Positions 1 through 64,000 of a stretch of DNA of 64,000 bases are shown piece by piece. Positions within the stretch are counted from its first letter, which is position 1. Each line of letters starts with the position of its first letter. Source of the DNA: Candidatus Borrarchaeum weybense (lineage in GTDB: Archaea; Asgardarchaeota; Sifarchaeia; Borrarchaeales; Borrarchaeaceae); contig JAHQJS010000006.1 in assembly GCA_019057385.1 (NCBI GenBank), positions 645,038 to 709,037 on the forward strand, given 5' to 3'. The translations under genes were made by a program, and so were the position numbers. A model generated the notes under the pieces. That model worked only from the letters and a program-made list of their open reading frames with translations, did not search any database and was not told the origin of the DNA.

Positions 1-2
1 TC

Positions 3-221
3 TTGAGAGAAAACGCGCCTACCGCGTTCACAGCACAAGAGTTAGCAATGGAGTTCAATGTTTCCGTGTCGCTAATGAGGAATATTTTAGTTCCACTTTT
101 CATGGATAACGATGAAATCGAACGCTTAAGTGAGAAACGCTTTTACAAGTATAAATGCGTTGAAAAAACGACAGAAGGACAAGAACCCGAAACACAAGAA
201 GAAGTAATCACGACTACTTAA
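3..221 (+). CDS. Winged-helix DNA-binding protein (probably 5' truncated by window edge)
   Basis: FTAQELAMEFNVSVSLMRNIL HTH pattern; stop codon lies inside the 215-224 motif copy. Confidence 0.55.
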   Translation: MRENAPTAFTAQELAMEFNVSVSLMRNILVPLFMDNDEIERLSEKRFYKYKCVEKTTEGQEPETQEEVITTT

Positions 222-496
222 GTACTGACGTAAGTTCCACCCGAAAGATAAGTTCGTGTGGAAATAGACGTATATCTTTTAGCACGTTCGCAGAAATAAT
301 ATTCTCCTTAGTTTTTATGGGCGAGTGGACTCATACCTAACTCCCTATTATTTCGACTGGAGACCTATTTTTTAGGTTTTGTGTATTACTTTTTAAGTAT
401 CAAGAACTAATCCCTTATTTTTTCTTTTTCTCATCGGTTGTTAATTGCATTTTGGGAGATCGTAGAGGAGAGAGGAGATAAGAGAGTAAAATAAGT

Positions 497-540
497 GAGG
501 GGCTTTTCCCATTGTGGGATTGGCTACTAAAATCAGGAGG
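497..540 (+). promoter_or_regulatory. Structured 5' leader, copy 1 of 3 (others 1625-1666 and 3562-3618)
   Basis: GAGGGGCTT - variable hairpin - ACTAA - CAGGAGG Shine-Dalgarno, directly before a start codon in all three copies. Confidence 0.6.
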
Positions 541-547
541 AAACGCT

Positions 548-838
548 ATGGCAACACAAATTGAAGTTCCAAAATCCATGAATATATGGATGCGTATAGA
601 CGTTGCGTGTTGTGCAGACTTAACGAAAGAAGAAAACAAGTGTGCAATGTGCGGAGAATCTGATAAACGTCTCGCGGTGTTCGAGTTTAGGACAACGAGG
701 CATCATGGACACATTGACGACAAAGGATCTTCCTGGAATATTCCTTCGAGGGGCTTAATCTGTGAAGGATGTTCTAACGAGATCGAAATAGAGATCGTAC
801 AAGTGCTCAAGAAGTATCTGTGGCAAAAGGAGGACTAA
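548..838 (+). CDS. Small zinc-finger protein
   Basis: CAMC...CEGC; SD CAGGAGG favours ATG 548 over the track start at 512. Confidence 0.65.
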   Translation: MATQIEVPKSMNIWMRIDVACCADLTKEENKCAMCGESDKRLAVFEFRTTRHHGHIDDKGSSWNIPSRGLICEGCSNEIEIEIVQVLKKYLWQKED

Positions 839-1389
839 CATTGCCGATGATGAGTTTTACTGAATACAAGTTGCTACCAAATCTACTGCTGAGAACGAAA
901 TGTCAAACCATTCGACCAGAACGACTGAAATGGGACTTACATGTGGGTGACTTGGTCCATAATTACTGGGAGGTACGTCGCTCACTTGAAACAAAAATAA
1001 TTGCCGGGATTCCACACTTCTTAGGATTCTCACAGATTACATCGTTGTCCAAAAAACGAATTAAAGACATGGATGATGAAATAGCGAAGAAAGATGGCTT
1101 CAGTTCTTACAATGAGATGATAGAGTGGTTTACAAACAAGTACAAAAGAAGGTTTGGCGAACTCTACTTATTAGACATCCCTTTTCAGATTATTGAGTTC
1201 GACTGGTTACACGTCTTCATACCTGAATGGCAACACTATACGAGAGAAAAAATCTGGGAACTAAGACGCAAACACGTCAAGAAGAATAAGAAAGGCGGAG
1301 GCTACGTCTTTGTAGAAGAACCTACGCTGGAGGTCAAGATCAACAAAAGACCCACGCCATATAGCGGCGGCTACCCCATTCCGTTTTAA
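820..1389 (+). CDS. ASCH/PUA-like domain protein
   Basis: KCQTIR, VGD and DEIAKKDGF motifs typical of ASCH. Confidence 0.75.
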   Translation: MAKGGLTLPMMSFTEYKLLPNLLLRTKCQTIRPERLKWDLHVGDLVHNYWEVRRSLETKIIAGIPHFLGFSQITSLSKKRIKDMDDEIAKKDGFSSYNEMIEWFTNKYKRRFGELYLLDIPFQIIEFDWLHVFIPEWQHYTREKIWELRRKHVKKNKKGGGYVFVEEPTLEVKINKRPTPYSGGYPIPF

Positions 1390-1402
1390 AGTGGTGAACA
1401 CA

Positions 1403-1564
1403 ATGCGACAAAGACGAATAACCGAACTATATGCCACCCCTATCCAAGTAAAAGAACCATGCCCCATTTGTGGGGGTCGATTCATACCTGGATTTGCAAT
1501 GTGGTGGCCTCATACCCCACAAATACTGATTTGTACCTCGTGTTGTTTCATAAAGAACCTATAA
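1403..1564 (+). CDS. 53-aa zinc-finger protein (not in ORF track)
   Basis: MRQRRITELYATPIQVKEPCPICGG...ICTSC; GGTGA SD upstream, T-tract downstream. Confidence 0.6.
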   Translation: MRQRRITELYATPIQVKEPCPICGGRFIPGFAMWWPHTPQILICTSCCFIKNL

Positions 1565-1676
1565 TCCCTTTTTTTATTTTTTAATGAATATTCGTGACTA
1601 CTTAGGTAATTTCGTTCATTTTTAGAGGGGCTTCTTCTCCAGGAAGCTACTAATTTTCCCAGGAGGAAAATACACG

Positions 1677-3488
1677 GTGACTAAGATAAACGAGTCATTT
1701 AGACAAACGATTCGTAGGGCTATAAAAATAAAAATAGAGACAGAGAAAATCGACAAAGAAGAAGGCTTACCACAGACATTTGACAAAGTGCCTTACAAGT
1801 TCTTAAATGCGCTTTTAGACCTAAAACTGCCACCAGACCGACCTTTCATCTGGAAAGAAAACGAATCGAATTTACATTTGTACCCTTTCTTATTTGAGAA
1901 AGGACAGTTATCCATTGCTGGCCTTCGATGTCTGACGCTTATTGATGAATACATGAACTGTAAGACCGTACAGAAACCTAAAAAACTCAGAACTATTAAA
2001 ACAAGTCTTTTTTATAATATGTTCAAACCACTACTAAGTAGATTTGGACTGCTAACACCAAAACGGCTGACTACGAAGTGGACAGAAAATCAGTACAGTG
2101 CTGTGACGGGTACACTGAGCCAATTAGTTATGCTTGGTGCTTTAGGGATCAACTATGATGACATGATGATTAATAAGGACACCGACGTTAAATACCGCCT
2201 AGACTATCCTATATTTCGAGAGAAATACAAGGATAACGTAGTAAAGTACACTAAATTAACGGGGAGAAATTTTTGTGTGCTTACACCAGAGCACCTACAG
2301 AAGCCTTCGACACGGCAACCATTCAAAATACCAATAGTCTTCCTAGAAAAACGCGGTCAGTATGAAAACGCAATCAGCATAAGCAATCTATTCTCAGTCA
2401 GCATGTTTGCTACCAAAGGCATGTCACCGACCACTTTCCTGTGTCATCTTAATGAATACTTAGATGACCAGTATGACCATGTGCTGTTAGTAATTAGTGA
2501 CTACGACCCCAGTGGTGAAAAAGACATACCAAATTCATTGAAAAAACGCGCTGAAATTCTTGAAATGCCTATCAGTGAAGTTAAAAGGATAGGTATTTTC
2601 AGAGATCAAATAAGCGATAAAGAATATCTGGAAAAGAGAGTTCTTATACCTCTCTCAAAGAAAAAATGGATAGAAGAAAAAGCCATTGAGACTGAAGAAA
2701 TTGTTGAAAATAAGAAAACACATCTCTATGGGTACGGACTTCAAATGGATGCACTAGGCGAAGAACGGTTGCGGAAAATAGCAGCCGAAGGAGTACAAGA
2801 ATATTTATCACAGGAACTATATGTAGACTTCATTAAACAACAACAAAGAGATGAATTTAATGCATGGGAAGTTGTAAGTGGCATCGCAACATATATTTAC
2901 AACGTCGATCCTGTCATAGTTAATTTTGAAAGACAAATCACAGGAATCAAACACAGAATCTACAATCTGACAGACGAAAAAGATGAGAAGACATTAGATA
3001 TTAGATTAGCAGTGGAGAGCATAGAAGACGAACTACAACGACTTAAAGATGATTATTACTCAAAAATAGAACGTCTTAATGAACTTGCAGATGAAAGAAC
3101 TGCTGATTTAACTGTAGACATAGAAGTGCTGCGTGAAAAGAAACAAGAAAGAGTAGTGATGTCTGAAGAACATAAATACGACCTACAGGAACGTCTAAAA
3201 ATGATTGTAAAAACGCTTGCAAATATAGACGGGTATGATGACCGTATATGTGTAAAATCTATGGTAGAACAGGCTGTCAAAGACAATGAAACATTTAATC
3301 ATGGTCTTAAAATCGTAGACTTATATCCAAAACTAAAAAGTGACATTTCCAGAGACTTCAATCATCCTAACATCTGTCCATTTTGTAATACCGTATCTAA
3401 CTGTTATCTTGTGATAGACGGAAAACAAATACGGTATTGTGAAGACTGTGATACTGAAATCATAAAACTTAGTGATCTGTTAGCCTAA
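1677..3488 (+). CDS. TOPRIM-domain protein (Topo VI-A/Spo11/DUF2399-like) with coiled coil and C-terminal zinc ribbon
   Basis: VFLEK, ATKG, SDYDPSG and MDAL motifs; CPFC...CEDC at C-terminus. Confidence 0.75.
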   Translation: MTKINESFRQTIRRAIKIKIETEKIDKEEGLPQTFDKVPYKFLNALLDLKLPPDRPFIWKENESNLHLYPFLFEKGQLSIAGLRCLTLIDEYMNCKTVQKPKKLRTIKTSLFYNMFKPLLSRFGLLTPKRLTTKWTENQYSAVTGTLSQLVMLGALGINYDDMMINKDTDVKYRLDYPIFREKYKDNVVKYTKLTGRNFCVLTPEHLQKPSTRQPFKIPIVFLEKRGQYENAISISNLFSVSMFATKGMSPTTFLCHLNEYLDDQYDHVLLVISDYDPSGEKDIPNSLKKRAEILEMPISEVKRIGIFRDQISDKEYLEKRVLIPLSKKKWIEEKAIETEEIVENKKTHLYGYGLQMDALGEERLRKIAAEGVQEYLSQELYVDFIKQQQRDEFNAWEVVSGIATYIYNVDPVIVNFERQITGIKHRIYNLTDEKDEKTLDIRLAVESIEDELQRLKDDYYSKIERLNELADERTADLTVDIEVLREKKQERVVMSEEHKYDLQERLKMIVKTLANIDGYDDRICVKSMVEQAVKDNETFNHGLKIVDLYPKLKSDISRDFNHPNICPFCNTVSNCYLVIDGKQIRYCEDCDTEIIKLSDLLA

Positions 3489-3624
3489 GTACACAGATCA
3501 CATTTTGTATTTCCTTCTTTTTTTCCATATCTAACTACCTAAGTATTTTTGATTATTTTTGGAGGGGCTTATCTCCTGCTCTACAATTACAGGAGAAGGT
3601 CACTAATCTCCCAGGAGGAATACT

Positions 3625-3987
3625 ATGATCGTATGTGATGGCTGTGATGGCGAAATAGACATCACAGTTGAAAGATTCGTAGAAGAACTACAACCTACAG
3701 GCGAAGGAGAAAAAATGTGGCATGACCATTGTTATATCAAAGTTAAACCGAAAGCAAAACGAGGTAATATCATGCTTGTCAGAGATTATAGATTAAAATG
3801 GAGACAAATAGAACTTTGTACCAAAGAAAAGGAAGGATACTTCCCTTTATGGGCATCTCCTACACTTATGGGTATTGCAAAGCGATTACATAAATTAGCA
3901 GGATATACATGGCTAACAACTGAAAAATTTATAGAAACTGCGCTAATAGAAGGCTTGACATATTTCAAAAATAAATATGCTCAATAA
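3625..3987 (+). CDS. Hypothetical protein with N-terminal zinc finger
   Basis: CDGC...HDHC; strong SD. Confidence 0.6.
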   Translation: MIVCDGCDGEIDITVERFVEELQPTGEGEKMWHDHCYIKVKPKAKRGNIMLVRDYRLKWRQIELCTKEKEGYFPLWASPTLMGIAKRLHKLAGYTWLTTEKFIETALIEGLTYFKNKYAQ

Positions 3988-4134
3988 AACTTTCTTCTTT
4001 CATCAATAGAAGTCAAATTGACTTCTACTATGAAATCCTCAATTTTTTTTAGTGGATGTTCGTAAGTACCTAAGTAGTCGGAAAGCAATTGAGTTTTTAA
4101 AGTAAAAGAAAATATTAGTATACGGTGAGTCTCT

Positions 4135-4404
4135 ATGGAATTTGGATTTATTGTAGGTCTGTCTTATGCCGCTAAATACGTGCTAAAATATGCAATAACC
4201 AATCTTTTAAATACAGGCTTCAAAAGAAGAAATATTAAGCGCATATCTAGATTGAGTGACAAGAAAGTCTCAAAAGCTCTACAGAAATTAAAAGAGTATG
4301 GTCTAATCACATATGATCGCGGAACAAAAGAATGGTATCTTAGTGACACTGTAAGAATTGGTTCCGATATAATTCTCTCTAAACTTGTGGATATCACTCT
4401 TTAA
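4135..4404 (+). CDS. Winged-helix regulator (TrmB-like)
   Basis: ISRLSDKKVSKALQKLKEYGLI; bounded by motif copies at 4067 and 4446. Confidence 0.65.
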   Translation: MEFGFIVGLSYAAKYVLKYAITNLLNTGFKRRNIKRISRLSDKKVSKALQKLKEYGLITYDRGTKEWYLSDTVRIGSDIILSKLVDITL

Positions 4405-4489
4405 AACGAGAGCAGTGTTCCACGCTTTCCACTATCATTCAAAAGTACCTAAGTAGTCAGGAATAAAGTTTTAAAAAAATGAAGTGGAG

Positions 4490-5326
4490 TTAGGTATAAT
4501 CTCCTAAATTAACGAGTGTTTTTGATTTTCCCTGAAGGATTGAAAGTACTGTTTCTATGATTTCTGTGTCTTTGTAGGATTTCTTGACATATCTGTTAAA
4601 AACCGACGCCACTACTCTTGGATCTAACTCAAAGAAATACTCCACAAATGCCGTAAAGTATTTCCTTTCGGCATTACGATATCCTGAAATTCCAAATTCC
4701 TCAGCAAATTCTAACCATACTTGGCGGCCACTAAGCTTGTATTTGACGGCATACGTCCTAATGAGATTCTGAATTATGTAAGTATGCTGCGAGGTGAATT
4801 TTTGCTCGCCTTTGAGGTATTCAATCTGCTGATCGAGTTTCTTTTGAGTCTCTTGAATCTGAACAAACATGGTGCTAAACTTCTGTAAAAGAGGATTGCC
4901 TTTTAAAACCGCAGCGATATTCTCCGTAACTTGTGTGAGAACCTGGTTCTGTAGTTTGGTTACATCGTCTTGTGTTATTATCCTATGTTCACCAGTTCTA
5001 ACTTTGCTGATGTGTTCCATAATCCTGTTCATTTCAGTATTGTTCTTCAAAGCACGTACATAGAGCCTTAGTTGGTCAAGTGCTTCTGGAACTTTCAAAA
5101 ATAAACGTCTACGCCCTACTGAATTTTTCTTACTTTTCAAGAATTTTTTTATAAAAGGTGCGAAGATTTTCTTCTTTTTGTATAAATGGTTGGTGATTGT
5201 TTTATAGGGTACATTGGTATGGTACGCTATGGTTTCTAAACACCAAAACTCACCTTCAGGAGTCTGTATGCGTTTGTATTTCTTCCCATCAAGATCAAGG
5301 ATTTCTACTTTCTTTACTTCGTCCAT
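4490..5326 (-). CDS. Phage antirepressor-like protein (ORF6C-like C-terminus)
   Basis: Central coiled coil then VWLEFAEEFGISGYRNAERKYF resembling ORF6C. Confidence 0.55.
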   Translation of the reverse strand: MDEVKKVEILDLDGKKYKRIQTPEGEFWCLETIAYHTNVPYKTITNHLYKKKKIFAPFIKKFLKSKKNSVGRRRLFLKVPEALDQLRLYVRALKNNTEMNRIMEHISKVRTGEHRIITQDDVTKLQNQVLTQVTENIAAVLKGNPLLQKFSTMFVQIQETQKKLDQQIEYLKGEQKFTSQHTYIIQNLIRTYAVKYKLSGRQVWLEFAEEFGISGYRNAERKYFTAFVEYFFELDPRVVASVFNRYVKKSYKDTEIIETVLSILQGKSKTLVNLGDYT

Positions 5327-5332
5327 ATATGG

Positions 5333-5731
5333 TCACTTCCATTTCTCTAAATCTCCGCTGAATTCCAAACTCGTCCAATCTAACCAATCCCTGAGTTTTT
5401 GATGTCTCTTAGCGATATGCGTTTCACATTTAATGAACTTGCTTCCGTACCGATCCTCAGCGCATGGTTCATTACAGCCTGGTTCTCTGCAAATATCGGG
5501 CATGTTTAACAAGGCGAATCCTATTGTAATATTGACCAAGCAGTCTTGATTGTCACACTCATATTGACATACGTTGTAAAATGTGTCAATAAGTTCTTCT
5601 ACAGACATACCGAGTAATATTGCGTCCAGTAGCCTCTCGGGGTGTATATCCCAGTCTTCGAGATTTTTTACTACAGAGTCAATTACGTCAATCATTGACT
5701 CACCTTCAACTTCATTAAACCTAAAACTCAA
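5333..5731 (-). CDS. Cys-rich hypothetical protein
   Basis: ORF track; probable real start at the internal ATG after AGGTGA. Confidence 0.55.
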   Translation of the reverse strand: MSFRFNEVEGESMIDVIDSVVKNLEDWDIHPERLLDAILLGMSVEELIDTFYNVCQYECDNQDCLVNITIGFALLNMPDICREPGCNEPCAEDRYGSKFIKCETHIAKRHQKLRDWLDWTSLEFSGDLEKWK

Positions 5732-5846
5732 GTCCTAAAACTTGGTTACTAATTTATACAAGAAAACTATATAAACTTGGTGTCATTAGTGAGAAATATG
5801 GGAACAGTGCCACTATTTACACGGATAATAGAGTAGGTGAGTTCAG

Positions 5847-6005
5847 ATGGCAAAAGCATACACAAACAAAATTGGTGCTAAAAAGCGTGTTAGTTTACCA
5901 GATGAAGTCATGGACGCATTAGAGGCTAAAATAGGCGATACACTTGTGTTTGAAGTCTATGAAAATAATGAAGTAAAAATCAGGGTTCTAAAAGTCGAAG
6001 GATAA
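5847..6005 (+). CDS. AbrB/MazE/SpoVT family DNA-binding protein (not in ORF track)
   Basis: MAKAYTNKIGAKKRVSLPDEVMDALEAKIGDTLVFEV...; AGGTGA SD. Confidence 0.8.
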   Translation: MAKAYTNKIGAKKRVSLPDEVMDALEAKIGDTLVFEVYENNEVKIRVLKVEG

Positions 6006-6049
6006 GTGGTGCTTTCCCACTATGAACCAATACCCATGGAAGTGAGTGA

Positions 6050-6232
6050 ATGGCTCAAAAAAGTGAGAAAGTTTCACCTACAGACAACTGTAGGGTATGT
6101 GGAAATAAAAACGTTTCTCCCTTAGGTCTGTGTGAGGAATGTCACGACATCTTTACTGTAGTTGTCGTTGACTGCATACAGAACTATCAGGACGCCAAAC
6201 AAAATGCGAAGAGGGTTATGGCTTCACTGTAA
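6050..6232 (+). CDS. Small zinc-finger protein
   Basis: CRVC...CEEC. Confidence 0.55.
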   Translation: MAQKSEKVSPTDNCRVCGNKNVSPLGLCEECHDIFTVVVVDCIQNYQDAKQNAKRVMASL

Positions 6233-6259
6233 CTTTCTTCCGTTCTTTTTTTGATTGAT

Positions 6260-6313
6260 TGTTCGTGACTACTTAGGTAGTTAGGATGTTCGTGACTACT
6301 TAGGTAGTTAGGA
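6260..6313. repeat. Perfect 27-bp tandem duplication containing the motif
   Basis: tgttcgtgactacttaggtagttagga x2. Confidence 0.95.
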
Positions 6314-6410
6314 TTAGTGATTTCAAGAATTTGAAAATTTTGAAACTACTATCTAAGTAGAGGGATAAACTTATTTTGGAAATCCTGTGATATTTATAGG
6401 GGATGATTAG

Positions 6411-7595
6411 ATGCACCCCAGAACTAATGCTTCTGTTTTGACATTAATTGTTTTTGTGATCATTTCAGTGGTTATTCTCGTCTTAACTTTGAGTGTTGGG
6501 TTGTCTCTACCTCAGATTTTCGATATATTTCCTAAACTCATCTCTATATTTGCGTTTGTACTTGCATTTCTCGCCTTATATTATGCGCACTTAAAGGGGC
6601 CCGATATTGATCTGATTAACCAAAAAGAAATAAAATTCGAGTTAGTTGATATAAGTGATGACCCTAAAGAAATTCGGAACAAAAGCAATATTACAAGATC
6701 ATTACGGTTACAGCCTTTTACCTTAATTTTTGTTAATGAAGGAAGTAGAACAGGAGTTATTAAAAGATTAAAACTAACTTTCACACAAAGCAATGAGTTT
6801 AGTTCGTTCTATGTTAAGTTAGACCCTTCGTTTAAGAACCCTGATGTATCAGAAACTAAAACACCATTCCCTATTAAAAATGGCGAAGTTCGTCTTGTAA
6901 ACCTGGCGACTCGTATAGAAATTAAGAACTTTGATTCAGTTAAAGAAATAAATCTACCGAACAATATTGAAGATGCGGATGTTATCGCATTTATCAAGGA
7001 AGTAAATACGGCTAATAAAAGAAACCTTGAAGCTTTTATTAGTTTTCTCAGACGTCGTATGACTTTAGGGAGATGTTCTCTTCAGTGGAGTACTACGAAT
7101 CGTGAAGAAGAGACTGAATTAGATGTGACAGGCACCTATAATCAGATAATTGAGTGGTATAATAGTGCACTTCAAAAATATGACGAATTGCCCCCATCAG
7201 TTATTAAAAGAATAGACGATGTGAAAGAATTTCTAAAATCTCGTATCAGTACGTTAGAAAATAATTTGGACTATATTCGGGATTTTGAGAAGAGTCCACC
7301 TCTTGATCTACTTTTCAATAAACATAGATCCGAGGGATATTATCTCGTTTTAAAGTGGAAAAACAAATTAATAGGCGATCTTGAGAGCCTTAATACGTAT
7401 TTTATAAAATTTAATGATAAGCGAAGCGAATATTTTAGACGAGGACGTGACGAAATAATGAAACGACACCTTTTCAAAGATCTAGAAGAACAAAAAAACG
7501 AATTAGAGCCACAAATAAATGAGATACTGAAAGAATTAAAAGAAACTCACGATGCAATCCTTCACTCATTAAAACAATTGGAAATTAAAAAATAA
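6411..7595 (+). CDS. Membrane-anchored hypothetical protein
   Basis: Two N-terminal hydrophobic helices, helical C-terminus. Confidence 0.7.
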   Translation: MHPRTNASVLTLIVFVIISVVILVLTLSVGLSLPQIFDIFPKLISIFAFVLAFLALYYAHLKGPDIDLINQKEIKFELVDISDDPKEIRNKSNITRSLRLQPFTLIFVNEGSRTGVIKRLKLTFTQSNEFSSFYVKLDPSFKNPDVSETKTPFPIKNGEVRLVNLATRIEIKNFDSVKEINLPNNIEDADVIAFIKEVNTANKRNLEAFISFLRRRMTLGRCSLQWSTTNREEETELDVTGTYNQIIEWYNSALQKYDELPPSVIKRIDDVKEFLKSRISTLENNLDYIRDFEKSPPLDLLFNKHRSEGYYLVLKWKNKLIGDLESLNTYFIKFNDKRSEYFRRGRDEIMKRHLFKDLEEQKNELEPQINEILKELKETHDAILHSLKQLEIKK

Positions 7596-7791
7596 AACGT
7601 CTAAAGCGGAGATATTACACATAACATTGTAGAACAATTAATTCTAGAGGCACATAAAACCAATTTGAAAATTTTGAATTTGGTCGTTTTCTTACACAAA
7701 AAAGAGGTGTAAGGGGATTGTAAGAGAAAAGAGGTGTATGGCAAACAAAATCCTTCCTATGTACAAAACCCTTATTTTTAAGGGGATGTTC

Positions 7792-8076
7792 TCACCCATG
7801 CCTTTGTGTACGATCCTCATTTACTCCATGCTGGGAATGGTTCACTTCTGAGGAATAATGCAAAAAAGTTTTCTGCAGGTCTTCTTTTGAATACCACCCG
7901 GATTCGTAGGCCTCCACAGCTATATGGAGTAACTCAACTTTGGCGATGTTGTTTTCGTGATTGCCTTGTTCGTCAACATTATTCCAATAGAGAGAGAAAC
8001 AATCCTTAATGGTAGAAAGAGGGACTCCTCCTTGTAGGAATTTATTCAATTCGTTACATAATTCCGAATAGTGCAT
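7792..8076 (-). CDS. Hypothetical protein
   Basis: 94-aa ORF with GGGAG SD. Confidence 0.5.
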   Translation of the reverse strand: MHYSELCNELNKFLQGGVPLSTIKDCFSLYWNNVDEQGNHENNIAKVELLHIAVEAYESGWYSKEDLQKTFLHYSSEVNHSQHGVNEDRTQRHG

Positions 8077-8352
8077 GTCGTTCTCCCTTCCTCCTATGTT
8101 TCCAGTCTACGAATGTGTAGACCACGATCTAGTGCCCCAGCTTCGAGTGCGAATAGCAACTCTCTACCTGTCGACCATTACAACTGCTACCACTAAAAAG
8201 TCTTGAAAGTATGATAGTTCTTCTTTGAAAGAGTGTCTTAACTTCAGAGATTCTGTTTCGTCGTATGAACGATGTATTTACTTATTTATGTAATAGAACA
8301 CGCTTGTCGGTGTCTTAAATAGTTTGTAGAAAAATTCTACGCATATTCTAAG

Positions 8353-8462
8353 ATGGTACAAAAAGAGAAGTGTACCATTCGCGAAGTGAAGCAATTCGAG
8401 TGGCTGTTAGAGACCTGTTGAAGCGCGAAGTTTGGGAGAAGGGTGCGCCTCCAAGTTCCTGA
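8353..8462 (+). pseudogene. Remnant of a ribbon-helix-helix (CopG/NikR-like) gene
   Basis: YHSRSEAIRVAVRDLLKRE read out of frame with the upstream MVQKE segment; N-terminal strand missing. Confidence 0.5.
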
Positions 8463-8781
8463 CTTTTTCTAACAATTTATTTTTCTTAATTAATAATGGA
8501 TTCTCTGTAGAGGAGTTTATACATGATGACAGCCAAATTATTTCATTTAAATGTGGAACTGGAAAAGTTACGCCAATAATACTACCATATTCAACACCAG
8601 GATAACAATTTTACAAAAAAAGCAAAGTTTTTTTATAAATTGATATTTGCCTATAAATATTAGTTACGGTCTATTATTCCTTAAGACCGAGATATGACAT
8701 TGGTTATATTGCCAATGAGTTTAACAAGTTTGCTTAGCTTAAAATCCAAATAAATGAATAATTTGGCTTGTCAGTTGTTAT

Positions 8782-10647
8782 GTGAGTTATCCTGCAATTA
8801 AAGGATGTGAAAAAGTGTCGGAAAGAAAGACAACAGATGATGATGATGAGGAATTAGAAGTAATTCCTGCAGGTAAAATAAAGTGTTTCATTACAGGTAA
8901 ATTAAGAAAAGACACACCAGAAGAGAGAATACGACAAGATGTAGCTAGAAGTCTTGTAGAAGAGTATGGTTATGAAAAAAGTGATATTGAAGTCGAATTC
9001 TCTGTTAAAATGGGACGTGCAAGGAAGCGAGCAGATATTGTAATCTTTTATGAAAAGAAGGCTCACACCCAAGAAAACGCTTATATAATTATCGAAGTAA
9101 AAACGGAAAAAGTGAAGCCATCAGATAGAAAAGAGGGAATAAACCAACTTAAGACTTATGTGGCAGCTTGTCTTAATTGTTCATTTGCACTTTGGGTAGG
9201 TAACGAGAGATTAGCGTTTAAAATTATAAAAGTGAAAGGAAAAAGAGATATTGAGGAAATCTCTGATATACCTAAAAGAGGAGAAACAACTGCTCCCAGA
9301 TACACAAAAGGAACACTCGTCCCTGCAGTGGAATTAAAGCAGGTGTTTAAGCGAACTCACAATTATATTTATGCCAATCAAGGTCTCCAAAAGGATAAGG
9401 CCTTTGAAGAGTTACAAAAACTCATTTTCATAAAAGTTTATGACGAACAATATAGTCCGCGATTGCAGTTTTACATCTCAGATGATGAAGAAACCTCTGA
9501 TCTGAGGGAGCGATTAACTGAAGTTTTCAAGAAGGTGCAAAGCCGTTATAAATATATCTTTAAGGGCGACGAAAAAATAGAATTGAATGATACTATACTT
9601 AGATATATTGCGAAAGAACTACAAAGATTTAGTCTTGTAGAGACGGAGACGGATATAAAAGGCGAAGCGTACGAAGAAATAGTAGGTCCTAATTTAAGGG
9701 GGGACAGAGGAGAATTTTTTACAGCAAGAAATGTTTGCAAAATGACCATAGGAATGCTCTTTTCGCTGTTTCCTGAAGAAAAAGTAACAAGCCCTGGTGC
9801 ATTAAAACTCCTTGATCCTGCTGTAGGAACAGGAGGTTTTTTAATAGCGAGTGTACAAAAGATAAAACAGTTAACGGAAAAACGTGGATTCAAATATGAT
9901 CGATTGAGGGACTTAGTTAGAGAAGTATCAAATACTAACCTTTTTGGTATAGATTTTAATCCATTCTTAGTAAAGGTTGCCCAGATGAACATGGTTATGC
10001 ATGGAGATGGTTCCGCAAACATATTTCAAACTAATTCTCTTGAAAATCCATCCAACTGGAGAGATGATGTGAAGAATGCAATTAAATTTGAAGAATTTGA
10101 TATAGTCGTAACTAATCCTCCATTTGGTACTCAAGCATTAATAGACAACACTGATATACTGGATCAATATGAATTAACCAAAATTGACGCGAAATCTCCA
10201 AGAACATCACTTCCACCAGAACAATTGTTTATCGAACGATGCTTGGATTTCCTGAAACCAGGTGGTTTTTTGGGAATAGTTCTTCCCGATAGTATTTTGA
10301 GCAATCCTGGGCTAACATGGATCAGAAAATGGATACTTAAAAAAACTTACATGATTGCAAGCGTAGATTTGCCAGGAGAAACTTTTGAGCCCCATACTGG
10401 AACGCAAACAAGCATTCTTATACTGAAAAAGAAAAAAACAGAGCAAGAAAAAATAACAGAGGATTATGAGGCTTTTATGGCGCTACCTGAAAAAGTAGGC
10501 CACGACCGAAGAGGCAATCCATTGATAAAAACTACACCAGATGGAAAGAGAATATTAGATACTAATAATAACCCTGTACTTGATGATCATCTTCCCATAG
10601 TAACTCAAAAATTTGAAGAGTGGGTTAGAAGGAAGGGAATGGCATAA
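8782..10647 (+). CDS. Fused restriction endonuclease / N6-adenine DNA methyltransferase
   Basis: N-terminal TPEE..Q, ADIV..IEVK and Q...Y nuclease motifs; GEFFT, DPAVGTGGF (motif I), NPPF (motif IV). Confidence 0.9.
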   Translation: MSYPAIKGCEKVSERKTTDDDDEELEVIPAGKIKCFITGKLRKDTPEERIRQDVARSLVEEYGYEKSDIEVEFSVKMGRARKRADIVIFYEKKAHTQENAYIIIEVKTEKVKPSDRKEGINQLKTYVAACLNCSFALWVGNERLAFKIIKVKGKRDIEEISDIPKRGETTAPRYTKGTLVPAVELKQVFKRTHNYIYANQGLQKDKAFEELQKLIFIKVYDEQYSPRLQFYISDDEETSDLRERLTEVFKKVQSRYKYIFKGDEKIELNDTILRYIAKELQRFSLVETETDIKGEAYEEIVGPNLRGDRGEFFTARNVCKMTIGMLFSLFPEEKVTSPGALKLLDPAVGTGGFLIASVQKIKQLTEKRGFKYDRLRDLVREVSNTNLFGIDFNPFLVKVAQMNMVMHGDGSANIFQTNSLENPSNWRDDVKNAIKFEEFDIVVTNPPFGTQALIDNTDILDQYELTKIDAKSPRTSLPPEQLFIERCLDFLKPGGFLGIVLPDSILSNPGLTWIRKWILKKTYMIASVDLPGETFEPHTGTQTSILILKKKKTEQEKITEDYEAFMALPEKVGHDRRGNPLIKTTPDGKRILDTNNNPVLDDHLPIVTQKFEEWVRRKGMA

Positions 10648-12058
10648 AATGGAAAATGGTAACCCAATTATCTTTGAAGTAGAATCCCAATGGTTAATGG
10701 AAGATGAGATGAGGCTTAACGCCTCTTCATTTTCTCCAGATGCTGCCAAAGCCTTGGTGTTGATTGATGAATTAAAGAGTAAAGGTGTAAACATCGCTGT
10801 AGTCGATAATATTGTAAAGGATGTCTTCTATCCCACAAGGTTTAAAAGAATATACGCAAAAGAAGGAACAAGTTTTTTATCATCTAAGGATATTTTTGAT
10901 CTAGTACAAGTAGGTAAAAGGATAAAAAACGCAACAGAAGAATACCTAATAAAGCCCAACTGGATTTTAGTAACACGATCTGGAAGCGTTGGAAGAGTTT
11001 TAATTTCAAATAAATATATCAGCAAGGCAGCTATCTCAGAACACGTAATAAGGGTTGTCCCCGATAAAAATACGCCTATAGGTTATCTTTATGGCTATTT
11101 ACTCTCAACAATAGGACAATCACTATTAATCAAGAATATTTTTGGTGGTGTTGTTGATGAAATTGAACCCCATCATATAAAATCAATTCCTATCCCTAGA
11201 ATCCAAGAATTAGAAGAAAAAATAAATCAGAAAATCCTTGATGTTTGTAAATTAAGGGAAGAAGCACAAAAGCACCTTTTAAAGGTAGAAAAAATGTTAT
11301 ACGCAGAGTTAGGGTTGCCAGAACTGAAGAGGGAGGAGGTTGAATATTTTGGTGGAGAGGACGGCAGAATTATTAGAAGTTTTGAGATCAAAGCAAGCGA
11401 ACTAGACTTACGTTTAGATGCTTCCTATCACTTGCCATTATTTCATTTAGCGATGCAAAAATTAAGAAACGTAAAATCAGGAATTTTCAGAAGGTTAAAA
11501 GATGTTGCTAATTCATTTGTTCCACCAAGGTTTAAAAGAGCGTACGTTAAAGATATGTCCAAAGGTATTCCTTTACTTCAAGGAACACACATCCCCCAAA
11601 TAAAACCCCTGGATATTAAGTATCTGTGGAAAAAGATGAAAAATTTAGAAAAATATATTGTCAAAAAAAATTGGATTCTTTTAACTAGTTCAGGAACTAT
11701 TGGAAGACTTTCACTAGTTAGAAATCAATGGGATGGATGGACTTCAACAAATCACCTTTTAAGGATTATACCCAATGAAAGAGAAATACATCCTGGTTAT
11801 CTAACTGCTTTTTTACATAGTACTTACGGACAAATTCAATTTCAACGATTGATCTATGGTGGTGTTGTTGATGAAATTGGAGAGGCAGGAGAACTATTCA
11901 ATGATGTCCTAATATTAAAGCCCAATGATGAAAATATTGAGAAGAAGATTGGCAAACTTGTTTTTGAGGCTTATGACAAAAGAGATAAAGCAAATCGAAT
12001 TGAACACAAAGCAATAAAACTACTTGAAAAAAGACTAGAAGAGCTTGCTAAGGGATAA
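10613..12058 (+). CDS. Restriction-modification specificity (HsdS-like) subunit
   Basis: Two repeated halves (RLxAS, PxRFKRxY, SGxxGR, GGVVDEI) indicating two target recognition domains. Confidence 0.88.
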   Translation: MKSGLEGREWHKMENGNPIIFEVESQWLMEDEMRLNASSFSPDAAKALVLIDELKSKGVNIAVVDNIVKDVFYPTRFKRIYAKEGTSFLSSKDIFDLVQVGKRIKNATEEYLIKPNWILVTRSGSVGRVLISNKYISKAAISEHVIRVVPDKNTPIGYLYGYLLSTIGQSLLIKNIFGGVVDEIEPHHIKSIPIPRIQELEEKINQKILDVCKLREEAQKHLLKVEKMLYAELGLPELKREEVEYFGGEDGRIIRSFEIKASELDLRLDASYHLPLFHLAMQKLRNVKSGIFRRLKDVANSFVPPRFKRAYVKDMSKGIPLLQGTHIPQIKPLDIKYLWKKMKNLEKYIVKKNWILLTSSGTIGRLSLVRNQWDGWTSTNHLLRIIPNEREIHPGYLTAFLHSTYGQIQFQRLIYGGVVDEIGEAGELFNDVLILKPNDENIEKKIGKLVFEAYDKRDKANRIEHKAIKLLEKRLEELAKG

Positions 12059-12485
12059 AGGCAATAGTCTATCTGAAAAGACTAAAAGACTAAAAGATTT
12101 AAAATCCTCCCTGACACCCCCAGGTAAACATAGGGGTAGAATTTTGCATTTTTTTGCCTGAAAGGCGATTTCCCCCTCACTAAGGTTTTTTAACCCCTTC
12201 TGTTCCAATTTTTGGTCTCAATTTCACTCATCTCTCATATAGTATTTTTATCGGAGATGTTTTATTGGAAATTGTTGGAGAGATACTGATATGAAATGAG
12301 TCGGAAGCAGTACAGGTCACACGCGATGTCGAGTATATTCAGGACATACTTATTGTGCTGGGAATATCGTGTGTGCTGGTGCTCATCTACGTTATGTATC
12401 ATTTTAAAAGTACTTAGGTACTGATGAACATTCTCAAACAAAACTTCTTAAGAAATAACTTTGTTAGTAGTACGTGGTGAACTAA

Positions 12486-12626
12486 ATGGGAAACCGTGAA
12501 GAATTGACCAAAAGTTTGAGAGAGGCAGTTGCAAGAGTTAAAGCATTATCACCAGAAGAGATGGCAGAACGAGGCAAGAAAGCGACATTAGCATTTATGA
12601 AACTACGCAAGGAGGGTGTTATTTGA
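12486..12626 (+). CDS. 46-aa hypothetical protein (not in ORF track)
   Basis: MGNREELTKSLREAVARVK...; GGTGA SD; stop overlaps the next start. Confidence 0.5.
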   Translation: MGNREELTKSLREAVARVKALSPEEMAERGKKATLAFMKLRKEGVI

Positions 12627-12838
12627 ACGAAAATGAGCGTAGAGAAGCATGCGCACTTTTAAATCGGATTGAAGCAACCCAATTTCGTAATCTCGCTAAT
12701 GCTTGGGAGGACGGCCAATTAGAACAATTCTGGAGTACAGTCTCGGGTTTGCAGCGGATTTCAGAAGTAGAAGAACGGGTCTGCAAGAACGTAGAGGGGT
12801 ATATATGCCTCGTAAATAATCTCCCCAGTCAAGAGTGA
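12623..12838 (+). CDS. Hypothetical protein
   Basis: ORF track; GGAGGGTG SD. Confidence 0.5.
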   Translation: MNENERREACALLNRIEATQFRNLANAWEDGQLEQFWSTVSGLQRISEVEERVCKNVEGYICLVNNLPSQE

Positions 12839-12939
12839 ACTGAGTTTAATTTCTTTTTGTCTAATTTCTCTTTTTTCTTATTACCTAAGTAGTCATATAC
12901 TAAAAACCAAAAACTAAGACATAAAACTTAAATATTAAG

Positions 12940-13016
12940 TTTGTTATTACAAGTGTAATAACAAAGTAGTAAGTTGTGATAACGAAATAGTTCCTGGTCC
13001 AGAATTGTTATCACAA
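12940..13016. promoter_or_regulatory. Two inverted repeats, probable operators of the downstream RHH gene
   Basis: TTTGTTATTAC-aagt-GTAATAACAAA (12940-12965); TTGTGATAAC (12974) / GTTATCACAA (13007). Confidence 0.6.
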
Positions 13017-13328
13017 ATTGGGGTGTATATTTTGAGACGTAAATGGGGCGAAAAGGACAGTTATATCAATTTTCGGATAGAACAAGAAAAGAAAAAAGCT
13101 TGGAAAGATGAGGTAGAGGACGATCCTAAAACAAAATCACTAACAGAGTTCATAACCCGCCGTGTAGATTCATACGACAAGTTACGGAGAGGATTCAAAA
13201 TTCTTAACGAGTCGTTAGCAAAATTGCCCCAATCTGCACTGAAAGTCTTAGCAAAAGAACTCTCCGATGAAGAGAGGCAGTTTATAGAACTTATTGAGGA
13301 GGAGTTTTTACATAATGGCACTAAGTAG
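13005..13328 (+). CDS. Ribbon-helix-helix-like regulator
   Basis: YINFRIEQEKKKAWK...SLTEFI. Confidence 0.6.
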   Translation: MLSQIGVYILRRKWGEKDSYINFRIEQEKKKAWKDEVEDDPKTKSLTEFITRRVDSYDKLRRGFKILNESLAKLPQSALKVLAKELSDEERQFIELIEEEFLHNGTK

Positions 13329-13821
13329 GGCATTAAAAGAGGCGGAAGAATCCGAAGAAGAACCTATTCTGCCACCTGAACTTAAAACTGAACTAAAGGA
13401 TACCATAGAAATAAAAAAGAATGACTTAAAACGATACGAGACTCAAAAAAAAGAACTTAAGAAACTTAAGAAGGATTTAGAACACTACAAAAAACAAGAA
13501 GCCGAACTTGAAACCCTCAAAAAGCAGTTATCGAAATTGGAAACAAAGGCGCAACAAGAGGTAACTTCAGAATTAGAGGATCGAATTAACCACTTGGAGA
13601 CCAAAATAGCAAGTTTATCAAAAATACAGAGGACATCAAAACTAGAGATCCCTCCTTTGGAGGAATTCATATCTTGGCTCAAAGAGAATCGAGGTATTCG
13701 TTCCGCACCCTATATGATTAAGAGATTGACGGGTGAGGGAACGAAACACGGAGAAGCAAAATCAGCGGCAGAAATACGTACTGCATTTGATCTTTTGAGA
13801 GTTATGCTTTCTCAATCCTAA
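13294..13821 (+). CDS. Coiled-coil protein
   Basis: Long E/K/L heptads; probable start ATG 13315. Confidence 0.65.
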   Translation: MRRSFYIMALSRALKEAEESEEEPILPPELKTELKDTIEIKKNDLKRYETQKKELKKLKKDLEHYKKQEAELETLKKQLSKLETKAQQEVTSELEDRINHLETKIASLSKIQRTSKLEIPPLEEFISWLKENRGIRSAPYMIKRLTGEGTKHGEAKSAAEIRTAFDLLRVMLSQS

Positions 13822-14065
13822 TCTCTTTTTCTAATCACATTAATATGATAAATTTTTTATTTTTTCCAAATATTTGTATTAATCTCCTAATTTTGTCGGA
13901 TAGCATCCCACTCCAATTGAGTTTATTATTAAGTATTAGTTCTCAAAATATAACTTTTATGACTCAGTTTTTGTGTATGAGATAAGTTATAATACCTAAA
14001 AACTAAATAATACTAACGTTTATAAATTTTGAACCTTTTAAATGGAACACAGATAGGTATAACGA

Positions 14066-15307
14066 ATGTCATTAGAAAAGATCTTACGAGGAATACTTTC
14101 AAATCAAAAGATACAAAACCTCGGTTTACCTTTGATAAGTTGGATAAAAGACTCAAATAGAAGACGCTCTATTTTCCTAGTACCTATAGGATTAATTAAC
14201 ATTCTAGTTTCAATTCTGACATATCAAAAGTATGTCTTATCACTTGTTTTTTTTCTATGCATTATAATAAGCGTTATTATAATAAGTATTATCTTAACTT
14301 CAGGGGGTCTAAAATATTCAAACACATTAACGAAAAAGGGTTCTTCAGAAAATGTGCTAATGTTTTTGAATATAGGGAAGTATACTTTTCTTGATAGAAT
14401 TACAGAAATAGCACTTAAGCCGTATAGCCTTCTTCTAGGACTACTAATACTCGTTACTTTGTTAAGACAGATAGTAAATCCCTATTATGTGAATATATTT
14501 ATTCCTTACGAATTTTTAGATATATCATTTCATGTTTTGGTAAACATTTTAGTCTTCTCAATGATTCTAATTATGTATTCCACAATTAAAGACCCTTTTA
14601 GACCTAATCCTCAAGAGGGATCCCTCTATTGCCTTTTAGGAATAGATTCTTATTTAGACGATCTAATAAAAGAAACTCCAACACTTCAAAAAACTAAAGT
14701 TGAATGGGATAAGCTCATTGAAGAAAGAGAGAAAAAAGAAAACTCAAATAAAGAAATTAAGCGATTAAAAAAATTCGGAGAGGTTCTTTTCGAGGGAAGA
14801 GAACTCAAATCTGAAGAAGATAAATTGGACTTCGCCACAATTTTTCGCCCCATACTTCTTAGTCAAGCTCTGAAACACCCCTTAAGAGTAAGAAAAAGTC
14901 GAGAAACTGAAAAACATTTCATCCTATTAGAAGAGTTTTATAGATATATGAAGGGATATTTTTCTTTTTTTGACTCATTACTTGACGAAGGAGAGGAATT
15001 CACTAATTGCATTGGAACTATGTATTTAATTATAAGATACGGCAATTTAGAAGAAAGAAAAGAACTATCGTCTCTCCTTTATAAGATTATAGTATATCTA
15101 TTTATGGATATGATCCCTGAAACTTTAGAATGTTTTAGTAAAATAATGGATGCTGCACCAAGACTGAGCAACTTAAAAGGGATTGTTAATACTCACTTTG
15201 AGAAAATCAAGAAAAGACCATGGAAAGAACCGTATACTTCAAGTTCAAATATTTTAACGATCCTTACCTTTATTGGTATGACTATTCTCTCAATTCTACT
15301 GGCATAA
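14066..15307 (+). CDS. Membrane protein of unknown function
   Basis: About four N-terminal TM segments, soluble helical domain, C-terminal TM. Confidence 0.7.
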   Translation: MSLEKILRGILSNQKIQNLGLPLISWIKDSNRRRSIFLVPIGLINILVSILTYQKYVLSLVFFLCIIISVIIISIILTSGGLKYSNTLTKKGSSENVLMFLNIGKYTFLDRITEIALKPYSLLLGLLILVTLLRQIVNPYYVNIFIPYEFLDISFHVLVNILVFSMILIMYSTIKDPFRPNPQEGSLYCLLGIDSYLDDLIKETPTLQKTKVEWDKLIEEREKKENSNKEIKRLKKFGEVLFEGRELKSEEDKLDFATIFRPILLSQALKHPLRVRKSRETEKHFILLEEFYRYMKGYFSFFDSLLDEGEEFTNCIGTMYLIIRYGNLEERKELSSLLYKIIVYLFMDMIPETLECFSKIMDAAPRLSNLKGIVNTHFEKIKKRPWKEPYTSSSNILTILTFIGMTILSILLA

Positions 15308-15614
15308 AGATAAATACCTGTTAAAGAGGGAGTCCCAATAGGATGAGCATAGGTTGTAATAAATGTAACAAAGTATATTTTTAAATTATTTGAGGTAAAT
15401 TTCTCCTCACATTTTTTGGGAAAATAAAAAAAAGGAGAAAAGTCGGCTTCTTTTACCGTAATCCTTTTGTAGTAAGACGTACAACTGTTGTCTTAGCGCG
15501 AAGCTTATCTATCGAGGGAGTCCCGATGACATTCCTTTTTGGGACGTATCGGGGTGAGGTAGGTAGGCGTGAAACATTTTTTTTAACTACCTTCCTCGGT
15601 GATAGATAAACGCT

Positions 15615-15788
15615 TCAACTCTCTTTCTCTACTGCATCTATAGCGTTGTCTACTATTTTATCTTCGATTTCCTTTTCGAGTGTATCTAATTTTTCTTCTG
15701 TCTTCATTGATTCATCTTTAGTGATTTTTCGTACTAACTTAAGCATATCTGCAAAAGCGAACTGTTTCCCTGTAGTAAATGCGTTTAT
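15615..15788 (-). CDS. Small hypothetical protein, possible ATA start
   Basis: AGGAGGTG SD then ATA AAC GCA...; 57 open codons; an internal ATG also exists. Confidence 0.4.
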   Translation of the reverse strand: MNAFTTGKQFAFADMLKLVRKITKDESMKTEEKLDTLEKEIEDKIVDNAIDAVEKES

Positions 15789-15952
15789 CTACTCCACCTC
15801 CTTTTAATATATTCGGTTTGCTCTCACAATGAGCTGTACTTGTATTTAAAAAGAGGGAGGCGTCTTTACAACTAAAAAAGTGAAACTATACGTTCAAACG
15901 TATTATACACCCTTACTTGATCAAAACTAAAAAAAGAGAAAGAAACTGAGAG

Positions 15953-16090
15953 CACCACAGGGGGGGAGTTTTTCAGTCAGCAGGAAAATAGTTCTCTGGA
16001 TTCCCCTAGCAAAGCAGGACTTCGCTAGGGGATCTACTATAACTCCTGTAGAGGATTTCCTGACCGACTTATGAAATCCCCTGTGGCTAC
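15953..16090 (-). ncRNA. Candidate structured non-coding RNA (~135 nt)
   Basis: Four nested stems whose mismatches become G-U pairs only on the minus strand; TATA-like tract upstream (16122-16140) and U-tract downstream (15923-15945) on that strand. Confidence 0.6.
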
Positions 16091-16319
16091 CATTACAGTA
16101 GCTGTCTGGTAGACCTCTTTCTTATATCTTATATTTATATTTTTAGGTCTCATTCCTTAGTACTTAGGTACTTAGGAAGAAGTCTATCGAAAAAGTTGTC
16201 ATTGTTACCTGGTAAAACAAACATCGCTCTTAGACTAAAAAATATTTGAGTTTCGATATAATAAGATCAAAAATAATTGAATGAAAATAAAACTATAGTC
16301 TTATTTTCATTAGTGAGAT

Positions 16320-16808
16320 CTAATATGATTGAGTCGCAATCACAAGCCAAGGCTCCATGAAAGTAAAAATGGTAATTTGTAAATCAGAAGAGCCTCTCCT
16401 TAGTAAACCTTGTAAAAGTTCCAGACGACCCTGTTCGAGAAAAATTAGGTCGATATTTACCGTGTTATTCTTCATAGTTCGAAAATCAATGAAAACTAGC
16501 CCGTCGAGTTTTTTAGACTTAAATGGTTCGTAAAGCCTCCTTTCTACATCCTTCGGAATACCATGCGTTATGATAGTATGCATTCCTTTGAAATCAGAGA
16601 GTTTCTGAAATTTAATCCATTCTTGAAGTCTAGAAAGACGAAATAAACCGCTCGTATGATAGGAACTATGCAAGTCGGTTTCTGGAAAAGAAATAGCAGG
16701 TCCTAAATAAATACTTCCATCTCTCGCTTGTTTGATCCAAACGACTCTCCATAATTCATCTCCATCATCAGTAACCACTACTTCAACATGCCTTTTCTCG
16801 GTTTCCAT
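16320..16808 (-). CDS. Hypothetical protein
   Basis: 162-aa ORF directly downstream of the HIT gene. Confidence 0.65.
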   Translation of the reverse strand: METEKRHVEVVVTDDGDELWRVVWIKQARDGSIYLGPAISFPETDLHSSYHTSGLFRLSRLQEWIKFQKLSDFKGMHTIITHGIPKDVERRLYEPFKSKKLDGLVFIDFRTMKNNTVNIDLIFLEQGRLELLQGLLRRGSSDLQITIFTFMEPWLVIATQSY

Positions 16809-16817
16809 TTTTAATCA

Positions 16818-17468
16818 TCATTGAGAGATCTTTTCAATTGTCGCTTTAATCTCTTCGATGAATTTTTCCCGTTCTTCATTGGGTCTTGCCCATTTATTCG
16901 ACGAAAGTAGTTTCTTATGGTCATTCAAAATACCTTCCGCAGTTTTGATTTTATGATTTCCCTTGCGGATCTTATCTTCTTTCTGATCTTCCTCTGTCAT
17001 CCCTTCTTTTCGATCTTTCTCTACAATCCAGCGTGCTTCTTCAAACTCCTTTTCAAAAAGGAACATGTGCCCAGTCTCGTCTCCTTCAAATCTTGGGATT
17101 AAATGAAAATGAAAAGGAAAATTTTTTGTTTCGCATTCACTTACTACGTAGACTCTCACACACTTGTTTCCTTCTGAATCAGTCAGAAAATCTTGCATTT
17201 TCCGAGTTACGTCACGTATCACTTCCATTATTTCTTGCATATGGTTTTCGTCTTCAAACAATCCTTCATCGGTTATGTCTCCATAACCTTTCCATGAGAT
17301 TACGAGCAAGTGCCCAGAGTTGGCAGGTTTGTCAGGAACTATAACCCAATAACTCTCATTCTTGCAATCTCTTTTGATCTTTCTCGGACGAAGTTTATTC
17401 TGCCAATCGAGCACCCAATCAGATGTGGTCTCACTCATAAGTCCATTCCCCCCTCTATCCAAATGCAT
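16818..17468 (-). CDS. HIT-family nucleotide hydrolase
   Basis: GHLLVI and FHFHLIPR histidine-triad-like motifs. Confidence 0.8.
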   Translation of the reverse strand: MHLDRGGNGLMSETTSDWVLDWQNKLRPRKIKRDCKNESYWVIVPDKPANSGHLLVISWKGYGDITDEGLFEDENHMQEIMEVIRDVTRKMQDFLTDSEGNKCVRVYVVSECETKNFPFHFHLIPRFEGDETGHMFLFEKEFEEARWIVEKDRKEGMTEEDQKEDKIRKGNHKIKTAEGILNDHKKLLSSNKWARPNEEREKFIEEIKATIEKISQ

Positions 17469-17520
17469 CGTATGCTATAAGGAGCTATCACCCTAAAAAA
17501 TCTAATTACTCATTTTGAAC

Positions 17521-17564
17521 TACCTAAGTACTAAGATTTGAGTTTACAGTAATGAGAATAGTAA
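17521..17564. repeat. 44-bp direct repeat, copy 1
   Basis: tacctaagtactaagatttgagtttacagtaatgagaatagtaa; 43/44 identical to 18848-18891. Confidence 0.95.
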
Positions 17565-17594
17565 ACTAAAAAAAAAGAGAGAGGTGTGGTGTCG

Positions 17595-18248
17595 TTAGTC
17601 TCTATCCAACTCTACATATGTCTCTTTGTATTCTGGATAATCTCGATGCACCCTCTTACGGATTGTCTCAGGGTCTAATGGGAAAATTACTTCCTTGACT
17701 TTTAAGGTTACCTCTTTGAATGGTTCGGGGAGTACAGTCCATAGTTTTTCAGCAATAGACAAACCAAATGGTGTCAGTTCCGTAAGCAGTGAGGCTTGTT
17801 TAGGGTGTTTTCCCCACGGTTTATACTTAAGCGTGACCATTCCTTTTTTCTCTAGTCGTTTAAGGTCATCAGACAAGTTTTTGGGAACAGGTCCTCGCGG
17901 TGCAGGTTCAAATTCGTCATGAGGGAAAGTCTCCCCTATGTCTAGGTGTACCATTTTCTGCCATTGATAGAAAAGCATCTTGTTCAAATGATATTTGTAA
18001 TGTACTTGTCCTTCTTTGAAAACACCAGGTTTAACGAAGAGCATCATTAACCACGCGATATCTCTGGGTTCCAGATCGTATTGCGCTGCCAACATCCTAA
18101 ACTCTGCTGTCGCAACGTCTGATGGATAAACTCGAATTCTACCAGTTTTCACATTTTTGATTGCAGGGACATCTTTCAAGTGGATAGTATTCCCTCGCCA
18201 ATCGACTGAATCCATATCGATGGCTATTGGTATCCAGTTACCTTCCAA
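17595..18248 (-). CDS. Putative antitoxin: MqsA/YgiT-like N-terminus plus Panacea (DUF4065/SocA)-like domain
   Basis: TIHLKDVPAIKNVKTG (Cys-less YgiT-like ribbon); LNKMLFY...FEPAPRGPV...LTPFG. Confidence 0.6.
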   Translation of the reverse strand: MEGNWIPIAIDMDSVDWRGNTIHLKDVPAIKNVKTGRIRVYPSDVATAEFRMLAAQYDLEPRDIAWLMMLFVKPGVFKEGQVHYKYHLNKMLFYQWQKMVHLDIGETFPHDEFEPAPRGPVPKNLSDDLKRLEKKGMVTLKYKPWGKHPKQASLLTELTPFGLSIAEKLWTVLPEPFKEVTLKVKEVIFPLDPETIRKRVHRDYPEYKETYVELDRD

Positions 18249-18285
18249 TTTTATCTCACCTTAATTCTTCAATTGAAATATTTAT

Positions 18286-18549
18286 TCATTTCCTCTTCGG
18301 AGGACCTACGGGTTTACCTCTTTTCAGTTGTTGTACGCCTATTATTACGATTTTATCATCTTCCTCTTTCTGACAATCTACCGCGTAGCGCGGTCCCGCA
18401 CTCAGGTACACGATTTCTCGCCATTTCCTTTTTGCTTTTGGTCTTGTAGGGGCGGAATCTCTCAACATTTTTTTACGTATTTGCTCAATAATTGTTGGAT
18501 GGACCTTTGACTTAAAAGGGACTTTAGGATCAATGATGATATCTAACAT
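18286..18549 (-). CDS. Small basic protein, putative toxin (RelE-like size)
   Basis: 87 aa, basic, immediately upstream of the putative antitoxin. Confidence 0.45.
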   Translation of the reverse strand: MLDIIIDPKVPFKSKVHPTIIEQIRKKMLRDSAPTRPKAKRKWREIVYLSAGPRYAVDCQKEEDDKIVIIGVQQLKRGKPVGPPKRK

Positions 18550-18847
18550 TGACGATCAACCCTGTCAAAAGTGTTAAACTTTTGTCAAGCAAAAATGTAA
18601 TCTGAACTTCAGATTCGCCAAAAAGTGTAATATGTACTGCTGTTTCTTATATTTTGCTGGCAATCCATCCAAAAAAAGTGTCTATAATGGCGTTATTTTA
18701 TTTCATTTCAGATTACCTAATTATCATATACATACATATATCTTAAAAGTTTTCTGTAGCAACAGTAATATTGCTAGATAGTATATATACCTCTCTCAAA
18801 AAATGCTCATATAGAGACTCTCTATAAACTAATTGCTCGTTTTTAGT

Positions 18848-18891
18848 TACCTAAGTACTAAGATTTGAGTTTACAGTAATGGGAATAGTAA
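18848..18891. repeat. 44-bp direct repeat, copy 2
   Basis: Matches 17521-17564 with one A/G difference. Confidence 0.95.
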
Positions 18892-18909
18892 TAATTAACC
18901 CTTCGCGTT

Positions 18910-19203
18910 TTACGGAGTTATTCTAAACTTCTTCTTCTGCATTGATTTTTTGTAATAGTCACTCGGATTTGCCATACACTCCCATTCACCATTAAAAGAT
19001 ATAACAACAGACAATCCTAACTGACTAAATGCTCTTATCATCTTATGCTGATTTTTAGTTAAATAGGTCCCGTCTTTTTTTACTTCAACAAAGAAGGGGT
19101 CACCTTCTGGTGGGATTACTAAGAAATCGGGATAACCTCCTCTAAGAACTTCGCAACCACGTCTTTTTGCTTCTTCTTTAAATTTTTTTTCTAATTCATT
19201 CAT
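18910..19203 (-). CDS. VRR-NUC-like PD-(D/E)XK nuclease
   Basis: GYPDFLV...FFVEVK...LTKNQ. Confidence 0.8.
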   Translation of the reverse strand: MNELEKKFKEEAKRRGCEVLRGGYPDFLVIPPEGDPFFVEVKKDGTYLTKNQHKMIRAFSQLGLSVVISFNGEWECMANPSDYYKKSMQKKKFRITP

Positions 19204-19972
19204 CTTTATTCACCTTTTCCCAAACTTCTTCTGGAATAATTTTCGGAATACACTCTGGATGTGCTGCGTGCCACTTTCCTAACCAATAGAAATATCCGCA
19301 ATAAGTTTTGTTTTTGAGAATGCGAGAAACCTTTACAAGCCCTAGATTCATATCCTTTGCAATGTGGTATTTTGATTCATTTTTGGCTCTTCTCTTAAAG
19401 ATTTTCTCTACAAGTTCTTTTTCCTGTTCAACGATTTCAAAAATAGCAACTTCTCTACCAATCGAGGGAATAACTCGTTTTTTGTTTCGATAACCAAAAG
19501 GAGCTCTACTTTGAGGGATTCCCATTGTGATGTTAAATTTTTTTGATGTTTTGCTTTTGCTAATTTCTTCCTTTTTCTTTTCTGAGTCAGCGTAAGCGTC
19601 AATTGATTCGAGTAAATACGTTTTAGGATCGTTAAGATCGACTTTTGTTGTACCCTTCCAGACTTCTACACCAATCTCATCCAAAAGCCAAAGATTTTTC
19701 ATGCGGATCTTATGATCTCGCCCAAATCGACTTAAATCAGTGACAAAAATCGCAGTAAATTTACCTTGCCGGGCATCTTCGATCATTAGATTGAAGTTTG
19801 TCCGTTTAGAGGTATAACCACTTGCTGCTTTTTTGGCATCATCATAAAATCGCAGAAAATTATATCCCATGGCATCTATATTTTCCTTAATAATGTCTTT
19901 TTGGACCTCTGGACTTGTTTTGTCTTCTTGTCCAGAGGTACTTACTCTTATGTACCCTACGGCTTTTTTCAT
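19196..19972 (-). CDS. Serine recombinase (catalytic plus recombinase domain, no zinc ribbon/coiled coil)
   Basis: YIRVST, DLSRFGR, APFGY, ILKNKTYCG, PKIIPEEVW. Confidence 0.92.
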   Translation of the reverse strand: MKKAVGYIRVSTSGQEDKTSPEVQKDIIKENIDAMGYNFLRFYDDAKKAASGYTSKRTNFNLMIEDARQGKFTAIFVTDLSRFGRDHKIRMKNLWLLDEIGVEVWKGTTKVDLNDPKTYLLESIDAYADSEKKKEEISKSKTSKKFNITMGIPQSRAPFGYRNKKRVIPSIGREVAIFEIVEQEKELVEKIFKRRAKNESKYHIAKDMNLGLVKVSRILKNKTYCGYFYWLGKWHAAHPECIPKIIPEEVWEKVNKDE

Positions 19973-20084
19973 GGAATCCTCTCTGATTACAGTTATACCT
20001 ACAAGTGTAACTAATAACTTATATATAATTTTTACTACCTAAAACTTTATACTAAATTTATAGGTATGAAAAACCAATACTTAG

Positions 20085-20300
20085 GTGATAAAAATTTCTG
20101 ATACAGGAACTAAAACCTATAAGGTTAGAGTCAAAAAAGTTCCTTACCCGACTAAAGAAGGCATAAAATACTCCACGCAACATGAAATTACTATTTCCAG
20201 CGATTTAGCAAAAGCCTTCGGTTTAAAAAAAGGAACTGACTGCTTTTGGGAGTTCACAGCGACGGGAGGCGGAGGATTAGTTCTTAGAAAATTAAAATGA
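20085..20300 (+). CDS. AbrB-like DNA-binding protein
   Basis: QHEITISSDLAKAFGLKKGTDCFW. Confidence 0.7.
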   Translation: MIKISDTGTKTYKVRVKKVPYPTKEGIKYSTQHEITISSDLAKAFGLKKGTDCFWEFTATGGGGLVLRKLK

Positions 20301-20321
20301 ATTAAAGGAGGTCTTAAAAGA

Positions 20322-20705
20322 ATGTCGGTATCTTTGCCTTTGGTAAAAATCGAATGTCTTGAATGCGGGAGTCCCTTGCCCCGTATTCCAACAATAGAGA
20401 AGCCTGTTGAATGTATTTGTGGCTCAATTTGGGTTGGATACATTCTTGATGGAAAACTAATTTTAGCAAAACCAGAAGAAATAGTGAAAGAAAAAGTTGT
20501 GGTCAAAGAGGTTATTAAGGTCGTTGAAAAGCCCGTAGTTATACCAAACCCGAATCCAAGAACCGTGCCTGTACCACGATACCCTGACGTAACATCTCCA
20601 TGGAAAGACTGTACATATCCCTTTCGCAAATGGAAGGATCATGTGACCGTTGCAAGTGTACTATGGAAGAATGGGCTTAGTAAGGGTGTATCGTGGACTA
20701 AATAA
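20322..20705 (+). CDS. Zinc-ribbon hypothetical protein
   Basis: CLECG...CICG; GGAGG SD. Confidence 0.65.
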   Translation: MSVSLPLVKIECLECGSPLPRIPTIEKPVECICGSIWVGYILDGKLILAKPEEIVKEKVVVKEVIKVVEKPVVIPNPNPRTVPVPRYPDVTSPWKDCTYPFRKWKDHVTVASVLWKNGLSKGVSWTK

Positions 20706-20720
20706 AGGAGGCGTGATCGC

Positions 20721-21173
20721 ATACCGTATTATTGTGAAAACTGTGGATTCTACCTGGATAAGGATAGCGGGGCACCATACGAATGTACCGAATGTAAGGC
20801 ACTAGGGTCTTACAAAAGATGTGAACCTTTAAGCCCTGAATTAGTTGATATAGCTACTTGGAAAAAACCATATTTATTCGTAAACAGGTCAGAAATAGAC
20901 GATCTGAAAATGGAGAGGATTTTAGCAAAAGTACCTGTGTACGGACATCATACGAATCACATGATTCAAGACCTTTGGGATCATGCAATACGAAAGATCC
21001 AAGAAATTACAGAAGTCTCTCAGGAAAAGCCTGGAAAAGAAACACTTCGTAAGTTTTTAATGAAAACTATTGACGCGATAAACTGTCTCGAAATGCAAGT
21101 AGACAACATTCTGTCTGTAATCTATGGCGATCAGGAAGGTAAAGAGGACTTTGAAACGCAAGTACCTAAGTAA
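20721..21173 (+). CDS. Zinc-ribbon protein with probable ATA start (track has only 20910-21173)
   Basis: GGAGG SD, then ATA CCG TAT TAT TGT...; CENC...CTEC in frame with the 20910 ORF; in-frame stop at 20703; ends at a motif copy. Confidence 0.6.
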   Translation: MPYYCENCGFYLDKDSGAPYECTECKALGSYKRCEPLSPELVDIATWKKPYLFVNRSEIDDLKMERILAKVPVYGHHTNHMIQDLWDHAIRKIQEITEVSQEKPGKETLRKFLMKTIDAINCLEMQVDNILSVIYGDQEGKEDFETQVPK

Positions 21174-21194
21174 TGAGGAAGGAGGTGACTTAAT

Positions 21195-21536
21195 TTGGGA
21201 GATGTTGAATTAAGTGTTGGCTCAATAAGTTTTATTGTGATGTTATGGCTTACAATGAATTTTATTATTGGCTGGGCAGTTGGAGGAACTCTGATACACG
21301 GTGCTAAGTACTGCGGATTCGCGTTTATCTCAGGGTTCATACTGATTCCCTTTATAGGAATTGGCGCAGTGTTATATCTCTTCTTCGCACATCATCTTTT
21401 TACCTATACGGCTTTATTGAACTTCGTTGGATTAAAACCGAATCTCTGGCTGGCAATCGTGTTCTGGTTAGATGTAATCGGCGGCGTGGTTTTCACAAGT
21501 GCAATAATATTATTTTTGAGATGGCTACTTAGGTAA
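21195..21536 (+). CDS. Small membrane protein
   Basis: Three hydrophobic segments; bounded by motif copies at 21163 and 21526. Confidence 0.7.
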   Translation: MGDVELSVGSISFIVMLWLTMNFIIGWAVGGTLIHGAKYCGFAFISGFILIPFIGIGAVLYLFFAHHLFTYTALLNFVGLKPNLWLAIVFWLDVIGGVVFTSAIILFLRWLLR

Positions 21537-21865
21537 TGAGGTATGATCGAATGATCTCACAAGTAAAAAGTGTTTTTCTATTTTTTTACGAAAATGATCT
21601 ACTTGTGTTGCATATTGCGGTAGTTCTAACCGTCGCCTTCTTCTTGATTATCGGATTTTTGGTAGGGGCTATACTTGTCCTTCTTATTTTAGTCCTTTCA
21701 GATCTTAATATTTACAGGCTTAAGAAAAAAATCAAAGAACTCAATGATATACGTGAAAAGATTGAGCGATATAGACTTGAATTAAAGAAGAGACTTGCAG
21801 AACAACAACTGCCTGAACTACTCTTGAAAGAGATAGAACAATTGAAAGTTGAGGATGGGTTATAA
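21536..21865 (+). CDS. Membrane protein with coiled-coil tail
   Basis: ATG immediately follows the motif; hydrophobic N-terminal half. Confidence 0.65.
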   Translation: MRYDRMISQVKSVFLFFYENDLLVLHIAVVLTVAFFLIIGFLVGAILVLLILVLSDLNIYRLKKKIKELNDIREKIERYRLELKKRLAEQQLPELLLKEIEQLKVEDGL

Positions 21866-21970
21866 GTAATGATATCGGTAAAGAACTTAGAAAAATTAAT
21901 TAACAATCAAAAAGAAGAAAAGAAGGAATTTAAAGGAGTGTTTGCACCATTATAAGCCTTAATTTTCCCA

Positions 21971-22846
21971 TCAAAAGTAAATAAATAAATCTCCCGTTTT
22001 TTCGAAAAGTACGAGGTTAAAAAACATCAACCAGATATTAATGATTGCTAAAAATCTGATATAAATATTTATCACTGAAAAATATAACATTATTAGTATG
22101 AGACCTGTTAAGATGAGGCAAGTCAATATTAAAACTACATTTAGGATCGTTATCGTTCTGGCTAATTTTGGCTTCTTAATTGGTTCCTTATAGATATCAA
22201 GTCGATTCATATAATATTTGCTCCTTTTTTCAAAATAAAACCAGCACACCAAAAATGGTGATATAAGATCAAATAAAAAAATTAATAATACATTGAATTC
22301 TAATGGGGAAAAAGTCACAAGTGCATAGTAGTACGGAAATGTAATAAAGAAGGCGATGATAAAGCCAGAAAATGACATAACTGCTATAAATGTGCAAGAC
22401 ATTGCCATAGATTCTACGTTTGATAGTTTGTAGTTACAAATTTTAGAAATCTTTCTAACTATAGTGTCTTTCCATATCCTAACTAAGAAGATAATGGGAA
22501 TCATAAAAATGACCATTATTATCACGGAGAAGAATCTAACGATTAAAGCCATAGATAAAGTGGTAATAGACATAATAATGCCCAGAATCAAATATAACCA
22601 CCCTCTACATCTCTCAACAACGGAATCTCCTAATCCTCCTTTAATATATCCTACATAGAATGGAATAATCCAACCCAAGAAAAATAAAGGTAAGAAATAT
22701 ATCAGGGCACCAACTCCGCCAATAAACACTTGTATGAGTGCAAAAATGATAGTTATGGACGAGGAAAGAAATAACAACGCTGAATCGAGTTTTCCAATCC
22801 TTAACTTAACATCAAGATAATGTTTCAGGTCACTTTTGTCATTCAT
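21971..22846 (-). CDS. Multi-pass membrane protein
   Basis: About eight hydrophobic segments. Confidence 0.7.
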   Translation of the reverse strand: MNDKSDLKHYLDVKLRIGKLDSALLFLSSSITIIFALIQVFIGGVGALIYFLPLFFLGWIIPFYVGYIKGGLGDSVVERCRGWLYLILGIIMSITTLSMALIVRFFSVIIMVIFMIPIIFLVRIWKDTIVRKISKICNYKLSNVESMAMSCTFIAVMSFSGFIIAFFITFPYYYALVTFSPLEFNVLLIFLFDLISPFLVCWFYFEKRSKYYMNRLDIYKEPIKKPKLARTITILNVVLILTCLILTGLILIMLYFSVINIYIRFLAIINIWLMFFNLVLFEKTGDLFIYF

Positions 22847-23097
22847 TTCTTTTCACATTCTCTAAATCTTTATCCAAATAATTATTCAATTTCATCTATT
22901 AAACATACTACATTGTGAAAGGCGCAAAAATAAAAGTAATGCAGTCTCCTTGTGGCGTTGGTAGTTGTGGGGATTCACATTTTTATGATGAGGGCGATGA
23001 TTTCTTCGAGGATCCCTCTGACTTTTAGTAACATTCTCTTTTATTTTTTTAGATATCAAAGGACGTTAGTTTTTTATCTCTCGCATCATATACCAGA

Positions 23098-23445
23098 TTG
23101 CAGTATCCAGAGTTGATCAACGAAGAAACAGGAATATTTCTAGCAATCAGAACGGGAGTATTTAGTTCATTTTTAGTAGAAAATATTGGTGGTAATTACG
23201 TATTTTCTCATTCTGGAAGATTAAAGACAAAATTTACAGGAGATATAAGCTTATCATCGGAAAAGATTCACATAGTTTATTGCTTCGAAAGAGTATCAGA
23301 TTTATTTTGGTAGGCAAAATAAAATAAAGTAATTGAGTGCAATCAAAAAGTTTTAGAGATCAATCCTGAGGATAAAAAAGCAAAGATTATTTTAAAGCGA
23401 TTGAGAGTTATGTAAGAGTGGTTGAACTCGATCCTAAGTTTGAAC
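23098..23445 (+). pseudogene. Degraded TPR-repeat gene fragments
   Basis: YCFERV, KVLEINPEDKKA and RVVELDPKF segments broken by stops and frame changes. Confidence 0.4.
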
Positions 23446-23452
23446 GAGGGGA

Positions 23453-24403
23453 TTGAACATAAAGAATGAAACAATAACAATCATTTTAAAGAAATTAGCA
23501 GACTTGTATCCTAATTCTATGTTCAAGGAACAATTGAAACAATATATTTCTCTTTCAGACAGTGATTTGTCAAGATATATCCATTACATTGCGGAAAAGG
23601 GCTATATTAGAAAATCAAATGGTCCTCTTTTCAAAATAACCGCTGCTGGAATTCGGTATATTGGCGAAGAAATAGTTGATAATGAAACTCTTATGATCAT
23701 ACTTGAACAACTAAACAAGAATTATCCTAATTACGTAGAGAATATATTTTTTCAAGAATTCTTAGATATGGATGATTTTTCCTCAAGACGAATATTTTCA
23801 TATCTAGAAGAAACTGGCCTTGTTGAAATAAACTGGTTTGCAGGAAAAAGATTCGACATTAAGATCACTAGTTATGGTATTGATCAACTAGTTCCTGAAA
23901 AAAATAAACTTGCGAAAGAAGATACAATTTCCATGCCAAATGAGATAGAGATGGCGCTTGAGACCCCTTTTACGAATATAACTAAAGTTTCTGAATTAAT
24001 GCAAAAACTCAAAGGAGATATCCTTTTAATTGAGAAACACTTTGATCAAAAAGGCTTTAAGTTTGTAAAAAAACTCAATCCCTTGTTTGTAAGTAATGTG
24101 AAAATCTTAATGAGTACAGATCATTTAAGTAGAGATTTTAAGGATATATTTAAAGCCTTTAAAACCGAGATGGACAATAAAGGAATAACTGTAGAACTTA
24201 GAATTCTTGATGAAAAGGATGTTGAAAGAATACATGATAGATATATTTTAAGTGAAGAAAATTGTTATAATATTCCGCCGATGAATATTATTCATAAAAA
24301 GCTAGGAGACATCAAAAGAATCCAAGATGTTGAAAGTAAAAAAGCCTATTTTAAGAAATGTTGGGCTAGAGCAACTAATATTATAAAAATTAGCACAAAA
24401 TGA
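23453..24403 (+). CDS. Tandem winged-helix protein with PLD-like (HDR motif) C-terminal domain
   Basis: Two repeats ending KITAAGI / KITSYGI; IHDRYIL. Confidence 0.6.
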   Translation: MNIKNETITIILKKLADLYPNSMFKEQLKQYISLSDSDLSRYIHYIAEKGYIRKSNGPLFKITAAGIRYIGEEIVDNETLMIILEQLNKNYPNYVENIFFQEFLDMDDFSSRRIFSYLEETGLVEINWFAGKRFDIKITSYGIDQLVPEKNKLAKEDTISMPNEIEMALETPFTNITKVSELMQKLKGDILLIEKHFDQKGFKFVKKLNPLFVSNVKILMSTDHLSRDFKDIFKAFKTEMDNKGITVELRILDEKDVERIHDRYILSEENCYNIPPMNIIHKKLGDIKRIQDVESKKAYFKKCWARATNIIKISTK

Positions 24404-24421
24404 AGCCACTGTTGAATAGAA

Positions 24422-24979
24422 TCACTTGCCATACTCCTCGTTCCAACCCTTTTCTTTTGCTTCCTGAATTGAAAGTTCATTATCTACTTCAAGAAGAGTT
24501 GTTGCTAATTTTAGAAAAGTATCCATAAATTTCTTGTCATGTGCAGTCTCATAAGTTAGACCATCCGAAGAAGTGTACCGATCCTTGCTTACGATATGTG
24601 TGTATTCATGGGCAAAAAGGATCTGTGCACCAAGATCAATCAATGCTTTTATGGTATTTTTCCATTTGGGAAATCTTAATACAAAGAATATTTGTTTTTT
24701 CTTAGTAGTTTTATAGCGTTGAATTGTCATGTCTGCTCTGATATTCTCATCCTTGACGTTTTCTTGCTGATTAAGAACCAAGAAAAAAGGAGTTTTAATA
24801 TTAAACACCTTTCTTAGTCGATTTAGAGCAGTAAGAACATAATGAAACATTTGATCTTGGCAAATATCACATACGGTAAGATCAGAGCCGTTATTGGGCT
24901 TGTAATATATGTGGACCTTGTAACTGTCACATTTGAAAATATAATCATCTTCCCATTCTTTAGGCTCAGGTACTTTCAT
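24422..24979 (-). CDS. HEXXH zinc metalloprotease-like protein
   Basis: AHEYTH...AHDKKF. Confidence 0.7.
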   Translation of the reverse strand: MKVPEPKEWEDDYIFKCDSYKVHIYYKPNNGSDLTVCDICQDQMFHYVLTALNRLRKVFNIKTPFFLVLNQQENVKDENIRADMTIQRYKTTKKKQIFFVLRFPKWKNTIKALIDLGAQILFAHEYTHIVSKDRYTSSDGLTYETAHDKKFMDTFLKLATTLLEVDNELSIQEAKEKGWNEEYGK

Positions 24980-25404
24980 CCTTTAGCCTCCTGCAACAGG
25001 GAAATTTTACGAGATTGACCTGATTCTTTTTTATAACAGTTTGCTAACGCCTCTAAGGATCGTGCAATTCTCTTTCGTGCGGGCCAATCAATTTCTCCTC
25101 TGAGTGTTTCTTCGGCGAGTCTTAAACCGTATCCGCCAAAGATTAAACGTATCAGAGGGATGATTTCTCTCTGATGAACGCCATGTTTTTTTAGATCATC
25201 AAAGATTTTCCCTGCTTTAGGTGTCAAATCTTCTGTTTCTACATGATCGAACTCTTCAATGGCACAAACGGTCATACAACAATGCACACACCGCCCCCAC
25301 TCACATATATTCTCTTTTTCGAAATATCCATCACAAACATTGCATTGTTTCCATTCGTCGGGGTCTAATTGAATATATTTTGTTTTTTCCGTCATTTTAA
25401 ACAC
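24976..25404 (-). CDS. Cys-rich hypothetical protein
   Basis: CNVC...C...CVHCC. Confidence 0.6.
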   Translation of the reverse strand: MFKMTEKTKYIQLDPDEWKQCNVCDGYFEKENICEWGRCVHCCMTVCAIEEFDHVETEDLTPKAGKIFDDLKKHGVHQREIIPLIRLIFGGYGLRLAEETLRGEIDWPARKRIARSLEALANCYKKESGQSRKISLLQEAKG

Positions 25405-25435
25405 CCTTAATCATATCAAACATCATTTCAAGTAA

Positions 25436-25642
25436 TTACATTGTCAATTTTTTTTGCTGATGCTTTCCTTTTGATGTTTCTTTAAGTTCAGAATATAATC
25501 TCGCATATAGATCTGGGTTAATACAATCATATTCAGCCATGCTATCAGCTACCTCTAATAACAGGCGTTCAAGTCGTTTAACACGATCTTCTATTTTCAT
25601 AATATCAACTCCGTCAAAGTCTCTCACTTCATAGGAAACCAT
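25436..25642 (-). CDS. Hypothetical protein
   Basis: ORF track. Confidence 0.45.
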   Translation of the reverse strand: MVSYEVRDFDGVDIMKIEDRVKRLERLLLEVADSMAEYDCINPDLYARLYSELKETSKGKHQQKKLTM

Positions 25643-25788
25643 TCTAAACTCTCATCAAGTTTTTTATCTTCAGCAATCTCTTTAGAGATTATAAACATCT
25701 GATAAATAAATCTCTTTTTTCCCTTAATCGGTTGGTTGTTATTTGCGCTCAATAGTAAAAGAATCCATTTTTCAATGGGTTTAATCAT
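25624..25788 (-). pseudogene. Truncated Panacea/winged-helix-like gene (54 aa)
   Basis: MIKPIEKWILLLLSANNNQPIKGKKRFIYQMFIISKE...WFP then stop. Confidence 0.4.
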
Positions 25789-25853
25789 TTTACATCAAAA
25801 CATCCAATTACGTCAATGGTTAATTTCATACACAATAACTTGTAATTAGTGTT

Positions 25854-26273
25854 TTAGCACGCCTCTCCAACAAGATGTTTAGCCAATTTTTTGTTTAAAC
25901 CAATTTTTGTTAACTTTCGATACGTTCTACTTCCAATATTGCCTTTTCTTTCTTTTTTACAAAGTTTCATGGCTTCGAGTAATTCCCTTCTTTCCCTCTC
26001 CCATACTTTGAGATCTGCTTTTGCTTTGGTTAGTATCTCATCCGCTTGCTTTTTTGCATCCCTGATAATTTTTCTCGCTCGTTTTTGAGCTTCTTCTAAT
26101 TGTGCACGTGCCTTTTGAAGTGCTTTCATATTTTCTTTTAATAATTGATTGTATTCTTCGATGAGTTCATCCGCTCCGTCCTTTTCGTACTGTTCACGAT
26201 CTAAGATTTCTTTAACTTGCTTTTTAGCCTCAGTAATTAATGTTGCATGATGTTTTTGGTTTTTCATTCTCAT
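25854..26273 (-). CDS. Coiled-coil protein
   Basis: A/E/K heptads; ATG directly abuts the motif at 26274. Confidence 0.6.
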   Translation of the reverse strand: MRMKNQKHHATLITEAKKQVKEILDREQYEKDGADELIEEYNQLLKENMKALQKARAQLEEAQKRARKIIRDAKKQADEILTKAKADLKVWERERRELLEAMKLCKKERKGNIGSRTYRKLTKIGLNKKLAKHLVGEAC

Positions 26274-26423
26274 TACCTAAGTAGTTTTAATTTTGGTGGG
26301 ATAGGAGACGCCTAATCCATTCAGGACTTTTATAAAAATGACCAGTCTGTTACAAGATGCAGTTTTTTGATCGCGGCATTCATCTCTGTATTCTCGTGTC
26401 TCCTATCCTTTCACCACAATTAA

Positions 26424-26603
26424 TTAGTGGTCCGTTAACCCCATTGCAATTCCTTCTTCTACTACTGCGTTGTCAACGTACAATTTTATTGCTTCGATAC
26501 CCGCTTTTTTCAAATGACCACGCTTTTTTCCGAACTTGTGTATAGCAACGTCTCGAAACTCATTTTCTAAATCGTCTGGAATTTCAACAGTGATTTTTCC
26601 CAT
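26424..26603 (-). CDS. Ribbon-helix-helix regulator (not in ORF track)
   Basis: MGKITVEIPDDLENEFRDVAIHKFGKKRGHLKKAGIEAIKLYV. Confidence 0.8.
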   Translation of the reverse strand: MGKITVEIPDDLENEFRDVAIHKFGKKRGHLKKAGIEAIKLYVDNAVVEEGIAMGLTDH

Positions 26604-26721
26604 TGGTTACACCTTATAAGATAATCGAATATCTTATATACCATCTACCAATATATAATTTATGGTACTCAATTTTTAGGTATTATAACATGAGTACTTA
26701 AGTAATTAGGAAGGTGAAAGA

Positions 26722-27609
26722 TTGGCAAAACTCATTGAGTTTTTTGACAAAACACCAGAAGGGATTGTTTGTCCGCACTTCTGGATGTTGAAATTTGCCC
26801 GAGGGTGCAGATATGGTTGTTCGTACTGTTATCTCGCCCTTACTTATCGAATACAGGGCGTCAAGCCACATCTGTATTCTTGGAATCAACTAAAAGACGA
26901 CTTTTGTAATTTTTGTGAAAAAGTAGAATATCCTACTCTTCTCAATGCAGGGGAATTGACTGACTCTTTCTTGATGGAAAACACGGATAATCCGTTTTCA
27001 ACATTTATTGTGCCACTTTTTGAGTCACAGAACGTACATAAAATACTTTTCTTGACGAAATCAAATAACCTTCGCAATTTTCGGTTTTTATTTGAGCAAG
27101 GCAACGTGACACAAACAATTCTTTCCTGGAGTGTCAATATTCCGAAGGTGGCCCATCAATGGGAAAAAGGCGCACCAAGTCCTATAAGACGAATACATGC
27201 ATTTGGCAACGCCACTTATTGTATTCCAGGATCGACACGAATACGAATAGATCCCATGCTTCCTGTAGAAAATTGGAAAACGAAATATGAGGATTTACTA
27301 AAGAATATTTTTGACTTTGGCTTTCCTGAGAGAATAACTCTTGGAACTCTTCGCTATTTTCCTTCGCTTCCCTCAAGGTTGAAGAAGTTAGAACGAGACA
27401 CTTCCTTATTTGACCTCTTTCCAGCAGAACGCTGTGCTGAGGATGGGAGGTATCGCTTAACGGATCGAGAAGAAATCTATCGTCACATGATCCGCTTATT
27501 AGAAGAAAAATTTGGCTATTCTCGATATGCACTTTGTAAGGAGACTCAGGACGTATGGGATAATCTGGGTCTTGATTCTAAGAGATGTCTGTGTAACTGT
27601 CAACTATAA
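26722..27609 (+). CDS. Spore photoproduct lyase-like radical SAM protein
   Basis: CRYGCSYCY, GELTDS, FLTKS, RIDP, LGTLR. Confidence 0.8.
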   Translation: MAKLIEFFDKTPEGIVCPHFWMLKFARGCRYGCSYCYLALTYRIQGVKPHLYSWNQLKDDFCNFCEKVEYPTLLNAGELTDSFLMENTDNPFSTFIVPLFESQNVHKILFLTKSNNLRNFRFLFEQGNVTQTILSWSVNIPKVAHQWEKGAPSPIRRIHAFGNATYCIPGSTRIRIDPMLPVENWKTKYEDLLKNIFDFGFPERITLGTLRYFPSLPSRLKKLERDTSLFDLFPAERCAEDGRYRLTDREEIYRHMIRLLEEKFGYSRYALCKETQDVWDNLGLDSKRCLCNCQL

Positions 27610-27627
27610 TTTGAGGAGGGTTAAGAA

Positions 27628-28026
27628 ATAACAAGCCGTGAAATTGAAAAGAAAATCTATCCGCTAACCATAGACCGCGATTTGATTCCTTTAAACCAAC
27701 TAGAGGTAATTTTAGGGGCTAAAATTCGTGAATTAGACTACATACGGATCTGCCCCAACTGTGAGAATGTCTATTTTACGTGTAAAAACTGCTCTTATGA
27801 TTCTCCGATAGTGTGTCGAGGTTATTATTTATCGCGTAGATCGGTGGAAGAAATACCGAAAAAATATGATGTTACTCGATGTCGAGACTGCCGCACAATT
27901 CATCTTCTAAGACATACAGAGGTCATAAATTTTGAAGACGCACTCTTTAAAGAGATACCATTTGAGCAATTTTGTGGGCTATGCAGTGAACACTTTGCTT
28001 ACGAGGACGATGAGGAGGAGGGATAA
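27628..28026 (+). CDS. Multi-zinc-finger protein, probable ATA start
   Basis: Several CxxC pairs; GAGGAGG SD then ATA, in frame with the track ORF at 27682. Confidence 0.6.
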   Translation: MTSREIEKKIYPLTIDRDLIPLNQLEVILGAKIRELDYIRICPNCENVYFTCKNCSYDSPIVCRGYYLSRRSVEEIPKKYDVTRCRDCRTIHLLRHTEVINFEDALFKEIPFEQFCGLCSEHFAYEDDEEEG

Positions 28027-28028
28027 AC

Positions 28029-28514
28029 ATTCCAAGAACTTCTGTACTTATTGGTGAAGAAGGCATCGAAATTGCCAAAGAAAAACTAGCAGAACTAAAG
28101 ATCTTTGCAACCAATGGTACGGGGACGTGGGGTCAGGCAGACATAGTTGCATCCTTTAACGAACGTCCTCTCTATATCGAAGTTAAATATAGTCGTTTGT
28201 GGAACTACTACGTTCATAACGGGAAAAAATGGAAGCGTTTAGCAAATATCCACATCACTAAAGTACAATTAGAGGGGCTACAAGAGGCAGAACGGAATGG
28301 AATTTTTTCGATATTCCTCTTTCTTTTAAAAACACAGCGCAAAGTTATTACAAAGTTTTTGTTCCCTTCAGAAGTCCTCTTGAGTTCCAATGATAAGAAA
28401 GAATATGGCAAAGTAGCCATAACAGAAATTCTTGATATAGGACGCCCGTTAAGAGATTTACCTCTTCTTTTGTCAATGAAGGAAACAGACATAATACAGA
28501 AGGCGATCAGGTAA
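28029..28514 (+). CDS. Hjc-like PD-(D/E)XK nuclease, probable ATT (or ATA 28023) start
   Basis: GEEG...ADIVA...YIEVK lies upstream of and in frame with the track ORF at 28197; in-frame stop at 28011. Confidence 0.7.
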   Translation: MPRTSVLIGEEGIEIAKEKLAELKIFATNGTGTWGQADIVASFNERPLYIEVKYSRLWNYYVHNGKKWKRLANIHITKVQLEGLQEAERNGIFSIFLFLLKTQRKVITKFLFPSEVLLSSNDKKEYGKVAITEILDIGRPLRDLPLLLSMKETDIIQKAIR

Positions 28515-28515
28515 A

Positions 28516-29526
28516 ATGAACCAATTTTGGCGGTTTTACGAATATGCAGCATTAGCAGCAGTTGCACAATCGGTAGGACCTATTTTTACTAATGTGAGAT
28601 TCGGCGATTCTACAAGTCCTGAATATGACGGACTTTCCCTTGATGGTCAAACTGTTGTAGAAGTGAAATCGTATCCTCTTTCCAGAGATGATTGTAAAAA
28701 ACTTGTAGAAAAGACAAACAAGCACTTTGAAAAACTGATTATAATTGCGCCAGGATTCAAAAACAAATATCTTGAGAAGGGACAGGATATTTGGATTGAA
28801 TATATGACCTTTACGACTGAAAATTTTCCTTCCCGGCTACAACAATTTTACCAGGAATGGGAACCACAACTACCTAAGTATTTTGAAACACGTTTAGGGT
28901 GGCATCATTTTTCATACGTCATGTCCAGCGGTAGATTCAGAAACCAAATTGACAAGAGAATTTCAAACACAGAAAAATTGAAGCGTGAAGTCACCAAAAG
29001 AGTCGTTTTTCCTCTTAGAATTTTTGTTTCGATCTCAAAGTGGCGAGATCCAAAGCAGTTATTTTTTAGAAAAAATTCAAACACTCTCTTAGATTCGATA
29101 TTAGCTTTTGATATTGATTGTAGCGATCTGCATGTGCCATGTCTCCTGACTCAAAGTGGTATATGCGAAATTGGACTAGACCATGTAAAACACGAAACGA
29201 TGAAGTTATTTGATTTTTGCGAGGATAAATTAAGTTTAACTGACTTTATGATTTATTTTAGTGGAAGAAAAGGCTTTCATGTTTATTTTTGCGATTATAA
29301 TTCTTCAAAATCATTCAAAAAAGAACTTGAGTTCCGAAAAGACCTCGTTGAGAAATTAAAAGAAAACAACATTCGAGCAGATAGTTCAATCACAGAACAC
29401 CCCAAAGCGATGGTTGGGCTCCCAAGTTCTTTACATGGCTACACGATGAGGGAAATCTGCCTTGTCGGTAGAAGCCGAAAGAGGATAACCTCTTTTCGTC
29501 CACCTAAGCCTTTCAATAGGCGATGA
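28516..29526 (+). CDS. Fusion of restriction-endonuclease-like domain and AEP primase (PriS-like)
   Basis: N-terminal EYDG...VVEVKS...IIIAPGF; C-terminal AFDID and FSGRKGFH. Confidence 0.8.
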   Translation: MNQFWRFYEYAALAAVAQSVGPIFTNVRFGDSTSPEYDGLSLDGQTVVEVKSYPLSRDDCKKLVEKTNKHFEKLIIIAPGFKNKYLEKGQDIWIEYMTFTTENFPSRLQQFYQEWEPQLPKYFETRLGWHHFSYVMSSGRFRNQIDKRISNTEKLKREVTKRVVFPLRIFVSISKWRDPKQLFFRKNSNTLLDSILAFDIDCSDLHVPCLLTQSGICEIGLDHVKHETMKLFDFCEDKLSLTDFMIYFSGRKGFHVYFCDYNSSKSFKKELEFRKDLVEKLKENNIRADSSITEHPKAMVGLPSSLHGYTMREICLVGRSRKRITSFRPPKPFNRR

Positions 29527-29706
29527 GGACCTAATATCGTGCGTTACGGGAATTCTATAGTGTGATGATCGTGGTGGAGTGAGCAGAATCCCGTAATACG
29601 ACGACTGAAAGGTGATGAGGAATTGTATTTTACAAATGGTATCTCAGTCGTGATGATTGCGGTGGAATGAGCGGAGTGCCATAATAAGAGAAAAAGGGGT
29701 GATAAG

Positions 29707-30054
29707 TTGGGAAGGAAGAAAATAAAGATCACAGATGAGGAATTAGAACTAGAATCACAAGAATACACGTTAGAAGATTACAAAGAAACATTACATAGAG
29801 GGCAACTGTGTTTTGCAGTATTTAATGTCTGTCTTACAATCGTTACCATTGGAGTTTTATTACTAACATTAAACCTTGAGTACATAGCTCTACTAAGTTG
29901 TATTAATTTCTTCTTTGCATTCGTGTTATTTTTATCTCTCTTTGAATATCGCAAGAACGAAAGTATCGAAAGCAGTTACACCAAATTCTTAAAACGTAGA
30001 GCATATCGACGTAGACAAAATAAAAATGTTCCTCGCGGATGGATCCGCCTGTAA
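29707..30054 (+). CDS. Two-TM membrane protein
   Basis: Two hydrophobic helices, basic tail. Confidence 0.6.
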   Translation: MGRKKIKITDEELELESQEYTLEDYKETLHRGQLCFAVFNVCLTIVTIGVLLLTLNLEYIALLSCINFFFAFVLFLSLFEYRKNESIESSYTKFLKRRAYRRRQNKNVPRGWIRL

Positions 30055-30308
30055 CATACCTTTTTCTTTCTTTTTTTGAAAACTTAATATTAGTACTTAG
30101 GTAATGAGGATCAATTAGTAAAAGATATAAAGTAGTTCTTGGTTCTATAGAAGACTGTACAATGGTGATTGTTGTGACATCAGTTTTATCGACAAAAGAA
30201 GTCTCTGTCGAAAAAGGAAGAGAAGAGGAAAAGACGGTCTCTCAACTCGCTCTTGATGGTCTAAAATTAATTAAAGAATGTAAAGAAATCATCAAGTCGT
30301 AAATTCAC

Positions 30309-31484
30309 TTATTTTTTAGTTTCTTTTTCAAGTATTTTAACGAAAAGTCCCTCTAATATTTCAAAACGATTAGTGAGAGCCTCTAATTTTTCTTGTTGCA
30401 CATCTCGTTCCTGTGTTGTCGATTTCAATCTTTCTTCTAACTGTTTAACAAGTTCACTTTCTTCGCGTACCTGTTCTTCAAGTTCTCTGGTATCTATAGA
30501 GATCGAGAGATATGGTTCTGCATTTTTGAAGTTTTTAATCATTTCTTTTTCAGTGTATTCATCATACGCGCCATCATAAGGTAGTGTCTGTCCCATACTC
30601 ATTTTTACTTGTTCAAAAGGCATCCATTGTTTTGCAACGCTTGAGAAGGCTTTTCTTATCGCGTGGAAGCCATACGGGTTAAATTTCCCATATTCTTTCA
30701 GTTCTTGAAACGTGACTATTTTTCCTTCGTATTTGGTCGACGGTATTCCTGCTTTAACGATCGTTTTTCGCATCTCTAATTGAGCGGTTCTTTTGGAAAT
30801 TCGTGCTCTTACTTTAAGATTACGAACAGAACCAAACAGAGGACTTTCAAAGAAAAGTTCTTCTCCTCTTTCTCTCTGCCATCGAACATATTGACGGAGT
30901 GTATCAATAGAATCTTTGCCTATCACTGCTTTTGCTTTTGTTTTTGTCTTAGAGCGCGTATATTCTATTACATGATACTGTTTGTCATTCTCTATTGCGG
31001 CACTCACATCTCCGTAATTAAGCCTGAGCATCGAACTTATATCCATCCCGGTCTGAAACGCGAGGATAATGAGGGTTTTTCCCCGCCAATCAGGGGAGGC
31101 CTCATAAAGTTTTCTGATCTCTTCTTTTCTATATACTGCCCTCTTATATTTTCGTGCGTTAGAACGTCGTTGTGATTTAATTCGAATTTCGTGGTAAGTT
31201 AAAAACGATTTGACTGCGTCTTCGTGGTTTGAAGCGGTTTTATCTGAGAGCCCTTGATCGAGTAAGTGTTTATAGAATATATTGAGTTTTGTTTTCGTTT
31301 TAACTTTGTTCTTTTTTGCTTCTTCGAGGAATTCATAAGGAGAAATCCCAAAAAAATGAAAGAATTTCTTGAGTTTGGTCCGATATTGTTTCTTAGTTGA
31401 TTCTTTCCTCCCCGCGAGAAACTCCTCTACATTTTCATACTTTTTAACCCATTCTTTAGAACTTACTTCTGTAATGGCAGTCAT
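30309..31484 (-). CDS. Tyrosine recombinase/integrase with C-terminal coiled coil
   Basis: QTGMDISS, RSKT, FHAIRK, MGQ, YDGAY. Confidence 0.9.
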   Translation of the reverse strand: MTAITEVSSKEWVKKYENVEEFLAGRKESTKKQYRTKLKKFFHFFGISPYEFLEEAKKNKVKTKTKLNIFYKHLLDQGLSDKTASNHEDAVKSFLTYHEIRIKSQRRSNARKYKRAVYRKEEIRKLYEASPDWRGKTLIILAFQTGMDISSMLRLNYGDVSAAIENDKQYHVIEYTRSKTKTKAKAVIGKDSIDTLRQYVRWQRERGEELFFESPLFGSVRNLKVRARISKRTAQLEMRKTIVKAGIPSTKYEGKIVTFQELKEYGKFNPYGFHAIRKAFSSVAKQWMPFEQVKMSMGQTLPYDGAYDEYTEKEMIKNFKNAEPYLSISIDTRELEEQVREESELVKQLEERLKSTTQERDVQQEKLEALTNRFEILEGLFVKILEKETKK

Positions 31485-31599
31485 AAATACTTCTTCATGA
31501 GAAACTTGGTATTTAAATTTTATTCACGCATATACTATAGTAGTTAAACTATATTTTCACGCAGCTCATTTTGAAAGAGTAATAAAAACCACCAAAATC

Positions 31600-32403
31600 T
31601 CAAGCGATCTCAATAACATCTGCTCTACACTGTTTGCAGTGTCGGAATTGAGGAATTATTTTTTCGCAAGCATTTCTTGCATTGATTATTTCGCTACATG
31701 AAGGTTTTCTAACATTCTCAAATAAAGCTAGTGGGATTAATGGAGTTATATTCTGGAGATGTGCACCTCTTTTCTTCACTTCAGCCGCAATTTCCGCTAT
31801 ATGCATGTCGTTTATTCCTGGGATCAGAATGGTATTTATTTTCGTAACTATCCCTTGTTTAACAACTTCGCTTAGCCCTTTCAGTTGTTTTTTTATCAGG
31901 AGTCGGACTCCCTCGTTCCCATCATATCTAATACCTTTGTACATTACATAGGAGTATATCTTAGCTCCAATTTTTGCATCTAAGCAGTTAATGGTTATTG
32001 TACAAGCTTGAACACCTAAATCTTTCAACGTTTCAGTATTTTCTTCTAATAATAGACCATTTGTGCTTAGACACAATATCAACTCTGGAAAGGCAATATG
32101 AATTTTCTCTAGTGTTTTGAATGTATTTTCATTATATAGTGGTTCACCCGGGCCAGCAATACCCGCTACTCTCAACCGTTCATTGTGTGCATATTTTCTG
32201 ACTAACTCAACAGCTTCATCAGGCGAAAGAATTTTCGTAGCCACTGAGGGTCTAAAAGCATGATAACTGCAGCCTATTTTTTGGTCACAGTAATTACATT
32301 TTATATTGCACTTTGGAGCGACTGGAAGATGAATTCGCCCGTATCTCGAATGGCCGTTGATATAACAAGGATGATTCTGCATTACGTACTGTAAACTGTC
32401 CAC
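31600..32403 (-). CDS. nifB: NifB-like radical SAM protein (short form, no NifX domain)
   Basis: HPC, RIHLPVAPKCNIKCNYC, AGPGEPL, STNG, CKQCRAD. Confidence 0.85.
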   Translation of the reverse strand: MDSLQYVMQNHPCYINGHSRYGRIHLPVAPKCNIKCNYCDQKIGCSYHAFRPSVATKILSPDEAVELVRKYAHNERLRVAGIAGPGEPLYNENTFKTLEKIHIAFPELILCLSTNGLLLEENTETLKDLGVQACTITINCLDAKIGAKIYSYVMYKGIRYDGNEGVRLLIKKQLKGLSEVVKQGIVTKINTILIPGINDMHIAEIAAEVKKRGAHLQNITPLIPLALFENVRKPSCSEIINARNACEKIIPQFRHCKQCRADVIEIA

Positions 32404-32637
32404 TCTTGTCCCTCAATCATATCAATTTGACCCTTAAGTTTAATTAGTAACTGTTTAGGTAATGAAACCTTTTTGTTAAGCGTTTAATTGAAGTACTTTG
32501 TGCTGTTTGTTATTGTAAATGCCCAAAAATCGGAAAGAATATGCCGATGGAGAAAGTTTTAACAGTAACAATTTAAGTATTAGATCTTTATATGAGGCTG
32601 ATGATGTAGTGCAAGAACATTGAGGAGGTGGGCGCTA

Positions 32638-33453
32638 ATTTCCACTGTCGAAAGAATGATAGTAGAGTCACGAATGCTTTGCTCTAAATGAATCACGGAA
32701 GCGGATCTGATGGGGCTTGACATCGCAAGAATCACATATGTTGATGACACTGGTGAACACAGATTATTGGATAACCCGCTAAAAAGAGTAAATGGTCTCT
32801 GGATAAAATGCAATATGAATAATTCTCAGAAGATCATAAAAAGTTGCGATTATTGGGAGATCGTTGACACGACTGCTTCATTTGCAGAAATTAGTGGTCA
32901 CAGAATTCGATACAGAGAAACTCATCTGCAATACGATCCCTTGAGGAATATATCCTTATCTCTTAACATCTGTGTGTATTTTCCAAAGCAACCGTTCTTT
33001 GTGCTTGATTACATGATAAAAAATACTTCGAAAAACTCATCACTTACTGATGTTTCTCTTTATTGGCTCATAGACCTTGATATCGAGGGTAAGGAGAGTT
33101 ACAAAGATAATTTTGCACGGTACGATGATGACATAATTTACCAATACCATTCGCGATCTAATGTTCATGCGGGCTTCTGTAGTACAATTAAATCATCCCG
33201 GTATGAATGTAACAGTCCTTATGGACTCAGAATCAAATCACATCACCTTAACTTAGGAAACATCAACTTTCGAGGTCCTGATGACTGTTCAATTGGCTTA
33301 CAATGGGATTTTGGACAGCTATCGCCTCAAAAAACGATCAACTTACCAGTGGTTTTTGCAGCAGGTATGGATAAAACACATTTCCACTCGAACATGGAGC
33401 AAGGTATTGCGCTATTAAATAAAATAAAAAATACAAATGATTCCACCTCTTAA
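32638..33453 (+). CDS. Unknown protein; candidate selenoprotein with N-terminal CxxU
   Basis: AGGAGGTG SD (32623-32630); ATT 32638 or ATG 32656; TGC TCT AAA TGA (TGA 32689-32691) in frame with track ORF 32710-33453. Confidence 0.6.
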
Positions 33454-33528
33454 AGCCTCTTGAGGTGGGAGATGGGCGATGAACGCGACCGCCAGGAGAT
33501 TTATACATTATATTTAGGAGAAATAAAA

Positions 33529-33957
33529 ATGGACATAGAAGGTTATGTATTTCCTGATGATCTCTATTATTCCGACCAGTTTTTATGGATTCGCATAGAA
33601 AGTGACAATTTGGCGATAATCGGACTCAATGAACTTGCTGTAAAAGCGGTTAAAGAGTTTGCGCTCATCGAAATCTTCTATCCAGTTGGGTATGAAATAA
33701 CTGCGGGGAAGCCAATAGGGGCATCGGATTCGTGGAAGGGCTCTTTAACTCTTTACAACCCAATTTCTGGTAAAATAGTAGAAGTGAATCAAGATGTAGA
33801 ATATGATCCTCAATTGGTTATAACAGATCCGTATGGAGCAGGATGGTTTTTTAAAATCTCACCTATTAATTTGCTTGCAGACAAAGAAGCGTTAATGAAG
33901 GGAGGAAGCCCAGAACTCGTTAAATGGGTGAAGGCTACTATAAAAAAGTTAGTTTAA
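33529..33957 (+). CDS. gcvH: Glycine cleavage H-like (lipoyl carrier) protein
   Basis: PDDLYY, DSWK, PISGKIVEVN, DPYGAGW; AGGAG SD favours ATG 33529. Confidence 0.85.
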   Translation: MDIEGYVFPDDLYYSDQFLWIRIESDNLAIIGLNELAVKAVKEFALIEIFYPVGYEITAGKPIGASDSWKGSLTLYNPISGKIVEVNQDVEYDPQLVITDPYGAGWFFKISPINLLADKEALMKGGSPELVKWVKATIKKLV

Positions 33958-34002
33958 CATTGCTTTTCCTGGAGGCTATAACAAATTTCCTTTTATCGCT
34001 GT

Positions 34003-35337
34003 TTATGAGAGAGGATGTTTACTGAGAAGTTCATCTAATCGTTTTACAGTTGTGTTAATATCTGTTTTCTCTACTCCAATAGCAGCATTAATTGTAAGAT
34101 ATTGGGTTGGATATGTGTCATGGCATGTTCCAAAAGTAGAGTCTGCCTTAGGTAACCCGCGCGGTCCTGTTACTCGTAAAGTGTATAATTGCGCACCTAA
34201 TTTATGCGCGATTCTTGGTTCTGTAATTGTCATTGCTACAGCGATAGTACTATCTACTTCAAGTAAACGCTCTCCATGTTTTTCTGCCGTCTCTTCAAGT
34301 CTTGTTTTCAATAAATTATAGCATTCATTTTGTTGCTGTATTAATTCTCTATATCCATTCTCTCCTAATGATAGAATCGCGGCCAGAAATTGTACAACTG
34401 GTGCAGCAGTTGCACGTCCCGCGTATGAATGCGCTACTCTTTTAAGAAATTCTTCATCAGGTCCAGCTATAATAGATCCGCCAACAGGGCACAGAAAATT
34501 CTTGTCAGTAGATTGGATTATTGCATCTACACGTCCTTTAAAAATCGCGCTTCTTATCATCTTCATTATCACAGGTGATTGCACGCCATAAGCATTATTT
34601 ATTACATGTGGGATCCTCTTTTCTTTTGCTATTTTTGCTATTGAAATTACATCATCAGGCTGTCGTGGTGGGAAAAAGGTAGTTGTTGTCAAAATCGCAG
34701 AGGTGTGTTCATCTATTGCTGCTTCAACATCATTTGGATCAGAAATAACAGCATCACCGTCTAATTTACATTGTATAATTTTCGGTTGCAAATCAACAAG
34801 TGAAATACCGTTTAACGGTGATTCATGATCTATTCGAGGATAAACGACCTCTTGTCCTCCTGTAAGATCCCGTGCAACTTTTAATGCCAGACCAATGCTC
34901 ATACCAGTAGCTAGAGGGATGATGTATGCCCCTGAAATATTTTCAATTCCAAATTTTTTGAGTAAGTCTGTCGCAAGTCTGTTAGCGATCTGATACATTA
35001 AAGATCCGCCTGCTGCCTTTGGTTGAGGATCTATTAATACACCACTTCTTCCAACTCCATGATTAAATCCCGCAGCTAATTCTGAAACTAAAGGCGATGC
35101 AATTCTCGCTTCCCGTTCGCCGATTCGCGCCGCCTTAGGATCCTTATCTGTATCCATAGATGACAAAACCTTGAGCAATAATCTAATTGACTCATCAGAC
35201 CATCCCTCTTTTGGAAGTGTTCTTTGTTCAAAAAGCCTTTTTATAGGTTTTATTAGCGTTTCTTCCAAAACAATAAGACCACGATCCAGCATGTGAGGTG
35301 GTATTAATCCTAAAAGAAGTTCTTTTGGTAACTTCAT
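34003..35337 (-). CDS. spcS: O-phosphoseryl-tRNA(Sec) selenium transferase (SepSecS)
   Basis: GEREAR, HGVGRSG, QPKAAG, NNAYGVQ, QSTDKNF, YAGRA. Confidence 0.95.
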   Translation of the reverse strand: MKLPKELLLGLIPPHMLDRGLIVLEETLIKPIKRLFEQRTLPKEGWSDESIRLLLKVLSSMDTDKDPKAARIGEREARIASPLVSELAAGFNHGVGRSGVLIDPQPKAAGGSLMYQIANRLATDLLKKFGIENISGAYIIPLATGMSIGLALKVARDLTGGQEVVYPRIDHESPLNGISLVDLQPKIIQCKLDGDAVISDPNDVEAAIDEHTSAILTTTTFFPPRQPDDVISIAKIAKEKRIPHVINNAYGVQSPVIMKMIRSAIFKGRVDAIIQSTDKNFLCPVGGSIIAGPDEEFLKRVAHSYAGRATAAPVVQFLAAILSLGENGYRELIQQQNECYNLLKTRLEETAEKHGERLLEVDSTIAVAMTITEPRIAHKLGAQLYTLRVTGPRGLPKADSTFGTCHDTYPTQYLTINAAIGVEKTDINTTVKRLDELLSKHPLS

Positions 35338-35598
35338 AGGAATCCCCTATTATATGTTATATGGTACTATTAGATAGTTTTCTTGCTCTTCAAATCAAGA
35401 TATAGTTCATTATAGTTCATTGTAGTTTATAAGATAAACCTTTTAAACCCTAAACTGTAGAATCCACTCGAACAACTAAAATAATCATTAATCATTAGTA
35501 GAAAGAAATTTAAAATGCTAGGCTTTGTCGTTTGAGGATATTGTTTTGATGTTCAATGAACATTTTACTATAAGTAGATGATAAGAGAGTGAGCTGAA

Positions 35599-36738
35599 AT
35601 GACTTTAGAAGTTGAACTTAAACTAGGCCCATTTACAGATTTAAAGGCTGATGTTATTGATAAAGGAAAGTGTACTGGTTGTGGTAGTTGCGTTGCTGTC
35701 TGCCCAACTCAAGTTATAAAATTTATTGATGACATTCCAACTCTTCAAGAAGTTCCTGGGGAGATTCCTGAGGGGGAACCACCCGTAGGCAAATGTATTG
35801 AGTGTAAACTTTGTTATTTTGTGTGCCCTGTCACAGAATCACTTGAGCCGCGTATGCAAGAATTATTTGGTACAGAAGATGTTTTTGGTACTTATCTAAA
35901 TCTCTACAAAGCTAAAACTAAGGTACCTGAGATCGCCGAAGTCGCTCAAGATGGAGGTATAGTCTCCACAATCTTAGCATTTGCATTTCAAAAAGGACTC
36001 ATAGATGGAGCTATAGTCTCTGAAGCAAGTGAGGAGAACCCATGGGTTCCAAAACCAAAGATCATTACTTCATATGAGGAATTAATGAAATCTGCCGGTA
36101 CGCGTTACTCACTCAGTCCTAATATTATTTCCCTTGCCCAATATAGGGAAGTTGTTGAGGAGTTATTAGTGAAACATCCGGTAGGCGAAGATTGGCTACG
36201 ATTGGCGTTTGTTGGAACGCCTTGTCAAGCACATGGCATAAGAAAGATGCATAATGCCTTGGAAGGTGCGGATATCCGCCCAGCAAATTTAGTTGTTTTA
36301 AATATTGGACTATTTTGTATGGAAAACTTCGATGCGAAGAAGTTGCATCAACTTATCTTAGATAAGACAGGCGCGACCATCGATCAGATACGCAAAATGG
36401 ATATTAAAAAAGGCGCTTTGCACATCTTTCCAAAAGATGGAGGAGACGCAAAAACTATACCCCTAGAGGAGACTACAGAGGCTGTAAGAAGTGGCTGTCA
36501 TTCATGCGAAGATCTTACTGCTTGGTATGCAGATATAAGTGTTGGAAGTATAGGCACGCCCGGTGGCTGGTCAACCGTCTTCGTCCGTACACAAAAAGGC
36601 AAAGATATCTTTGAAGGCGCCGTTAGAGCGAACATGATCAAAAAAGAGTCTCTTACAGAGAAAGGAGAGAGTTTATTACGCCGATTAACAAGTAAAAAAC
36701 AAGAAACAGGCAAAAAATACAAAGAAACTCATGTCTGA
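35599..36738 (+). CDS. F420 hydrogenase/dehydrogenase beta-subunit family protein
   Basis: Two ferredoxin motifs, QDGG, GTPCQ, GLFCME, ADISVG. Confidence 0.9.
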   Translation: MTLEVELKLGPFTDLKADVIDKGKCTGCGSCVAVCPTQVIKFIDDIPTLQEVPGEIPEGEPPVGKCIECKLCYFVCPVTESLEPRMQELFGTEDVFGTYLNLYKAKTKVPEIAEVAQDGGIVSTILAFAFQKGLIDGAIVSEASEENPWVPKPKIITSYEELMKSAGTRYSLSPNIISLAQYREVVEELLVKHPVGEDWLRLAFVGTPCQAHGIRKMHNALEGADIRPANLVVLNIGLFCMENFDAKKLHQLILDKTGATIDQIRKMDIKKGALHIFPKDGGDAKTIPLEETTEAVRSGCHSCEDLTAWYADISVGSIGTPGGWSTVFVRTQKGKDIFEGAVRANMIKKESLTEKGESLLRRLTSKKQETGKKYKETHV

Positions 36739-36782
36739 TTAATTTCATCATTTAATTAAATGTTTTAGTGGAGTGACGGTTC

Positions 36783-38780
36783 ATGAGTGAAGAAGTACTT
36801 CAAAAAAGCAAAGATGAAGAACCCCGAATTGGCGTTTACATTTGTCATTGTGGAAAGAACATAGCAGGAACAGTAGATAGCGAATCAGTTGCTGAATATG
36901 CAGCAAAATTACCAAATGTTGTAACTGCTAAGGATTATTTGTATACATGTTCTGAGCCTGGACAAAATATGATTCGGGATGATATCAAAGAACTTGGATT
37001 AAACCGCGTTGTTGTTGCGGCTTGTAGTCCAAAAATGCATGAAAATACCTTTAGAAAAACGATTACTGATTCTGGTCTAAATCCTTATGTTCTTGAAGTT
37101 GCAAATATTCGGGAGCAATGTAGCTGGTGTCATATGAATGAAAAAGAAAAAGCTACCGATAAAGCAAAGGACCTAGTACGTATGGCTGTTTTTAGAGCAA
37201 GCGACCTTGAACCACTAGAAAAGATGACTATACCTGTGGATAAATCAAGTTTAGTTATTGGCGGTGGAATTGCAGGAATCGAAACTGCGTTAGATATGGC
37301 TGATGCAGGCCTAAAGGTCTACTTAGTTGAGAGGGAGGTCAGCATTGGAGGAAAAATGGCGCAGTTAGACAAGACATTCCCAACACTCGACTGTTCTGCT
37401 TGTATTCTAACGCCAAAAATGGTTTCAGCATCTCGACATCCTAATATTACGCTTCTCACCTATTCTGAGGTAAAGCATGTAGATGGATATGTCGGAAATT
37501 TCAAGGTAACTGTTGAGAAAAAACCTCGCTATGTTGACATAGACGCTTGTACTGGGTGTGGCGAATGCGCCATTGTATGCCCAGTGAGAATTCCTAACGA
37601 ATTTGATATGAACCGCGGCAAGAGAGCGGCAATTGACGTTCCATTTCCTCAAGCAGTCCCGCTAAAATACGCGATTGATTCTGAGCACTGTCTTTACTTT
37701 AAAAACAAACTATGCACCACATGCAAACAGTTATGTCCTAAAAATGCCATAGATTACGATCAAGAGCCAGAAATAGTTGAATTAACTGTTGGTTCAATAG
37801 TAGTCGCCACGGGTTGCGATACCTTTGATGCTTCTAAGATCCCAGAACTAGGATATGAACGATATCCCAACGTCATTACGAATATGGACTTTGAACGGAT
37901 AGTTAATGCAGGCGGTCCGACGGAGGGCCACATCCTTAGACCTTCGGACAACAAGGAACCTAAGTCGGTAGCCTTTATTCAATGTGTAGGCGCACGAGAC
38001 GAAGAAAACGAATTGTACTGTTGCAGATATGGATGCATGGCTGCAATGAAGCAAGCGTATTTGTTAAAGGAGAAACTCGGACCTGACACAGATGTTTACA
38101 TCTGTTACATTGATCTCCGCTCCTTTGGTAAAGGATACGAAGAATTTTATCGAAAAATAAGGAACATGGGTGTCAAATTCATCAGAGGACAGCCATCTGA
38201 GATCTTACAAAATCCAGACGGATCACTAGTCTTCAATGTATACGATTCCAATATAGCTCGTCATATGGAAATAACTGTTGATATGGCTGTTCTTACCCTC
38301 GCATTAACACCACCTAAAGGAATTGATGAACTCCAACAAATCTTACGAATCTCAAGAGGTGCCGATGGTTACTTCCTAGAGGCCCACGTCAAATTACAGC
38401 CAGCAGAAACGCATACAAGAGGAATTATGCTTGCTGGAACTTGTATGGCACCTAGAGATATCACTGATACGGTATCACACGCAGCTAATGCTGCTGCCAA
38501 GGCAATTGATCTATTAGCTGCAGGTGAAGTTGAAATTGAACCGATTACTGCATGGGTTGACAAAGATATATGCAGTGGTTGTGGTGTGTGCCTTGATGTA
38601 TGTCCTTACTCTGCTATTAAAGGTGTTGATGTCGAAGGACACAGACGTGCGGAAGTAATTGATGCCCTGTGTACAGGTTGCGGCACATGTGGAGCTGCTT
38701 GTCCATCAAATGCAATAACAAATAGACATTATACTAGAAAACAACTGATGGATCAGGTAATAGCGGCTTTGGAGACTTAA
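36783..38780 (+). CDS. hdrA: Heterodisulfide reductase subunit A
   Basis: [37 protein letters not shown], several ferredoxin motifs. Confidence 0.95.
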
Positions 38781-38794
38781 AGGAGGAAAATGTC

Positions 38795-39247
38795 ATGACA
38801 GAAGCTGTTATGGTAAAAAAGGAAAAAATCGTAGAAAACTTTGAACCCAAGATCGTAGGTTTCCTTTGTAACTGGTGTTGCTATGGTGGCGCTGATATGG
38901 CTGGTCTTGGTAGAATGCAGTATCCGACTAACATTAGAATCATAAGAGTCATGTGCTCTGGACGCGTTGACCCTGAGTTTATTCTCGAAGCATTTCGAAG
39001 AGGAGCCGATGGTGTGTTCATCGGAGGATGCCACCTAGGAGATTGCCACTACGTCGAGGGCAATTACAGGACTCAAAGACGAGTTATTTTGCTCAAGGAG
39101 TACTTAAGTTCAATGAACATTAATCCAGAGCGTCTTCGTTTGGAGTGGGTTTCTGCTTCTGAGGGTGAGAAATTCACGAGAGTAGTAAAGGATTTCGTTA
39201 AAGTATTGAAGGAGTTAGGGCCCTTTGATGGCTCCGATAAAGAATAA
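38795..39247 (+). CDS. mvhD: Hydrogenase iron-sulfur subunit D
   Basis: [29 protein letters not shown]. Confidence 0.95.
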
Positions 39248-39396
39248 AGAAGTCACAAATTATCTGTAATGAACAATAATGATGAATGATGATATTTTGG
39301 CGTTCGTCATTAACAATAATGAAGATTTAAATAAACAAAACATGTTAATGAAAGGAAAAGAATGTGAAAAGGTAACATAATAATGAATGGAAGAGG

Positions 39397-40374
39397 TTGA
39401 TTTTTATGCCATTGAAAGTAGCTTTTTTGCAGCTTGCGAGCTGCTGGGGTTGTCATCAGAGTCTTGTGGACATGCATGAGAAACTCCTAGATGTAGTGCC
39501 CCACTTGGAAATTGTCCATTGGGCGGCTGTGGTCGACTACAAGTACAAAGACCTTGAAGCCCTTCCTGATGGAGAAATTGACATCGGTTTTGTCGAAGGC
39601 TGTAGCAGAACAGAAGAAGACGTGCATCATCTCAAAGTACTGCGGAAGAAATCAAAAGCGGTAATTGCATTCGGAACTTGCTCTTGTTTCGGTGGAGTTT
39701 ATGGCATGGCAAACTCATATTCAATTGAAGCTTGCAAAGAACGAAAATTCCTCACCGCAGATACAGTTGTTGAGGGAACAATCCCTACGCATGATGTACC
39801 TGATTTCGAACCATTCATCATTCCTAACGACGAGATAGTTCCAGTGGATCTTCATATCTGGGGATGTCCGCCCGAGACTGAAGTCATTCTCAAGGTCGTT
39901 GGTGGTGTTCTTGAACATGGACTCGGCACGGTTGTTAGCATCTTACAAGAGCACGGAGAAGAATACCTCTGGTCTGAGGTATTGGGGTTCCCGGTGAAAA
40001 CTCAATGTGATGAATGTGAGCGTACTCGTGAGGAGAAAAAACTTACAGTGATAAAACGAGATTTCGAAGGCATTCCTGACCCAGAAAAATGCCTTCTAGA
40101 ACAAGGTTACATTTGTATGGGTCCTGCCACTCGTGCGGGATGTGGTGTGAGATGTCCGAACGCTGGTGTACCTTGTACTGGATGCTGGGGTCCTGCGCCT
40201 AACGTCAGAGATCAAGGATCTAAGATGATGAGTGCATTAGCTAGTATTTGTAAAGATATTGACCCTGAAGATTTCCGGAAAATGGTGCCTGATACTGTAG
40301 GAACATTTTACAAGTTCTTTTTAGCTAAAGCACTCCTCCCACGTATGGTAAAAGAAAAGAGTATGGAGGTATAA
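39397..40374 (+). CDS. vhuG: F420-non-reducing [NiFe(Se)] hydrogenase small subunit
   Basis: SCWGC, GTCSCFGG, GCPP, CMGPATRAGC. Confidence 0.92.
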   Translation: MIFMPLKVAFLQLASCWGCHQSLVDMHEKLLDVVPHLEIVHWAAVVDYKYKDLEALPDGEIDIGFVEGCSRTEEDVHHLKVLRKKSKAVIAFGTCSCFGGVYGMANSYSIEACKERKFLTADTVVEGTIPTHDVPDFEPFIIPNDEIVPVDLHIWGCPPETEVILKVVGGVLEHGLGTVVSILQEHGEEYLWSEVLGFPVKTQCDECERTREEKKLTVIKRDFEGIPDPEKCLLEQGYICMGPATRAGCGVRCPNAGVPCTGCWGPAPNVRDQGSKMMSALASICKDIDPEDFRKMVPDTVGTFYKFFLAKALLPRMVKEKSMEV

Positions 40375-40379
40375 GAAAT

Positions 40380-41687
40380 ATGCCTACAATTAAGATCGAA
40401 CCCGTAACACGGTTGGAAGGACATTTAAATGTAACAATAGAATTAACAGATGATGGGAAAGTAAAAGATGCGCAAGCACGGGTGACACTTACACGTTTCT
40501 TCGAAAAGTTTTTGGAAGGTCGCTTGATGGAACATGCGCCTCGTATTGTGCCACGTATCTGTGGTATTTGCCCTGAAGCACATCACTTAGCTTCTATAAA
40601 GGCAGTAGAGGACGCATGGGATATTACACCCCCCATTGCTGCCCACAAACTACGAGAACTTCTACTTCAAGCTAAAATGATTTCAAGTCATGCAATCCAC
40701 TTTTATGCTTTGGCAGCGCCTGACTTTATCTTTGGTCCATTTGCAGATCCAGCAGTGCGCAACTTGATTGGCATTATTCAGAATATGCCTGAAGAAGCAA
40801 AGAAGGCTATTGAGCTCATGCGATTCGGACAAGACCTCTGTCATACAATCGGAGGTAGAGCTGTACATCCAGTTACTGCAATCCCAGGAGGACAATCCTA
40901 TCGATTTTCAGAAGAATCACGGGACGAATACTTAAAGAGAGTGGATCGTATCATCGAGTTATGCGAATGGAGTCTTGAACTCGGGAAAAAAGTAACAACT
41001 GATTATCTTGATGTTGCGACAAAGGTTGGGGTGCTCCCAACGCATTATGTTGGTCTGGCAAATAATGGAGTTCATAGTTACTTTGATGGAACAGTGCGCG
41101 TAATGAACCCCGAAGGCAAAATTGTCGAGGATTTCAAACCACAAGACTACAAGGACTACATGGGCGAATATGTGACCGATCACAGTTACACAACACATGT
41201 CTTCTACAAACCCGCTGGCTACCCTGCAGGAATTTGGAGAGCAAACACCTTAGCTAGAATCAATGTTGTTGACAAAATGGAAACACCGATAGCACAAAAA
41301 GAATTGGAACTCTTCAGAGAAACTTTAGGACGTCCAAGTCACCATACATTTGCATATCACTGGGCCCGTCTCATCGAGATGCTTGAATCTGCAGAAAAAA
41401 CTAAGATCCTATTGGAAGATCCAGATATCGTCAGCACAGATATTAAATTAGCCGATATCGAGCCCAAAGAAGGCGAAGGTGTAGGTATTGTTGAAGCACC
41501 TCGCGGAACGCTTACCCACAACTATTGGTCTGATGCGAACGGAGTAATAACGAAAGCTAATCTCATTGTAGCGACGAACCACAATCTCCACGCAATTGAA
41601 GTCGGATTAAAACAACTGGCTAAGAAAGTTTTCGAAGAAGGAATCGTAAACGAACTTAAATTACCAGAGCCTATGGTCAAAACATAA
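40380..41687 (+). CDS. vhuA: Hydrogenase large subunit lacking the C-terminal CxxC (split type)
   Basis: TRLEGH, RICGIC, EAPRG; no DPCxxC at the end. Confidence 0.92.
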   Translation: MPTIKIEPVTRLEGHLNVTIELTDDGKVKDAQARVTLTRFFEKFLEGRLMEHAPRIVPRICGICPEAHHLASIKAVEDAWDITPPIAAHKLRELLLQAKMISSHAIHFYALAAPDFIFGPFADPAVRNLIGIIQNMPEEAKKAIELMRFGQDLCHTIGGRAVHPVTAIPGGQSYRFSEESRDEYLKRVDRIIELCEWSLELGKKVTTDYLDVATKVGVLPTHYVGLANNGVHSYFDGTVRVMNPEGKIVEDFKPQDYKDYMGEYVTDHSYTTHVFYKPAGYPAGIWRANTLARINVVDKMETPIAQKELELFRETLGRPSHHTFAYHWARLIEMLESAEKTKILLEDPDIVSTDIKLADIEPKEGEGVGIVEAPRGTLTHNYWSDANGVITKANLIVATNHNLHAIEVGLKQLAKKVFEEGIVNELKLPEPMVKT

Positions 41688-41755
41688 ACAAAGAGAGGAC
41701 GAAGTACAAGAGAGAAATTAAAATTATTAATGAAAATTTAAAGAGAGGCGATTAT

Positions 41756-41905
41756 ATGGTTGAAATTGATGAGAAACTTCTTAACCTGTTCGAAATGTTA
41801 ATACGCTGTTATGACTGTTGAATAGCTTGTAGTGCTCATCTCATTGTCAAAGATGAGAAGGGTAACGTACTTGCAAAGAAGGATATGGTCATTGCAACAG
41901 GATGA
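41756..41905 (+). CDS. vhuU: Selenoprotein VhuU (not in ORF track)
   Basis: MVEIDEKLLNLFEMLIRCYDC-U-IACSAH...; in-frame TGA 41819-41821 at the Ni-ligand position missing from vhuA. Confidence 0.92.
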
Positions 41906-42037
41906 TCTGATCGACAAAAAAGTATGAAGTCGACAGGAACTGGGCCCATATGCGGGGCTTACATATCCTTTCCTTCTAATTAATTTACACTTTAAGTTCA
42001 TTTATTCACATATTCAAACTACAGGAGGCTGTTCCCC

Positions 42038-42556
42038 CTGTCACCACAAGTATTAGAGACAAAAAAAGCTGACCCAAAAGCATTAGAAAAAATTCGCCAA
42101 GCTGTAGGCGAGGCAGAGCCTGGTTATTGTTACCAGTGCATAAAATGTACTAGCGGATGTCCTATTTCTAGGCAGTTAGACGGTTTCAACCCACATGTTT
42201 TTGTGGCAATGGCAAAAATGGGATTTATCGACGAGCTTATCAATGATAAAACTATCTGGGCTTGCGTATGGTGTATGACTTGTAAGGAAAGATGTCCTCA
42301 AGACGTTTCACCAATGGAGGTTATCAGATCACTCACTCAACTCGCATTTGAACGAGGTATTGAACCTCCTACAATAGGTTTGAAATCCCAATTTGGAAAT
42401 ATCATTACAACTGGTTTTGCAAGAGATTTTACATGGGTTGAAGGAGAACGTGAGGATATAGATGATCTTCCCGAGTTACCGAAACCTCGTCTGGATAAAA
42501 TAAAAGCAATGTTGAAAAAGACTTCCCTAGCAAGGTGGATGGAAAAGGAGGAATAA
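42038..42556 (+). CDS. hdrC: Heterodisulfide reductase subunit C, probable CTG start
   Basis: CYQCIKCTSGCP lies upstream of track start 42203 in frame; second motif CVWCMTCKERCP; AGGAGG SD; in-frame stop at 41993 with no ATG/GTG/TTG before the first motif. Confidence 0.85.
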   Translation: MSPQVLETKKADPKALEKIRQAVGEAEPGYCYQCIKCTSGCPISRQLDGFNPHVFVAMAKMGFIDELINDKTIWACVWCMTCKERCPQDVSPMEVIRSLTQLAFERGIEPPTIGLKSQFGNIITTGFARDFTWVEGEREDIDDLPELPKPRLDKIKAMLKKTSLARWMEKEE

Positions 42557-42558
42557 AC

Positions 42559-43443
42559 ATGGATTTGGCACTTTATTTAGGTTGCACAGTACCTACCTAT
42601 GGCTATGACTATGAACTAGCAATACGCAAAGTTTTACCAAAATTTGATATTAATTTGATTGACCTTCCTGAAGCTGGCTGTTGTGGTCTTCCATTTGGAG
42701 ATCTTGATAGTCTTGCATGGTTGACGATGAGTGCAAGAAATATGGCTCTCGCAGAAGAAAAGAATCTGGATATTCTTGCTCTATGTAATGGATGCTACTT
42801 ATCTCTGGAAGAAGTAAAACATTTCCTAGCAGAAGATCCAGAACTTAAGGAGCAAGTAAATCAGTTACTTGCCGAAGAGGATTTAGAATACAAAGGAACT
42901 AACGGCAACTATTTAGTTCTAGAGATTCTACATGACGTAATTGGTCTTGAAAAGATAAAACAGTCCGTCACAAAACCATTGACTGGTTTTAGAATTGCAG
43001 CCCACTATGGATGCCATGCAATACGACCAAGCAAACTACCAGGACGCCCTGACGATTCAGAAACCCCCATAAAGATGGAACGAATTCTTGAAGCCATAGG
43101 TGCAGATACAATGGATTATCCTGAACGACTTGCGTGTTGCGGAACGAAAGAATATTCATATGATCCGGAAATCACATTAAAACTTGGATATTCAAAACTC
43201 AAAGCCATAAAAGAATATGGATTCGATGGCCTCGCAACAATTTGTCCTCTTTGTCAATACGTCTACGATTATAGCCAAGGATCGATGGCCGCCACATTTA
43301 AGACCCAGATACAAGTTCCCGTACTCTACTTAATCCAATGGATGGGGCTTGCCATGGAAATGGATCCCGAAGAAGATCTTGGATTAGAATTCATGATTCA
43401 CACAAGTCCAGTGGAACCTATTCTTGAAAAACTGCAGATTTAA
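42559..43443 (+). CDS. hdrB: Heterodisulfide reductase subunit B
   Basis: YLGC, GCCG, CNGC, HYGCH, ACCG, CPLC (CCG domains). Confidence 0.93.
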   Translation: MDLALYLGCTVPTYGYDYELAIRKVLPKFDINLIDLPEAGCCGLPFGDLDSLAWLTMSARNMALAEEKNLDILALCNGCYLSLEEVKHFLAEDPELKEQVNQLLAEEDLEYKGTNGNYLVLEILHDVIGLEKIKQSVTKPLTGFRIAAHYGCHAIRPSKLPGRPDDSETPIKMERILEAIGADTMDYPERLACCGTKEYSYDPEITLKLGYSKLKAIKEYGFDGLATICPLCQYVYDYSQGSMAATFKTQIQVPVLYLIQWMGLAMEMDPEEDLGLEFMIHTSPVEPILEKLQI

Positions 43444-43461
43444 TTATTGGGAGGACTAAAT

Positions 43462-44019
43462 ATGCCGATTACCATCACGTATGATGAAAAACGCATTTTT
43501 ATAATGTTGGACGATTTGTATTACTGGTCGGGTGCAATGGGTTCACATCCAGGACATATTTGGATGTCAACATATATAATTCCCAAAATTAGAGTTGGTA
43601 TCGATGATTTTGGTGTGTATGAAGCAGGTGAGATTAAGTATATACGCCTTCCCTCTGAAGCTGGCGGCGAAGTTAAGCAAGGAAAAGTCTTTGGAACATT
43701 AGAGGCTGGTAAATATGTTGGACCACTTATTTCACCCATTAGTGGTAAGATCGTTGAAGTAAACCAAAAAATCAAAGAACAGCCTTTACTCTTGAATGAA
43801 GATTGCTATGACGAAGGCTGGCTCATAAAAGTTGAACCATCTAATTTGGACGAAGAAATTAAGAACCCGAACATAATTTATAGCGAAAAGGCGATTGAAG
43901 AATGGATGAAAGGCGAATTTGAAAAATTTAAAGTTGCAGGAACCGTACGTGTTGTTAACCGAACAGAATACGGTGCATGGAAAATAATAGCACGCGAAGA
44001 AAGCAGAAGAAAGGCATAA
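43462..44019 (+). CDS. GcvH/LbpA-like lipoyl carrier protein
   Basis: RVGIDDF, LEAGKYVGP, PISGKIVEVN, DCYDEGW; GGAGG SD favours ATG 43462. Confidence 0.85.
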   Translation: MPITITYDEKRIFIMLDDLYYWSGAMGSHPGHIWMSTYIIPKIRVGIDDFGVYEAGEIKYIRLPSEAGGEVKQGKVFGTLEAGKYVGPLISPISGKIVEVNQKIKEQPLLLNEDCYDEGWLIKVEPSNLDEEIKNPNIIYSEKAIEEWMKGEFEKFKVAGTVRVVNRTEYGAWKIIAREESRRKA

Positions 44020-44280
44020 AAGCCACATAAAGCGCCTTCCAACCTCTTGTTTCATAACTATTTTTTTGCTTTTTTGAGTAATTCTTGACTTCTTTTTAAC
44101 ATAATTTATTTGATATTCACTATTTCAGAATGTAATCTAAAAAAATGTAATTTTCTTAACCTCGTTGCTTTCGGTAAGTCGACAAAAATTTCATTTGCGG
44201 AGAGTTTTTCTAGTTCTGCGTAGAGTTTGCCCAGAAAATTTTAAATCTTAAACCTAGACTAAGTATTTAACCACAATAAA

Positions 44281-45159
44281 ATGGGGTACACCTCTGTGTT
44301 GACGTTTGAGATTGAGATGTTTCGCTTGGATAGTGAAGGTGAACTCACCCCAATCAACTTGGATAAAAAAGAATTAAAAAGCAAAGACGTTTTACTGATT
44401 GCAGACGAGTCAACAAAAACCCTTTGGCTTTGGAAAGGCTCTAAAATAGATGTCAGGAAAAAATTCTTAAGTGCACGGGCAGCAGTTCAATTAAATACCC
44501 AAAAGGGACGAAAATTCAAGTCTGCCGCTATTGAAGAGGGAACTGAGCCTGAAGAATTTTTTAACCTCTTTAGTAAGACAAATGTCAGAAAATCTACTTC
44601 TAAAAAAGCTTCTAATTCAAGTATTAGAAAATCGAAGAAATCTAAATCTGAAGCCTCACTAACTTCTACAGATAATAATACCCCTACGATTAAAGAAACG
44701 ATTCCCCCTCAAGAAATACACCCTAAGAATGTACATTTAGTGCAAGAAAATAAAGAATCCTCTAATAACTTAACTCTTAAAATGGAAGAACTCGATGATC
44801 TCTTTGGCAAAATACCTGAAGGTTATGATAGAGGATATGTTATTATTGGAAACGATATCTATGGTTTGGTTGTAAGTAAGAGTACATTTCTTGGCACTGA
44901 AACAATTGACAAGAGTTTTCAAAAATTAACTGATGCCAAAGATGGACATTTCATTATCGAAGGCTACCTTCCACGCGTTGTAATAAAGGATAACAAAGTA
45001 AAAGCTATTGAACTCATTAAAAAACCTGAAACTCGCAGGGAAGGAGACGAAGTTGAAGATGTTAAAGCTTTAAAAGAAGAAGTCCTTGCTGAAAAGGATT
45101 TTATGAAAACTGATGATGAAGAAACTCTTGTTGTGTATGTCAATCCGCTTTTCAGATAA
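44281..45159 (+). CDS. Gelsolin-like domain protein
   Basis: LKSKDVLLI...LWLWKG...KF...IEEGTEPEEFFNLF. Confidence 0.75.
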   Translation: MGYTSVLTFEIEMFRLDSEGELTPINLDKKELKSKDVLLIADESTKTLWLWKGSKIDVRKKFLSARAAVQLNTQKGRKFKSAAIEEGTEPEEFFNLFSKTNVRKSTSKKASNSSIRKSKKSKSEASLTSTDNNTPTIKETIPPQEIHPKNVHLVQENKESSNNLTLKMEELDDLFGKIPEGYDRGYVIIGNDIYGLVVSKSTFLGTETIDKSFQKLTDAKDGHFIIEGYLPRVVIKDNKVKAIELIKKPETRREGDEVEDVKALKEEVLAEKDFMKTDDEETLVVYVNPLFR

Positions 45160-45477
45160 TCTTATTTGTTTCATTTTTTAATTCGATTATCGCCCACTTA
45201 CTTTTTATTGTTTGACTCAAGCCAATTTTGTGTTGGAATAATATCAGTTTTAAGCAGTCACTTATGAATTGATCCAGTTGGGGATACTATTTTACAGACT
45301 ATAGTGAATTAACTGAAAATTATATTCGAACTAGGTAATAGTCTTCTAACTAAATCAATTTCATAACACCCGTTTTTTAAAGGAGTTATTGAATATACAA
45401 ATTGAGGCTCTTCGAAAAATTCTTTGTAGTTTTAAGGAATTTGAAAAAATGAATAAACACATAAAATAAAATATAAT

Positions 45478-46935
45478 ATGATGCGAACTGAGGGAGAAAG
45501 AATGGACAAAGAAACTAACCTTACGAGGTCAAAGATAGTAGCGACTATAGGACCGGCTTCTGATTCTGAGGAGACACTTATTGAGATGATTGAAGCGGGG
45601 ATGGATGTTGCAAGACTAAATTTCTCACATGGTACTCATCAAGATCACATTGAACGGTTTGATCTGATAAGAAGTATTTCTGATATCGCCATTATGTTTG
45701 ATATTTCAGGACCTAAGATGAGAACAGGTGAAATGGAAAAAGGTAAGGAGTCAGTATATCTTAGTCTAGGAGATAATTTCACTTTAACAACCCGAGATGT
45801 ATTAGGGAATGAATCAATAACCTCAGTTTCTTACAAAGATCTTTCGTATGATGTTAATATAGGAGATATGATTTTTCTCAATGATGGTATTATTGGGCTT
45901 CGTGTTGTCTCGATCGATGATAAGGATGTTCATTGCCAGATTGAATCTGGTGGAGTGTTAAGCGCAAGAAAAGGCGTTAATATCCCAGATGTTCATCTTA
46001 CAATTGATATTCCTACACCAAAAGACATAGCGGATATGAAAATTGCGGCAAAACTTGTTTCAGATTATTTAGCGGTTTCTTTTGTGAGAACACCAGAAGA
46101 AATGCTAAAAGTCAGAGAAATACTGCAAGACGAGGGAGTAGAGATTCCACTCATTGCAAAGATTGAACATTCAATTGGCCTAAAAAACTTTGACGCAATT
46201 TTGGAAGTAGCTGATGGAATAATGGTAGCTAGGGGTGATCTAGGGGTAGAGATACCACCAGAACGTGTTCCCTTAGTTCAAAAGGATATCATCCACAAAT
46301 GTAATCGCTACGGGAAACCTGTAATTACAGCTACACAAATGCTAGAGTCAATGACGTCAAATCCACGCCCTACAAGAGCAGAAGCGAGTGATGTTGCAAA
46401 TGCAGTATTAGATGGAACTGATGCTGTTATGCTTTCGGGTGAAACAGCAGTAGGTGATTATCCGGTTGAGTCTGTAAAGACTATGGAACGAATAGCAAAA
46501 AATGCAGAAGGCTCAATGCCCTACAGAGATCCTGACTATTACGACCATGGTCACGAAGATGTGGCTGAGGTGATTGGACACGTCATTCATACAATTACCA
46601 AAGAAATGGATGTAGCAGCAATAATAACAGTAACGACTGGAGGTTTTACTGCGCGTATGATTTCCAAATATCGGCCTAAAAAAAGCATAATAGCGATCAC
46701 ACAAGATGAACGCGTTATGAGACAACTCAGACTTCTGTGGGGAGTATATCCATTAAACAAAGAAATTCAAACTGATGATGCGTCAAAGTTAATATATAGT
46801 TCTTTAAAGGCGGTTTACGATGCAGGTTTGCTTTCTAAAGATGATACGGCTGTTATCGCTTGCGGGTCAGTTCTTGTACCCGGAAAGACGAATTTAATTG
46901 GCATCTACGAACTTGGCGCGGTCATGAAATATTAG
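45478..46935 (+). CDS. pyk: Pyruvate kinase
   Basis: KIVATIGP, RLNFSHG, MVARGDLG, ATQMLESM, PTRAE, MLSGETA. Confidence 0.97.
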   Translation: MMRTEGERMDKETNLTRSKIVATIGPASDSEETLIEMIEAGMDVARLNFSHGTHQDHIERFDLIRSISDIAIMFDISGPKMRTGEMEKGKESVYLSLGDNFTLTTRDVLGNESITSVSYKDLSYDVNIGDMIFLNDGIIGLRVVSIDDKDVHCQIESGGVLSARKGVNIPDVHLTIDIPTPKDIADMKIAAKLVSDYLAVSFVRTPEEMLKVREILQDEGVEIPLIAKIEHSIGLKNFDAILEVADGIMVARGDLGVEIPPERVPLVQKDIIHKCNRYGKPVITATQMLESMTSNPRPTRAEASDVANAVLDGTDAVMLSGETAVGDYPVESVKTMERIAKNAEGSMPYRDPDYYDHGHEDVAEVIGHVIHTITKEMDVAAIITVTTGGFTARMISKYRPKKSIIAITQDERVMRQLRLLWGVYPLNKEIQTDDASKLIYSSLKAVYDAGLLSKDDTAVIACGSVLVPGKTNLIGIYELGAVMKY

Positions 46936-47061
46936 AGAAATCTCCTTTATGAAATTAATTTCTTTTTGTATACATCGATCTACTTTAGTATACTATGTAT
47001 TGAAAGACACATAATTACAATTTAAAAAGAAAATTCGTTTTTCTTAAGTTAGTTAATTAGG

Positions 47062-47619
47062 TTATGTCTGATTTAGTTTCTCCATTGCCTCTATTATATC
47101 TTGAAATCTTTTTTTGGTGTCCTTGTTCACATATATAACTACAACACCCTGATCAGGTTGTCCATAGAGGACAATTGAACCATTTGGGGCAAGCATGGTA
47201 GCAGGAATTGCAAGGAGGTCTTCTTCGCCATCAACATAGAGCCGTATTGGTATTTTCTCTTTTTGAAAAAGACTAGTTAATAAAGGCCAAATTTCTTTTT
47301 TAATAACTCCGGCTGGATTTGCTATAGAGTAATCACATTTGACAACTTGTGATGGAGATAAAGCTCTTCTTTTAGTTTTAAAATCTATTATAATAATATC
47401 TGGTATTACCCCAGCTTCAAGTAAAGTTGATGACACAACATCTCCTACTGTGACTATTTTTTTCGTTAACAACCTTACTTGATTAGCCATTTCAGTTATC
47501 TTTTCTATAAAACTTGAGTTGTCTGAACGAATTAATTGCCCTAAAGGACGTTGAAGAGTCTTACGTAAGTGTAACGGCACTTTTAAATCTGTTGATATGT
47601 AAAAAAGACACACCTCCAA
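47062..47619 (-). CDS. GTP-dependent dephospho-CoA kinase (DUF359)
   Basis: TVGDVV, DFKTKR, NPAG, VDGEEDL, YGQP. Confidence 0.9.
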   Translation of the reverse strand: MEVCLFYISTDLKVPLHLRKTLQRPLGQLIRSDNSSFIEKITEMANQVRLLTKKIVTVGDVVSSTLLEAGVIPDIIIIDFKTKRRALSPSQVVKCDYSIANPAGVIKKEIWPLLTSLFQKEKIPIRLYVDGEEDLLAIPATMLAPNGSIVLYGQPDQGVVVIYVNKDTKKRFQDIIEAMEKLNQT

Positions 47620-47670
47620 ATAGAAACTGCCAAGTGATGAATTGACTATAAACGGGTTTTATTTATCACA

Positions 47671-48804
47671 TTAAATTGAAGTAAATGATGTAACGGTTTC
47701 TTTGTCTGTTCTTTTGATCAATTCGATTAGCAAATTAATCATACGTTCAATATCTACAATCGAAGTCATACTTACATGCGAATGAACATGTCTGGTCGGA
47801 ATGCCAAGTACAATTGATGGAACTCCTACACGGCTTAGGTGAATCGCTCCAGCATCCGTTCCTCCTCTAGGCATTGCAGACAATTGATATTTTATTTTAG
47901 CTTCTTCTGCGGTTTTGATCACAAATTCCTTGAGGGGCTGGTTAGGAATCATAGAACCATCGTGGGTAAGAATTGAGACGCCTTCTCCCATTTTCGACGG
48001 AGCTCGAAAGTTTTCTACCCCAGGCACATCACTGCTGATATCTATTTCAAGAACAAATGCAACATCAGGATCAACTAAATAAGCAGTAGTTCTAGCTCCA
48101 CGAAGACCAACTTCTTCTTGGGTTGTTGCTGCTCCCAAAACTGTGTTTGGATGCTCAATACCTTGCGCTTTTACCCTTTTTAGTGCAATCATAGCCGCAA
48201 AAATTCCGAGGCGGTCATCAAACGCTTTTCCAACCGCGAGTTTGCCGTTACGTATCAGAGAAAATGGGCTAATAGGTACAACAGGATCCCCTATTCTGAA
48301 GCCTTCTTCTTCTGCCTCTTCTTTGTTTGAGCAACCAACGTCTATGTACATTTTATCTCTTGTTATCACCTTTTTTCGTTCCTCACGAGGTAAGACGTGT
48401 GGGGGAATGCTTGTTATGATTCCTAGGCGATCTCCTTGCTGTGTTCTAACGGTTATTTTCTGAGCAAGAAGCACCTGATCAAACCATCCTCCAAGAGTGT
48501 TGAATGTCAAAAAGCCACTTAGATCTATTCCTGAAATAACAAATCCAATCTCATCGATATGACCTGGGATCATAATAACTGGTTTTTCAGCACTTCCCTT
48601 GATTTTAAACATTACTGAGCCTAACTTATCGGTTAGGATTTCGTCTGCAAATTCTTCCACATACTTTTTTACAATGCTTGCCGTTTCTCTTTCGAAACCT
48701 GGAGGTCCAAATGATTCTGTGAGGTCTTTAAGAATTTCTAATTCATTTTTTTCCATAAAACCCATCTCTTGATCAGAAGCTTTTAGAAAATACCAAATAT
48801 ACAA
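47671..48804 (-). CDS. M42 family aminopeptidase
   Basis: HIDEIG, KAFDDR, QEEVGLRGA, GGTDA, RHVHS. Confidence 0.93.
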   Translation of the reverse strand: MYIWYFLKASDQEMGFMEKNELEILKDLTESFGPPGFERETASIVKKYVEEFADEILTDKLGSVMFKIKGSAEKPVIMIPGHIDEIGFVISGIDLSGFLTFNTLGGWFDQVLLAQKITVRTQQGDRLGIITSIPPHVLPREERKKVITRDKMYIDVGCSNKEEAEEEGFRIGDPVVPISPFSLIRNGKLAVGKAFDDRLGIFAAMIALKRVKAQGIEHPNTVLGAATTQEEVGLRGARTTAYLVDPDVAFVLEIDISSDVPGVENFRAPSKMGEGVSILTHDGSMIPNQPLKEFVIKTAEEAKIKYQLSAMPRGGTDAGAIHLSRVGVPSIVLGIPTRHVHSHVSMTSIVDIERMINLLIELIKRTDKETVTSFTSI

Positions 48805-48901
48805 CTAATTATTCCTGAGAAATGAATGAAAATTTATAAGTTAATTTGTTGATAGCTCATAGAGATTTTAAGATAACTAGCTTCTTTTCATCAAAAAAGT
48901 A

Positions 48902-50791
48902 TTGTTTGGTGGTATTGTATTGAAGCAAATACTAGAAGATCAAATAGGTAGACAAACTCTTCTAATGGGAAATGTGGCTATTGTGCGTGGAGCAATTGAG
49001 GCTGGCGTTTCATTTGCATCTACATATCCGGGTACCCCCGCCTCAGAGATAGGAGATACTTTTGCTACTTTGGTTAGTCGTTTTAGATGGCCTGGTTATT
49101 TCGAGTACAGTACAAATGAGGCAGTAGCCCTCGAAGCCGCAGCAGGTGCATCTTTTGCTGGAGTTCGTGCAATTTGTTCTATGAAACATGTTGGTGCGAA
49201 TGTAGCAGCTGATCCACTATTTTCGTTAGCTTACACTGGTATTGATGGCGGCTTGGTAGTAGTTACTGCAGATGATCCCTCATGCTGGAGTTCTCAAAAT
49301 GAACAGGACAACAGGCACTATGCTGTTCATGCTGGATTGCCAATGCTTGAACCTTCGTCATCTCAGGACGCTCTTGAAATGACAAGAACTGCATTTGAAA
49401 TTTCTGAAAAAATAAGAGAGCCTGTCCTTTTAAGAACAACAACTCGCATCGCTCACACTTATGGCAATGTTGTTTTTGGTCCTATTCAAGACCGAAAAAC
49501 ACCTTATTTTGAACGTCGCATTTCGAGAGTTATGGTTCCTTCTAATGCACGCCCTGCCCATCTAAAATTACTGGAGAATTTAGAATTAGCGCAAAAACTC
49601 TCTGAGAACTCTGAGTTTAATCAATCTCTAATGAAAGACTCAGAATTGGGTGTTATTACTTCAGGGATTTCTTATTCTTATACTCTTGACGCATTAAGAT
49701 GGCTAGATATCAATGCATCTATTCTTAAACTTGGAATGCCCTATCCTTTCCCAAAAAAAATGATTTCAGAATTTATAGAGAACGTTGACAAGGTTCTTGT
49801 AGTGGAAGAGCTGGATCCTTGGTTGGAAACTCATGTCCGTGCAATTGCTCAAGTAAACTCGTTGAATACGCCAATCTTTGGAAAAGAACAGGAATTATTA
49901 CCTCAAGCATTTGAACTATCCACTAAACAAATCGCTTTAGCACTTGCCAAAATCTCAGGAAAAACGCTTCCTATAGACTATACTGCCGCAAATGAGAAAT
50001 TCGAGATAGCTAAAGAACTGCTTGTATCTCGTCCACCACAGTTGTGTGCAGGATGTCCTCATCGAGCGTCTTTCTATGCTATAAAGCAAGCAACCAAAGG
50101 TCAGGAGATTATTGTTGGCAACGATATTGGCTGTTATGCTCTAGGCATAGCCCCACCTTTCCATCTCGGGGATTGGCTGGTATGTATGGGTGCGTCAGTT
50201 GGTATAGCTTGTGGAACCGCACAGGTCATTAATGATCCAGTAATTGCAGTTATCGGAGATTCAACATTCTTTCATGCAGGGGTACCTGCGTTGATTAATG
50301 CAGTTAAAAATAACGCAAACTTAACTTTGATAGTTTTAGATAACCTAACGACAGCAATGACAGGTCATCAGCCAAGTCCGGGAAGTAAACTTGGAGATAT
50401 GCGTGAAACTGCAATTAAAATAGACGAACTTGTAAGAGGTTGCGGTGTAAAAAATATCTATAAAACAGATCCCTACAAACTTGAAGAAACGATCCAAATC
50501 TTCGAAGATGCGATAAAACAAGATGGTCCAACTGTAGTTATTGCACGACATGTTTGCGCATTGGTATTAGATAGAATAAAACGAAAAAAAGGCATTAAAA
50601 TTACCCCCTCAAGAGTTGATCCTGAGAAATGTGAAGGTTGTAGAACATGCATTGATGAGTTTAGTTGTGTAGCGTTTGTTTGGGATACTACCACCCCTCA
50701 GATGAAAATTGAAGAAGTTCTTTGTGATGGATGCGGTGTGTGTGTCAATGTTTGTCCCTGCGGTGCAATTTACAAGGAGGAGGCAAAATAA
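48902..50791 (+). CDS. iorA: Indolepyruvate:ferredoxin oxidoreductase alpha subunit
   Basis: YPGTPASE, KHVG, SSQNEQD, CAGCPH, DIGC, GDSTF, C-terminal ferredoxin. Confidence 0.95.
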   Translation: MFGGIVLKQILEDQIGRQTLLMGNVAIVRGAIEAGVSFASTYPGTPASEIGDTFATLVSRFRWPGYFEYSTNEAVALEAAAGASFAGVRAICSMKHVGANVAADPLFSLAYTGIDGGLVVVTADDPSCWSSQNEQDNRHYAVHAGLPMLEPSSSQDALEMTRTAFEISEKIREPVLLRTTTRIAHTYGNVVFGPIQDRKTPYFERRISRVMVPSNARPAHLKLLENLELAQKLSENSEFNQSLMKDSELGVITSGISYSYTLDALRWLDINASILKLGMPYPFPKKMISEFIENVDKVLVVEELDPWLETHVRAIAQVNSLNTPIFGKEQELLPQAFELSTKQIALALAKISGKTLPIDYTAANEKFEIAKELLVSRPPQLCAGCPHRASFYAIKQATKGQEIIVGNDIGCYALGIAPPFHLGDWLVCMGASVGIACGTAQVINDPVIAVIGDSTFFHAGVPALINAVKNNANLTLIVLDNLTTAMTGHQPSPGSKLGDMRETAIKIDELVRGCGVKNIYKTDPYKLEETIQIFEDAIKQDGPTVVIARHVCALVLDRIKRKKGIKITPSRVDPEKCEGCRTCIDEFSCVAFVWDTTTPQMKIEEVLCDGCGVCVNVCPCGAIYKEEAK

Positions 50792-51390
50792 TGACTGAGG
50801 AATTTAACGTTCTTATCGCTGGGGTAGGCGGAACAGGAGTTTTGACAATTGCACATATTTTAGGAAGTTCTGCATTGTCTGCCGGATTACGGGTAGTTCA
50901 AAGTGAACTGCATGGCATGTCACAACGAGGAGGGAGCGTTTCAACGCATTTACGAATGGGTACGCATGTTTATAGTCCTACATTTCCCGATAGTACAGGT
51001 GATCTTCTTGTTGGAATGGAGCCTATAGAAACACTAAGAAATATTCAAAGTGTCCGTAACACAGGTTGTATTATTTTTAACAATTACAAAATCCGTCCTC
51101 TTTCGCTGTCTATTCTAAAAACAGAGTACCCCTCCCTAGATTTGATAGTTCAACAAATGAAGCACTTCTGTCAAAATGTTTATTCTATTGATGCTACTGC
51201 AATTGCAAAAGAACTTGGTGCGTCTATAGTGGCAAATATTGTGCTATTAGGGGCTGCTATGGCTAAAGGATCAATTCCGATCAACTCGGAGACAGTTATC
51301 GAAGAGATCAAGAATACAGTACCAGAACGTTTTATAGATCTCAATATGCAAGCATTTCAGGCAGGCCTTAAAGCGGTAAATAAACTCTAG
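50791..51390 (+). CDS. iorB: Indolepyruvate:ferredoxin oxidoreductase beta subunit
   Basis: GVGGTG, ELHGMSQRGGSV; GGAGG SD favours ATG 50791. Confidence 0.93.
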   Translation: MTEEFNVLIAGVGGTGVLTIAHILGSSALSAGLRVVQSELHGMSQRGGSVSTHLRMGTHVYSPTFPDSTGDLLVGMEPIETLRNIQSVRNTGCIIFNNYKIRPLSLSILKTEYPSLDLIVQQMKHFCQNVYSIDATAIAKELGASIVANIVLLGAAMAKGSIPINSETVIEEIKNTVPERFIDLNMQAFQAGLKAVNKL

Positions 51391-51416
51391 AATATTGTCT
51401 GAAAAAGGATGATTCT

Positions 51417-53078
51417 TTGATGGAGAACTCTATAACTTCCATTCAGAAAATGTTAACAAAACTTCCAATCAAACTCTCCATTTATGATTTACTAGCACTC
51501 GTCATAACTTTATTTTCATTTGCATTACGCATTTTCTTTTTGCAATTCACTTTCGCTATTAATCCAGACGGTATTTACTATTGCTGGTCTGCACGACATT
51601 TACTAGAAGGAAAGGGTTATACTATCGGTTCTGGAGACATTCCTGCAATAAGAGCACCCATTTATCCCCTTTTTGTAGCCCTCTTTTTTCTAGTTTTTGG
51701 TGTTAATCATATTTCTGCAAAACTTGTGTCGATAGTTTTTGGAAGTCTTTCAGTATTTATTTTGTATGCGCTTGTGAAACTGAATTTTAAGAATGAAAGA
51801 ACCGGGTTATTTTCAGCGTTAATCTTTGCTATAAATCCTTTCTTCATCGCAGGCACAGATTTTTATTTGGGAGGCGTTTACAGAGAGGGTTTTTCTACTT
51901 TTATTTTCCTTCTTGCTATTCTTTTTACAATAAAGGCAAAAAACGAGAGAAAATACACAAATTTTCTTATAATGGGCTTCTTATCCGGAATATTCTATCT
52001 AGTAAGACCTGAAGGACTGTATCTATTAATATTCCAAGTTTTTTATTTTGGTCTTCTGTTTGTAGATCAAAGACAACTTGGTTTGATTAAGAAGATAGGT
52101 ATCACCATTTCTGTGACTATTTTTGTTATTCTACCATGGCTTATTCGTGATTATCTCACCTTTGGTGTTTTTAATCGAGAGAGTTATTATCATGGGGCAT
52201 TTTTCTTCCTTAGGGAATTCGGCACACAGATTCCTACAATGATGCTTAGTCCCCTTGACTATTTATTCTCTTATCATTCATTAACACAGATTGCTATTGG
52301 ATTATTTGTCGGGTTTTATAGGCTCTGGTTACAACTCTCTGCTGGTTTAACACCACTTGGCTTTTTTTTGTTTGCTTTTGGATTTATACTCACGATCAAG
52401 AGGAGATATCTATTTTTTCATCTTCTTTTAATTTTCTATCTGCTTTCTTACAGCTGGCCGTCTTACGTCTGGCCTTCTATCGTACCAAGATATCTTACTG
52501 TGCTCATACCTATTTGTTTGCTCTTTGCAGGACGGGGTCTCTCAGAACTTGAACAACTATTATCAAGAGTATATCAGAAAACTATAGTAGTATTTCAAAT
52601 CAGGCTGACAAGCAAACAATTTCAACAAATTATTATTTTGGGTGTTTTATTGATAATAACAGTCAATTCTCTTTTATTGGCTAAAGATATTATCATTGAT
52701 GAACAGTACAAACCCCAAATTGAAGCCTTTGAAAGAACTGGAGAATGGTTACAACAAAATACAGCATCAAACTCAGTAATCTACACAAATTTCCCTACTT
52801 TGATTGAGCGATATTCAGAACGAACTGCACTTGATCTTAAAAAAACAACTATTCAAGAAATTCTTAAGATGTCAAATGCAAACCCAGTTTATATTGTGGT
52901 TGATTCATCCTGTGTACAGTCTGACGAACTCATCGAAATGTATCTATATGCAACACAGCATTCTGTTGTGTGGTATGATTTGACTATTCCTGAAAATGTA
53001 GACTGCGTATTTACTTTAGGAAGCGGTAGTTGGCATCCCTACGATATTGCGGTCTATAAAAAAGTTACATTTAACTAA
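51417..53078 (+). CDS. GT-C membrane glycosyltransferase (ArnT/PMT-like)
   Basis: PDGIYY, RAPIYP, RPEG, PRY; many TM segments. Confidence 0.8.
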   Translation: MMENSITSIQKMLTKLPIKLSIYDLLALVITLFSFALRIFFLQFTFAINPDGIYYCWSARHLLEGKGYTIGSGDIPAIRAPIYPLFVALFFLVFGVNHISAKLVSIVFGSLSVFILYALVKLNFKNERTGLFSALIFAINPFFIAGTDFYLGGVYREGFSTFIFLLAILFTIKAKNERKYTNFLIMGFLSGIFYLVRPEGLYLLIFQVFYFGLLFVDQRQLGLIKKIGITISVTIFVILPWLIRDYLTFGVFNRESYYHGAFFFLREFGTQIPTMMLSPLDYLFSYHSLTQIAIGLFVGFYRLWLQLSAGLTPLGFFLFAFGFILTIKRRYLFFHLLLIFYLLSYSWPSYVWPSIVPRYLTVLIPICLLFAGRGLSELEQLLSRVYQKTIVVFQIRLTSKQFQQIIILGVLLIITVNSLLLAKDIIIDEQYKPQIEAFERTGEWLQQNTASNSVIYTNFPTLIERYSERTALDLKKTTIQEILKMSNANPVYIVVDSSCVQSDELIEMYLYATQHSVVWYDLTIPENVDCVFTLGSGSWHPYDIAVYKKVTFN

Positions 53079-53079
53079 T

Positions 53080-54090
53080 TCATTTTCTGAGCGAAATCAA
53101 ACCAAGAATAATTCCAATGATTCCTAAAACCAACCAAGCTGGGTAAATAAAGAGTAGACCAAATCCAATGACGATATTTTCCTGTATAGTGACTGCTGCA
53201 ATGCTCTGGATGAAATTGAATGTCCAATGGAAGAAGAGACTTCCTTTTATTCCAAATTTTAAATAACTAAATGCGAGAAACAATCCGCCTATAGTCGCTA
53301 TAGGTAAAAATCCGATATCCCACATTCCTATAACGTGGAGAATGCCGAAATAAGCAGCAGAAGCTATTACTAAGAAATATTCAAAACGATAAAATCCGTA
53401 ATATCTACCTGATCGTTCTCTCGCATGAGTGGGGTTAATTAAGGCTGCTAGAAATATCTTTAGATAAGAATCTGGAACACTATGTTTCCTGATGAAATAG
53501 CAGTAACCTATTCCTAACCAGGGGCCTATCAAGATCAGTCTAAACCAGAACTCTTCAATTACTGCAGCTAAAACCCCCTCAATGATAAAGACTAAATTAA
53601 TCGTTGTTGGTCCGCCTAAAGGAATTCCCCAAATCGTTACAATAAGTACTGCAACATAGATAAGAATATAGTTTACGCTGAGAAATAAGATCAGTGCAAG
53701 TAAACCGTTTTCTTCGAAAGGCTCTAAAGTTGTCTGTGTTATTAGCGCTTTTAACTTAGACAGGAAATTAACAGTTGGTCTGAAGAAGAGAAGAACAAAA
53801 GAGATCACGTAAATAATACAACATAAGATAAAAAGAATGCCAATTGAAATTTGACCAGCTTGAAACAGCCAGCCGATATCAAATACCAAGAAGCCGACGT
53901 AATAGAAGATGTAAAACAAGAAACCAGTGGGAACGACATTTACAATTGTTTGACCTTCTGACGTAAAGAATAGAAGCCCAAAACTATAAACAAAACCCAA
54001 TATAATTACTAAGAAAACAAAAAAGATAAGACTGCTGATGATAAACCATGAAAACTTTCTTAGTATTCCGGGCACTGTTTTCTCGTCCAT
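53080..54090 (-). CDS. CPBP family intramembrane metalloprotease
   Basis: EEFWFR, FGILH, HWTFN. Confidence 0.8.
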   Translation of the reverse strand: MDEKTVPGILRKFSWFIISSLIFFVFLVIILGFVYSFGLLFFTSEGQTIVNVVPTGFLFYIFYYVGFLVFDIGWLFQAGQISIGILFILCCIIYVISFVLLFFRPTVNFLSKLKALITQTTLEPFEENGLLALILFLSVNYILIYVAVLIVTIWGIPLGGPTTINLVFIIEGVLAAVIEEFWFRLILIGPWLGIGYCYFIRKHSVPDSYLKIFLAALINPTHARERSGRYYGFYRFEYFLVIASAAYFGILHVIGMWDIGFLPIATIGGLFLAFSYLKFGIKGSLFFHWTFNFIQSIAAVTIQENIVIGFGLLFIYPAWLVLGIIGIILGLISLRK

Positions 54091-54154
54091 TAGCGTTATT
54101 GCACAAAAAGACGGTACTTTACTTCACAGAAGTTGTTATATAATATATATATGT

Positions 54155-54880
54155 TTATTGTGACACTAGTGTTTCTACTTCTTCTTCCTCTTCTTCCTCA
54201 ATATCTCCGTCGTCTCCGTCTTCGTCTTCGTCCTCGCTGAACGACCAGGTCTCTAGATTAATTGACAATTCTATATCTTGCGACCGTGGACACTGAATAC
54301 GAATTGTAACGTGATTTCTGTCCTTTTCGGTTACTTCTGGATGTAAACAATCTTCTTCTAATTTTTCGCAAAGAAATCTGATAAAACTCTCTGTAATCAA
54401 GTTTAGTGCGCCTTCAAGTAAATTTTGCCCTATTTCGCCAACATAATATCGTATACGGCGCCCTTCTCTCATTACATCAATAAGTCCGGCCTTCCTTAAT
54501 TTTGAAGCGTGCCAGCGAACTGTATCGTGATGGATACCAAGACTTTCAGCAATCTCTAGTTGATGGCAACCTTCGTTGTTTGTAATATATTCAAAAATGT
54601 TTCTTGCCGTTCCACTTTTCAAGGCAACATAGGCAGTTTCAGCTTGTGCACTTCTTAGGACTTTAGGATAATAAATACGTTTTCCTCCAAACTTCATAGT
54701 CTGGATTAAACCAGCCCTCCCCAACATCTTCAAGTGCCACGAAAGTGTCCCATGGGGCGCAGATAATTCGCTAGCTAACTCAAAAAAATATGCTCCAGGG
54801 GATTCGCAAATTAGCTTATAAATGTTCCTTCTTAACGGATGCATAAGGAGACTCATTCGTTTTTCTTTAGCTGGGGACAC
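54155..54880 (-). CDS. Double winged-helix (ArsR-like) regulator with acidic tail
   Basis: HPLRRNIY...WHL..L and a second HTH ending VRWH..KL...GLI. Confidence 0.85.
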   Translation of the reverse strand: MSPAKEKRMSLLMHPLRRNIYKLICESPGAYFFELASELSAPHGTLSWHLKMLGRAGLIQTMKFGGKRIYYPKVLRSAQAETAYVALKSGTARNIFEYITNNEGCHQLEIAESLGIHHDTVRWHASKLRKAGLIDVMREGRRIRYYVGEIGQNLLEGALNLITESFIRFLCEKLEEDCLHPEVTEKDRNHVTIRIQCPRSQDIELSINLETWSFSEDEDEDGDDGDIEEEEEEEVETLVSQ

Positions 54881-54904
54881 GTCTTTCCCTCTATGAGACT
54901 CCTC

Positions 54905-55324
54905 TCACCCCGCTTTTAACTCAACAATGTTGACGTTGTTGACGCCTTCTAGCTGGCTGATATCCGTCTGTAATTGCCCCATATCAACGGTAATCTCTGC
55001 CTTGTCGATATACCCCTCATACACACATTTATCTCTCGTAAAACACAAGCCTGTTGAATAAAGTGTCTTTATTTTGTTCCTTGCAAACACAGATCCCATG
55101 TCCTTCAAGAAATCAGGGGTAAGTTCGCCAATTTCTATGGCTATCTTCACAACTTCATTGCCTGTTGTTGGAATAATTCGAATAATGCGGGTTGAGGGAG
55201 CCAAAATCATTACGGCTGACTTCGAATCGCGAGTTTGAAGCGCCTCTAGGAACAATTTGGGAATTTCAATCGGTTGATCAGGCTCTAAGGTTACCATTTT
55301 CGCTATGGTGACTTCTTCGCTCAT
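54905..55324 (-). CDS. Hypothetical protein with ACT-like C-terminus
   Basis: ORF track; ends LEGVNNV as in ACT folds. Confidence 0.6.
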   Translation of the reverse strand: MSEEVTIAKMVTLEPDQPIEIPKLFLEALQTRDSKSAVMILAPSTRIIRIIPTTGNEVVKIAIEIGELTPDFLKDMGSVFARNKIKTLYSTGLCFTRDKCVYEGYIDKAEITVDMGQLQTDISQLEGVNNVNIVELKAG

Positions 55325-55701
55325 CTTACGACCTCATTACGATTTATAATCTATAGATTAACTCCATGATTGATTCGGTTCATTAATATGAAAATGATAT
55401 TTCTCATATATAAACTCTCTTATTAGAGTTTTTTGATAGGTTATCAACTTCCTTTTAAATGATGTTAAATATAAGGAGTTTTTGTTATTTTTTAGCGAGA
55501 AATCTTCTTATTTGCCTTATATTTTGTTCTGCTAAATCCTTAAGGATTAAATAAACTGGATTTTTTCAAAAAACTCTTCTTTCAAGATATTTACAATTCT
55601 TTTTGAAGTTATGGTGAGCAGTAGTTGAATATGATGAATAACTATTAAATACGATGATTGAGTTGATAGCACAACGATATTCAAGGCGGTCTGAGGGGTA
55701 A

Positions 55702-55995
55702 ATGAATATAATAAAACAACGAGAAATTCTTTATTTCACGTCTCCTCATTGTTTATTTTGTCATGTTGTAGAACGCCTTCTTAAAGAGATAGTAGATGAA
55801 ACAAAATTGGAGTTAGAGATCCGCGAAATAGATGTAACAAAAGAACCCGATCTTGCTGAAGAACATCATATACTTGCATGCCCAACACTCATATTTCCTG
55901 GAATTACGAGAGTTGTGGGTAATGTCGAAAAAGAGGAACTATTTTCGGTTATTTTTCAGTTTTACACAACTTTTAATGACTCTGAATTTGGCTAA
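55702..55995 (+). CDS. Thioredoxin-fold protein
   Basis: FTSPHCLFC, IDV, CPTL. Confidence 0.8.
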   Translation: MNIIKQREILYFTSPHCLFCHVVERLLKEIVDETKLELEIREIDVTKEPDLAEEHHILACPTLIFPGITRVVGNVEKEELFSVIFQFYTTFNDSEFG

Positions 55996-56311
55996 TTTCA
56001 TTTTATCTAGTAAAAATCGACTAAAATATCATTTAAATCATAGTTATTCAGATATTTGACTAAGATTTATAACTATGAATGTTAAGATGTGGATTCCGTT
56101 ATAGAGAGCAACGAAAAACTTATTATATAAATGCTAGTTATTTTTTATCATCTGAGAACAAACCTTATTATCATATAAGTAGTTCGCAACAGTTATGCCA
56201 CATTTCTTTAATGAAATGGGGAGTCTTCTTGCACAAGAATTATAAACGTAACTAATTTTAGTGTATTCACAATCATCTAACGATTAAAACCGTTGGTACT
56301 CACTAATACTT

Positions 56312-57043
56312 ATGGCAAGAAAAATCTTTTTTGGCTCTAGGAGGAACAGTCGATTGAGTTTATTTGAGTCCAGACTTTCAAAACAGCAAGACGAACTAAT
56401 AAGAACCTTAACCAAGACAGGAAGAGTTAAGTTTCCAGGTAAGAGAATTTTTCAAGAATTTGCTGAATATGGTATCTCTAAAAGTAAGATCAGACGTACA
56501 ATCCAAGAGGGACAGATTTATCCAGTGAATTACGAACTATCTTACCCAACTGGCGTTAGAAAACGTAGGGGTTATATAGCTGAACGTGAATTTGGCGAAG
56601 ATTCAACACTATTAGTTAATTTTAAACTGCTTCCAAGTGGCGTTGTTGTGATTTTTAGCGCAGAATGGAAAGGGATGGTTGAAGAGATTCCAGAAGACGA
56701 GATGGTTGAAGCAGAGTTAGATTTAATGGAACCTTCAGATGAGTTAGATTTAGAAGCAGAATTAGATATGATTGGTGTAAAAGAAAAACCAAAGAAGAAA
56801 CCTAAAGAAGTACCAGCAAAAACAGAGTTAGACTTAACGGAAGAAGAATTAGAATTTGACCTCGAACTAGAACTTACTGACCTTCCAGGTGTTGGTCAAA
56901 AAACGGCGGATAAATTGAGTGAGGTTGGTTGTACATCTATAGAAGATTTAGTTAATGCAAACCTGGAGGAACTTTCACAGGAAACTGGCATCTCAGTTTC
57001 AAAATTGAAGAAGTATGTCGAAGAGGCCAAAAAGATTATGTAG
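56312..57043 (+). CDS. Helix-hairpin-helix protein with acidic linker
   Basis: LTDLPGVGQKTADKL; E/D-rich middle. Confidence 0.75.
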   Translation: MARKIFFGSRRNSRLSLFESRLSKQQDELIRTLTKTGRVKFPGKRIFQEFAEYGISKSKIRRTIQEGQIYPVNYELSYPTGVRKRRGYIAEREFGEDSTLLVNFKLLPSGVVVIFSAEWKGMVEEIPEDEMVEAELDLMEPSDELDLEAELDMIGVKEKPKKKPKEVPAKTELDLTEEELEFDLELELTDLPGVGQKTADKLSEVGCTSIEDLVNANLEELSQETGISVSKLKKYVEEAKKIM

Positions 57044-57045
57044 GT

Positions 57046-58008
57046 CTAGCTTTTAGGTTTCCCTGAATTCTTTTTCTCATTGATTTTTTTTGTAGAATCT
57101 AATGATTGATCAATTAAGAACGAATCAAGCTTTGTTTTCTGTAGTCCATATTCGATTTTAATTCCTTCTTTCATTTTAAATCGCTCAGAGTATTTTTTCG
57201 GAACACAACACCTCGCTAATCTTTTGTTTCTTCTGGCAGGGATATATTGAACATCATAAAATGCTTCGAAAATCTTCTCAAAATCTTCATTTGAATCCTT
57301 GTGTGCGATAGAATATGTTGGATTCTCTTTAGTTCCTTCACTGATTTTTGTTTGCAAAATTGCCATTTCTTCACCTTTAACAAAAGAGACTTTACCCTTG
57401 TTTCCTTTGTATGCAAATGGTTTCAGTTTACTTGGAGAAAAAAGCACCACAGTCTTTTCAGGGTAACGTTTACTCCAAAATCGAACGACTAAATCTTCTA
57501 CATTATGCTCAAATTTCGCCTTTGATACCAAAAATTCTCCTATTGTATCCAACCTTAGAAATCCGCACGCTTTGTGATATTCACAAGCCACTTGACGAGA
57601 GCGTTTGTACATTTCTCTACTTTCTGCTGTTACTTGACTTAAAATAATGCCTGCCCCTTCAATTAAACATTGTCTAATTACTTTAAGAATTAAAGCAAAT
57701 TTACTCAGTTCATTCTTTTTATAACGCAAATTCCAATCTATGAGTTTCTTAATCTCGCGTAACTCATAATTGCTTAAACGAAAGCATCCTTTCCTCTTTT
57801 CATAAATCTTTAAAATTTCCTCATTAAGAATGATGTGGCTTTCTTTATCAATCAAATATGGATTAAAATGGTCTTTATGAATCGCTTTTGCTCCAATTGA
57901 CTCACAAACTAGGGCTGTCGAAAGGAGAGATTCAAAAGTGGAGTCGAAAACTACTATAACGCCCTTATCTTTACACATAATTATCAATCCTTGTCTGCTT
58001 TTGTCCAT
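57046..58008 (-). CDS. DUF4130 / TIGR03915-like putative DNA metabolism protein
   Basis: EYHKACGFLR, EHN, IPARRN, PKKY; paired with the radical SAM gene. Confidence 0.8.
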   Translation of the reverse strand: MDKSRQGLIIMCKDKGVIVVFDSTFESLLSTALVCESIGAKAIHKDHFNPYLIDKESHIILNEEILKIYEKRKGCFRLSNYELREIKKLIDWNLRYKKNELSKFALILKVIRQCLIEGAGIILSQVTAESREMYKRSRQVACEYHKACGFLRLDTIGEFLVSKAKFEHNVEDLVVRFWSKRYPEKTVVLFSPSKLKPFAYKGNKGKVSFVKGEEMAILQTKISEGTKENPTYSIAHKDSNEDFEKIFEAFYDVQYIPARRNKRLARCCVPKKYSERFKMKEGIKIEYGLQKTKLDSFLIDQSLDSTKKINEKKNSGKPKS

Positions 58009-59140
58009 TGATTTCCAAGAAAGGTGTCGCCCGTTTTATGACAACTCCAATTCTTGCCAGTTCTTTCAATTTCTTGAAACGATAACCCGCTTTTTTTGCC
58101 TTTATAATCCTCCTAGCTGACGTCGGTCCAATACCTGGTACCTTAAGTAATTCCTTTAGGGTAATGTCTTCATTATTCACGTCGATAGGATAGCGATCCA
58201 AGTTTTGAAATGCATAGCAGAGTTTCACGTCCTTTGACAAATTGAACATGTTGTTTTCATTTAACACGTTTTTTAGATCTCTGAAGTGAAAATCGTAATG
58301 TCGATAGAGAAAGTCAGCTTGATATAATCGTACTTCCCTAATTAGAGGTGTCTTTGGATTTTTCTCTAGAGGAGTTTGACCAATAGGGTCAAAAGCGCTA
58401 AAATAAGCCCTTTTCAGATCCATTTGACAATAAAGTTTTTCCATTCTTTCTAATATCTCTAAATCGCTTTCACCTGCTGCACCTACGACAAATTGAGTTG
58501 TTTGACCTGCTGGAACATACTTATCTTCTCTCTCAGCCAAAGTTTTAATCCACTTCATTCGCTTTAAGATGTCAGTCATCATTCTCTTTGTGGATGAAAG
58601 TTCAGAAAGTCTTGATTGGCTTGGAGCCTCAATATTCATTGAAAGTCTGTCTGTAATTGCTGAAGTGCGTTTAATTTGATCATAATTCGCTCCGGGAATA
58701 AGTTTCAAATGTATATAGCCATTGAAATAATGTTTTGTTCTTAACAACTCGACAACTTCAAGAGTCTTTTCCATAGCTATTTCCGGATCTCTAGGCATTC
58801 CTGAGCTTAAGAATAATCCTTCAACATAATTTCGTTCGTATAGTCCGAGAAAAACTCTCACTAGTTCTTTAGGTTCAAACGAAGCCTTTAAGCATTCTCT
58901 TCCAACTCTATTGATACAATAAGCGCAGTCATTTGAGCATTGATTTGTTAAGAGTACTCTAAAGAGGGAGACACACCTACCGTCTGGGGTAAAGCTATGG
59001 CAAACACCACTTGCCACAGGATTTCCCATTCCAGCTTTATTGAATTTTGAATATGAATTTGCTCTGTTTGAGGCTGTTGAAGCACACAGGTCATACTTTG
59101 CCGCCGCTCCCAATATTTTAAGTTTTTCAAGAAATCCCAT
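57971..59140 (-). CDS. Putative DNA modification/repair radical SAM protein (TIGR03916-like)
   Basis: AKYDLCAS, DGRCVSL, CSNDCAYC, GLFLSSG, RLYQADFL, VPGIG. Confidence 0.92.
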   Translation of the reverse strand: MGFLEKLKILGAAAKYDLCASTASNRANSYSKFNKAGMGNPVASGVCHSFTPDGRCVSLFRVLLTNQCSNDCAYCINRVGRECLKASFEPKELVRVFLGLYERNYVEGLFLSSGMPRDPEIAMEKTLEVVELLRTKHYFNGYIHLKLIPGANYDQIKRTSAITDRLSMNIEAPSQSRLSELSSTKRMMTDILKRMKWIKTLAEREDKYVPAGQTTQFVVGAAGESDLEILERMEKLYCQMDLKRAYFSAFDPIGQTPLEKNPKTPLIREVRLYQADFLYRHYDFHFRDLKNVLNENNMFNLSKDVKLCYAFQNLDRYPIDVNNEDITLKELLKVPGIGPTSARRIIKAKKAGYRFKKLKELARIGVVIKRATPFLEINGQKQTRIDNYV

Positions 59141-59324
59141 TTCCCCTATCTCACCGCAACCAGTTTAAAAGAAAATTTGACTAATTTAAAGACTGATAGT
59201 GACGTTAAATAGTTAGAGAGGGTTCTGGAAAAGTGATCAAAGTAATCTTGGACCACCTTGTTTTGGTACTTTTTACTTTTGTGACTTTCAAAAATCTATA
59301 TTAGACCAAAGATAACTCCTAACT

Positions 59325-60203
59325 ATGGAAAATCAAAAACGGGCCTATATATATGCGCTCACAGCAGTATTATTTTGGTCTACAGTAGCATCTGCTTTTA
59401 AAATCACGTTAAGATATTTAGACTTATTTCAACTACTATTTTATTCTTCAATAATCTCTATTGCAGTCTTTTTTGTGGTTTTGTTAATCCAGAAAAAGTT
59501 ATTTTTATTGAAAACGTATTCAAAGACTGATTATTTACACTCTGCATTTCTTGGATTTTTAAATCCCTTCCTTTACTATGTAGTCCTGTTAAAAGCGTAC
59601 TCAATGCTGCCTGCTCAAGAAGCCCAAGCGTTGAACTATACATGGGGAATAGCGATTGCTTTATTATCTATTCCTTTACTTAAGCAGAGAATAAAATCTA
59701 CTAGTATTCTTGCACTCATTGTTAGTTTCATCGGAGTAGTCGTAATTGGCACAAGAGGCGATTTAACGTCATTAAAGTTTTCAGATCCTCTTGCTGTGTC
59801 TTTAGCTGTTGGTTCTTCAGGAATCTGGGCATTGTTTTGGATTTACAATACAAAAGATGAAAGAGATGAAGTAACAAAATTATTCCTTAACTTCACTTTT
59901 GGTTTTCTTTTTATTCTAATTACAACTCTTATCTTTTCAACAGTGATAGTTTCTCCAATCGGACTTTTTGGAGCAACTTACGTAGGTATCTTCGAAATGG
60001 GGATTACTTTTGTAATCTGGCTTAAGGCTTTGAAATTTTCAGAAACAACTGCACGTGTAAGCAATCTGATTTACTTATCTCCTTTTCTTTCACTTGTTTT
60101 CATCTATTTGCTTGTGGGTGAGCAAATACTGATTTCAACTGTGATTGGGCTTGTGCTTATCGTAATTGGGATATTTGTGCAACAGTATAGCAGTTTAGAG
60201 TAG
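59325..60203 (+). CDS. EamA/DMT family transporter
   Basis: Ten-TM duplicated pattern. Confidence 0.88.
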   Translation: MENQKRAYIYALTAVLFWSTVASAFKITLRYLDLFQLLFYSSIISIAVFFVVLLIQKKLFLLKTYSKTDYLHSAFLGFLNPFLYYVVLLKAYSMLPAQEAQALNYTWGIAIALLSIPLLKQRIKSTSILALIVSFIGVVVIGTRGDLTSLKFSDPLAVSLAVGSSGIWALFWIYNTKDERDEVTKLFLNFTFGFLFILITTLIFSTVIVSPIGLFGATYVGIFEMGITFVIWLKALKFSETTARVSNLIYLSPFLSLVFIYLLVGEQILISTVIGLVLIVIGIFVQQYSSLE

Positions 60204-60237
60204 GCTATATATTATAGTAAGTACAAATAGGTAAAAG

Positions 60238-61002
60238 GTGAGTTTAATGCTGAAAGTTGACCTTTCTGAAAAAGTCGCCATAGTTACAGGCGCTGGTCAG
60301 GGAATTGGTCGGGCTATAGCCTTATCCTTAGCTAGAGATGGAGCGAGATTAGTTATTAACGATATTGTAGAAGAAAATGCAAAAGACGTTGTTAAAGAGA
60401 TTGAATCCAAAGGTGGAGACGCAATTGCGATTCTCGCTGATGTTTCTAACAAGAACGCCGTAGAGCAAATGATAAGGCTTACATTAGAAAAATATGGGAA
60501 AATCGATATTCTTGTAAACAATGCAGGCATCTCTGGTCCTATGGTGCCAGTTCAAGATTTAAGCGAAGAAGATTGGGACAAAGTCATAAATGTTGATCTG
60601 AAAGGAACATTCCTCTGTTCTCAGGCAGTAATCCCTCATATGATAGAGAAAGAATATGGGAAGATTATTAACATATCCAGCATTGCTGGTAAAGAAGGTA
60701 ATGATCATATGACCGCTTATTGCGCTGCTAAATCGGGAATTATTGGCTTTACAAAAGCGTTAGCAGAAGAGGTTGTCAAGAAAGGAATAAATGTCAATTG
60801 TATTTGTCCTGCCCTAATTGGAACCGAACTGACTTTAGGTTTAGGAGAAGATCAAATTAAATTCTTAACAGAAAAAATCCCAGCAGGTAGACTTGGAAAA
60901 CCTGAGGAAGTTGCCGATCTGGTCAAATTCTTAGTTTCAGATGCAGCTAGTTTCATTACACGTCAAGCTTATAGTATCTCTGGCGGGCGATCAAAATACT
61001 GA
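60238..61002 (+). CDS. SDR family oxidoreductase (FabG-like)
   Basis: TGAGQGIG, NNAG, YCAAK. Confidence 0.93.
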   Translation: MSLMLKVDLSEKVAIVTGAGQGIGRAIALSLARDGARLVINDIVEENAKDVVKEIESKGGDAIAILADVSNKNAVEQMIRLTLEKYGKIDILVNNAGISGPMVPVQDLSEEDWDKVINVDLKGTFLCSQAVIPHMIEKEYGKIINISSIAGKEGNDHMTAYCAAKSGIIGFTKALAEEVVKKGINVNCICPALIGTELTLGLGEDQIKFLTEKIPAGRLGKPEEVADLVKFLVSDAASFITRQAYSISGGRSKY

Positions 61003-61092
61003 AATCACTTGGATCACTTCTTGACCTCCCTCTCATTGTTTTAATGTAATAATTCCAATAATGAACTAACAAACATAAAAGATGGATTAAGA

Positions 61093-61596
61093 ATGGAGAT
61101 CAAAGTAGTTGAACTTAATCCAATGAAAGTAGCCTCATTCCATTCGCCTCTTGGTGAAAATCCAGAATTAAATGCTATCAAATCATTACTTAGATGGGCA
61201 CAGGGAAAGGAATTTTTCAGTAAAGATGTGAAGTTTCATTTCTTTGGATTTAACAACCCAATTCCTACTGAAGATAACCCTGTATATAGTTACGAAGTGT
61301 GGTTGCCTTTAGATGATGATTTTAAAGGTGATGATGAAATTAAAATAAAAGAGTTCAAAGGTGGTTTATTTGCTACCACAGAAATGTCATTTATTGATTT
61401 CCTTTCTAAAGGTTGGAATGTATTTCACTCAGCGGCGAAACTGTGGATGAAAGAAAACATGTACGAACGTGACATTACAGTTCAATGGCTTGAAGAACAT
61501 ATAGCAGATAAAAAAGAAATAGATGACTTCATCCAAAAAAACGATCTACCTAAATGGAATATAGGCTTATATTTGCCTATAAAAAAAATTGGATGA
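61093..61596 (+). CDS. GyrI-like effector-binding protein
   Basis: FGFNNP, YEVW, GGLFA, WLEEH, LYLPIK. Confidence 0.8.
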   Translation: MEIKVVELNPMKVASFHSPLGENPELNAIKSLLRWAQGKEFFSKDVKFHFFGFNNPIPTEDNPVYSYEVWLPLDDDFKGDDEIKIKEFKGGLFATTEMSFIDFLSKGWNVFHSAAKLWMKENMYERDITVQWLEEHIADKKEIDDFIQKNDLPKWNIGLYLPIKKIG

Positions 61597-61655
61597 CTAC
61601 CAGCTCTCAATATAAGTAAGGCAAATTCTGAAAGTTCTAATTTGTGATTTTGTTT

Positions 61656-62411
61656 CTATAATTGCTTAAATGCGATAAATATTTGATCCATAACAGCGAT
61701 TTCAATTCCTTCTTCAGTGACTCTCATGTACTGCTTCAATATGTCCGCTGTTTCCTCTCTATTCTTAATTGACAATCCTCTCTTCTCAAAAAAATCAAGG
61801 GCATTATCAATAGTCTTGAAGTACAAAGCATTTGTCACAACAGTAGTGAAGTCTACGAGAAGGTCAATTGATTTCAATTTTTCTATGAGAAATTTCTCGG
61901 TTATTACAGGTCTCTTTTTTCCTTTGAGGTGATCACGTAATTGATTAAATGGAGAATTTGGCGTGATTGTGACAATAACTATTTTTCCAGTACCATTACG
62001 GAGAACTCGACTCGTTTCTCTAAGAGTTAGGTCGAAATCTTCATTTCTAGCAAGGTGAATCGAAAAATAGAAAGTTTGGCAGTCTATACAGTCTGAAATG
62101 AGAGGTAAATACTTCATATCTGCACAAATAGTGTGGATTTCTTTACTTTTTGCTCTTAGGTGTTTTAACATTTTGTCAGATATGTCTATACCAACGTATT
62201 CTCCCTTTATTTTATTCTTATTCAATAACTTCTGCAAAGCGATTATACTATTACCAGTCCCAGTTCCCACGTCGCAAATCTTTTGATTTTGTCCTAAGTT
62301 CAAATGATTGAACAGAATTTTGCTATTCTTATTTTTTTCTTCTAAATGCTCATCGAAGGAATCGTATATGGCAGAATAATCATCAAACCATTTCTTGAAG
62401 TCTTTGCTCAT
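61656..62411 (-). CDS. Class I SAM-dependent methyltransferase
   Basis: DVGTGTG, GIDIS..ML, RVLR. Confidence 0.85.
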   Translation of the reverse strand: MSKDFKKWFDDYSAIYDSFDEHLEEKNKNSKILFNHLNLGQNQKICDVGTGTGNSIIALQKLLNKNKIKGEYVGIDISDKMLKHLRAKSKEIHTICADMKYLPLISDCIDCQTFYFSIHLARNEDFDLTLRETSRVLRNGTGKIVIVTITPNSPFNQLRDHLKGKKRPVITEKFLIEKLKSIDLLVDFTTVVTNALYFKTIDNALDFFEKRGLSIKNREETADILKQYMRVTEEGIEIAVMDQIFIAFKQL

Positions 62412-62472
62412 TTTTCTCCCAGCAAATATTGTTTGTTTTTATATGATATATTAGAAAACATTGTAAGGTGAT

Positions 62473-63141
62473 TCACCTTAACGCTTTGATAATATCTTCA
62501 GCAGTTAAAACCTTTGCAAATCCCTTCCTTAATACTTTCAATTCAGGTTCTTGCATTTCTGGATCATCTGTTGATGTTACATCACTCCCGAATATCACTT
62601 TGAAACTTCTTTCATATGCCTGCCGTGCTGTAGTTCCACAACAATAATTCGTCAAAGTCCCACAGATTATTACTGTATCTTTTTCCAGATTTTTCAATAT
62701 TGTTTCTAAAGCTGTATCATAGAAAGCTCCATATGATGACTTCTTAATTACAATTTCATGCTCCCGTGGGGCAAGTTCATGCCAAACACGTCCTTCCACA
62801 TAAAATAATGACCAATCTATGTCCAACTCGGAATATCGTCCTGGCATAAATTTTCCAGTTTTAGGACGATCTAAGTAATGATGTGTCCTAGAATATACAG
62901 TATAAATAATAGGGATATTTTTATTCCTACAATGTTCAATTAGACTTTTGATAAGAGGAACTTGCCTAGTAGCCTCTGGCACCCAATCTGGTGACCAATG
63001 AGGTTTCACAAATTCATCTTGCATGTCAATAACTAGTAAGGCGCATTTCTCAGGTATGATCTCAAATTTTGCATTTCCTTCGTTGTATGCTTTTCTGGCT
63101 AAATTAAGCACATCATTTTCAGTGAAATCTCCTATTTTCAT
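62473..63141 (-). CDS. Isochorismatase-family cysteine hydrolase
   Basis: VIDMQ, KSSYGAF, GTLTNYCC. Confidence 0.9.
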   Translation of the reverse strand: MKIGDFTENDVLNLARKAYNEGNAKFEIIPEKCALLVIDMQDEFVKPHWSPDWVPEATRQVPLIKSLIEHCRNKNIPIIYTVYSRTHHYLDRPKTGKFMPGRYSELDIDWSLFYVEGRVWHELAPREHEIVIKKSSYGAFYDTALETILKNLEKDTVIICGTLTNYCCGTTARQAYERSFKVIFGSDVTSTDDPEMQEPELKVLRKGFAKVLTAEDIIKALR

Positions 63142-63404
63142 TCTTAATCACTTCTGTTTAAAGAAACTATCATAAATTGCGAAGTAACTATCAAACCATT
63201 TCTTGAAATTTCAGCTCAATATTCTCCTCAGAAATCTATTAATTTCAGTTATAATTTGCTATCAGAAGTAGTGGTATGCCTATTTATATTCACATATTTA
63301 TTTTGCAGAATAATGCAAGGCACTAAAATAGTATCATAGAGTCCTAGTGATAGTTCTTAGTAACGAGTGTCGAAAAATAGAAAAAAGAAACAGATTAAGG
63401 TAAG

Positions 63405-64000
63405 TCAGAACATCAGCGTACCTTTGGAGCGGGCGTATTGGAGATAATCCATTTCTTTTCTACCTTTGATTTGGTCCCTTACTGGGATTGTACGCTCCCT
63501 TTTTTCGAGTAATACATCTGTTGTTATCCAGGCAGACGCGTCACTACCTGCACCTGAACCATATGAAACAAGTAAGATTTTCTCGTTATCTTGCGCAATG
63601 TCTAAAGTGGATGCAAATCCGAGTGGACTAGATCCAGAATACAGATTTCCACACTTCGTTACCATTAGTCCCGGCTTAAGTTGCTCTATTTCAAATCCTA
63701 ATTTAGTACCGACACGAATTGGAAATTTACCATTTGGTTGATGAAAGACAACATAATCAAAGTCCTTAGGAGTCATTTCTAGATCATTCATTATTTTCTC
63801 AGCGGCACCCATTACGTGCTTGAAATACGAGGGATCTCCTGTAAACCGTCCACCATGACTTGGAAATTTCTCAAATTCGCGTCTCCAGAAATCTGGTGTA
63901 TCAGTTAAATATGATGCAAATCCAAATGGTTCTGCAATGACATCAGTCTTGCCAAAAATAAGAGTAACTCCACCTTCTCCAACGCTGTAGTCAAGTGGAT
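63405..64000 (-). CDS. Hydroxymethylglutaryl-CoA synthase (5' part outside the window)
   Basis: DTPDFWRR, HGGRFTG.PSYFKH, FHQPNGKFP, GNLYSG, SYGSGAGSD. Confidence 0.92.
   Translation of the reverse strand, partial: PLDYSVGEGGVTLIFGKTDVIAEPFGFASYLTDTPDFWRREFEKFPSHGGRFTGDPSYFKHVMGAAEKIMNDLEMTPKDFDYVVFHQPNGKFPIRVGTKLGFEIEQLKPGLMVTKCGNLYSGSSPLGFASTLDIAQDNEKILLVSYGSGAGSDASAWITTDVLLEKRERTIPVRDQIKGRKEMDYLQYARSKGTLMF

Follow-up and report, generated by a model that had tools for sequence, protein, structure and literature searches.

Almost nothing is known, to our knowledge, about the regulation and gene exchange of Asgard archaeal mobile elements. In RK2 (IncP), 12 OB and 7 OA sites are bound by a ParB-family protein (KorB) and an HTH protein (KorA), and KorB is a ParB and a global regulator at once. 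Cluster A mycobacteriophages, temperate elements of ~50 kb, carry 20 to 30-plus copies of a stoperator, read by repressors such as L5 gp71 and that of TipsytheTRex; the copies lie in promoters and in very short gaps between genes, where they often overlap a stop or start codon, and one repressor silences the genome (PMC9283540). Stoperators are asymmetric 13-mers that are bound by monomers and oriented with transcription (PMC9283540). The PeSLs of T4-type phages are repeated intergenic regulatory units, made up of sigma-70 promoters and terminator stem-loops and limited to hyperplastic regions, that are found at the indel and replacement breakpoints of close relatives; modules are shuffled as these units recombine, and mini-circles form between them (PMC2839356, PMC4122927). 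Halovirus HF2 has 9 directional intergenic repeats of 29-58 bp with BRE, TATA and transcription start (PMC8707807).

The window analysed here is a stretch of 64,000 nt. An earlier note, written on the premise of a bacterial host, had reported 18 exact copies of TACYTARGTA in it; the host is in fact an Asgard archaeon (Ca. Borrarchaeum-like). All 18 copies were recovered (9 TACCTAAGTA, 7 TACTTAGGTA and 2 TACTTAAGTA), each at the coordinate reported except for one slip, 26273, which should read 26274. Dinucleotide shuffles of the window averaged 0.30 copies and never gave more than 2, in line with the note's expectation of less than one copy by chance. There are no matches in 30104-64000; the note, too, had seen none in the host half. 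The window cuts through the series, which extends upstream past its edge: a search of the whole assembly returned 48 10-mer sites, with 40 at C6:617150-675131 (window -27887 to 30103, ~58 kb) and only 8 in the remaining 4.12 Mb of the 4.18-Mb genome. One TACCTAGGTA copy among the 40 lies 391 nt ahead of the window start. Of the extended 14-mer ANTACYTARGTANT, the element has 33 copies and the host one (33/34 genome-wide), which gives a density ratio of ~2300 between the element and the rest of the genome. When 399 other Asgard genomes were searched, none held more than 6 copies of the motif. The motif is specific to the element and, since a factor of the host should have targets in the host as well, whatever reads the sites is probably element-encoded.

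The element is an integrated, strain-specific insertion of ~59 kb that encodes a tyrosine integrase, MCM, a PCNA-zinc-finger fusion, primase and a short serine recombinase (Table 1). A sibling element, from another sample, differs from it by module replacements. The gene modules named in the earlier note were in part recognisable by annotation, namely the winged-helix (wHTH) gene, the restriction-modification (RM) block (N6_Mtase/HSDR_N plus S subunit) and, through a weak match, HIT; its 'TA pair' lacked Pfam support. Several small predicted DNA-binding proteins (wHTH, HTH and AbrB-like) are encoded beside sites.

Table 1. Motif copies, element genes and segments differing from the sibling element, in window coordinates.
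Feature	Position	Strand	Remarks
Site	215..224		TACTTAAGTA; over stop codon of a 79-aa HTH_11-like ORF
Site	1599..1608		Last base is the end of a 98.7%-identity block common with the sibling
Replaced segment (603-aa and 120-aa genes)	1609..4042		Sibling: HNH and M48-peptidase genes with their own sites
Site	3536..3545		Between the 603-aa and 120-aa genes, within the segment replaced in the sibling
Site	4067..4076		68 nt 5' of wHTH gene; sibling homology restarts 24 nt leftward at a T-tract
Winged-helix protein, 89 aa	4135..4404	+	Candidate binder; a site on each side; identical in sibling
Site	4446..4455		42 nt past wHTH stop codon; convergent gene pair
Site	6270..6279		Copy 1 of a 27-bp tandem duplication; single copy in sibling
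Site	6297..6306		Copy 2 of the duplication; ORFan of 394 aa lies 114 nt downstream
394-aa ORFan insertion	6330..7672	+	Absent from sibling; flanked by 17-bp direct repeat ATTTGAAAATTTTGAA(T), not by the motif
RM module, type I-like	8368..12222	+	Sibling: MmeI-like 960-aa gene instead
Site	12411..12420		Right of RM block; RM-swap breakpoint 189 nt leftward
Site	12882..12891		Follows a T-tract; kept in a 92%-identity block
Site	16161..16170		Near-perfect 26-bp dyad (TTCCTTAG..CTTAGGAA)
Replaced segment (HIT-like pair, site 17521, two unknown genes)	16250..18824	-	Sibling: 3.9 kb of other genes
Site	17521..17530		Start of a 44-bp direct repeat common with 18848; missing from the sibling's version of the segment
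Site	18848..18857		Right breakpoint of replaced segment (homology restarts at 18824); 62 nt past VRR-NUC stop codon
VRR-NUC nuclease gene	18910..19203	-	Overlaps end of recombinase gene
Serine recombinase, short (258 aa)	19196..19972	-	Catalytic Ser motif; adjoins most variable segment
Site	21163..21172		Over stop codon; next start codon 22 nt on
Site	21526..21535		Over stop codon; abuts following start codon
Site	26274..26283		Divergent intergenic region; abuts start of minus-strand 139-aa gene
Site	26695..26704		TACTTAAGTA; 17 nt 5' of SPL-like gene start, right after a TATA-like tract
Site	28871..28880		Within primase-like gene
Site	30094..30103		Last of the series; convergent gap ahead of integrase gene
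Tyrosine integrase	30309..31484	-	Right end of element
attR core (tentative), AAACTATATTTT	31546..31557		Second copy at C6:617082, 68 nt ahead of where the site series starts

The sites are concentrated at gene boundaries: 37 of the 40 are intergenic (P = 4e-22), the other 3 lie within genes, and start codons follow 0-131 nt downstream. Individual placements described earlier, after T-tracts, over stop codons (215, 21163, 21526) and beside start codons (21536, 26273), were all confirmed. Oligo-T runs are enriched on both flanks (14/33 and 11/33 sites versus 0.11). Many sites occupy short intra-operon gaps, between a T-tract and a GGRGCT leader hairpin or ribosome-binding site; some lie between convergent genes and some upstream of TATA-like boxes. 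Because the distance to TATA-like tracts and T-tracts varies from site to site, no single promoter or terminator geometry describes them. Core replication genes are separated by sites as well as accessory genes, with clusters preceding MCM (3 sites) and PCNA (2 sites). Asymmetric cores show no orientation bias, whether counted relative to the downstream gene (12:14) or by strand (15:16), which is to be expected for a dimer site.

The 10-bp size first assigned to the site was not borne out. TACYTARGTA is the core of a 26-bp dyad, WWYMTNAN-TACYT|ARGTA-NTNAKRWW (the bar marks the dyad centre), in which 14 bp are strongly and 26 bp weakly conserved; the core is nearly invariant across copies and the arms are variable. 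An A is present at -2 in 73 of 80 half-sites, and both arms independently match a single half-site consensus. Mirrored arm positions were complementary no more often than in shuffled pairs (140 versus 146 +/- 7.7). As both arms fit one consensus with no compensatory changes, the dyad points to a symmetric DNA-binding protein, not to a selected hairpin. The missing covariation also weighs against a role in RNA, in which the sites would serve polycistronic transcripts as short hairpins or protein-binding motifs and either label points of processing or cover the Shine-Dalgarno-like AGGA of the right arm. The abundance of sites in short operon gaps would suit such a role, as would the arm consensus, TTCCT...AGGAA, which resembles an anti-SD/SD pair. 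However, the core by itself would make only a 3-bp stem, some sites separate convergent genes or precede TATA-like boxes, and the sites have no preferred orientation relative to transcription; we regard a function in RNA as very improbable. The motif was also considered as an RM target and rejected, since it is the same in two element variants with different RM systems.

We favour the hypothesis, to which we assign a probability of roughly 0.55, that the motif is a dispersed operator of an element-encoded global regulator and that the repeated units are also recombination hot spots. The 26-bp dyad would then be the operator for a dimeric DNA-binding protein encoded by the ~59-kb element and, as ~40 operators would lie between gene units, near oligo-T tracts and start codons, one protein could control the whole element. 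In the likeliest mode, gene units would be silenced or insulated while the element is integrated, via a block to promoters or to read-through. Since a short unit repeated throughout the element supplies short homology for module exchange, duplication and loss, gene modules may be exchanged, duplicated and lost at these units in a PeSL-like manner. A regulator site had been offered as the alternative in the earlier note, and it fits more of the data than the integron/shufflon-like system proposed there. If one protein reads all sites, the element would have a global control circuit in the manner of stoperators or KorB, the first in any archaeal element, and there would be a simple way to turn the element on or off. 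The 89-aa wHTH protein is one of several candidate binders; no homologues were found in 400 Asgard genomes, so by sequence comparison it appears as restricted in distribution as the motif. With 40 copies of one short sequence, a short list of candidate binders and a natural sibling with module swaps, the element is a very clean case.

Some observations count against the operator hypothesis. The 40 cores comprise 31 asymmetric, 8 TT and 1 CC versus 19/14/7 expected (P = 1.5e-4), an excess of asymmetric cores that is not predicted by a plain homodimer model and that could stem from shared ancestry of the copies. Conserved bases also continue uninterrupted across the dyad centre, an uncommon pattern for HTH dimers. 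The variable distance to TATA-like tracts and T-tracts is a further point, and two MCM-related elements, L171 and L173, lack an analogous dispersed motif and so give the hypothesis no comparative support. None of the RNA runs contained the element.

As with stoperators, many copies of one element-confined site lie in promoters and short intergenic gaps, but the site described here is dyad-symmetric and its asymmetric cores favour neither orientation (12:14), the host is an archaeon with different transcription machinery, and the binders are candidates. The operators of KorB and KorA are likewise palindromes dispersed over a mobile-element backbone, mostly intergenic or in promoters, and serve global co-regulation; compared with RK2, the site density of the element is ~3x higher, and no ParB-like gene was found among the ~80 ORFs scanned. 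The likeness to PeSLs lies in repeated intergenic units that coincide with some breakpoints between close relatives (P~0.04), whereas the units here are protein-type dyads with no selected stem-loop and spread over core genes too. HF2 offers a precedent in an archaeal virus for repeats that are only intergenic, conserved in relatives and tied to transcription units (PMC8707807), although the 40 dyads here are short and lie at variable distances from TATA-like tracts.

The double role of KorB also lends some support to a different function, in which the sites would be landing points for a protein of structure or segregation and not for a transcription factor: a partition protein (centromere-like or of the ParB/AspA type), a chromatin protein, or a loading mark for MCM or the PCNA-zinc-finger fusion. 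A dispersed palindrome confined to a self-replicating element would fit such a function. The products of this element include an unusual PCNA whose C terminus bears a C2H2 finger, two MCM-like proteins and a primase, and site clusters lie just upstream of MCM and PCNA. Against this, a single C2H2 finger reads ~3 bp rather than a 14-bp dyad, and the tight association with gene boundaries (37/40) is unexpected for a purely structural mark. Among the ~80 ORFs scanned there was no Pfam match to the ParA/ParB family, although small ORFans might escape such profiles. We consider a structural or segregation role improbable.

The site also has the form of a serine invertase/resolvase site, with two ~12-bp half-sites around a central TA. 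Sites of the hix/gix type, used by serine invertases, are 26 bp long with the same 12-2-12 geometry. The dyads could accordingly be crossover sites of the short serine recombinase or the integrase, at which cassettes would be excised, inserted and inverted, an arrangement that would be integron/shufflon-like with no attC hairpins; we think this unlikely. A near-invariant core with variable arms would be expected if strand exchange required identical overlap sequences, asymmetric cores are over-represented, and a recombinase with a catalytic Ser motif is encoded directly beside the most variable segment. In serine-recombinase sites, however, the outer positions are usually best conserved, and here it is the inner ones. 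Equally doubtful is a dedicated exchange system run by the unusual 258-aa serine recombinase, perhaps with the adjacent VRR-NUC nuclease, in which any gene unit could be excised, captured or reordered at the symmetric central TA. If a recombinase does use the sites, they would represent a new kind of gene-capture system, integron-like but lacking attC hairpins, and the first in archaea.

Integron attC sites form imperfect hairpins in which the R/L boxes are conserved and the complementary stems vary; cassettes are bounded on either side exactly by the site core, and their arrays run in one direction beside the integrase. What the element shares with integrons, shufflons (sfx) and hix/gix systems is that short repeated sites bound modules and that a recombinase gene lies by the variable segment. 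Unlike attC, the dyads show no such folding, their arms fitting one fixed consensus, and in place of an ordered promoterless array we found genes on either strand, with sites scattered through all 58 kb. Sites between core replication genes and inside three genes speak against crossover, as recombination there would be destructive.

Comparison with the sibling element, a check proposed in the earlier note, bore out module replacement with some breakpoints at the motif. Four of the 10-11 breakpoints are no farther than 25 nt from a site (1608, 4043, 6286 and 18824; P~0.04-0.05 versus an intergenic null). The final base of site 1599 closes one homology block, and two more blocks open 24 nt to the left of sites 4067 and 18848. 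Homology between paralogous flanks is one-sided and stops at the core, and a 1.3-kb module is bounded by two sites carrying a common 44-bp repeat. These observations fit crossover at the sites as well as PeSL-like exchange at the repeated units, and the proposal of an integron/shufflon-like system stands insofar as an element-specific motif at gene-unit junctions coincides with some breakpoints. It does not extend to the 6 or 7 of 10-11 breakpoints that are away from sites, nor was any segment inverted between the two variants, though half of the sites stand in inverted orientation to one another. Neither circles nor inversion joints were seen in the contigs of 4 runs, although contigs are blind to rare forms. 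The RM swap has the motif at neither end within the window, and the different 17-bp repeat bounding the 394-aa gene insertion lies 35-50 nt from the motif and is unrelated to it. At site 16161, the core in the sibling is flipped to TACCTAAGTA through two substitutions.

The earlier note had reported 18 exact copies of TACYTARGTA between positions 215 and 30103 of the window, and pattern matching recovered all of them in the same split, TACCTAAGTA (n = 9), TACTTAGGTA (n = 7) and TACTTAAGTA (n = 2), with no site in 30104-64000. Its rough chance expectation of less than one copy was borne out by dinucleotide-preserving shuffles of the window, which yielded 0.30 ± 0.58 sites each. The window corresponds to C6:645038-709037 of a 4.18-Mb assembly, across which we found 48 sites, 40 of them in C6:617150-675131 on the contig bearing the element and 8 in the other 4.12 Mb. 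As the 40 sites span this interval, the series begins ~28 kb to the left of the window, and the earlier view had covered its right-hand half. The 14-mer ANTACYTARGTANT occurs 34 times genome-wide, 33 of these within the element (a density ratio of ~2300 over the remainder), and at most 6 times in any of the 399 further Asgard genomes searched. In most of the Asgard genomes compared (this whole genome and 40 related genomes), the reversed control outnumbers TACYTARGTA outside the element, with 8 copies of the motif versus 43 of the control genome-wide here and 1-2 versus 47-77 in several relatives; the control differs in composition from the motif, so this scarcity may mean little.

The element is a strain-specific insertion, as its flanks, ilvC and a radical-SAM gene, lie 61.6 kb apart in the genome under study and 2.5 kb apart in the same-genus genome G004, where the site is empty. 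From its position (68 nt outside the first site and 62 nt past the integrase start) and the empty site in G004, we tentatively assign the 12-bp direct repeat AAACTATATTTT as the att core; chance by itself should give about one match of this length, hence the caution. Pfam scans of ~80 ORFs of the element identified an MCM helicase and a second MCM-like ATPase, a PCNA fused to a C2H2 zinc finger, a Cdc48-like AAA ATPase, an archaeo-eukaryotic primase small-subunit domain, a type I-like restriction-modification (RM) module, several small wHTH, HTH and AbrB-like proteins, and a tyrosine integrase at the right end. A PHROGs search with the element's large proteins of unknown function returned no virion proteins. 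The PCNA, with N and C domains and the zinc finger at its C-terminus, is encoded to the left of the window (L002:11871-12851; C6:637871-638851), and the fusion is kept in the sibling, a variant element from another sample (L164:528-1508). A 258-aa serine recombinase, whose gene overlaps that of a VRR-NUC nuclease (window 18910-19972), has a resolvase catalytic domain and a truncated 'Recombinase' domain, and lacks both zinc ribbon and coiled coil; the pair retains ~94% nucleotide identity in the sibling, where it adjoins a replaced segment.

To define the anatomy of the site, all 40 element copies were aligned and handled as 80 half-sites, giving the consensus WWYMTNAN-TACYT | ARGTA-NTNAKRWW, with A at position -2 in 73 of the 80. 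Complementarity between mirrored arm positions was 140, versus 146 ± 7.7 in shuffled left/right pairings (P = 0.82), and the arms therefore obey a fixed half-site consensus without covariation. Judged from these alignments, such fixed arms argue for recognition by a symmetric DNA-binding protein over a selected RNA or DNA hairpin. A hairpin, cruciform or REP/MITE reading was rejected on this absence of covariation together with the lack of a RAYT-like gene. The core is asymmetric in 31 copies, TT in 8 and CC in 1, versus 19.4, 13.8 and 6.8 expected (P = 1.5e-4). Host avoidance of CTAG does not account for this bias, since its ratio of 0.83 is only a mild depletion. The simplest account of the asymmetric excess, though not a proven one, is that the copies share descent and then tolerated transitions at the Y/R positions. 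In the sibling piece L160, the core at window 16161-16170 is flipped from TACTTAGGTA to TACCTAAGTA by two substitutions, while its flanks and the rest of the 26-bp dyad are kept, which suggests selection for, or conversion towards, a mixed C/T core. Asymmetric cores point either way about equally, whether scored against the downstream gene (12:14) or the strand (15:16).

The sites are strongly concentrated between genes: 37 of 40 lie outside ORF interiors (P = 4e-22; intergenic fraction 21%), and the other three fall within genes for a 1215-aa protein, the AAA ATPase and the primase. Those preceding a gene end 0-131 nt ahead of the start codon (median ~41 nt; one outlier at 298 nt), and three occupy gaps between convergent genes. 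They divide accessory and core replication genes alike, and cluster before MCM (triple) and PCNA (double, in tandem). In the densest cluster, three sites fall within 42 bp directly upstream of MCM (L002:8259-8300; C6:634259-634300), and two of them overlap at an offset of 8 nt. On the plus strand of the replication arm, a recurring order runs from stop codon through oligo-T, site, GGRGCT leader hairpin and ribosome-binding site to the start. The GGRGCT...GGCTC hairpin stands ahead of most genes of this arm (L002 7300-7560 and 13300-13760; window 1620-1660 and 3560-3600), where two promoters also have CACAAAATATATA in common, followed by a tRNA-like sequence. Oligo-T runs are enriched on both flanks (14/33 upstream and 11/33 downstream; background 0.11), TATA-like tracts lie upstream of some sites and downstream of others, and neither promoters nor terminators show one fixed geometry. 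Only 17 host tRNAs were detected, many within arrays, and their upstream regions yielded no host promoter model.

Because the motif is specific to the element, forms a dyad without covariation, sits at gene-unit boundaries that include core genes and has no orientation bias, the sites fit best as a dispersed operator read by a putative element-encoded dimeric DNA-binding protein. The earlier note had offered binding by an element-encoded repressor or partition protein as its alternative, and the regulator reading agrees with more of the data. Such a protein would exert element-wide control, which in the integrated state would, as we infer, most likely be silencing or insulation, since many sites occupy gaps with no room for a promoter, stand between convergent genes or fall within reading frames. 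It could occlude promoters where a TATA-like tract adjoins the site, and act as a roadblock at sites inside operons. Candidate binders were ranked by context. They include an 89-aa wHTH protein (window 4135-4404) that has sites on both flanks, has the same sequence in the two variants and lacks any homologue in 400 Asgard genomes; an HxlR-like 110-aa protein (C6:618572-618904) whose gene starts 7 nt after a site; and a 79-aa HTH protein whose gene ends within one, at window 221. Further candidates are a pRN-like 162-aa protein (C6:632769-633257), an AbrB-like 52-aa protein (window 5847-6005) and the PCNA-zinc-finger fusion, with the serine recombinase and the integrase as the candidates under a recombination reading.

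Contigs from four public runs were compared with window 11501-31500. A second sample contained the variant element, and another study contained more distant relatives; no RNA run was among those listed for the element. The sibling, reached via cluster look-ups, is a 63.7-kb contig of a MAG named Candidatus Borrarchaeum sp., and is the sole long variant compared; 36.7 kb of it was rebuilt and aligned to the reference.

Segments of the reference element compared with the sibling (window coordinates; negative positions lie left of the window; L165 is a piece of the sibling)
Segment	State in sibling	Identity	Remark
-7693..1608	shared	98.7%	
1609..4042	replaced		
4043..5775	shared	99.0%	
5776..5989	diverged		no alignment
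5990..6286	shared	88%	
6286..7662	absent		
7662..8368	shared	97.9%	
8368..12222	replaced		RM swap, type I-like versus MmeI-like; counterpart L165:12860-16800
12222..16250	shared	91.9%	
16250..18824	replaced		
18824..29972	shared	99.2%	

The leftmost shared block terminates at the final base of site 1599, homology restarts at a T-tract or arm, 24 nt to the left of site 4067 and likewise of site 18848, and one boundary sits between tandem sites 6270 and 6297. Overall, 4 of 10-11 boundaries lie within 25 nt of a site (P ~ 0.04-0.05 against random fall in intergenic DNA), and those at 5775, 5990, 7662, 8368, 12222 (189 nt) and 16250 (80 nt) lie away from sites. In the reference itself, the two pairs of paralogous flanks with the highest similarity match on one side, and the match stops at the core: 38/40 on one side and 13/40 on the other for sites -2514/1599, and 34/40 and 21/40 for sites 17521/18848. 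The sibling's counterpart of site 1599 carries on its right a flank of the site 6297 family. Given these breakpoints and the one-sided homology, the sites, or short units holding them, are real joints of mosaic exchange, but not the sole ones. The steps in identity between blocks (99, 88, 98, 92 and 99%) resemble the outcome of ordinary recombination between diverged relatives. Relatives at 90-96% identity occur as short contigs in two other runs (X3 and X4), and sites are conserved there too, which at 96% identity says little.

The earlier note had favoured a dedicated integron- or shufflon-like recombination system. The 12-2-12 layout of the 26-bp dyad does match serine-invertase sites, the core is invariant, and a serine recombinase with its catalytic motif adjoins the most variable segment. 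However, most breakpoints fall away from sites, every block of the 36.7-kb alignment is collinear with no inversion between reference and sibling, sites occur among and within essential genes, and no circles were found in the contigs of the four runs; we thus consider such a system unlikely. Recombination at the sites is most simply explained as a by-product of the ~40-fold repetition of one unit, as has been shown for the PeSL cassettes of T4-type phages (PMC2839356).

The RM module is swapped in place between elements otherwise 92-99% identical, with a type I-like methylase/HsdR-N fusion plus S subunit in the window and a 960-aa MmeI-like enzyme in the sibling. The motif is identical in both variants despite their different RM systems, and we rejected the possibility that it is an RM target. 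A 1.3-kb single-gene insertion (window 6330-7672), missing in the sibling, encodes a 394-aa ORFan for which 5.8 billion proteins yielded no homologue. It begins with the degenerate site TATCTAAGTA, and a 17-bp direct repeat, ATTTGAAAATTTTGAA(T), flanks it, 35-50 nt right of the motif. Either the segment is a small integrative unit, or the sibling has lost it through a repeat-mediated deletion.

Among the closest parallels to the dispersed sites are the IncP KorA/KorB operators. The stoperators of cluster A mycobacteriophages (PMC9283540) are equally among them, and the closest archaeal parallel comes from halovirus HF2, whose intergenic repeats bear promoters (PMC8707807). A limited literature search found no archaeal dispersed operator of such density, and an Asgard mobile-element paper makes no mention of such a motif (PMC11529989). 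Paired-site DNA patterns (genome_contigs, viral_contigs) and the arm-plus-core 18-mer (metagenome_contigs) returned just tandem repeats or single chance matches, MCM, AAA and primase queries found no related element in IMG/VR, and 25 kb of the element had no megablast match in phage and plasmid collections. The distant MCM-encoding elements L171 and L173 carry no dispersed motif. A third, L172 (a 38-kb Logan contig from SRR13394437), has ~60 copies of the 13-mer yTACA[C/G]GTGnAGAA in a 21-kb locus, nearly always on the coding strand, many intragenic and some directly ahead of start codons, where GGTG could act as a ribosome-binding site. This looks like a different phenomenon, and we did not count it as an analogue, the 13-mer being different, strand-specific, often intragenic and partly overlapping ribosome-binding sites. 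Its palindromic variants (TACACGTGTA) have the TAC-N4-GTA frame in common with TACYTARGTA.

Follow-up and report, generated by a model that had tools for sequence, protein, structure and literature searches.

A predicted selenoprotein of an Asgard-specific family, with a eukaryote-like SECIS element over its stop codon, in Candidatus Borrarchaeum weybense

The locus

The stretch of 64,000 nucleotides analysed here (the window) corresponds to C6:645038-709037 of the 4.18-Mb, 8-contig Asgard genome of Candidatus Borrarchaeum weybense. The following features are discussed (positions are those of the window unless a contig is given):

31600-32403, minus strand: neighbouring NifB-like radical SAM gene
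32586-32631, plus strand: conserved upstream region, TATA-like TTTATATGAGG followed by GAGGAGGTGG
32656-33453, plus strand: selenoprotein CDS, 265 aa including Sec12, with TAA stop at 33451-33453
32680-32691, plus strand: CxxU motif, TGC TCT AAA TGA, Cys9-Ser-Lys-Sec12
32710-32712, plus strand: internal Met codon ATG, from which ORF callers begin a shortened 247-aa "hypothetical protein"
33437-33472, plus strand: SECIS element (eukaryote-like Asgard, lokiSECIS type I) with AUGA (33437-33440), 9-bp stem (5' arm TTCCACCTC, 33441-33449; 3' arm GAGGTGGGA, 33462-33470), 12-nt loop TTAAAGCCTCTT (33450-33461) and GA (33471-33472)
33475-33493, plus strand: second GC-rich hairpin, GGCGAT / loop GAACGCG / ACCGCC, 2 nt 3' of the SECIS
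33529-33957, plus strand: GcvH-like lipoyl-carrier gene, 75 nt 3' of the selenoprotein gene (Pfam GCV_H, E 2e-23)
34003-35337, minus strand: SepSecS, O-phosphoseryl-tRNA(Sec) selenium transferase (PF05889, E 9e-123, 410 bits)
41757-41905: vhuU, with Sec codon TGA at 41819-41821 and the stop codon within the AUGA of its SECIS
in the same neighbourhood: FrhB/HdrA/MvhD/[NiFeSe] hydrogenase cluster
C6:464920-465039, minus strand: tRNA-Sec, a 23.6-bit match that was inspected

The 247-aa ORF (32710-33453) lies in frame with a TGA at 32689-32691. A preliminary description of this DNA had pointed to a TGA following Cys-Ser-Lys and leading through ITEADL-M into this ORF, and the codon is indeed found there. 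Read from the upstream ATG 32656 (ATG ATA GTA GAG TCA CGA ATG CTT TGC TCT AAA TGA ATC ACG GAA GCG GAT CTG ATG GGG), the predicted N-terminus is MIVESRMLCSKU, with the Sec codon as codon 12. Neither Pfam nor NCBIfam gave a family at E<=1 in searches with the window protein and two of its orthologues, and no signal peptide is apparent in the 265-aa protein.

The upstream region 32586-32631, which probably represents the promoter and 5' UTR, is near-identical in the congeners Ca. Borrarchaeum yapensis (G004) and G001, and the 24 nt preceding ATG 32656 diverge. A scan for promoters and terminators returned nothing. The region ends with the SD-like sequence GGAGGTGG (32624-32631), conserved in the congeners and previously described as a strong SD; since it stands 24 nt 5' of ATG 32656, beyond the canonical distance, that description was not retained. 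An alternative start at TTG 32620 was rejected: G001 has ACG there, and the sequence from this codon to ATG 32656 evolves freely.

Conservation of the TGA codon in Borrarchaeum and Thorarchaeia

The protein is 91% identical to its counterpart in G004 and about 77% identical to that of G001. Both congeners have the same TGA and the same peptide MIVESRMLCSKUITEADL, and only synonymous changes are seen. Compared with G001, the 54 nt from ATG 32656 to 32709 show five synonymous and no amino-acid changes, and the encoded residue differs in 9 of the 17 codons located 5' of this ATG. Such coding conservation on both sides of the TGA indicates that purifying selection spans it. At 32710, where the window has ATG, G004 (L002) and G001 (L003) both read AAA (Lys), and therefore no start equivalent to 32710 exists in these two congeners; homologues starting there, which the preliminary description had named as evidence against its reading, are thus not what is found.

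More distant orthologues were collected by a phylum-wide six-frame search, with an orthologue 22-25% identical to the window protein as query. It yielded about 60 full-length Thorarchaeial matches, each with exactly one in-frame TGA. Among the 29 Thorarchaeial loci that were inspected, 28 present C-x-x-TGA and the remaining one (L055, in genome G349) C-S-S-TGT, hence a Cys in place of Sec. The homologue check proposed in the preliminary description thus showed that homologues carry TGA here, in one instance Cys, between conserved flanks. In an alignment of 24 sequences (A2), the window protein aligns with the Thorarchaeial orthologues over its full length, the Cys and Sec columns are both invariant, and the N-terminal PRLDxxYxVECxxUGxGRxGF ranks among the best-conserved segments. 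The family also shares the polar motifs DFDxGGxxSYKDD and GPxDxAxxLQWNLG, whose conservation suggests a binding site.

Searching 1.8 billion representatives with a profile retrieved 142 relatives. The best matches are gene models of 220-234 aa that begin right after the TGA, and one database entry translates the Sec codon as W. Wherever the source organism is named, the relatives come from Promethearchaeota or Thorarchaeota, and all of these are labelled "hypothetical protein". In more distant Asgard relatives (P0032, P0034, P0036, P0049, P0055, P0111), the place of CxxU is taken by CxxC or CxxCxxC. Multi-domain relatives carry transglutaminase domains, which offered no usable functional lead, and a profile search of PDB sequences gave no match. 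A 292-aa homologue (L006), the one inspected from another large family of the phylum, does not have the Cys/Sec N-terminus. A hidden Sec in that homologue was considered and rejected, as its upstream TGA is not preceded by a start codon and no SECIS lies 3'.

The SECIS element and the second hairpin

In the published Asgard element, located at the end of the CDS, AUGA precedes a stem of 9 bp capped by an 11-nt loop that starts with adenines, and GA or AA comes after the stem (PMC4989117; PMC11227280). An element of this kind is present at 33437-33472. It starts 14 nt within the CDS (counted back from the stop) and overlaps the last five codons and the stop, the TAA being located in the loop. 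The stem 33441-33449/33462-33470 is a perfect 9 bp, and in both the window and G004 the element is the region's minimum free energy fold (RNAfold, RNAalifold). Its apical loop, UUAAAGCCUCUU, is A-rich and 12 nt long, with AAA at positions 3-5 and U as the last nucleotide. The preliminary description had pointed to a GC-rich hairpin of three stems 3' of the stop codon, at 33457-33498 (CTCTT/AGGAG, GGTGG/CCGCC, GCG/CGC), with the remark that archaeal SECIS elements usually lie 3' of the gene. RNAfold and RNAalifold instead resolve this part into two hairpins. Of the proposed pairings, GCG/CGC does not persist in G002, and GGTGG forms part of the stem of the SECIS, which is of the eukaryote-like Asgard type, not the euryarchaeal one, and spans the stop codon. 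An element appropriate to this genome is thus present, as had been expected, at another position and of another type.

All five Borrarchaeum sequences share the AUGA 5' and the GA 3' of the stem, as do the Thorarchaeial loci. Three of the five (G002, G003, G001) have an imperfect stem, with one or two mismatches or the need for a bulge or ministem; in these, the part beside AUGA/GA is kept and the upper part is mismatched or re-folded with a ministem. A descriptor drawn from the literature, and fixed after the element had been seen, matched six times on both strands of the 4.18-Mb genome (0-7 times in shuffles), and the window SECIS is the only match genome-wide with a perfect stem; the other five matches are at C4:677303 (plus strand), C6:502409 (minus), C4:174473 (minus), C3:117175 (plus) and C7:219295 (minus). 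The strict lokiSECIS pattern (9+11+9 spacing) and a genome scan demanding at least four A in loop positions 1-5 both miss the element because its loop is of 12 nt and starts with UUAAA. Rfam reported no SECIS or other family in the window at the gathering threshold, and nothing relevant around 33300-34100 at E<=10.

The window loop, UAAAGCCU, resembles the 13-nt loop of the Thorarchaeial orthologues, GUAAAGCnnnGCA. Nearly all 29 Thorarchaeial loci exhibit AUGA, a stem of 8-9 bp, the GUAAAGCnnnGCA loop and GA, two of them fitting poorly, and their stop codon sits within AUGA. In an ungapped alignment of 23 of these elements (A1), 88.9% of the cells are paired, as compared with 27-49% when the partner is slid; double-sided changes occur at 9/9 pairs, and the covariation score was reached by none of 500 shuffles. 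A covariance model (R1) built from the 23 Thorarchaeial elements, a narrow set of one gene family with high GC, does not score the window SECIS (<7 bits); being dominated by family-specific sequence, it was set aside as a test.

The second hairpin (GGCGRT-GAACGCG-ACCGCC) is almost invariant among the Borrarchaeum sequences: in four of the five its 6-bp stem is perfect. Hairpins comparable to it are found 3' of the SECIS elements of VhuD and VhuU in this genome and of the Thorarchaeial orthologues. Similarly, "eaSECIS-like" hairpins have been reported downstream of eSECIS-like ones (Huang, 2024; PMC11227280).

Selenocysteine machinery and gene neighbourhood

SepSecS is located two genes away from the selenoprotein gene, and vhuU is present with its own TGA, both as first described. 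Three VhuD genes of this genome also possess a TGA and a SECIS, the stop codon being inside AUGA. The tRNA-Sec was found neither at the RF01852 gathering threshold nor by aragorn at standard settings. Its fold is of the 9/4 kind, with an acceptor stem of 9 bp, a long D-stem, a UCA anticodon in the anticodon loop CUUCAAA and a 4-bp T-stem split by a T-loop intron of about 30 nt; aragorn calls tRNA-SeC once this intron has been excised by script.

The GcvH-like gene, for which NCBIfam matches remain below cut-offs, is the next gene 3' in all Borrarchaeum congeners and is possibly co-transcribed with the selenoprotein gene. Elsewhere in the genome, a GcvH-like gene is also found 3' of a TGA-containing HdrA-VhuD fusion gene. 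Gene context is not shared between the two lineages: GcvH-like, SepSecS and NifB-like radical SAM genes surround the Borrarchaeum gene, whereas in Thorarchaeia the selenoprotein gene is always divergently paired with that of a 412-aa coiled-coil protein. The Thorarchaeial neighbours gave no Pfam matches, and the conserved coiled-coil protein has no PDB or Pfam relative.

Predicted fold

An AlphaFold2 model of a Thorarchaeial orthologue, built on alignment A3, reached a pLDDT of 91.6 and a pTM of 0.91. It displays an all-beta body followed by a C-terminal helix, and the CxxU (residues 22-25) is placed in the turn of the first beta-hairpin, between beta-strands 13-22 and 29-40. The model of the window protein (built on A2, pLDDT 75.9, low confidence for residues 1-42) presents the same fold (Z 16-18). 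The closest structures to the Thorarchaeial model were 1lf6 (Z 22.3, rmsd 2.6 Å over 227/268 residues, including the post-sandwich helix) and 1ulv (Z 22.2). Foldseek returned GH94 and GH15 matches (E about 6e-7), and in the structure searches GH94 phosphorylases and galactose-mutarotase-like proteins rank after the GH15 matches. According to these models, the family adopts a galactose-mutarotase-like beta-supersandwich with a C-terminal helix, resembling the non-catalytic N-domain of GH15 glucoamylases and its linker helix. Structure searches with the predicted models did not return a Trx, AIRS, Hdr or FlpD fold.

Comparison with known systems

The locus shares several traits with the Asgard genes of VhuD/FrhD, VhuU/FrhA, HdrA, Prx-like protein and SelD, namely an in-frame UGA, Sec synthesis based on SepSecS and an AUGA...GA core that closes the CDS, its stem about 9 bp long and its loop A-rich. 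CxxU occurs in several of those families, and VhuD and VhuU of this very genome use the same kind of SECIS. The window element departs from the published lokiSECIS, in which the stop is the UGA of AUGA and the 11-nt loop ends in G, whereas here the UAA stop lies within the apical loop, which is 12 nt long and has no terminal G. Euryarchaeal SECIS elements (Methanococcus type: GC-rich stem, GAA/A bulge, 3-bp GC stem) share the 3' location, and the hairpin at 33475-33493 is likewise GC-rich and contains GAA; however, no GAA_A asymmetric loop with a 3-bp GC upper stem conserved among congeners can be drawn in the window.

The protein itself stands apart. Seven Asgard families have been published: SelD, FrhA/VhuU, HdrA, FrhD/VhuD, Prx-like, AhpF-N-like and DsbA-like (PMC4989117; PMC11227280). 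The window protein, with its supersandwich fold and its lack of Pfam or NCBIfam matches, is unrelated to all of them. The family does not appear among the selenoproteins listed by Mariotti, 2016 (PMC4989117), Sun, 2021 (PMC9723677), Valentin-Alvarado, 2024 (PMC11291895) and Huang, 2024 (PMC11227280) or in the prokaryotic selenoproteome review of May 2026 (PMC13188914), so that the resemblance to none of the known archaeal families stated in the preliminary description holds against this literature. No selenoprotein with a galactose-mutarotase-like supersandwich appears in these published lists. The mechanism of recoding is itself the known Asgard one.

In the predicted models, the whole protein superposes on the N-domain of GH15 glucoamylase/glucodextranase (1lf6, 1ulv) and on GH94. 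Sequence identity to these domains is, however, just 8-15%, with no Pfam match; the protein stands alone, without the catalytic (alpha/alpha)6 domain, and it has a Cys/Sec pair that the GH15/GH94 domains lack. Thioredoxin-fold CxxU selenoproteins of the Rdx/SelW type are likewise small and soluble, with an N-terminal CxxU and a presumed redox role. Their CxxU lies between beta1 and alpha1, whereas it would lie in a beta-hairpin turn of an all-beta supersandwich in the present family.

Interpretation and alternative explanations

We consider it very probable that 32656-33453 encodes a cytoplasmic selenoprotein of 265 residues, member of an Asgard-specific family absent from published lists, whose UGA is recoded via an Asgard SECIS. 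Translation would begin at ATG 32656, and UGA codon 12 (32689-32691) would be read as selenocysteine to give an N-terminal Cys-Ser-Lys-Sec. Recoding would be directed by the eukaryote-like Asgard SECIS at 33437-33472, whose 5' arm would encode the last residues of the protein and whose loop would carry the UAA stop. The conserved TGA, the Cys homologue and the SECIS support the selenoprotein reading that had been put forward at the outset.

Two explanations would remove selenocysteine from the locus. The UGA might be a true stop ending an 11-codon leader-peptide ORF (32656-32691), with the protein starting at ATG 32710, as ORF callers and public databases have it and as the ATG six codons past the TGA in the window would allow. 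This is very improbable given the AAA found at that codon in two congeners, the alignment of the supposed leader with the N-terminal beta-strand and CxxU of the orthologues (22-25% identity), and with CxxC in the Cys forms, and the presence of the SECIS in nearly all copies. It is scarcely credible that the TGA reflects faulty sequencing or assembly or a recent nonsense mutation in a pseudogene, or that it is read as Trp or Cys through a code change. The sequence does derive from a MAG, and one database entry does give W, but TGA occupies the same codon in more than 60 independently assembled genomes, which contradicts an error or a recent nonsense change; the frame is not disrupted and selection acts on both sides of the TGA, and TGA also serves as terminator of the Thorarchaeial orthologues themselves and of many genes in this genome.

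As for function, the exchange of Sec and Cys together with the CxxU/CxxC spacing points to a redox-active selenenylsulfide couple. We infer, at a little short of even chances, that the Cys/Sec pair is a redox centre cycling between selenenylsulfide and thiol/selenol, for which the supersandwich would act as a platform binding the substrate or a partner. The main rival on this point leaves Sec decoding unchanged and takes the pair for a metal-binding knuckle (Ni, Fe, Zn, Cu or Hg) of a metallochaperone or sensor, completed across a dimer or with a partner. A CxxC/CxxU at the tip of a beta-hairpin, as predicted by the models, would have the classic knuckle geometry, distant relatives carry CxxCxxC, and the Borrarchaeum gene is located between the NifB-like radical SAM gene and the Hdr/[NiFeSe]-hydrogenase cluster; yet conservation extends to just two ligands, A2 showing no further invariant pair of Cys or His, the neighbourhood differs in Thorarchaeia, and no similarity to known metallochaperones was found. 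We regard the knuckle as unlikely.

The redox reading may be carried further, to a proposal that we hold as doubtful and put forward tentatively. The protein could be the founding member of an Asgard-only selenoenzyme family, in which a stand-alone supersandwich of the type found in sugar enzymes would bear a beta-hairpin Cys/Sec pair performing a redox or chalcogen-transfer reaction outside the known selenoprotein classes. Its partner in Borrarchaeum may be the GcvH-like lipoyl carrier, and the SECIS and the second hairpin may form a bipartite recoding signal missed by published Asgard SECIS models.

Significance

About a dozen selenoprotein families are credited to Archaea. Asgard selenoprotein surveys have searched by homology to known families (PMC4989117; PMC9723677; PMC11291895; PMC11227280; PMC13188914). 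Homology-based pipelines cannot see the present family, because none of its relatives has been characterised and its genes are truncated at the UGA by gene callers. Public entries, which now stand as shortened "hypothetical proteins", can be corrected. With the Sec form in essentially all sampled Thorarchaeial genomes and in Borrarchaeales, the size and composition of the Asgard selenoproteome would change.

Elements flanking the selenoprotein gene

All Asgard SECIS inspected (those of the selenoprotein gene, vhuU, three VhuD genes and about 27 Thorarchaeial orthologues) are followed within a few nucleotides on the 3' side by a short GC-rich hairpin, which in Thorarchaeia takes the form GGG-nAGCAn-CCC with a conserved loop.

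window 33475-33493, hairpin of the selenoprotein gene
window ~41941-41958, hairpin of vhuU
Thorarchaeial loci L037-L066, hairpin about 3-6 nt past the SECIS GA
window 32622-32631, conserved 5'-UTR box GAGGAGGTGG

No description of this hairpin was found in the SECIS literature compared; it could contribute to the signal for recoding, act as a terminator or serve RNA stability. The 5'-UTR box includes an octamer, GAGGTGGG, that is identical to one in the SECIS 3' arm (window 33462-33469), so that the box could, judging from its sequence, base-pair with the SECIS 5' arm; the match may also be a coincidence owing to an SD-like sequence. In the sole Cys-bearing Thorarchaeial orthologue (L055, G349:C61), the stop codon is still accompanied by a hairpin of the AUGA...GA kind, although its loop has diverged, and this persistence at the 3' end suggests that Sec was replaced by Cys recently.

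Gene neighbourhood

In Thorarchaeia (loci L037-L110), the selenoprotein gene is always adjoined by a divergent gene for a coiled-coil protein of ~412 aa, 51-62% identical among most genomes and more so among close relatives, for which no relative was found in Pfam or PDB. Its sole homologue in Ca. Borrarchaeum weybense, 26% identical, is located elsewhere (C3:1113-2342); in this species, the selenoprotein gene is divergently transcribed from a NifB-like radical SAM gene encoding the rSAM core only (TIGR01290, 293 bits, under the cut-off of 343.65).

L037:89-1330, minus, ~412-aa coiled-coil protein (example)
window 31600-32403, minus, NifB-like radical SAM protein, 267 aa
window 30309-31484, minus, tyrosine integrase
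window 28516-29526, primase-small-subunit-like gene

The last two genes (window 28516-31484) lie immediately upstream of the radical SAM gene, hinting at an integrated element beside the selenoprotein locus.

Selenocysteine decoding elsewhere in the genome

The tRNA-Sec gene, outside the window, has a 9-bp acceptor stem, a 4-bp T-stem and a UCA anticodon, and its T-loop is split by an intron of ~30-33 nt. It scores only 23.6 bits with Rfam RF01852, and aragorn detects it after intron excision, not before. Of the three MvhD/VhuD-type genes with in-frame TGA, one contains two such codons; the copy at C6:372k is itself fused to HdrA, and another GcvH-like gene comes after it.

C6:464920-465039, minus, tRNA-Sec
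C6:186006-186371, plus, MvhD/VhuD-type gene
C6:371753-372118, plus, MvhD/VhuD-type gene
C4:638628-638996, minus, MvhD/VhuD-type gene
C4:677303, plus, SECIS-descriptor match
C6:502409, minus, SECIS-descriptor match
C4:174473, minus, SECIS-descriptor match
C3:117175, plus, SECIS-descriptor match
C7:219295, minus, SECIS-descriptor match
C6:625885, minus, SECIS-descriptor match

These further descriptor matches may mark genes for SelD, Prx-like or other, possibly unlisted, selenoproteins.
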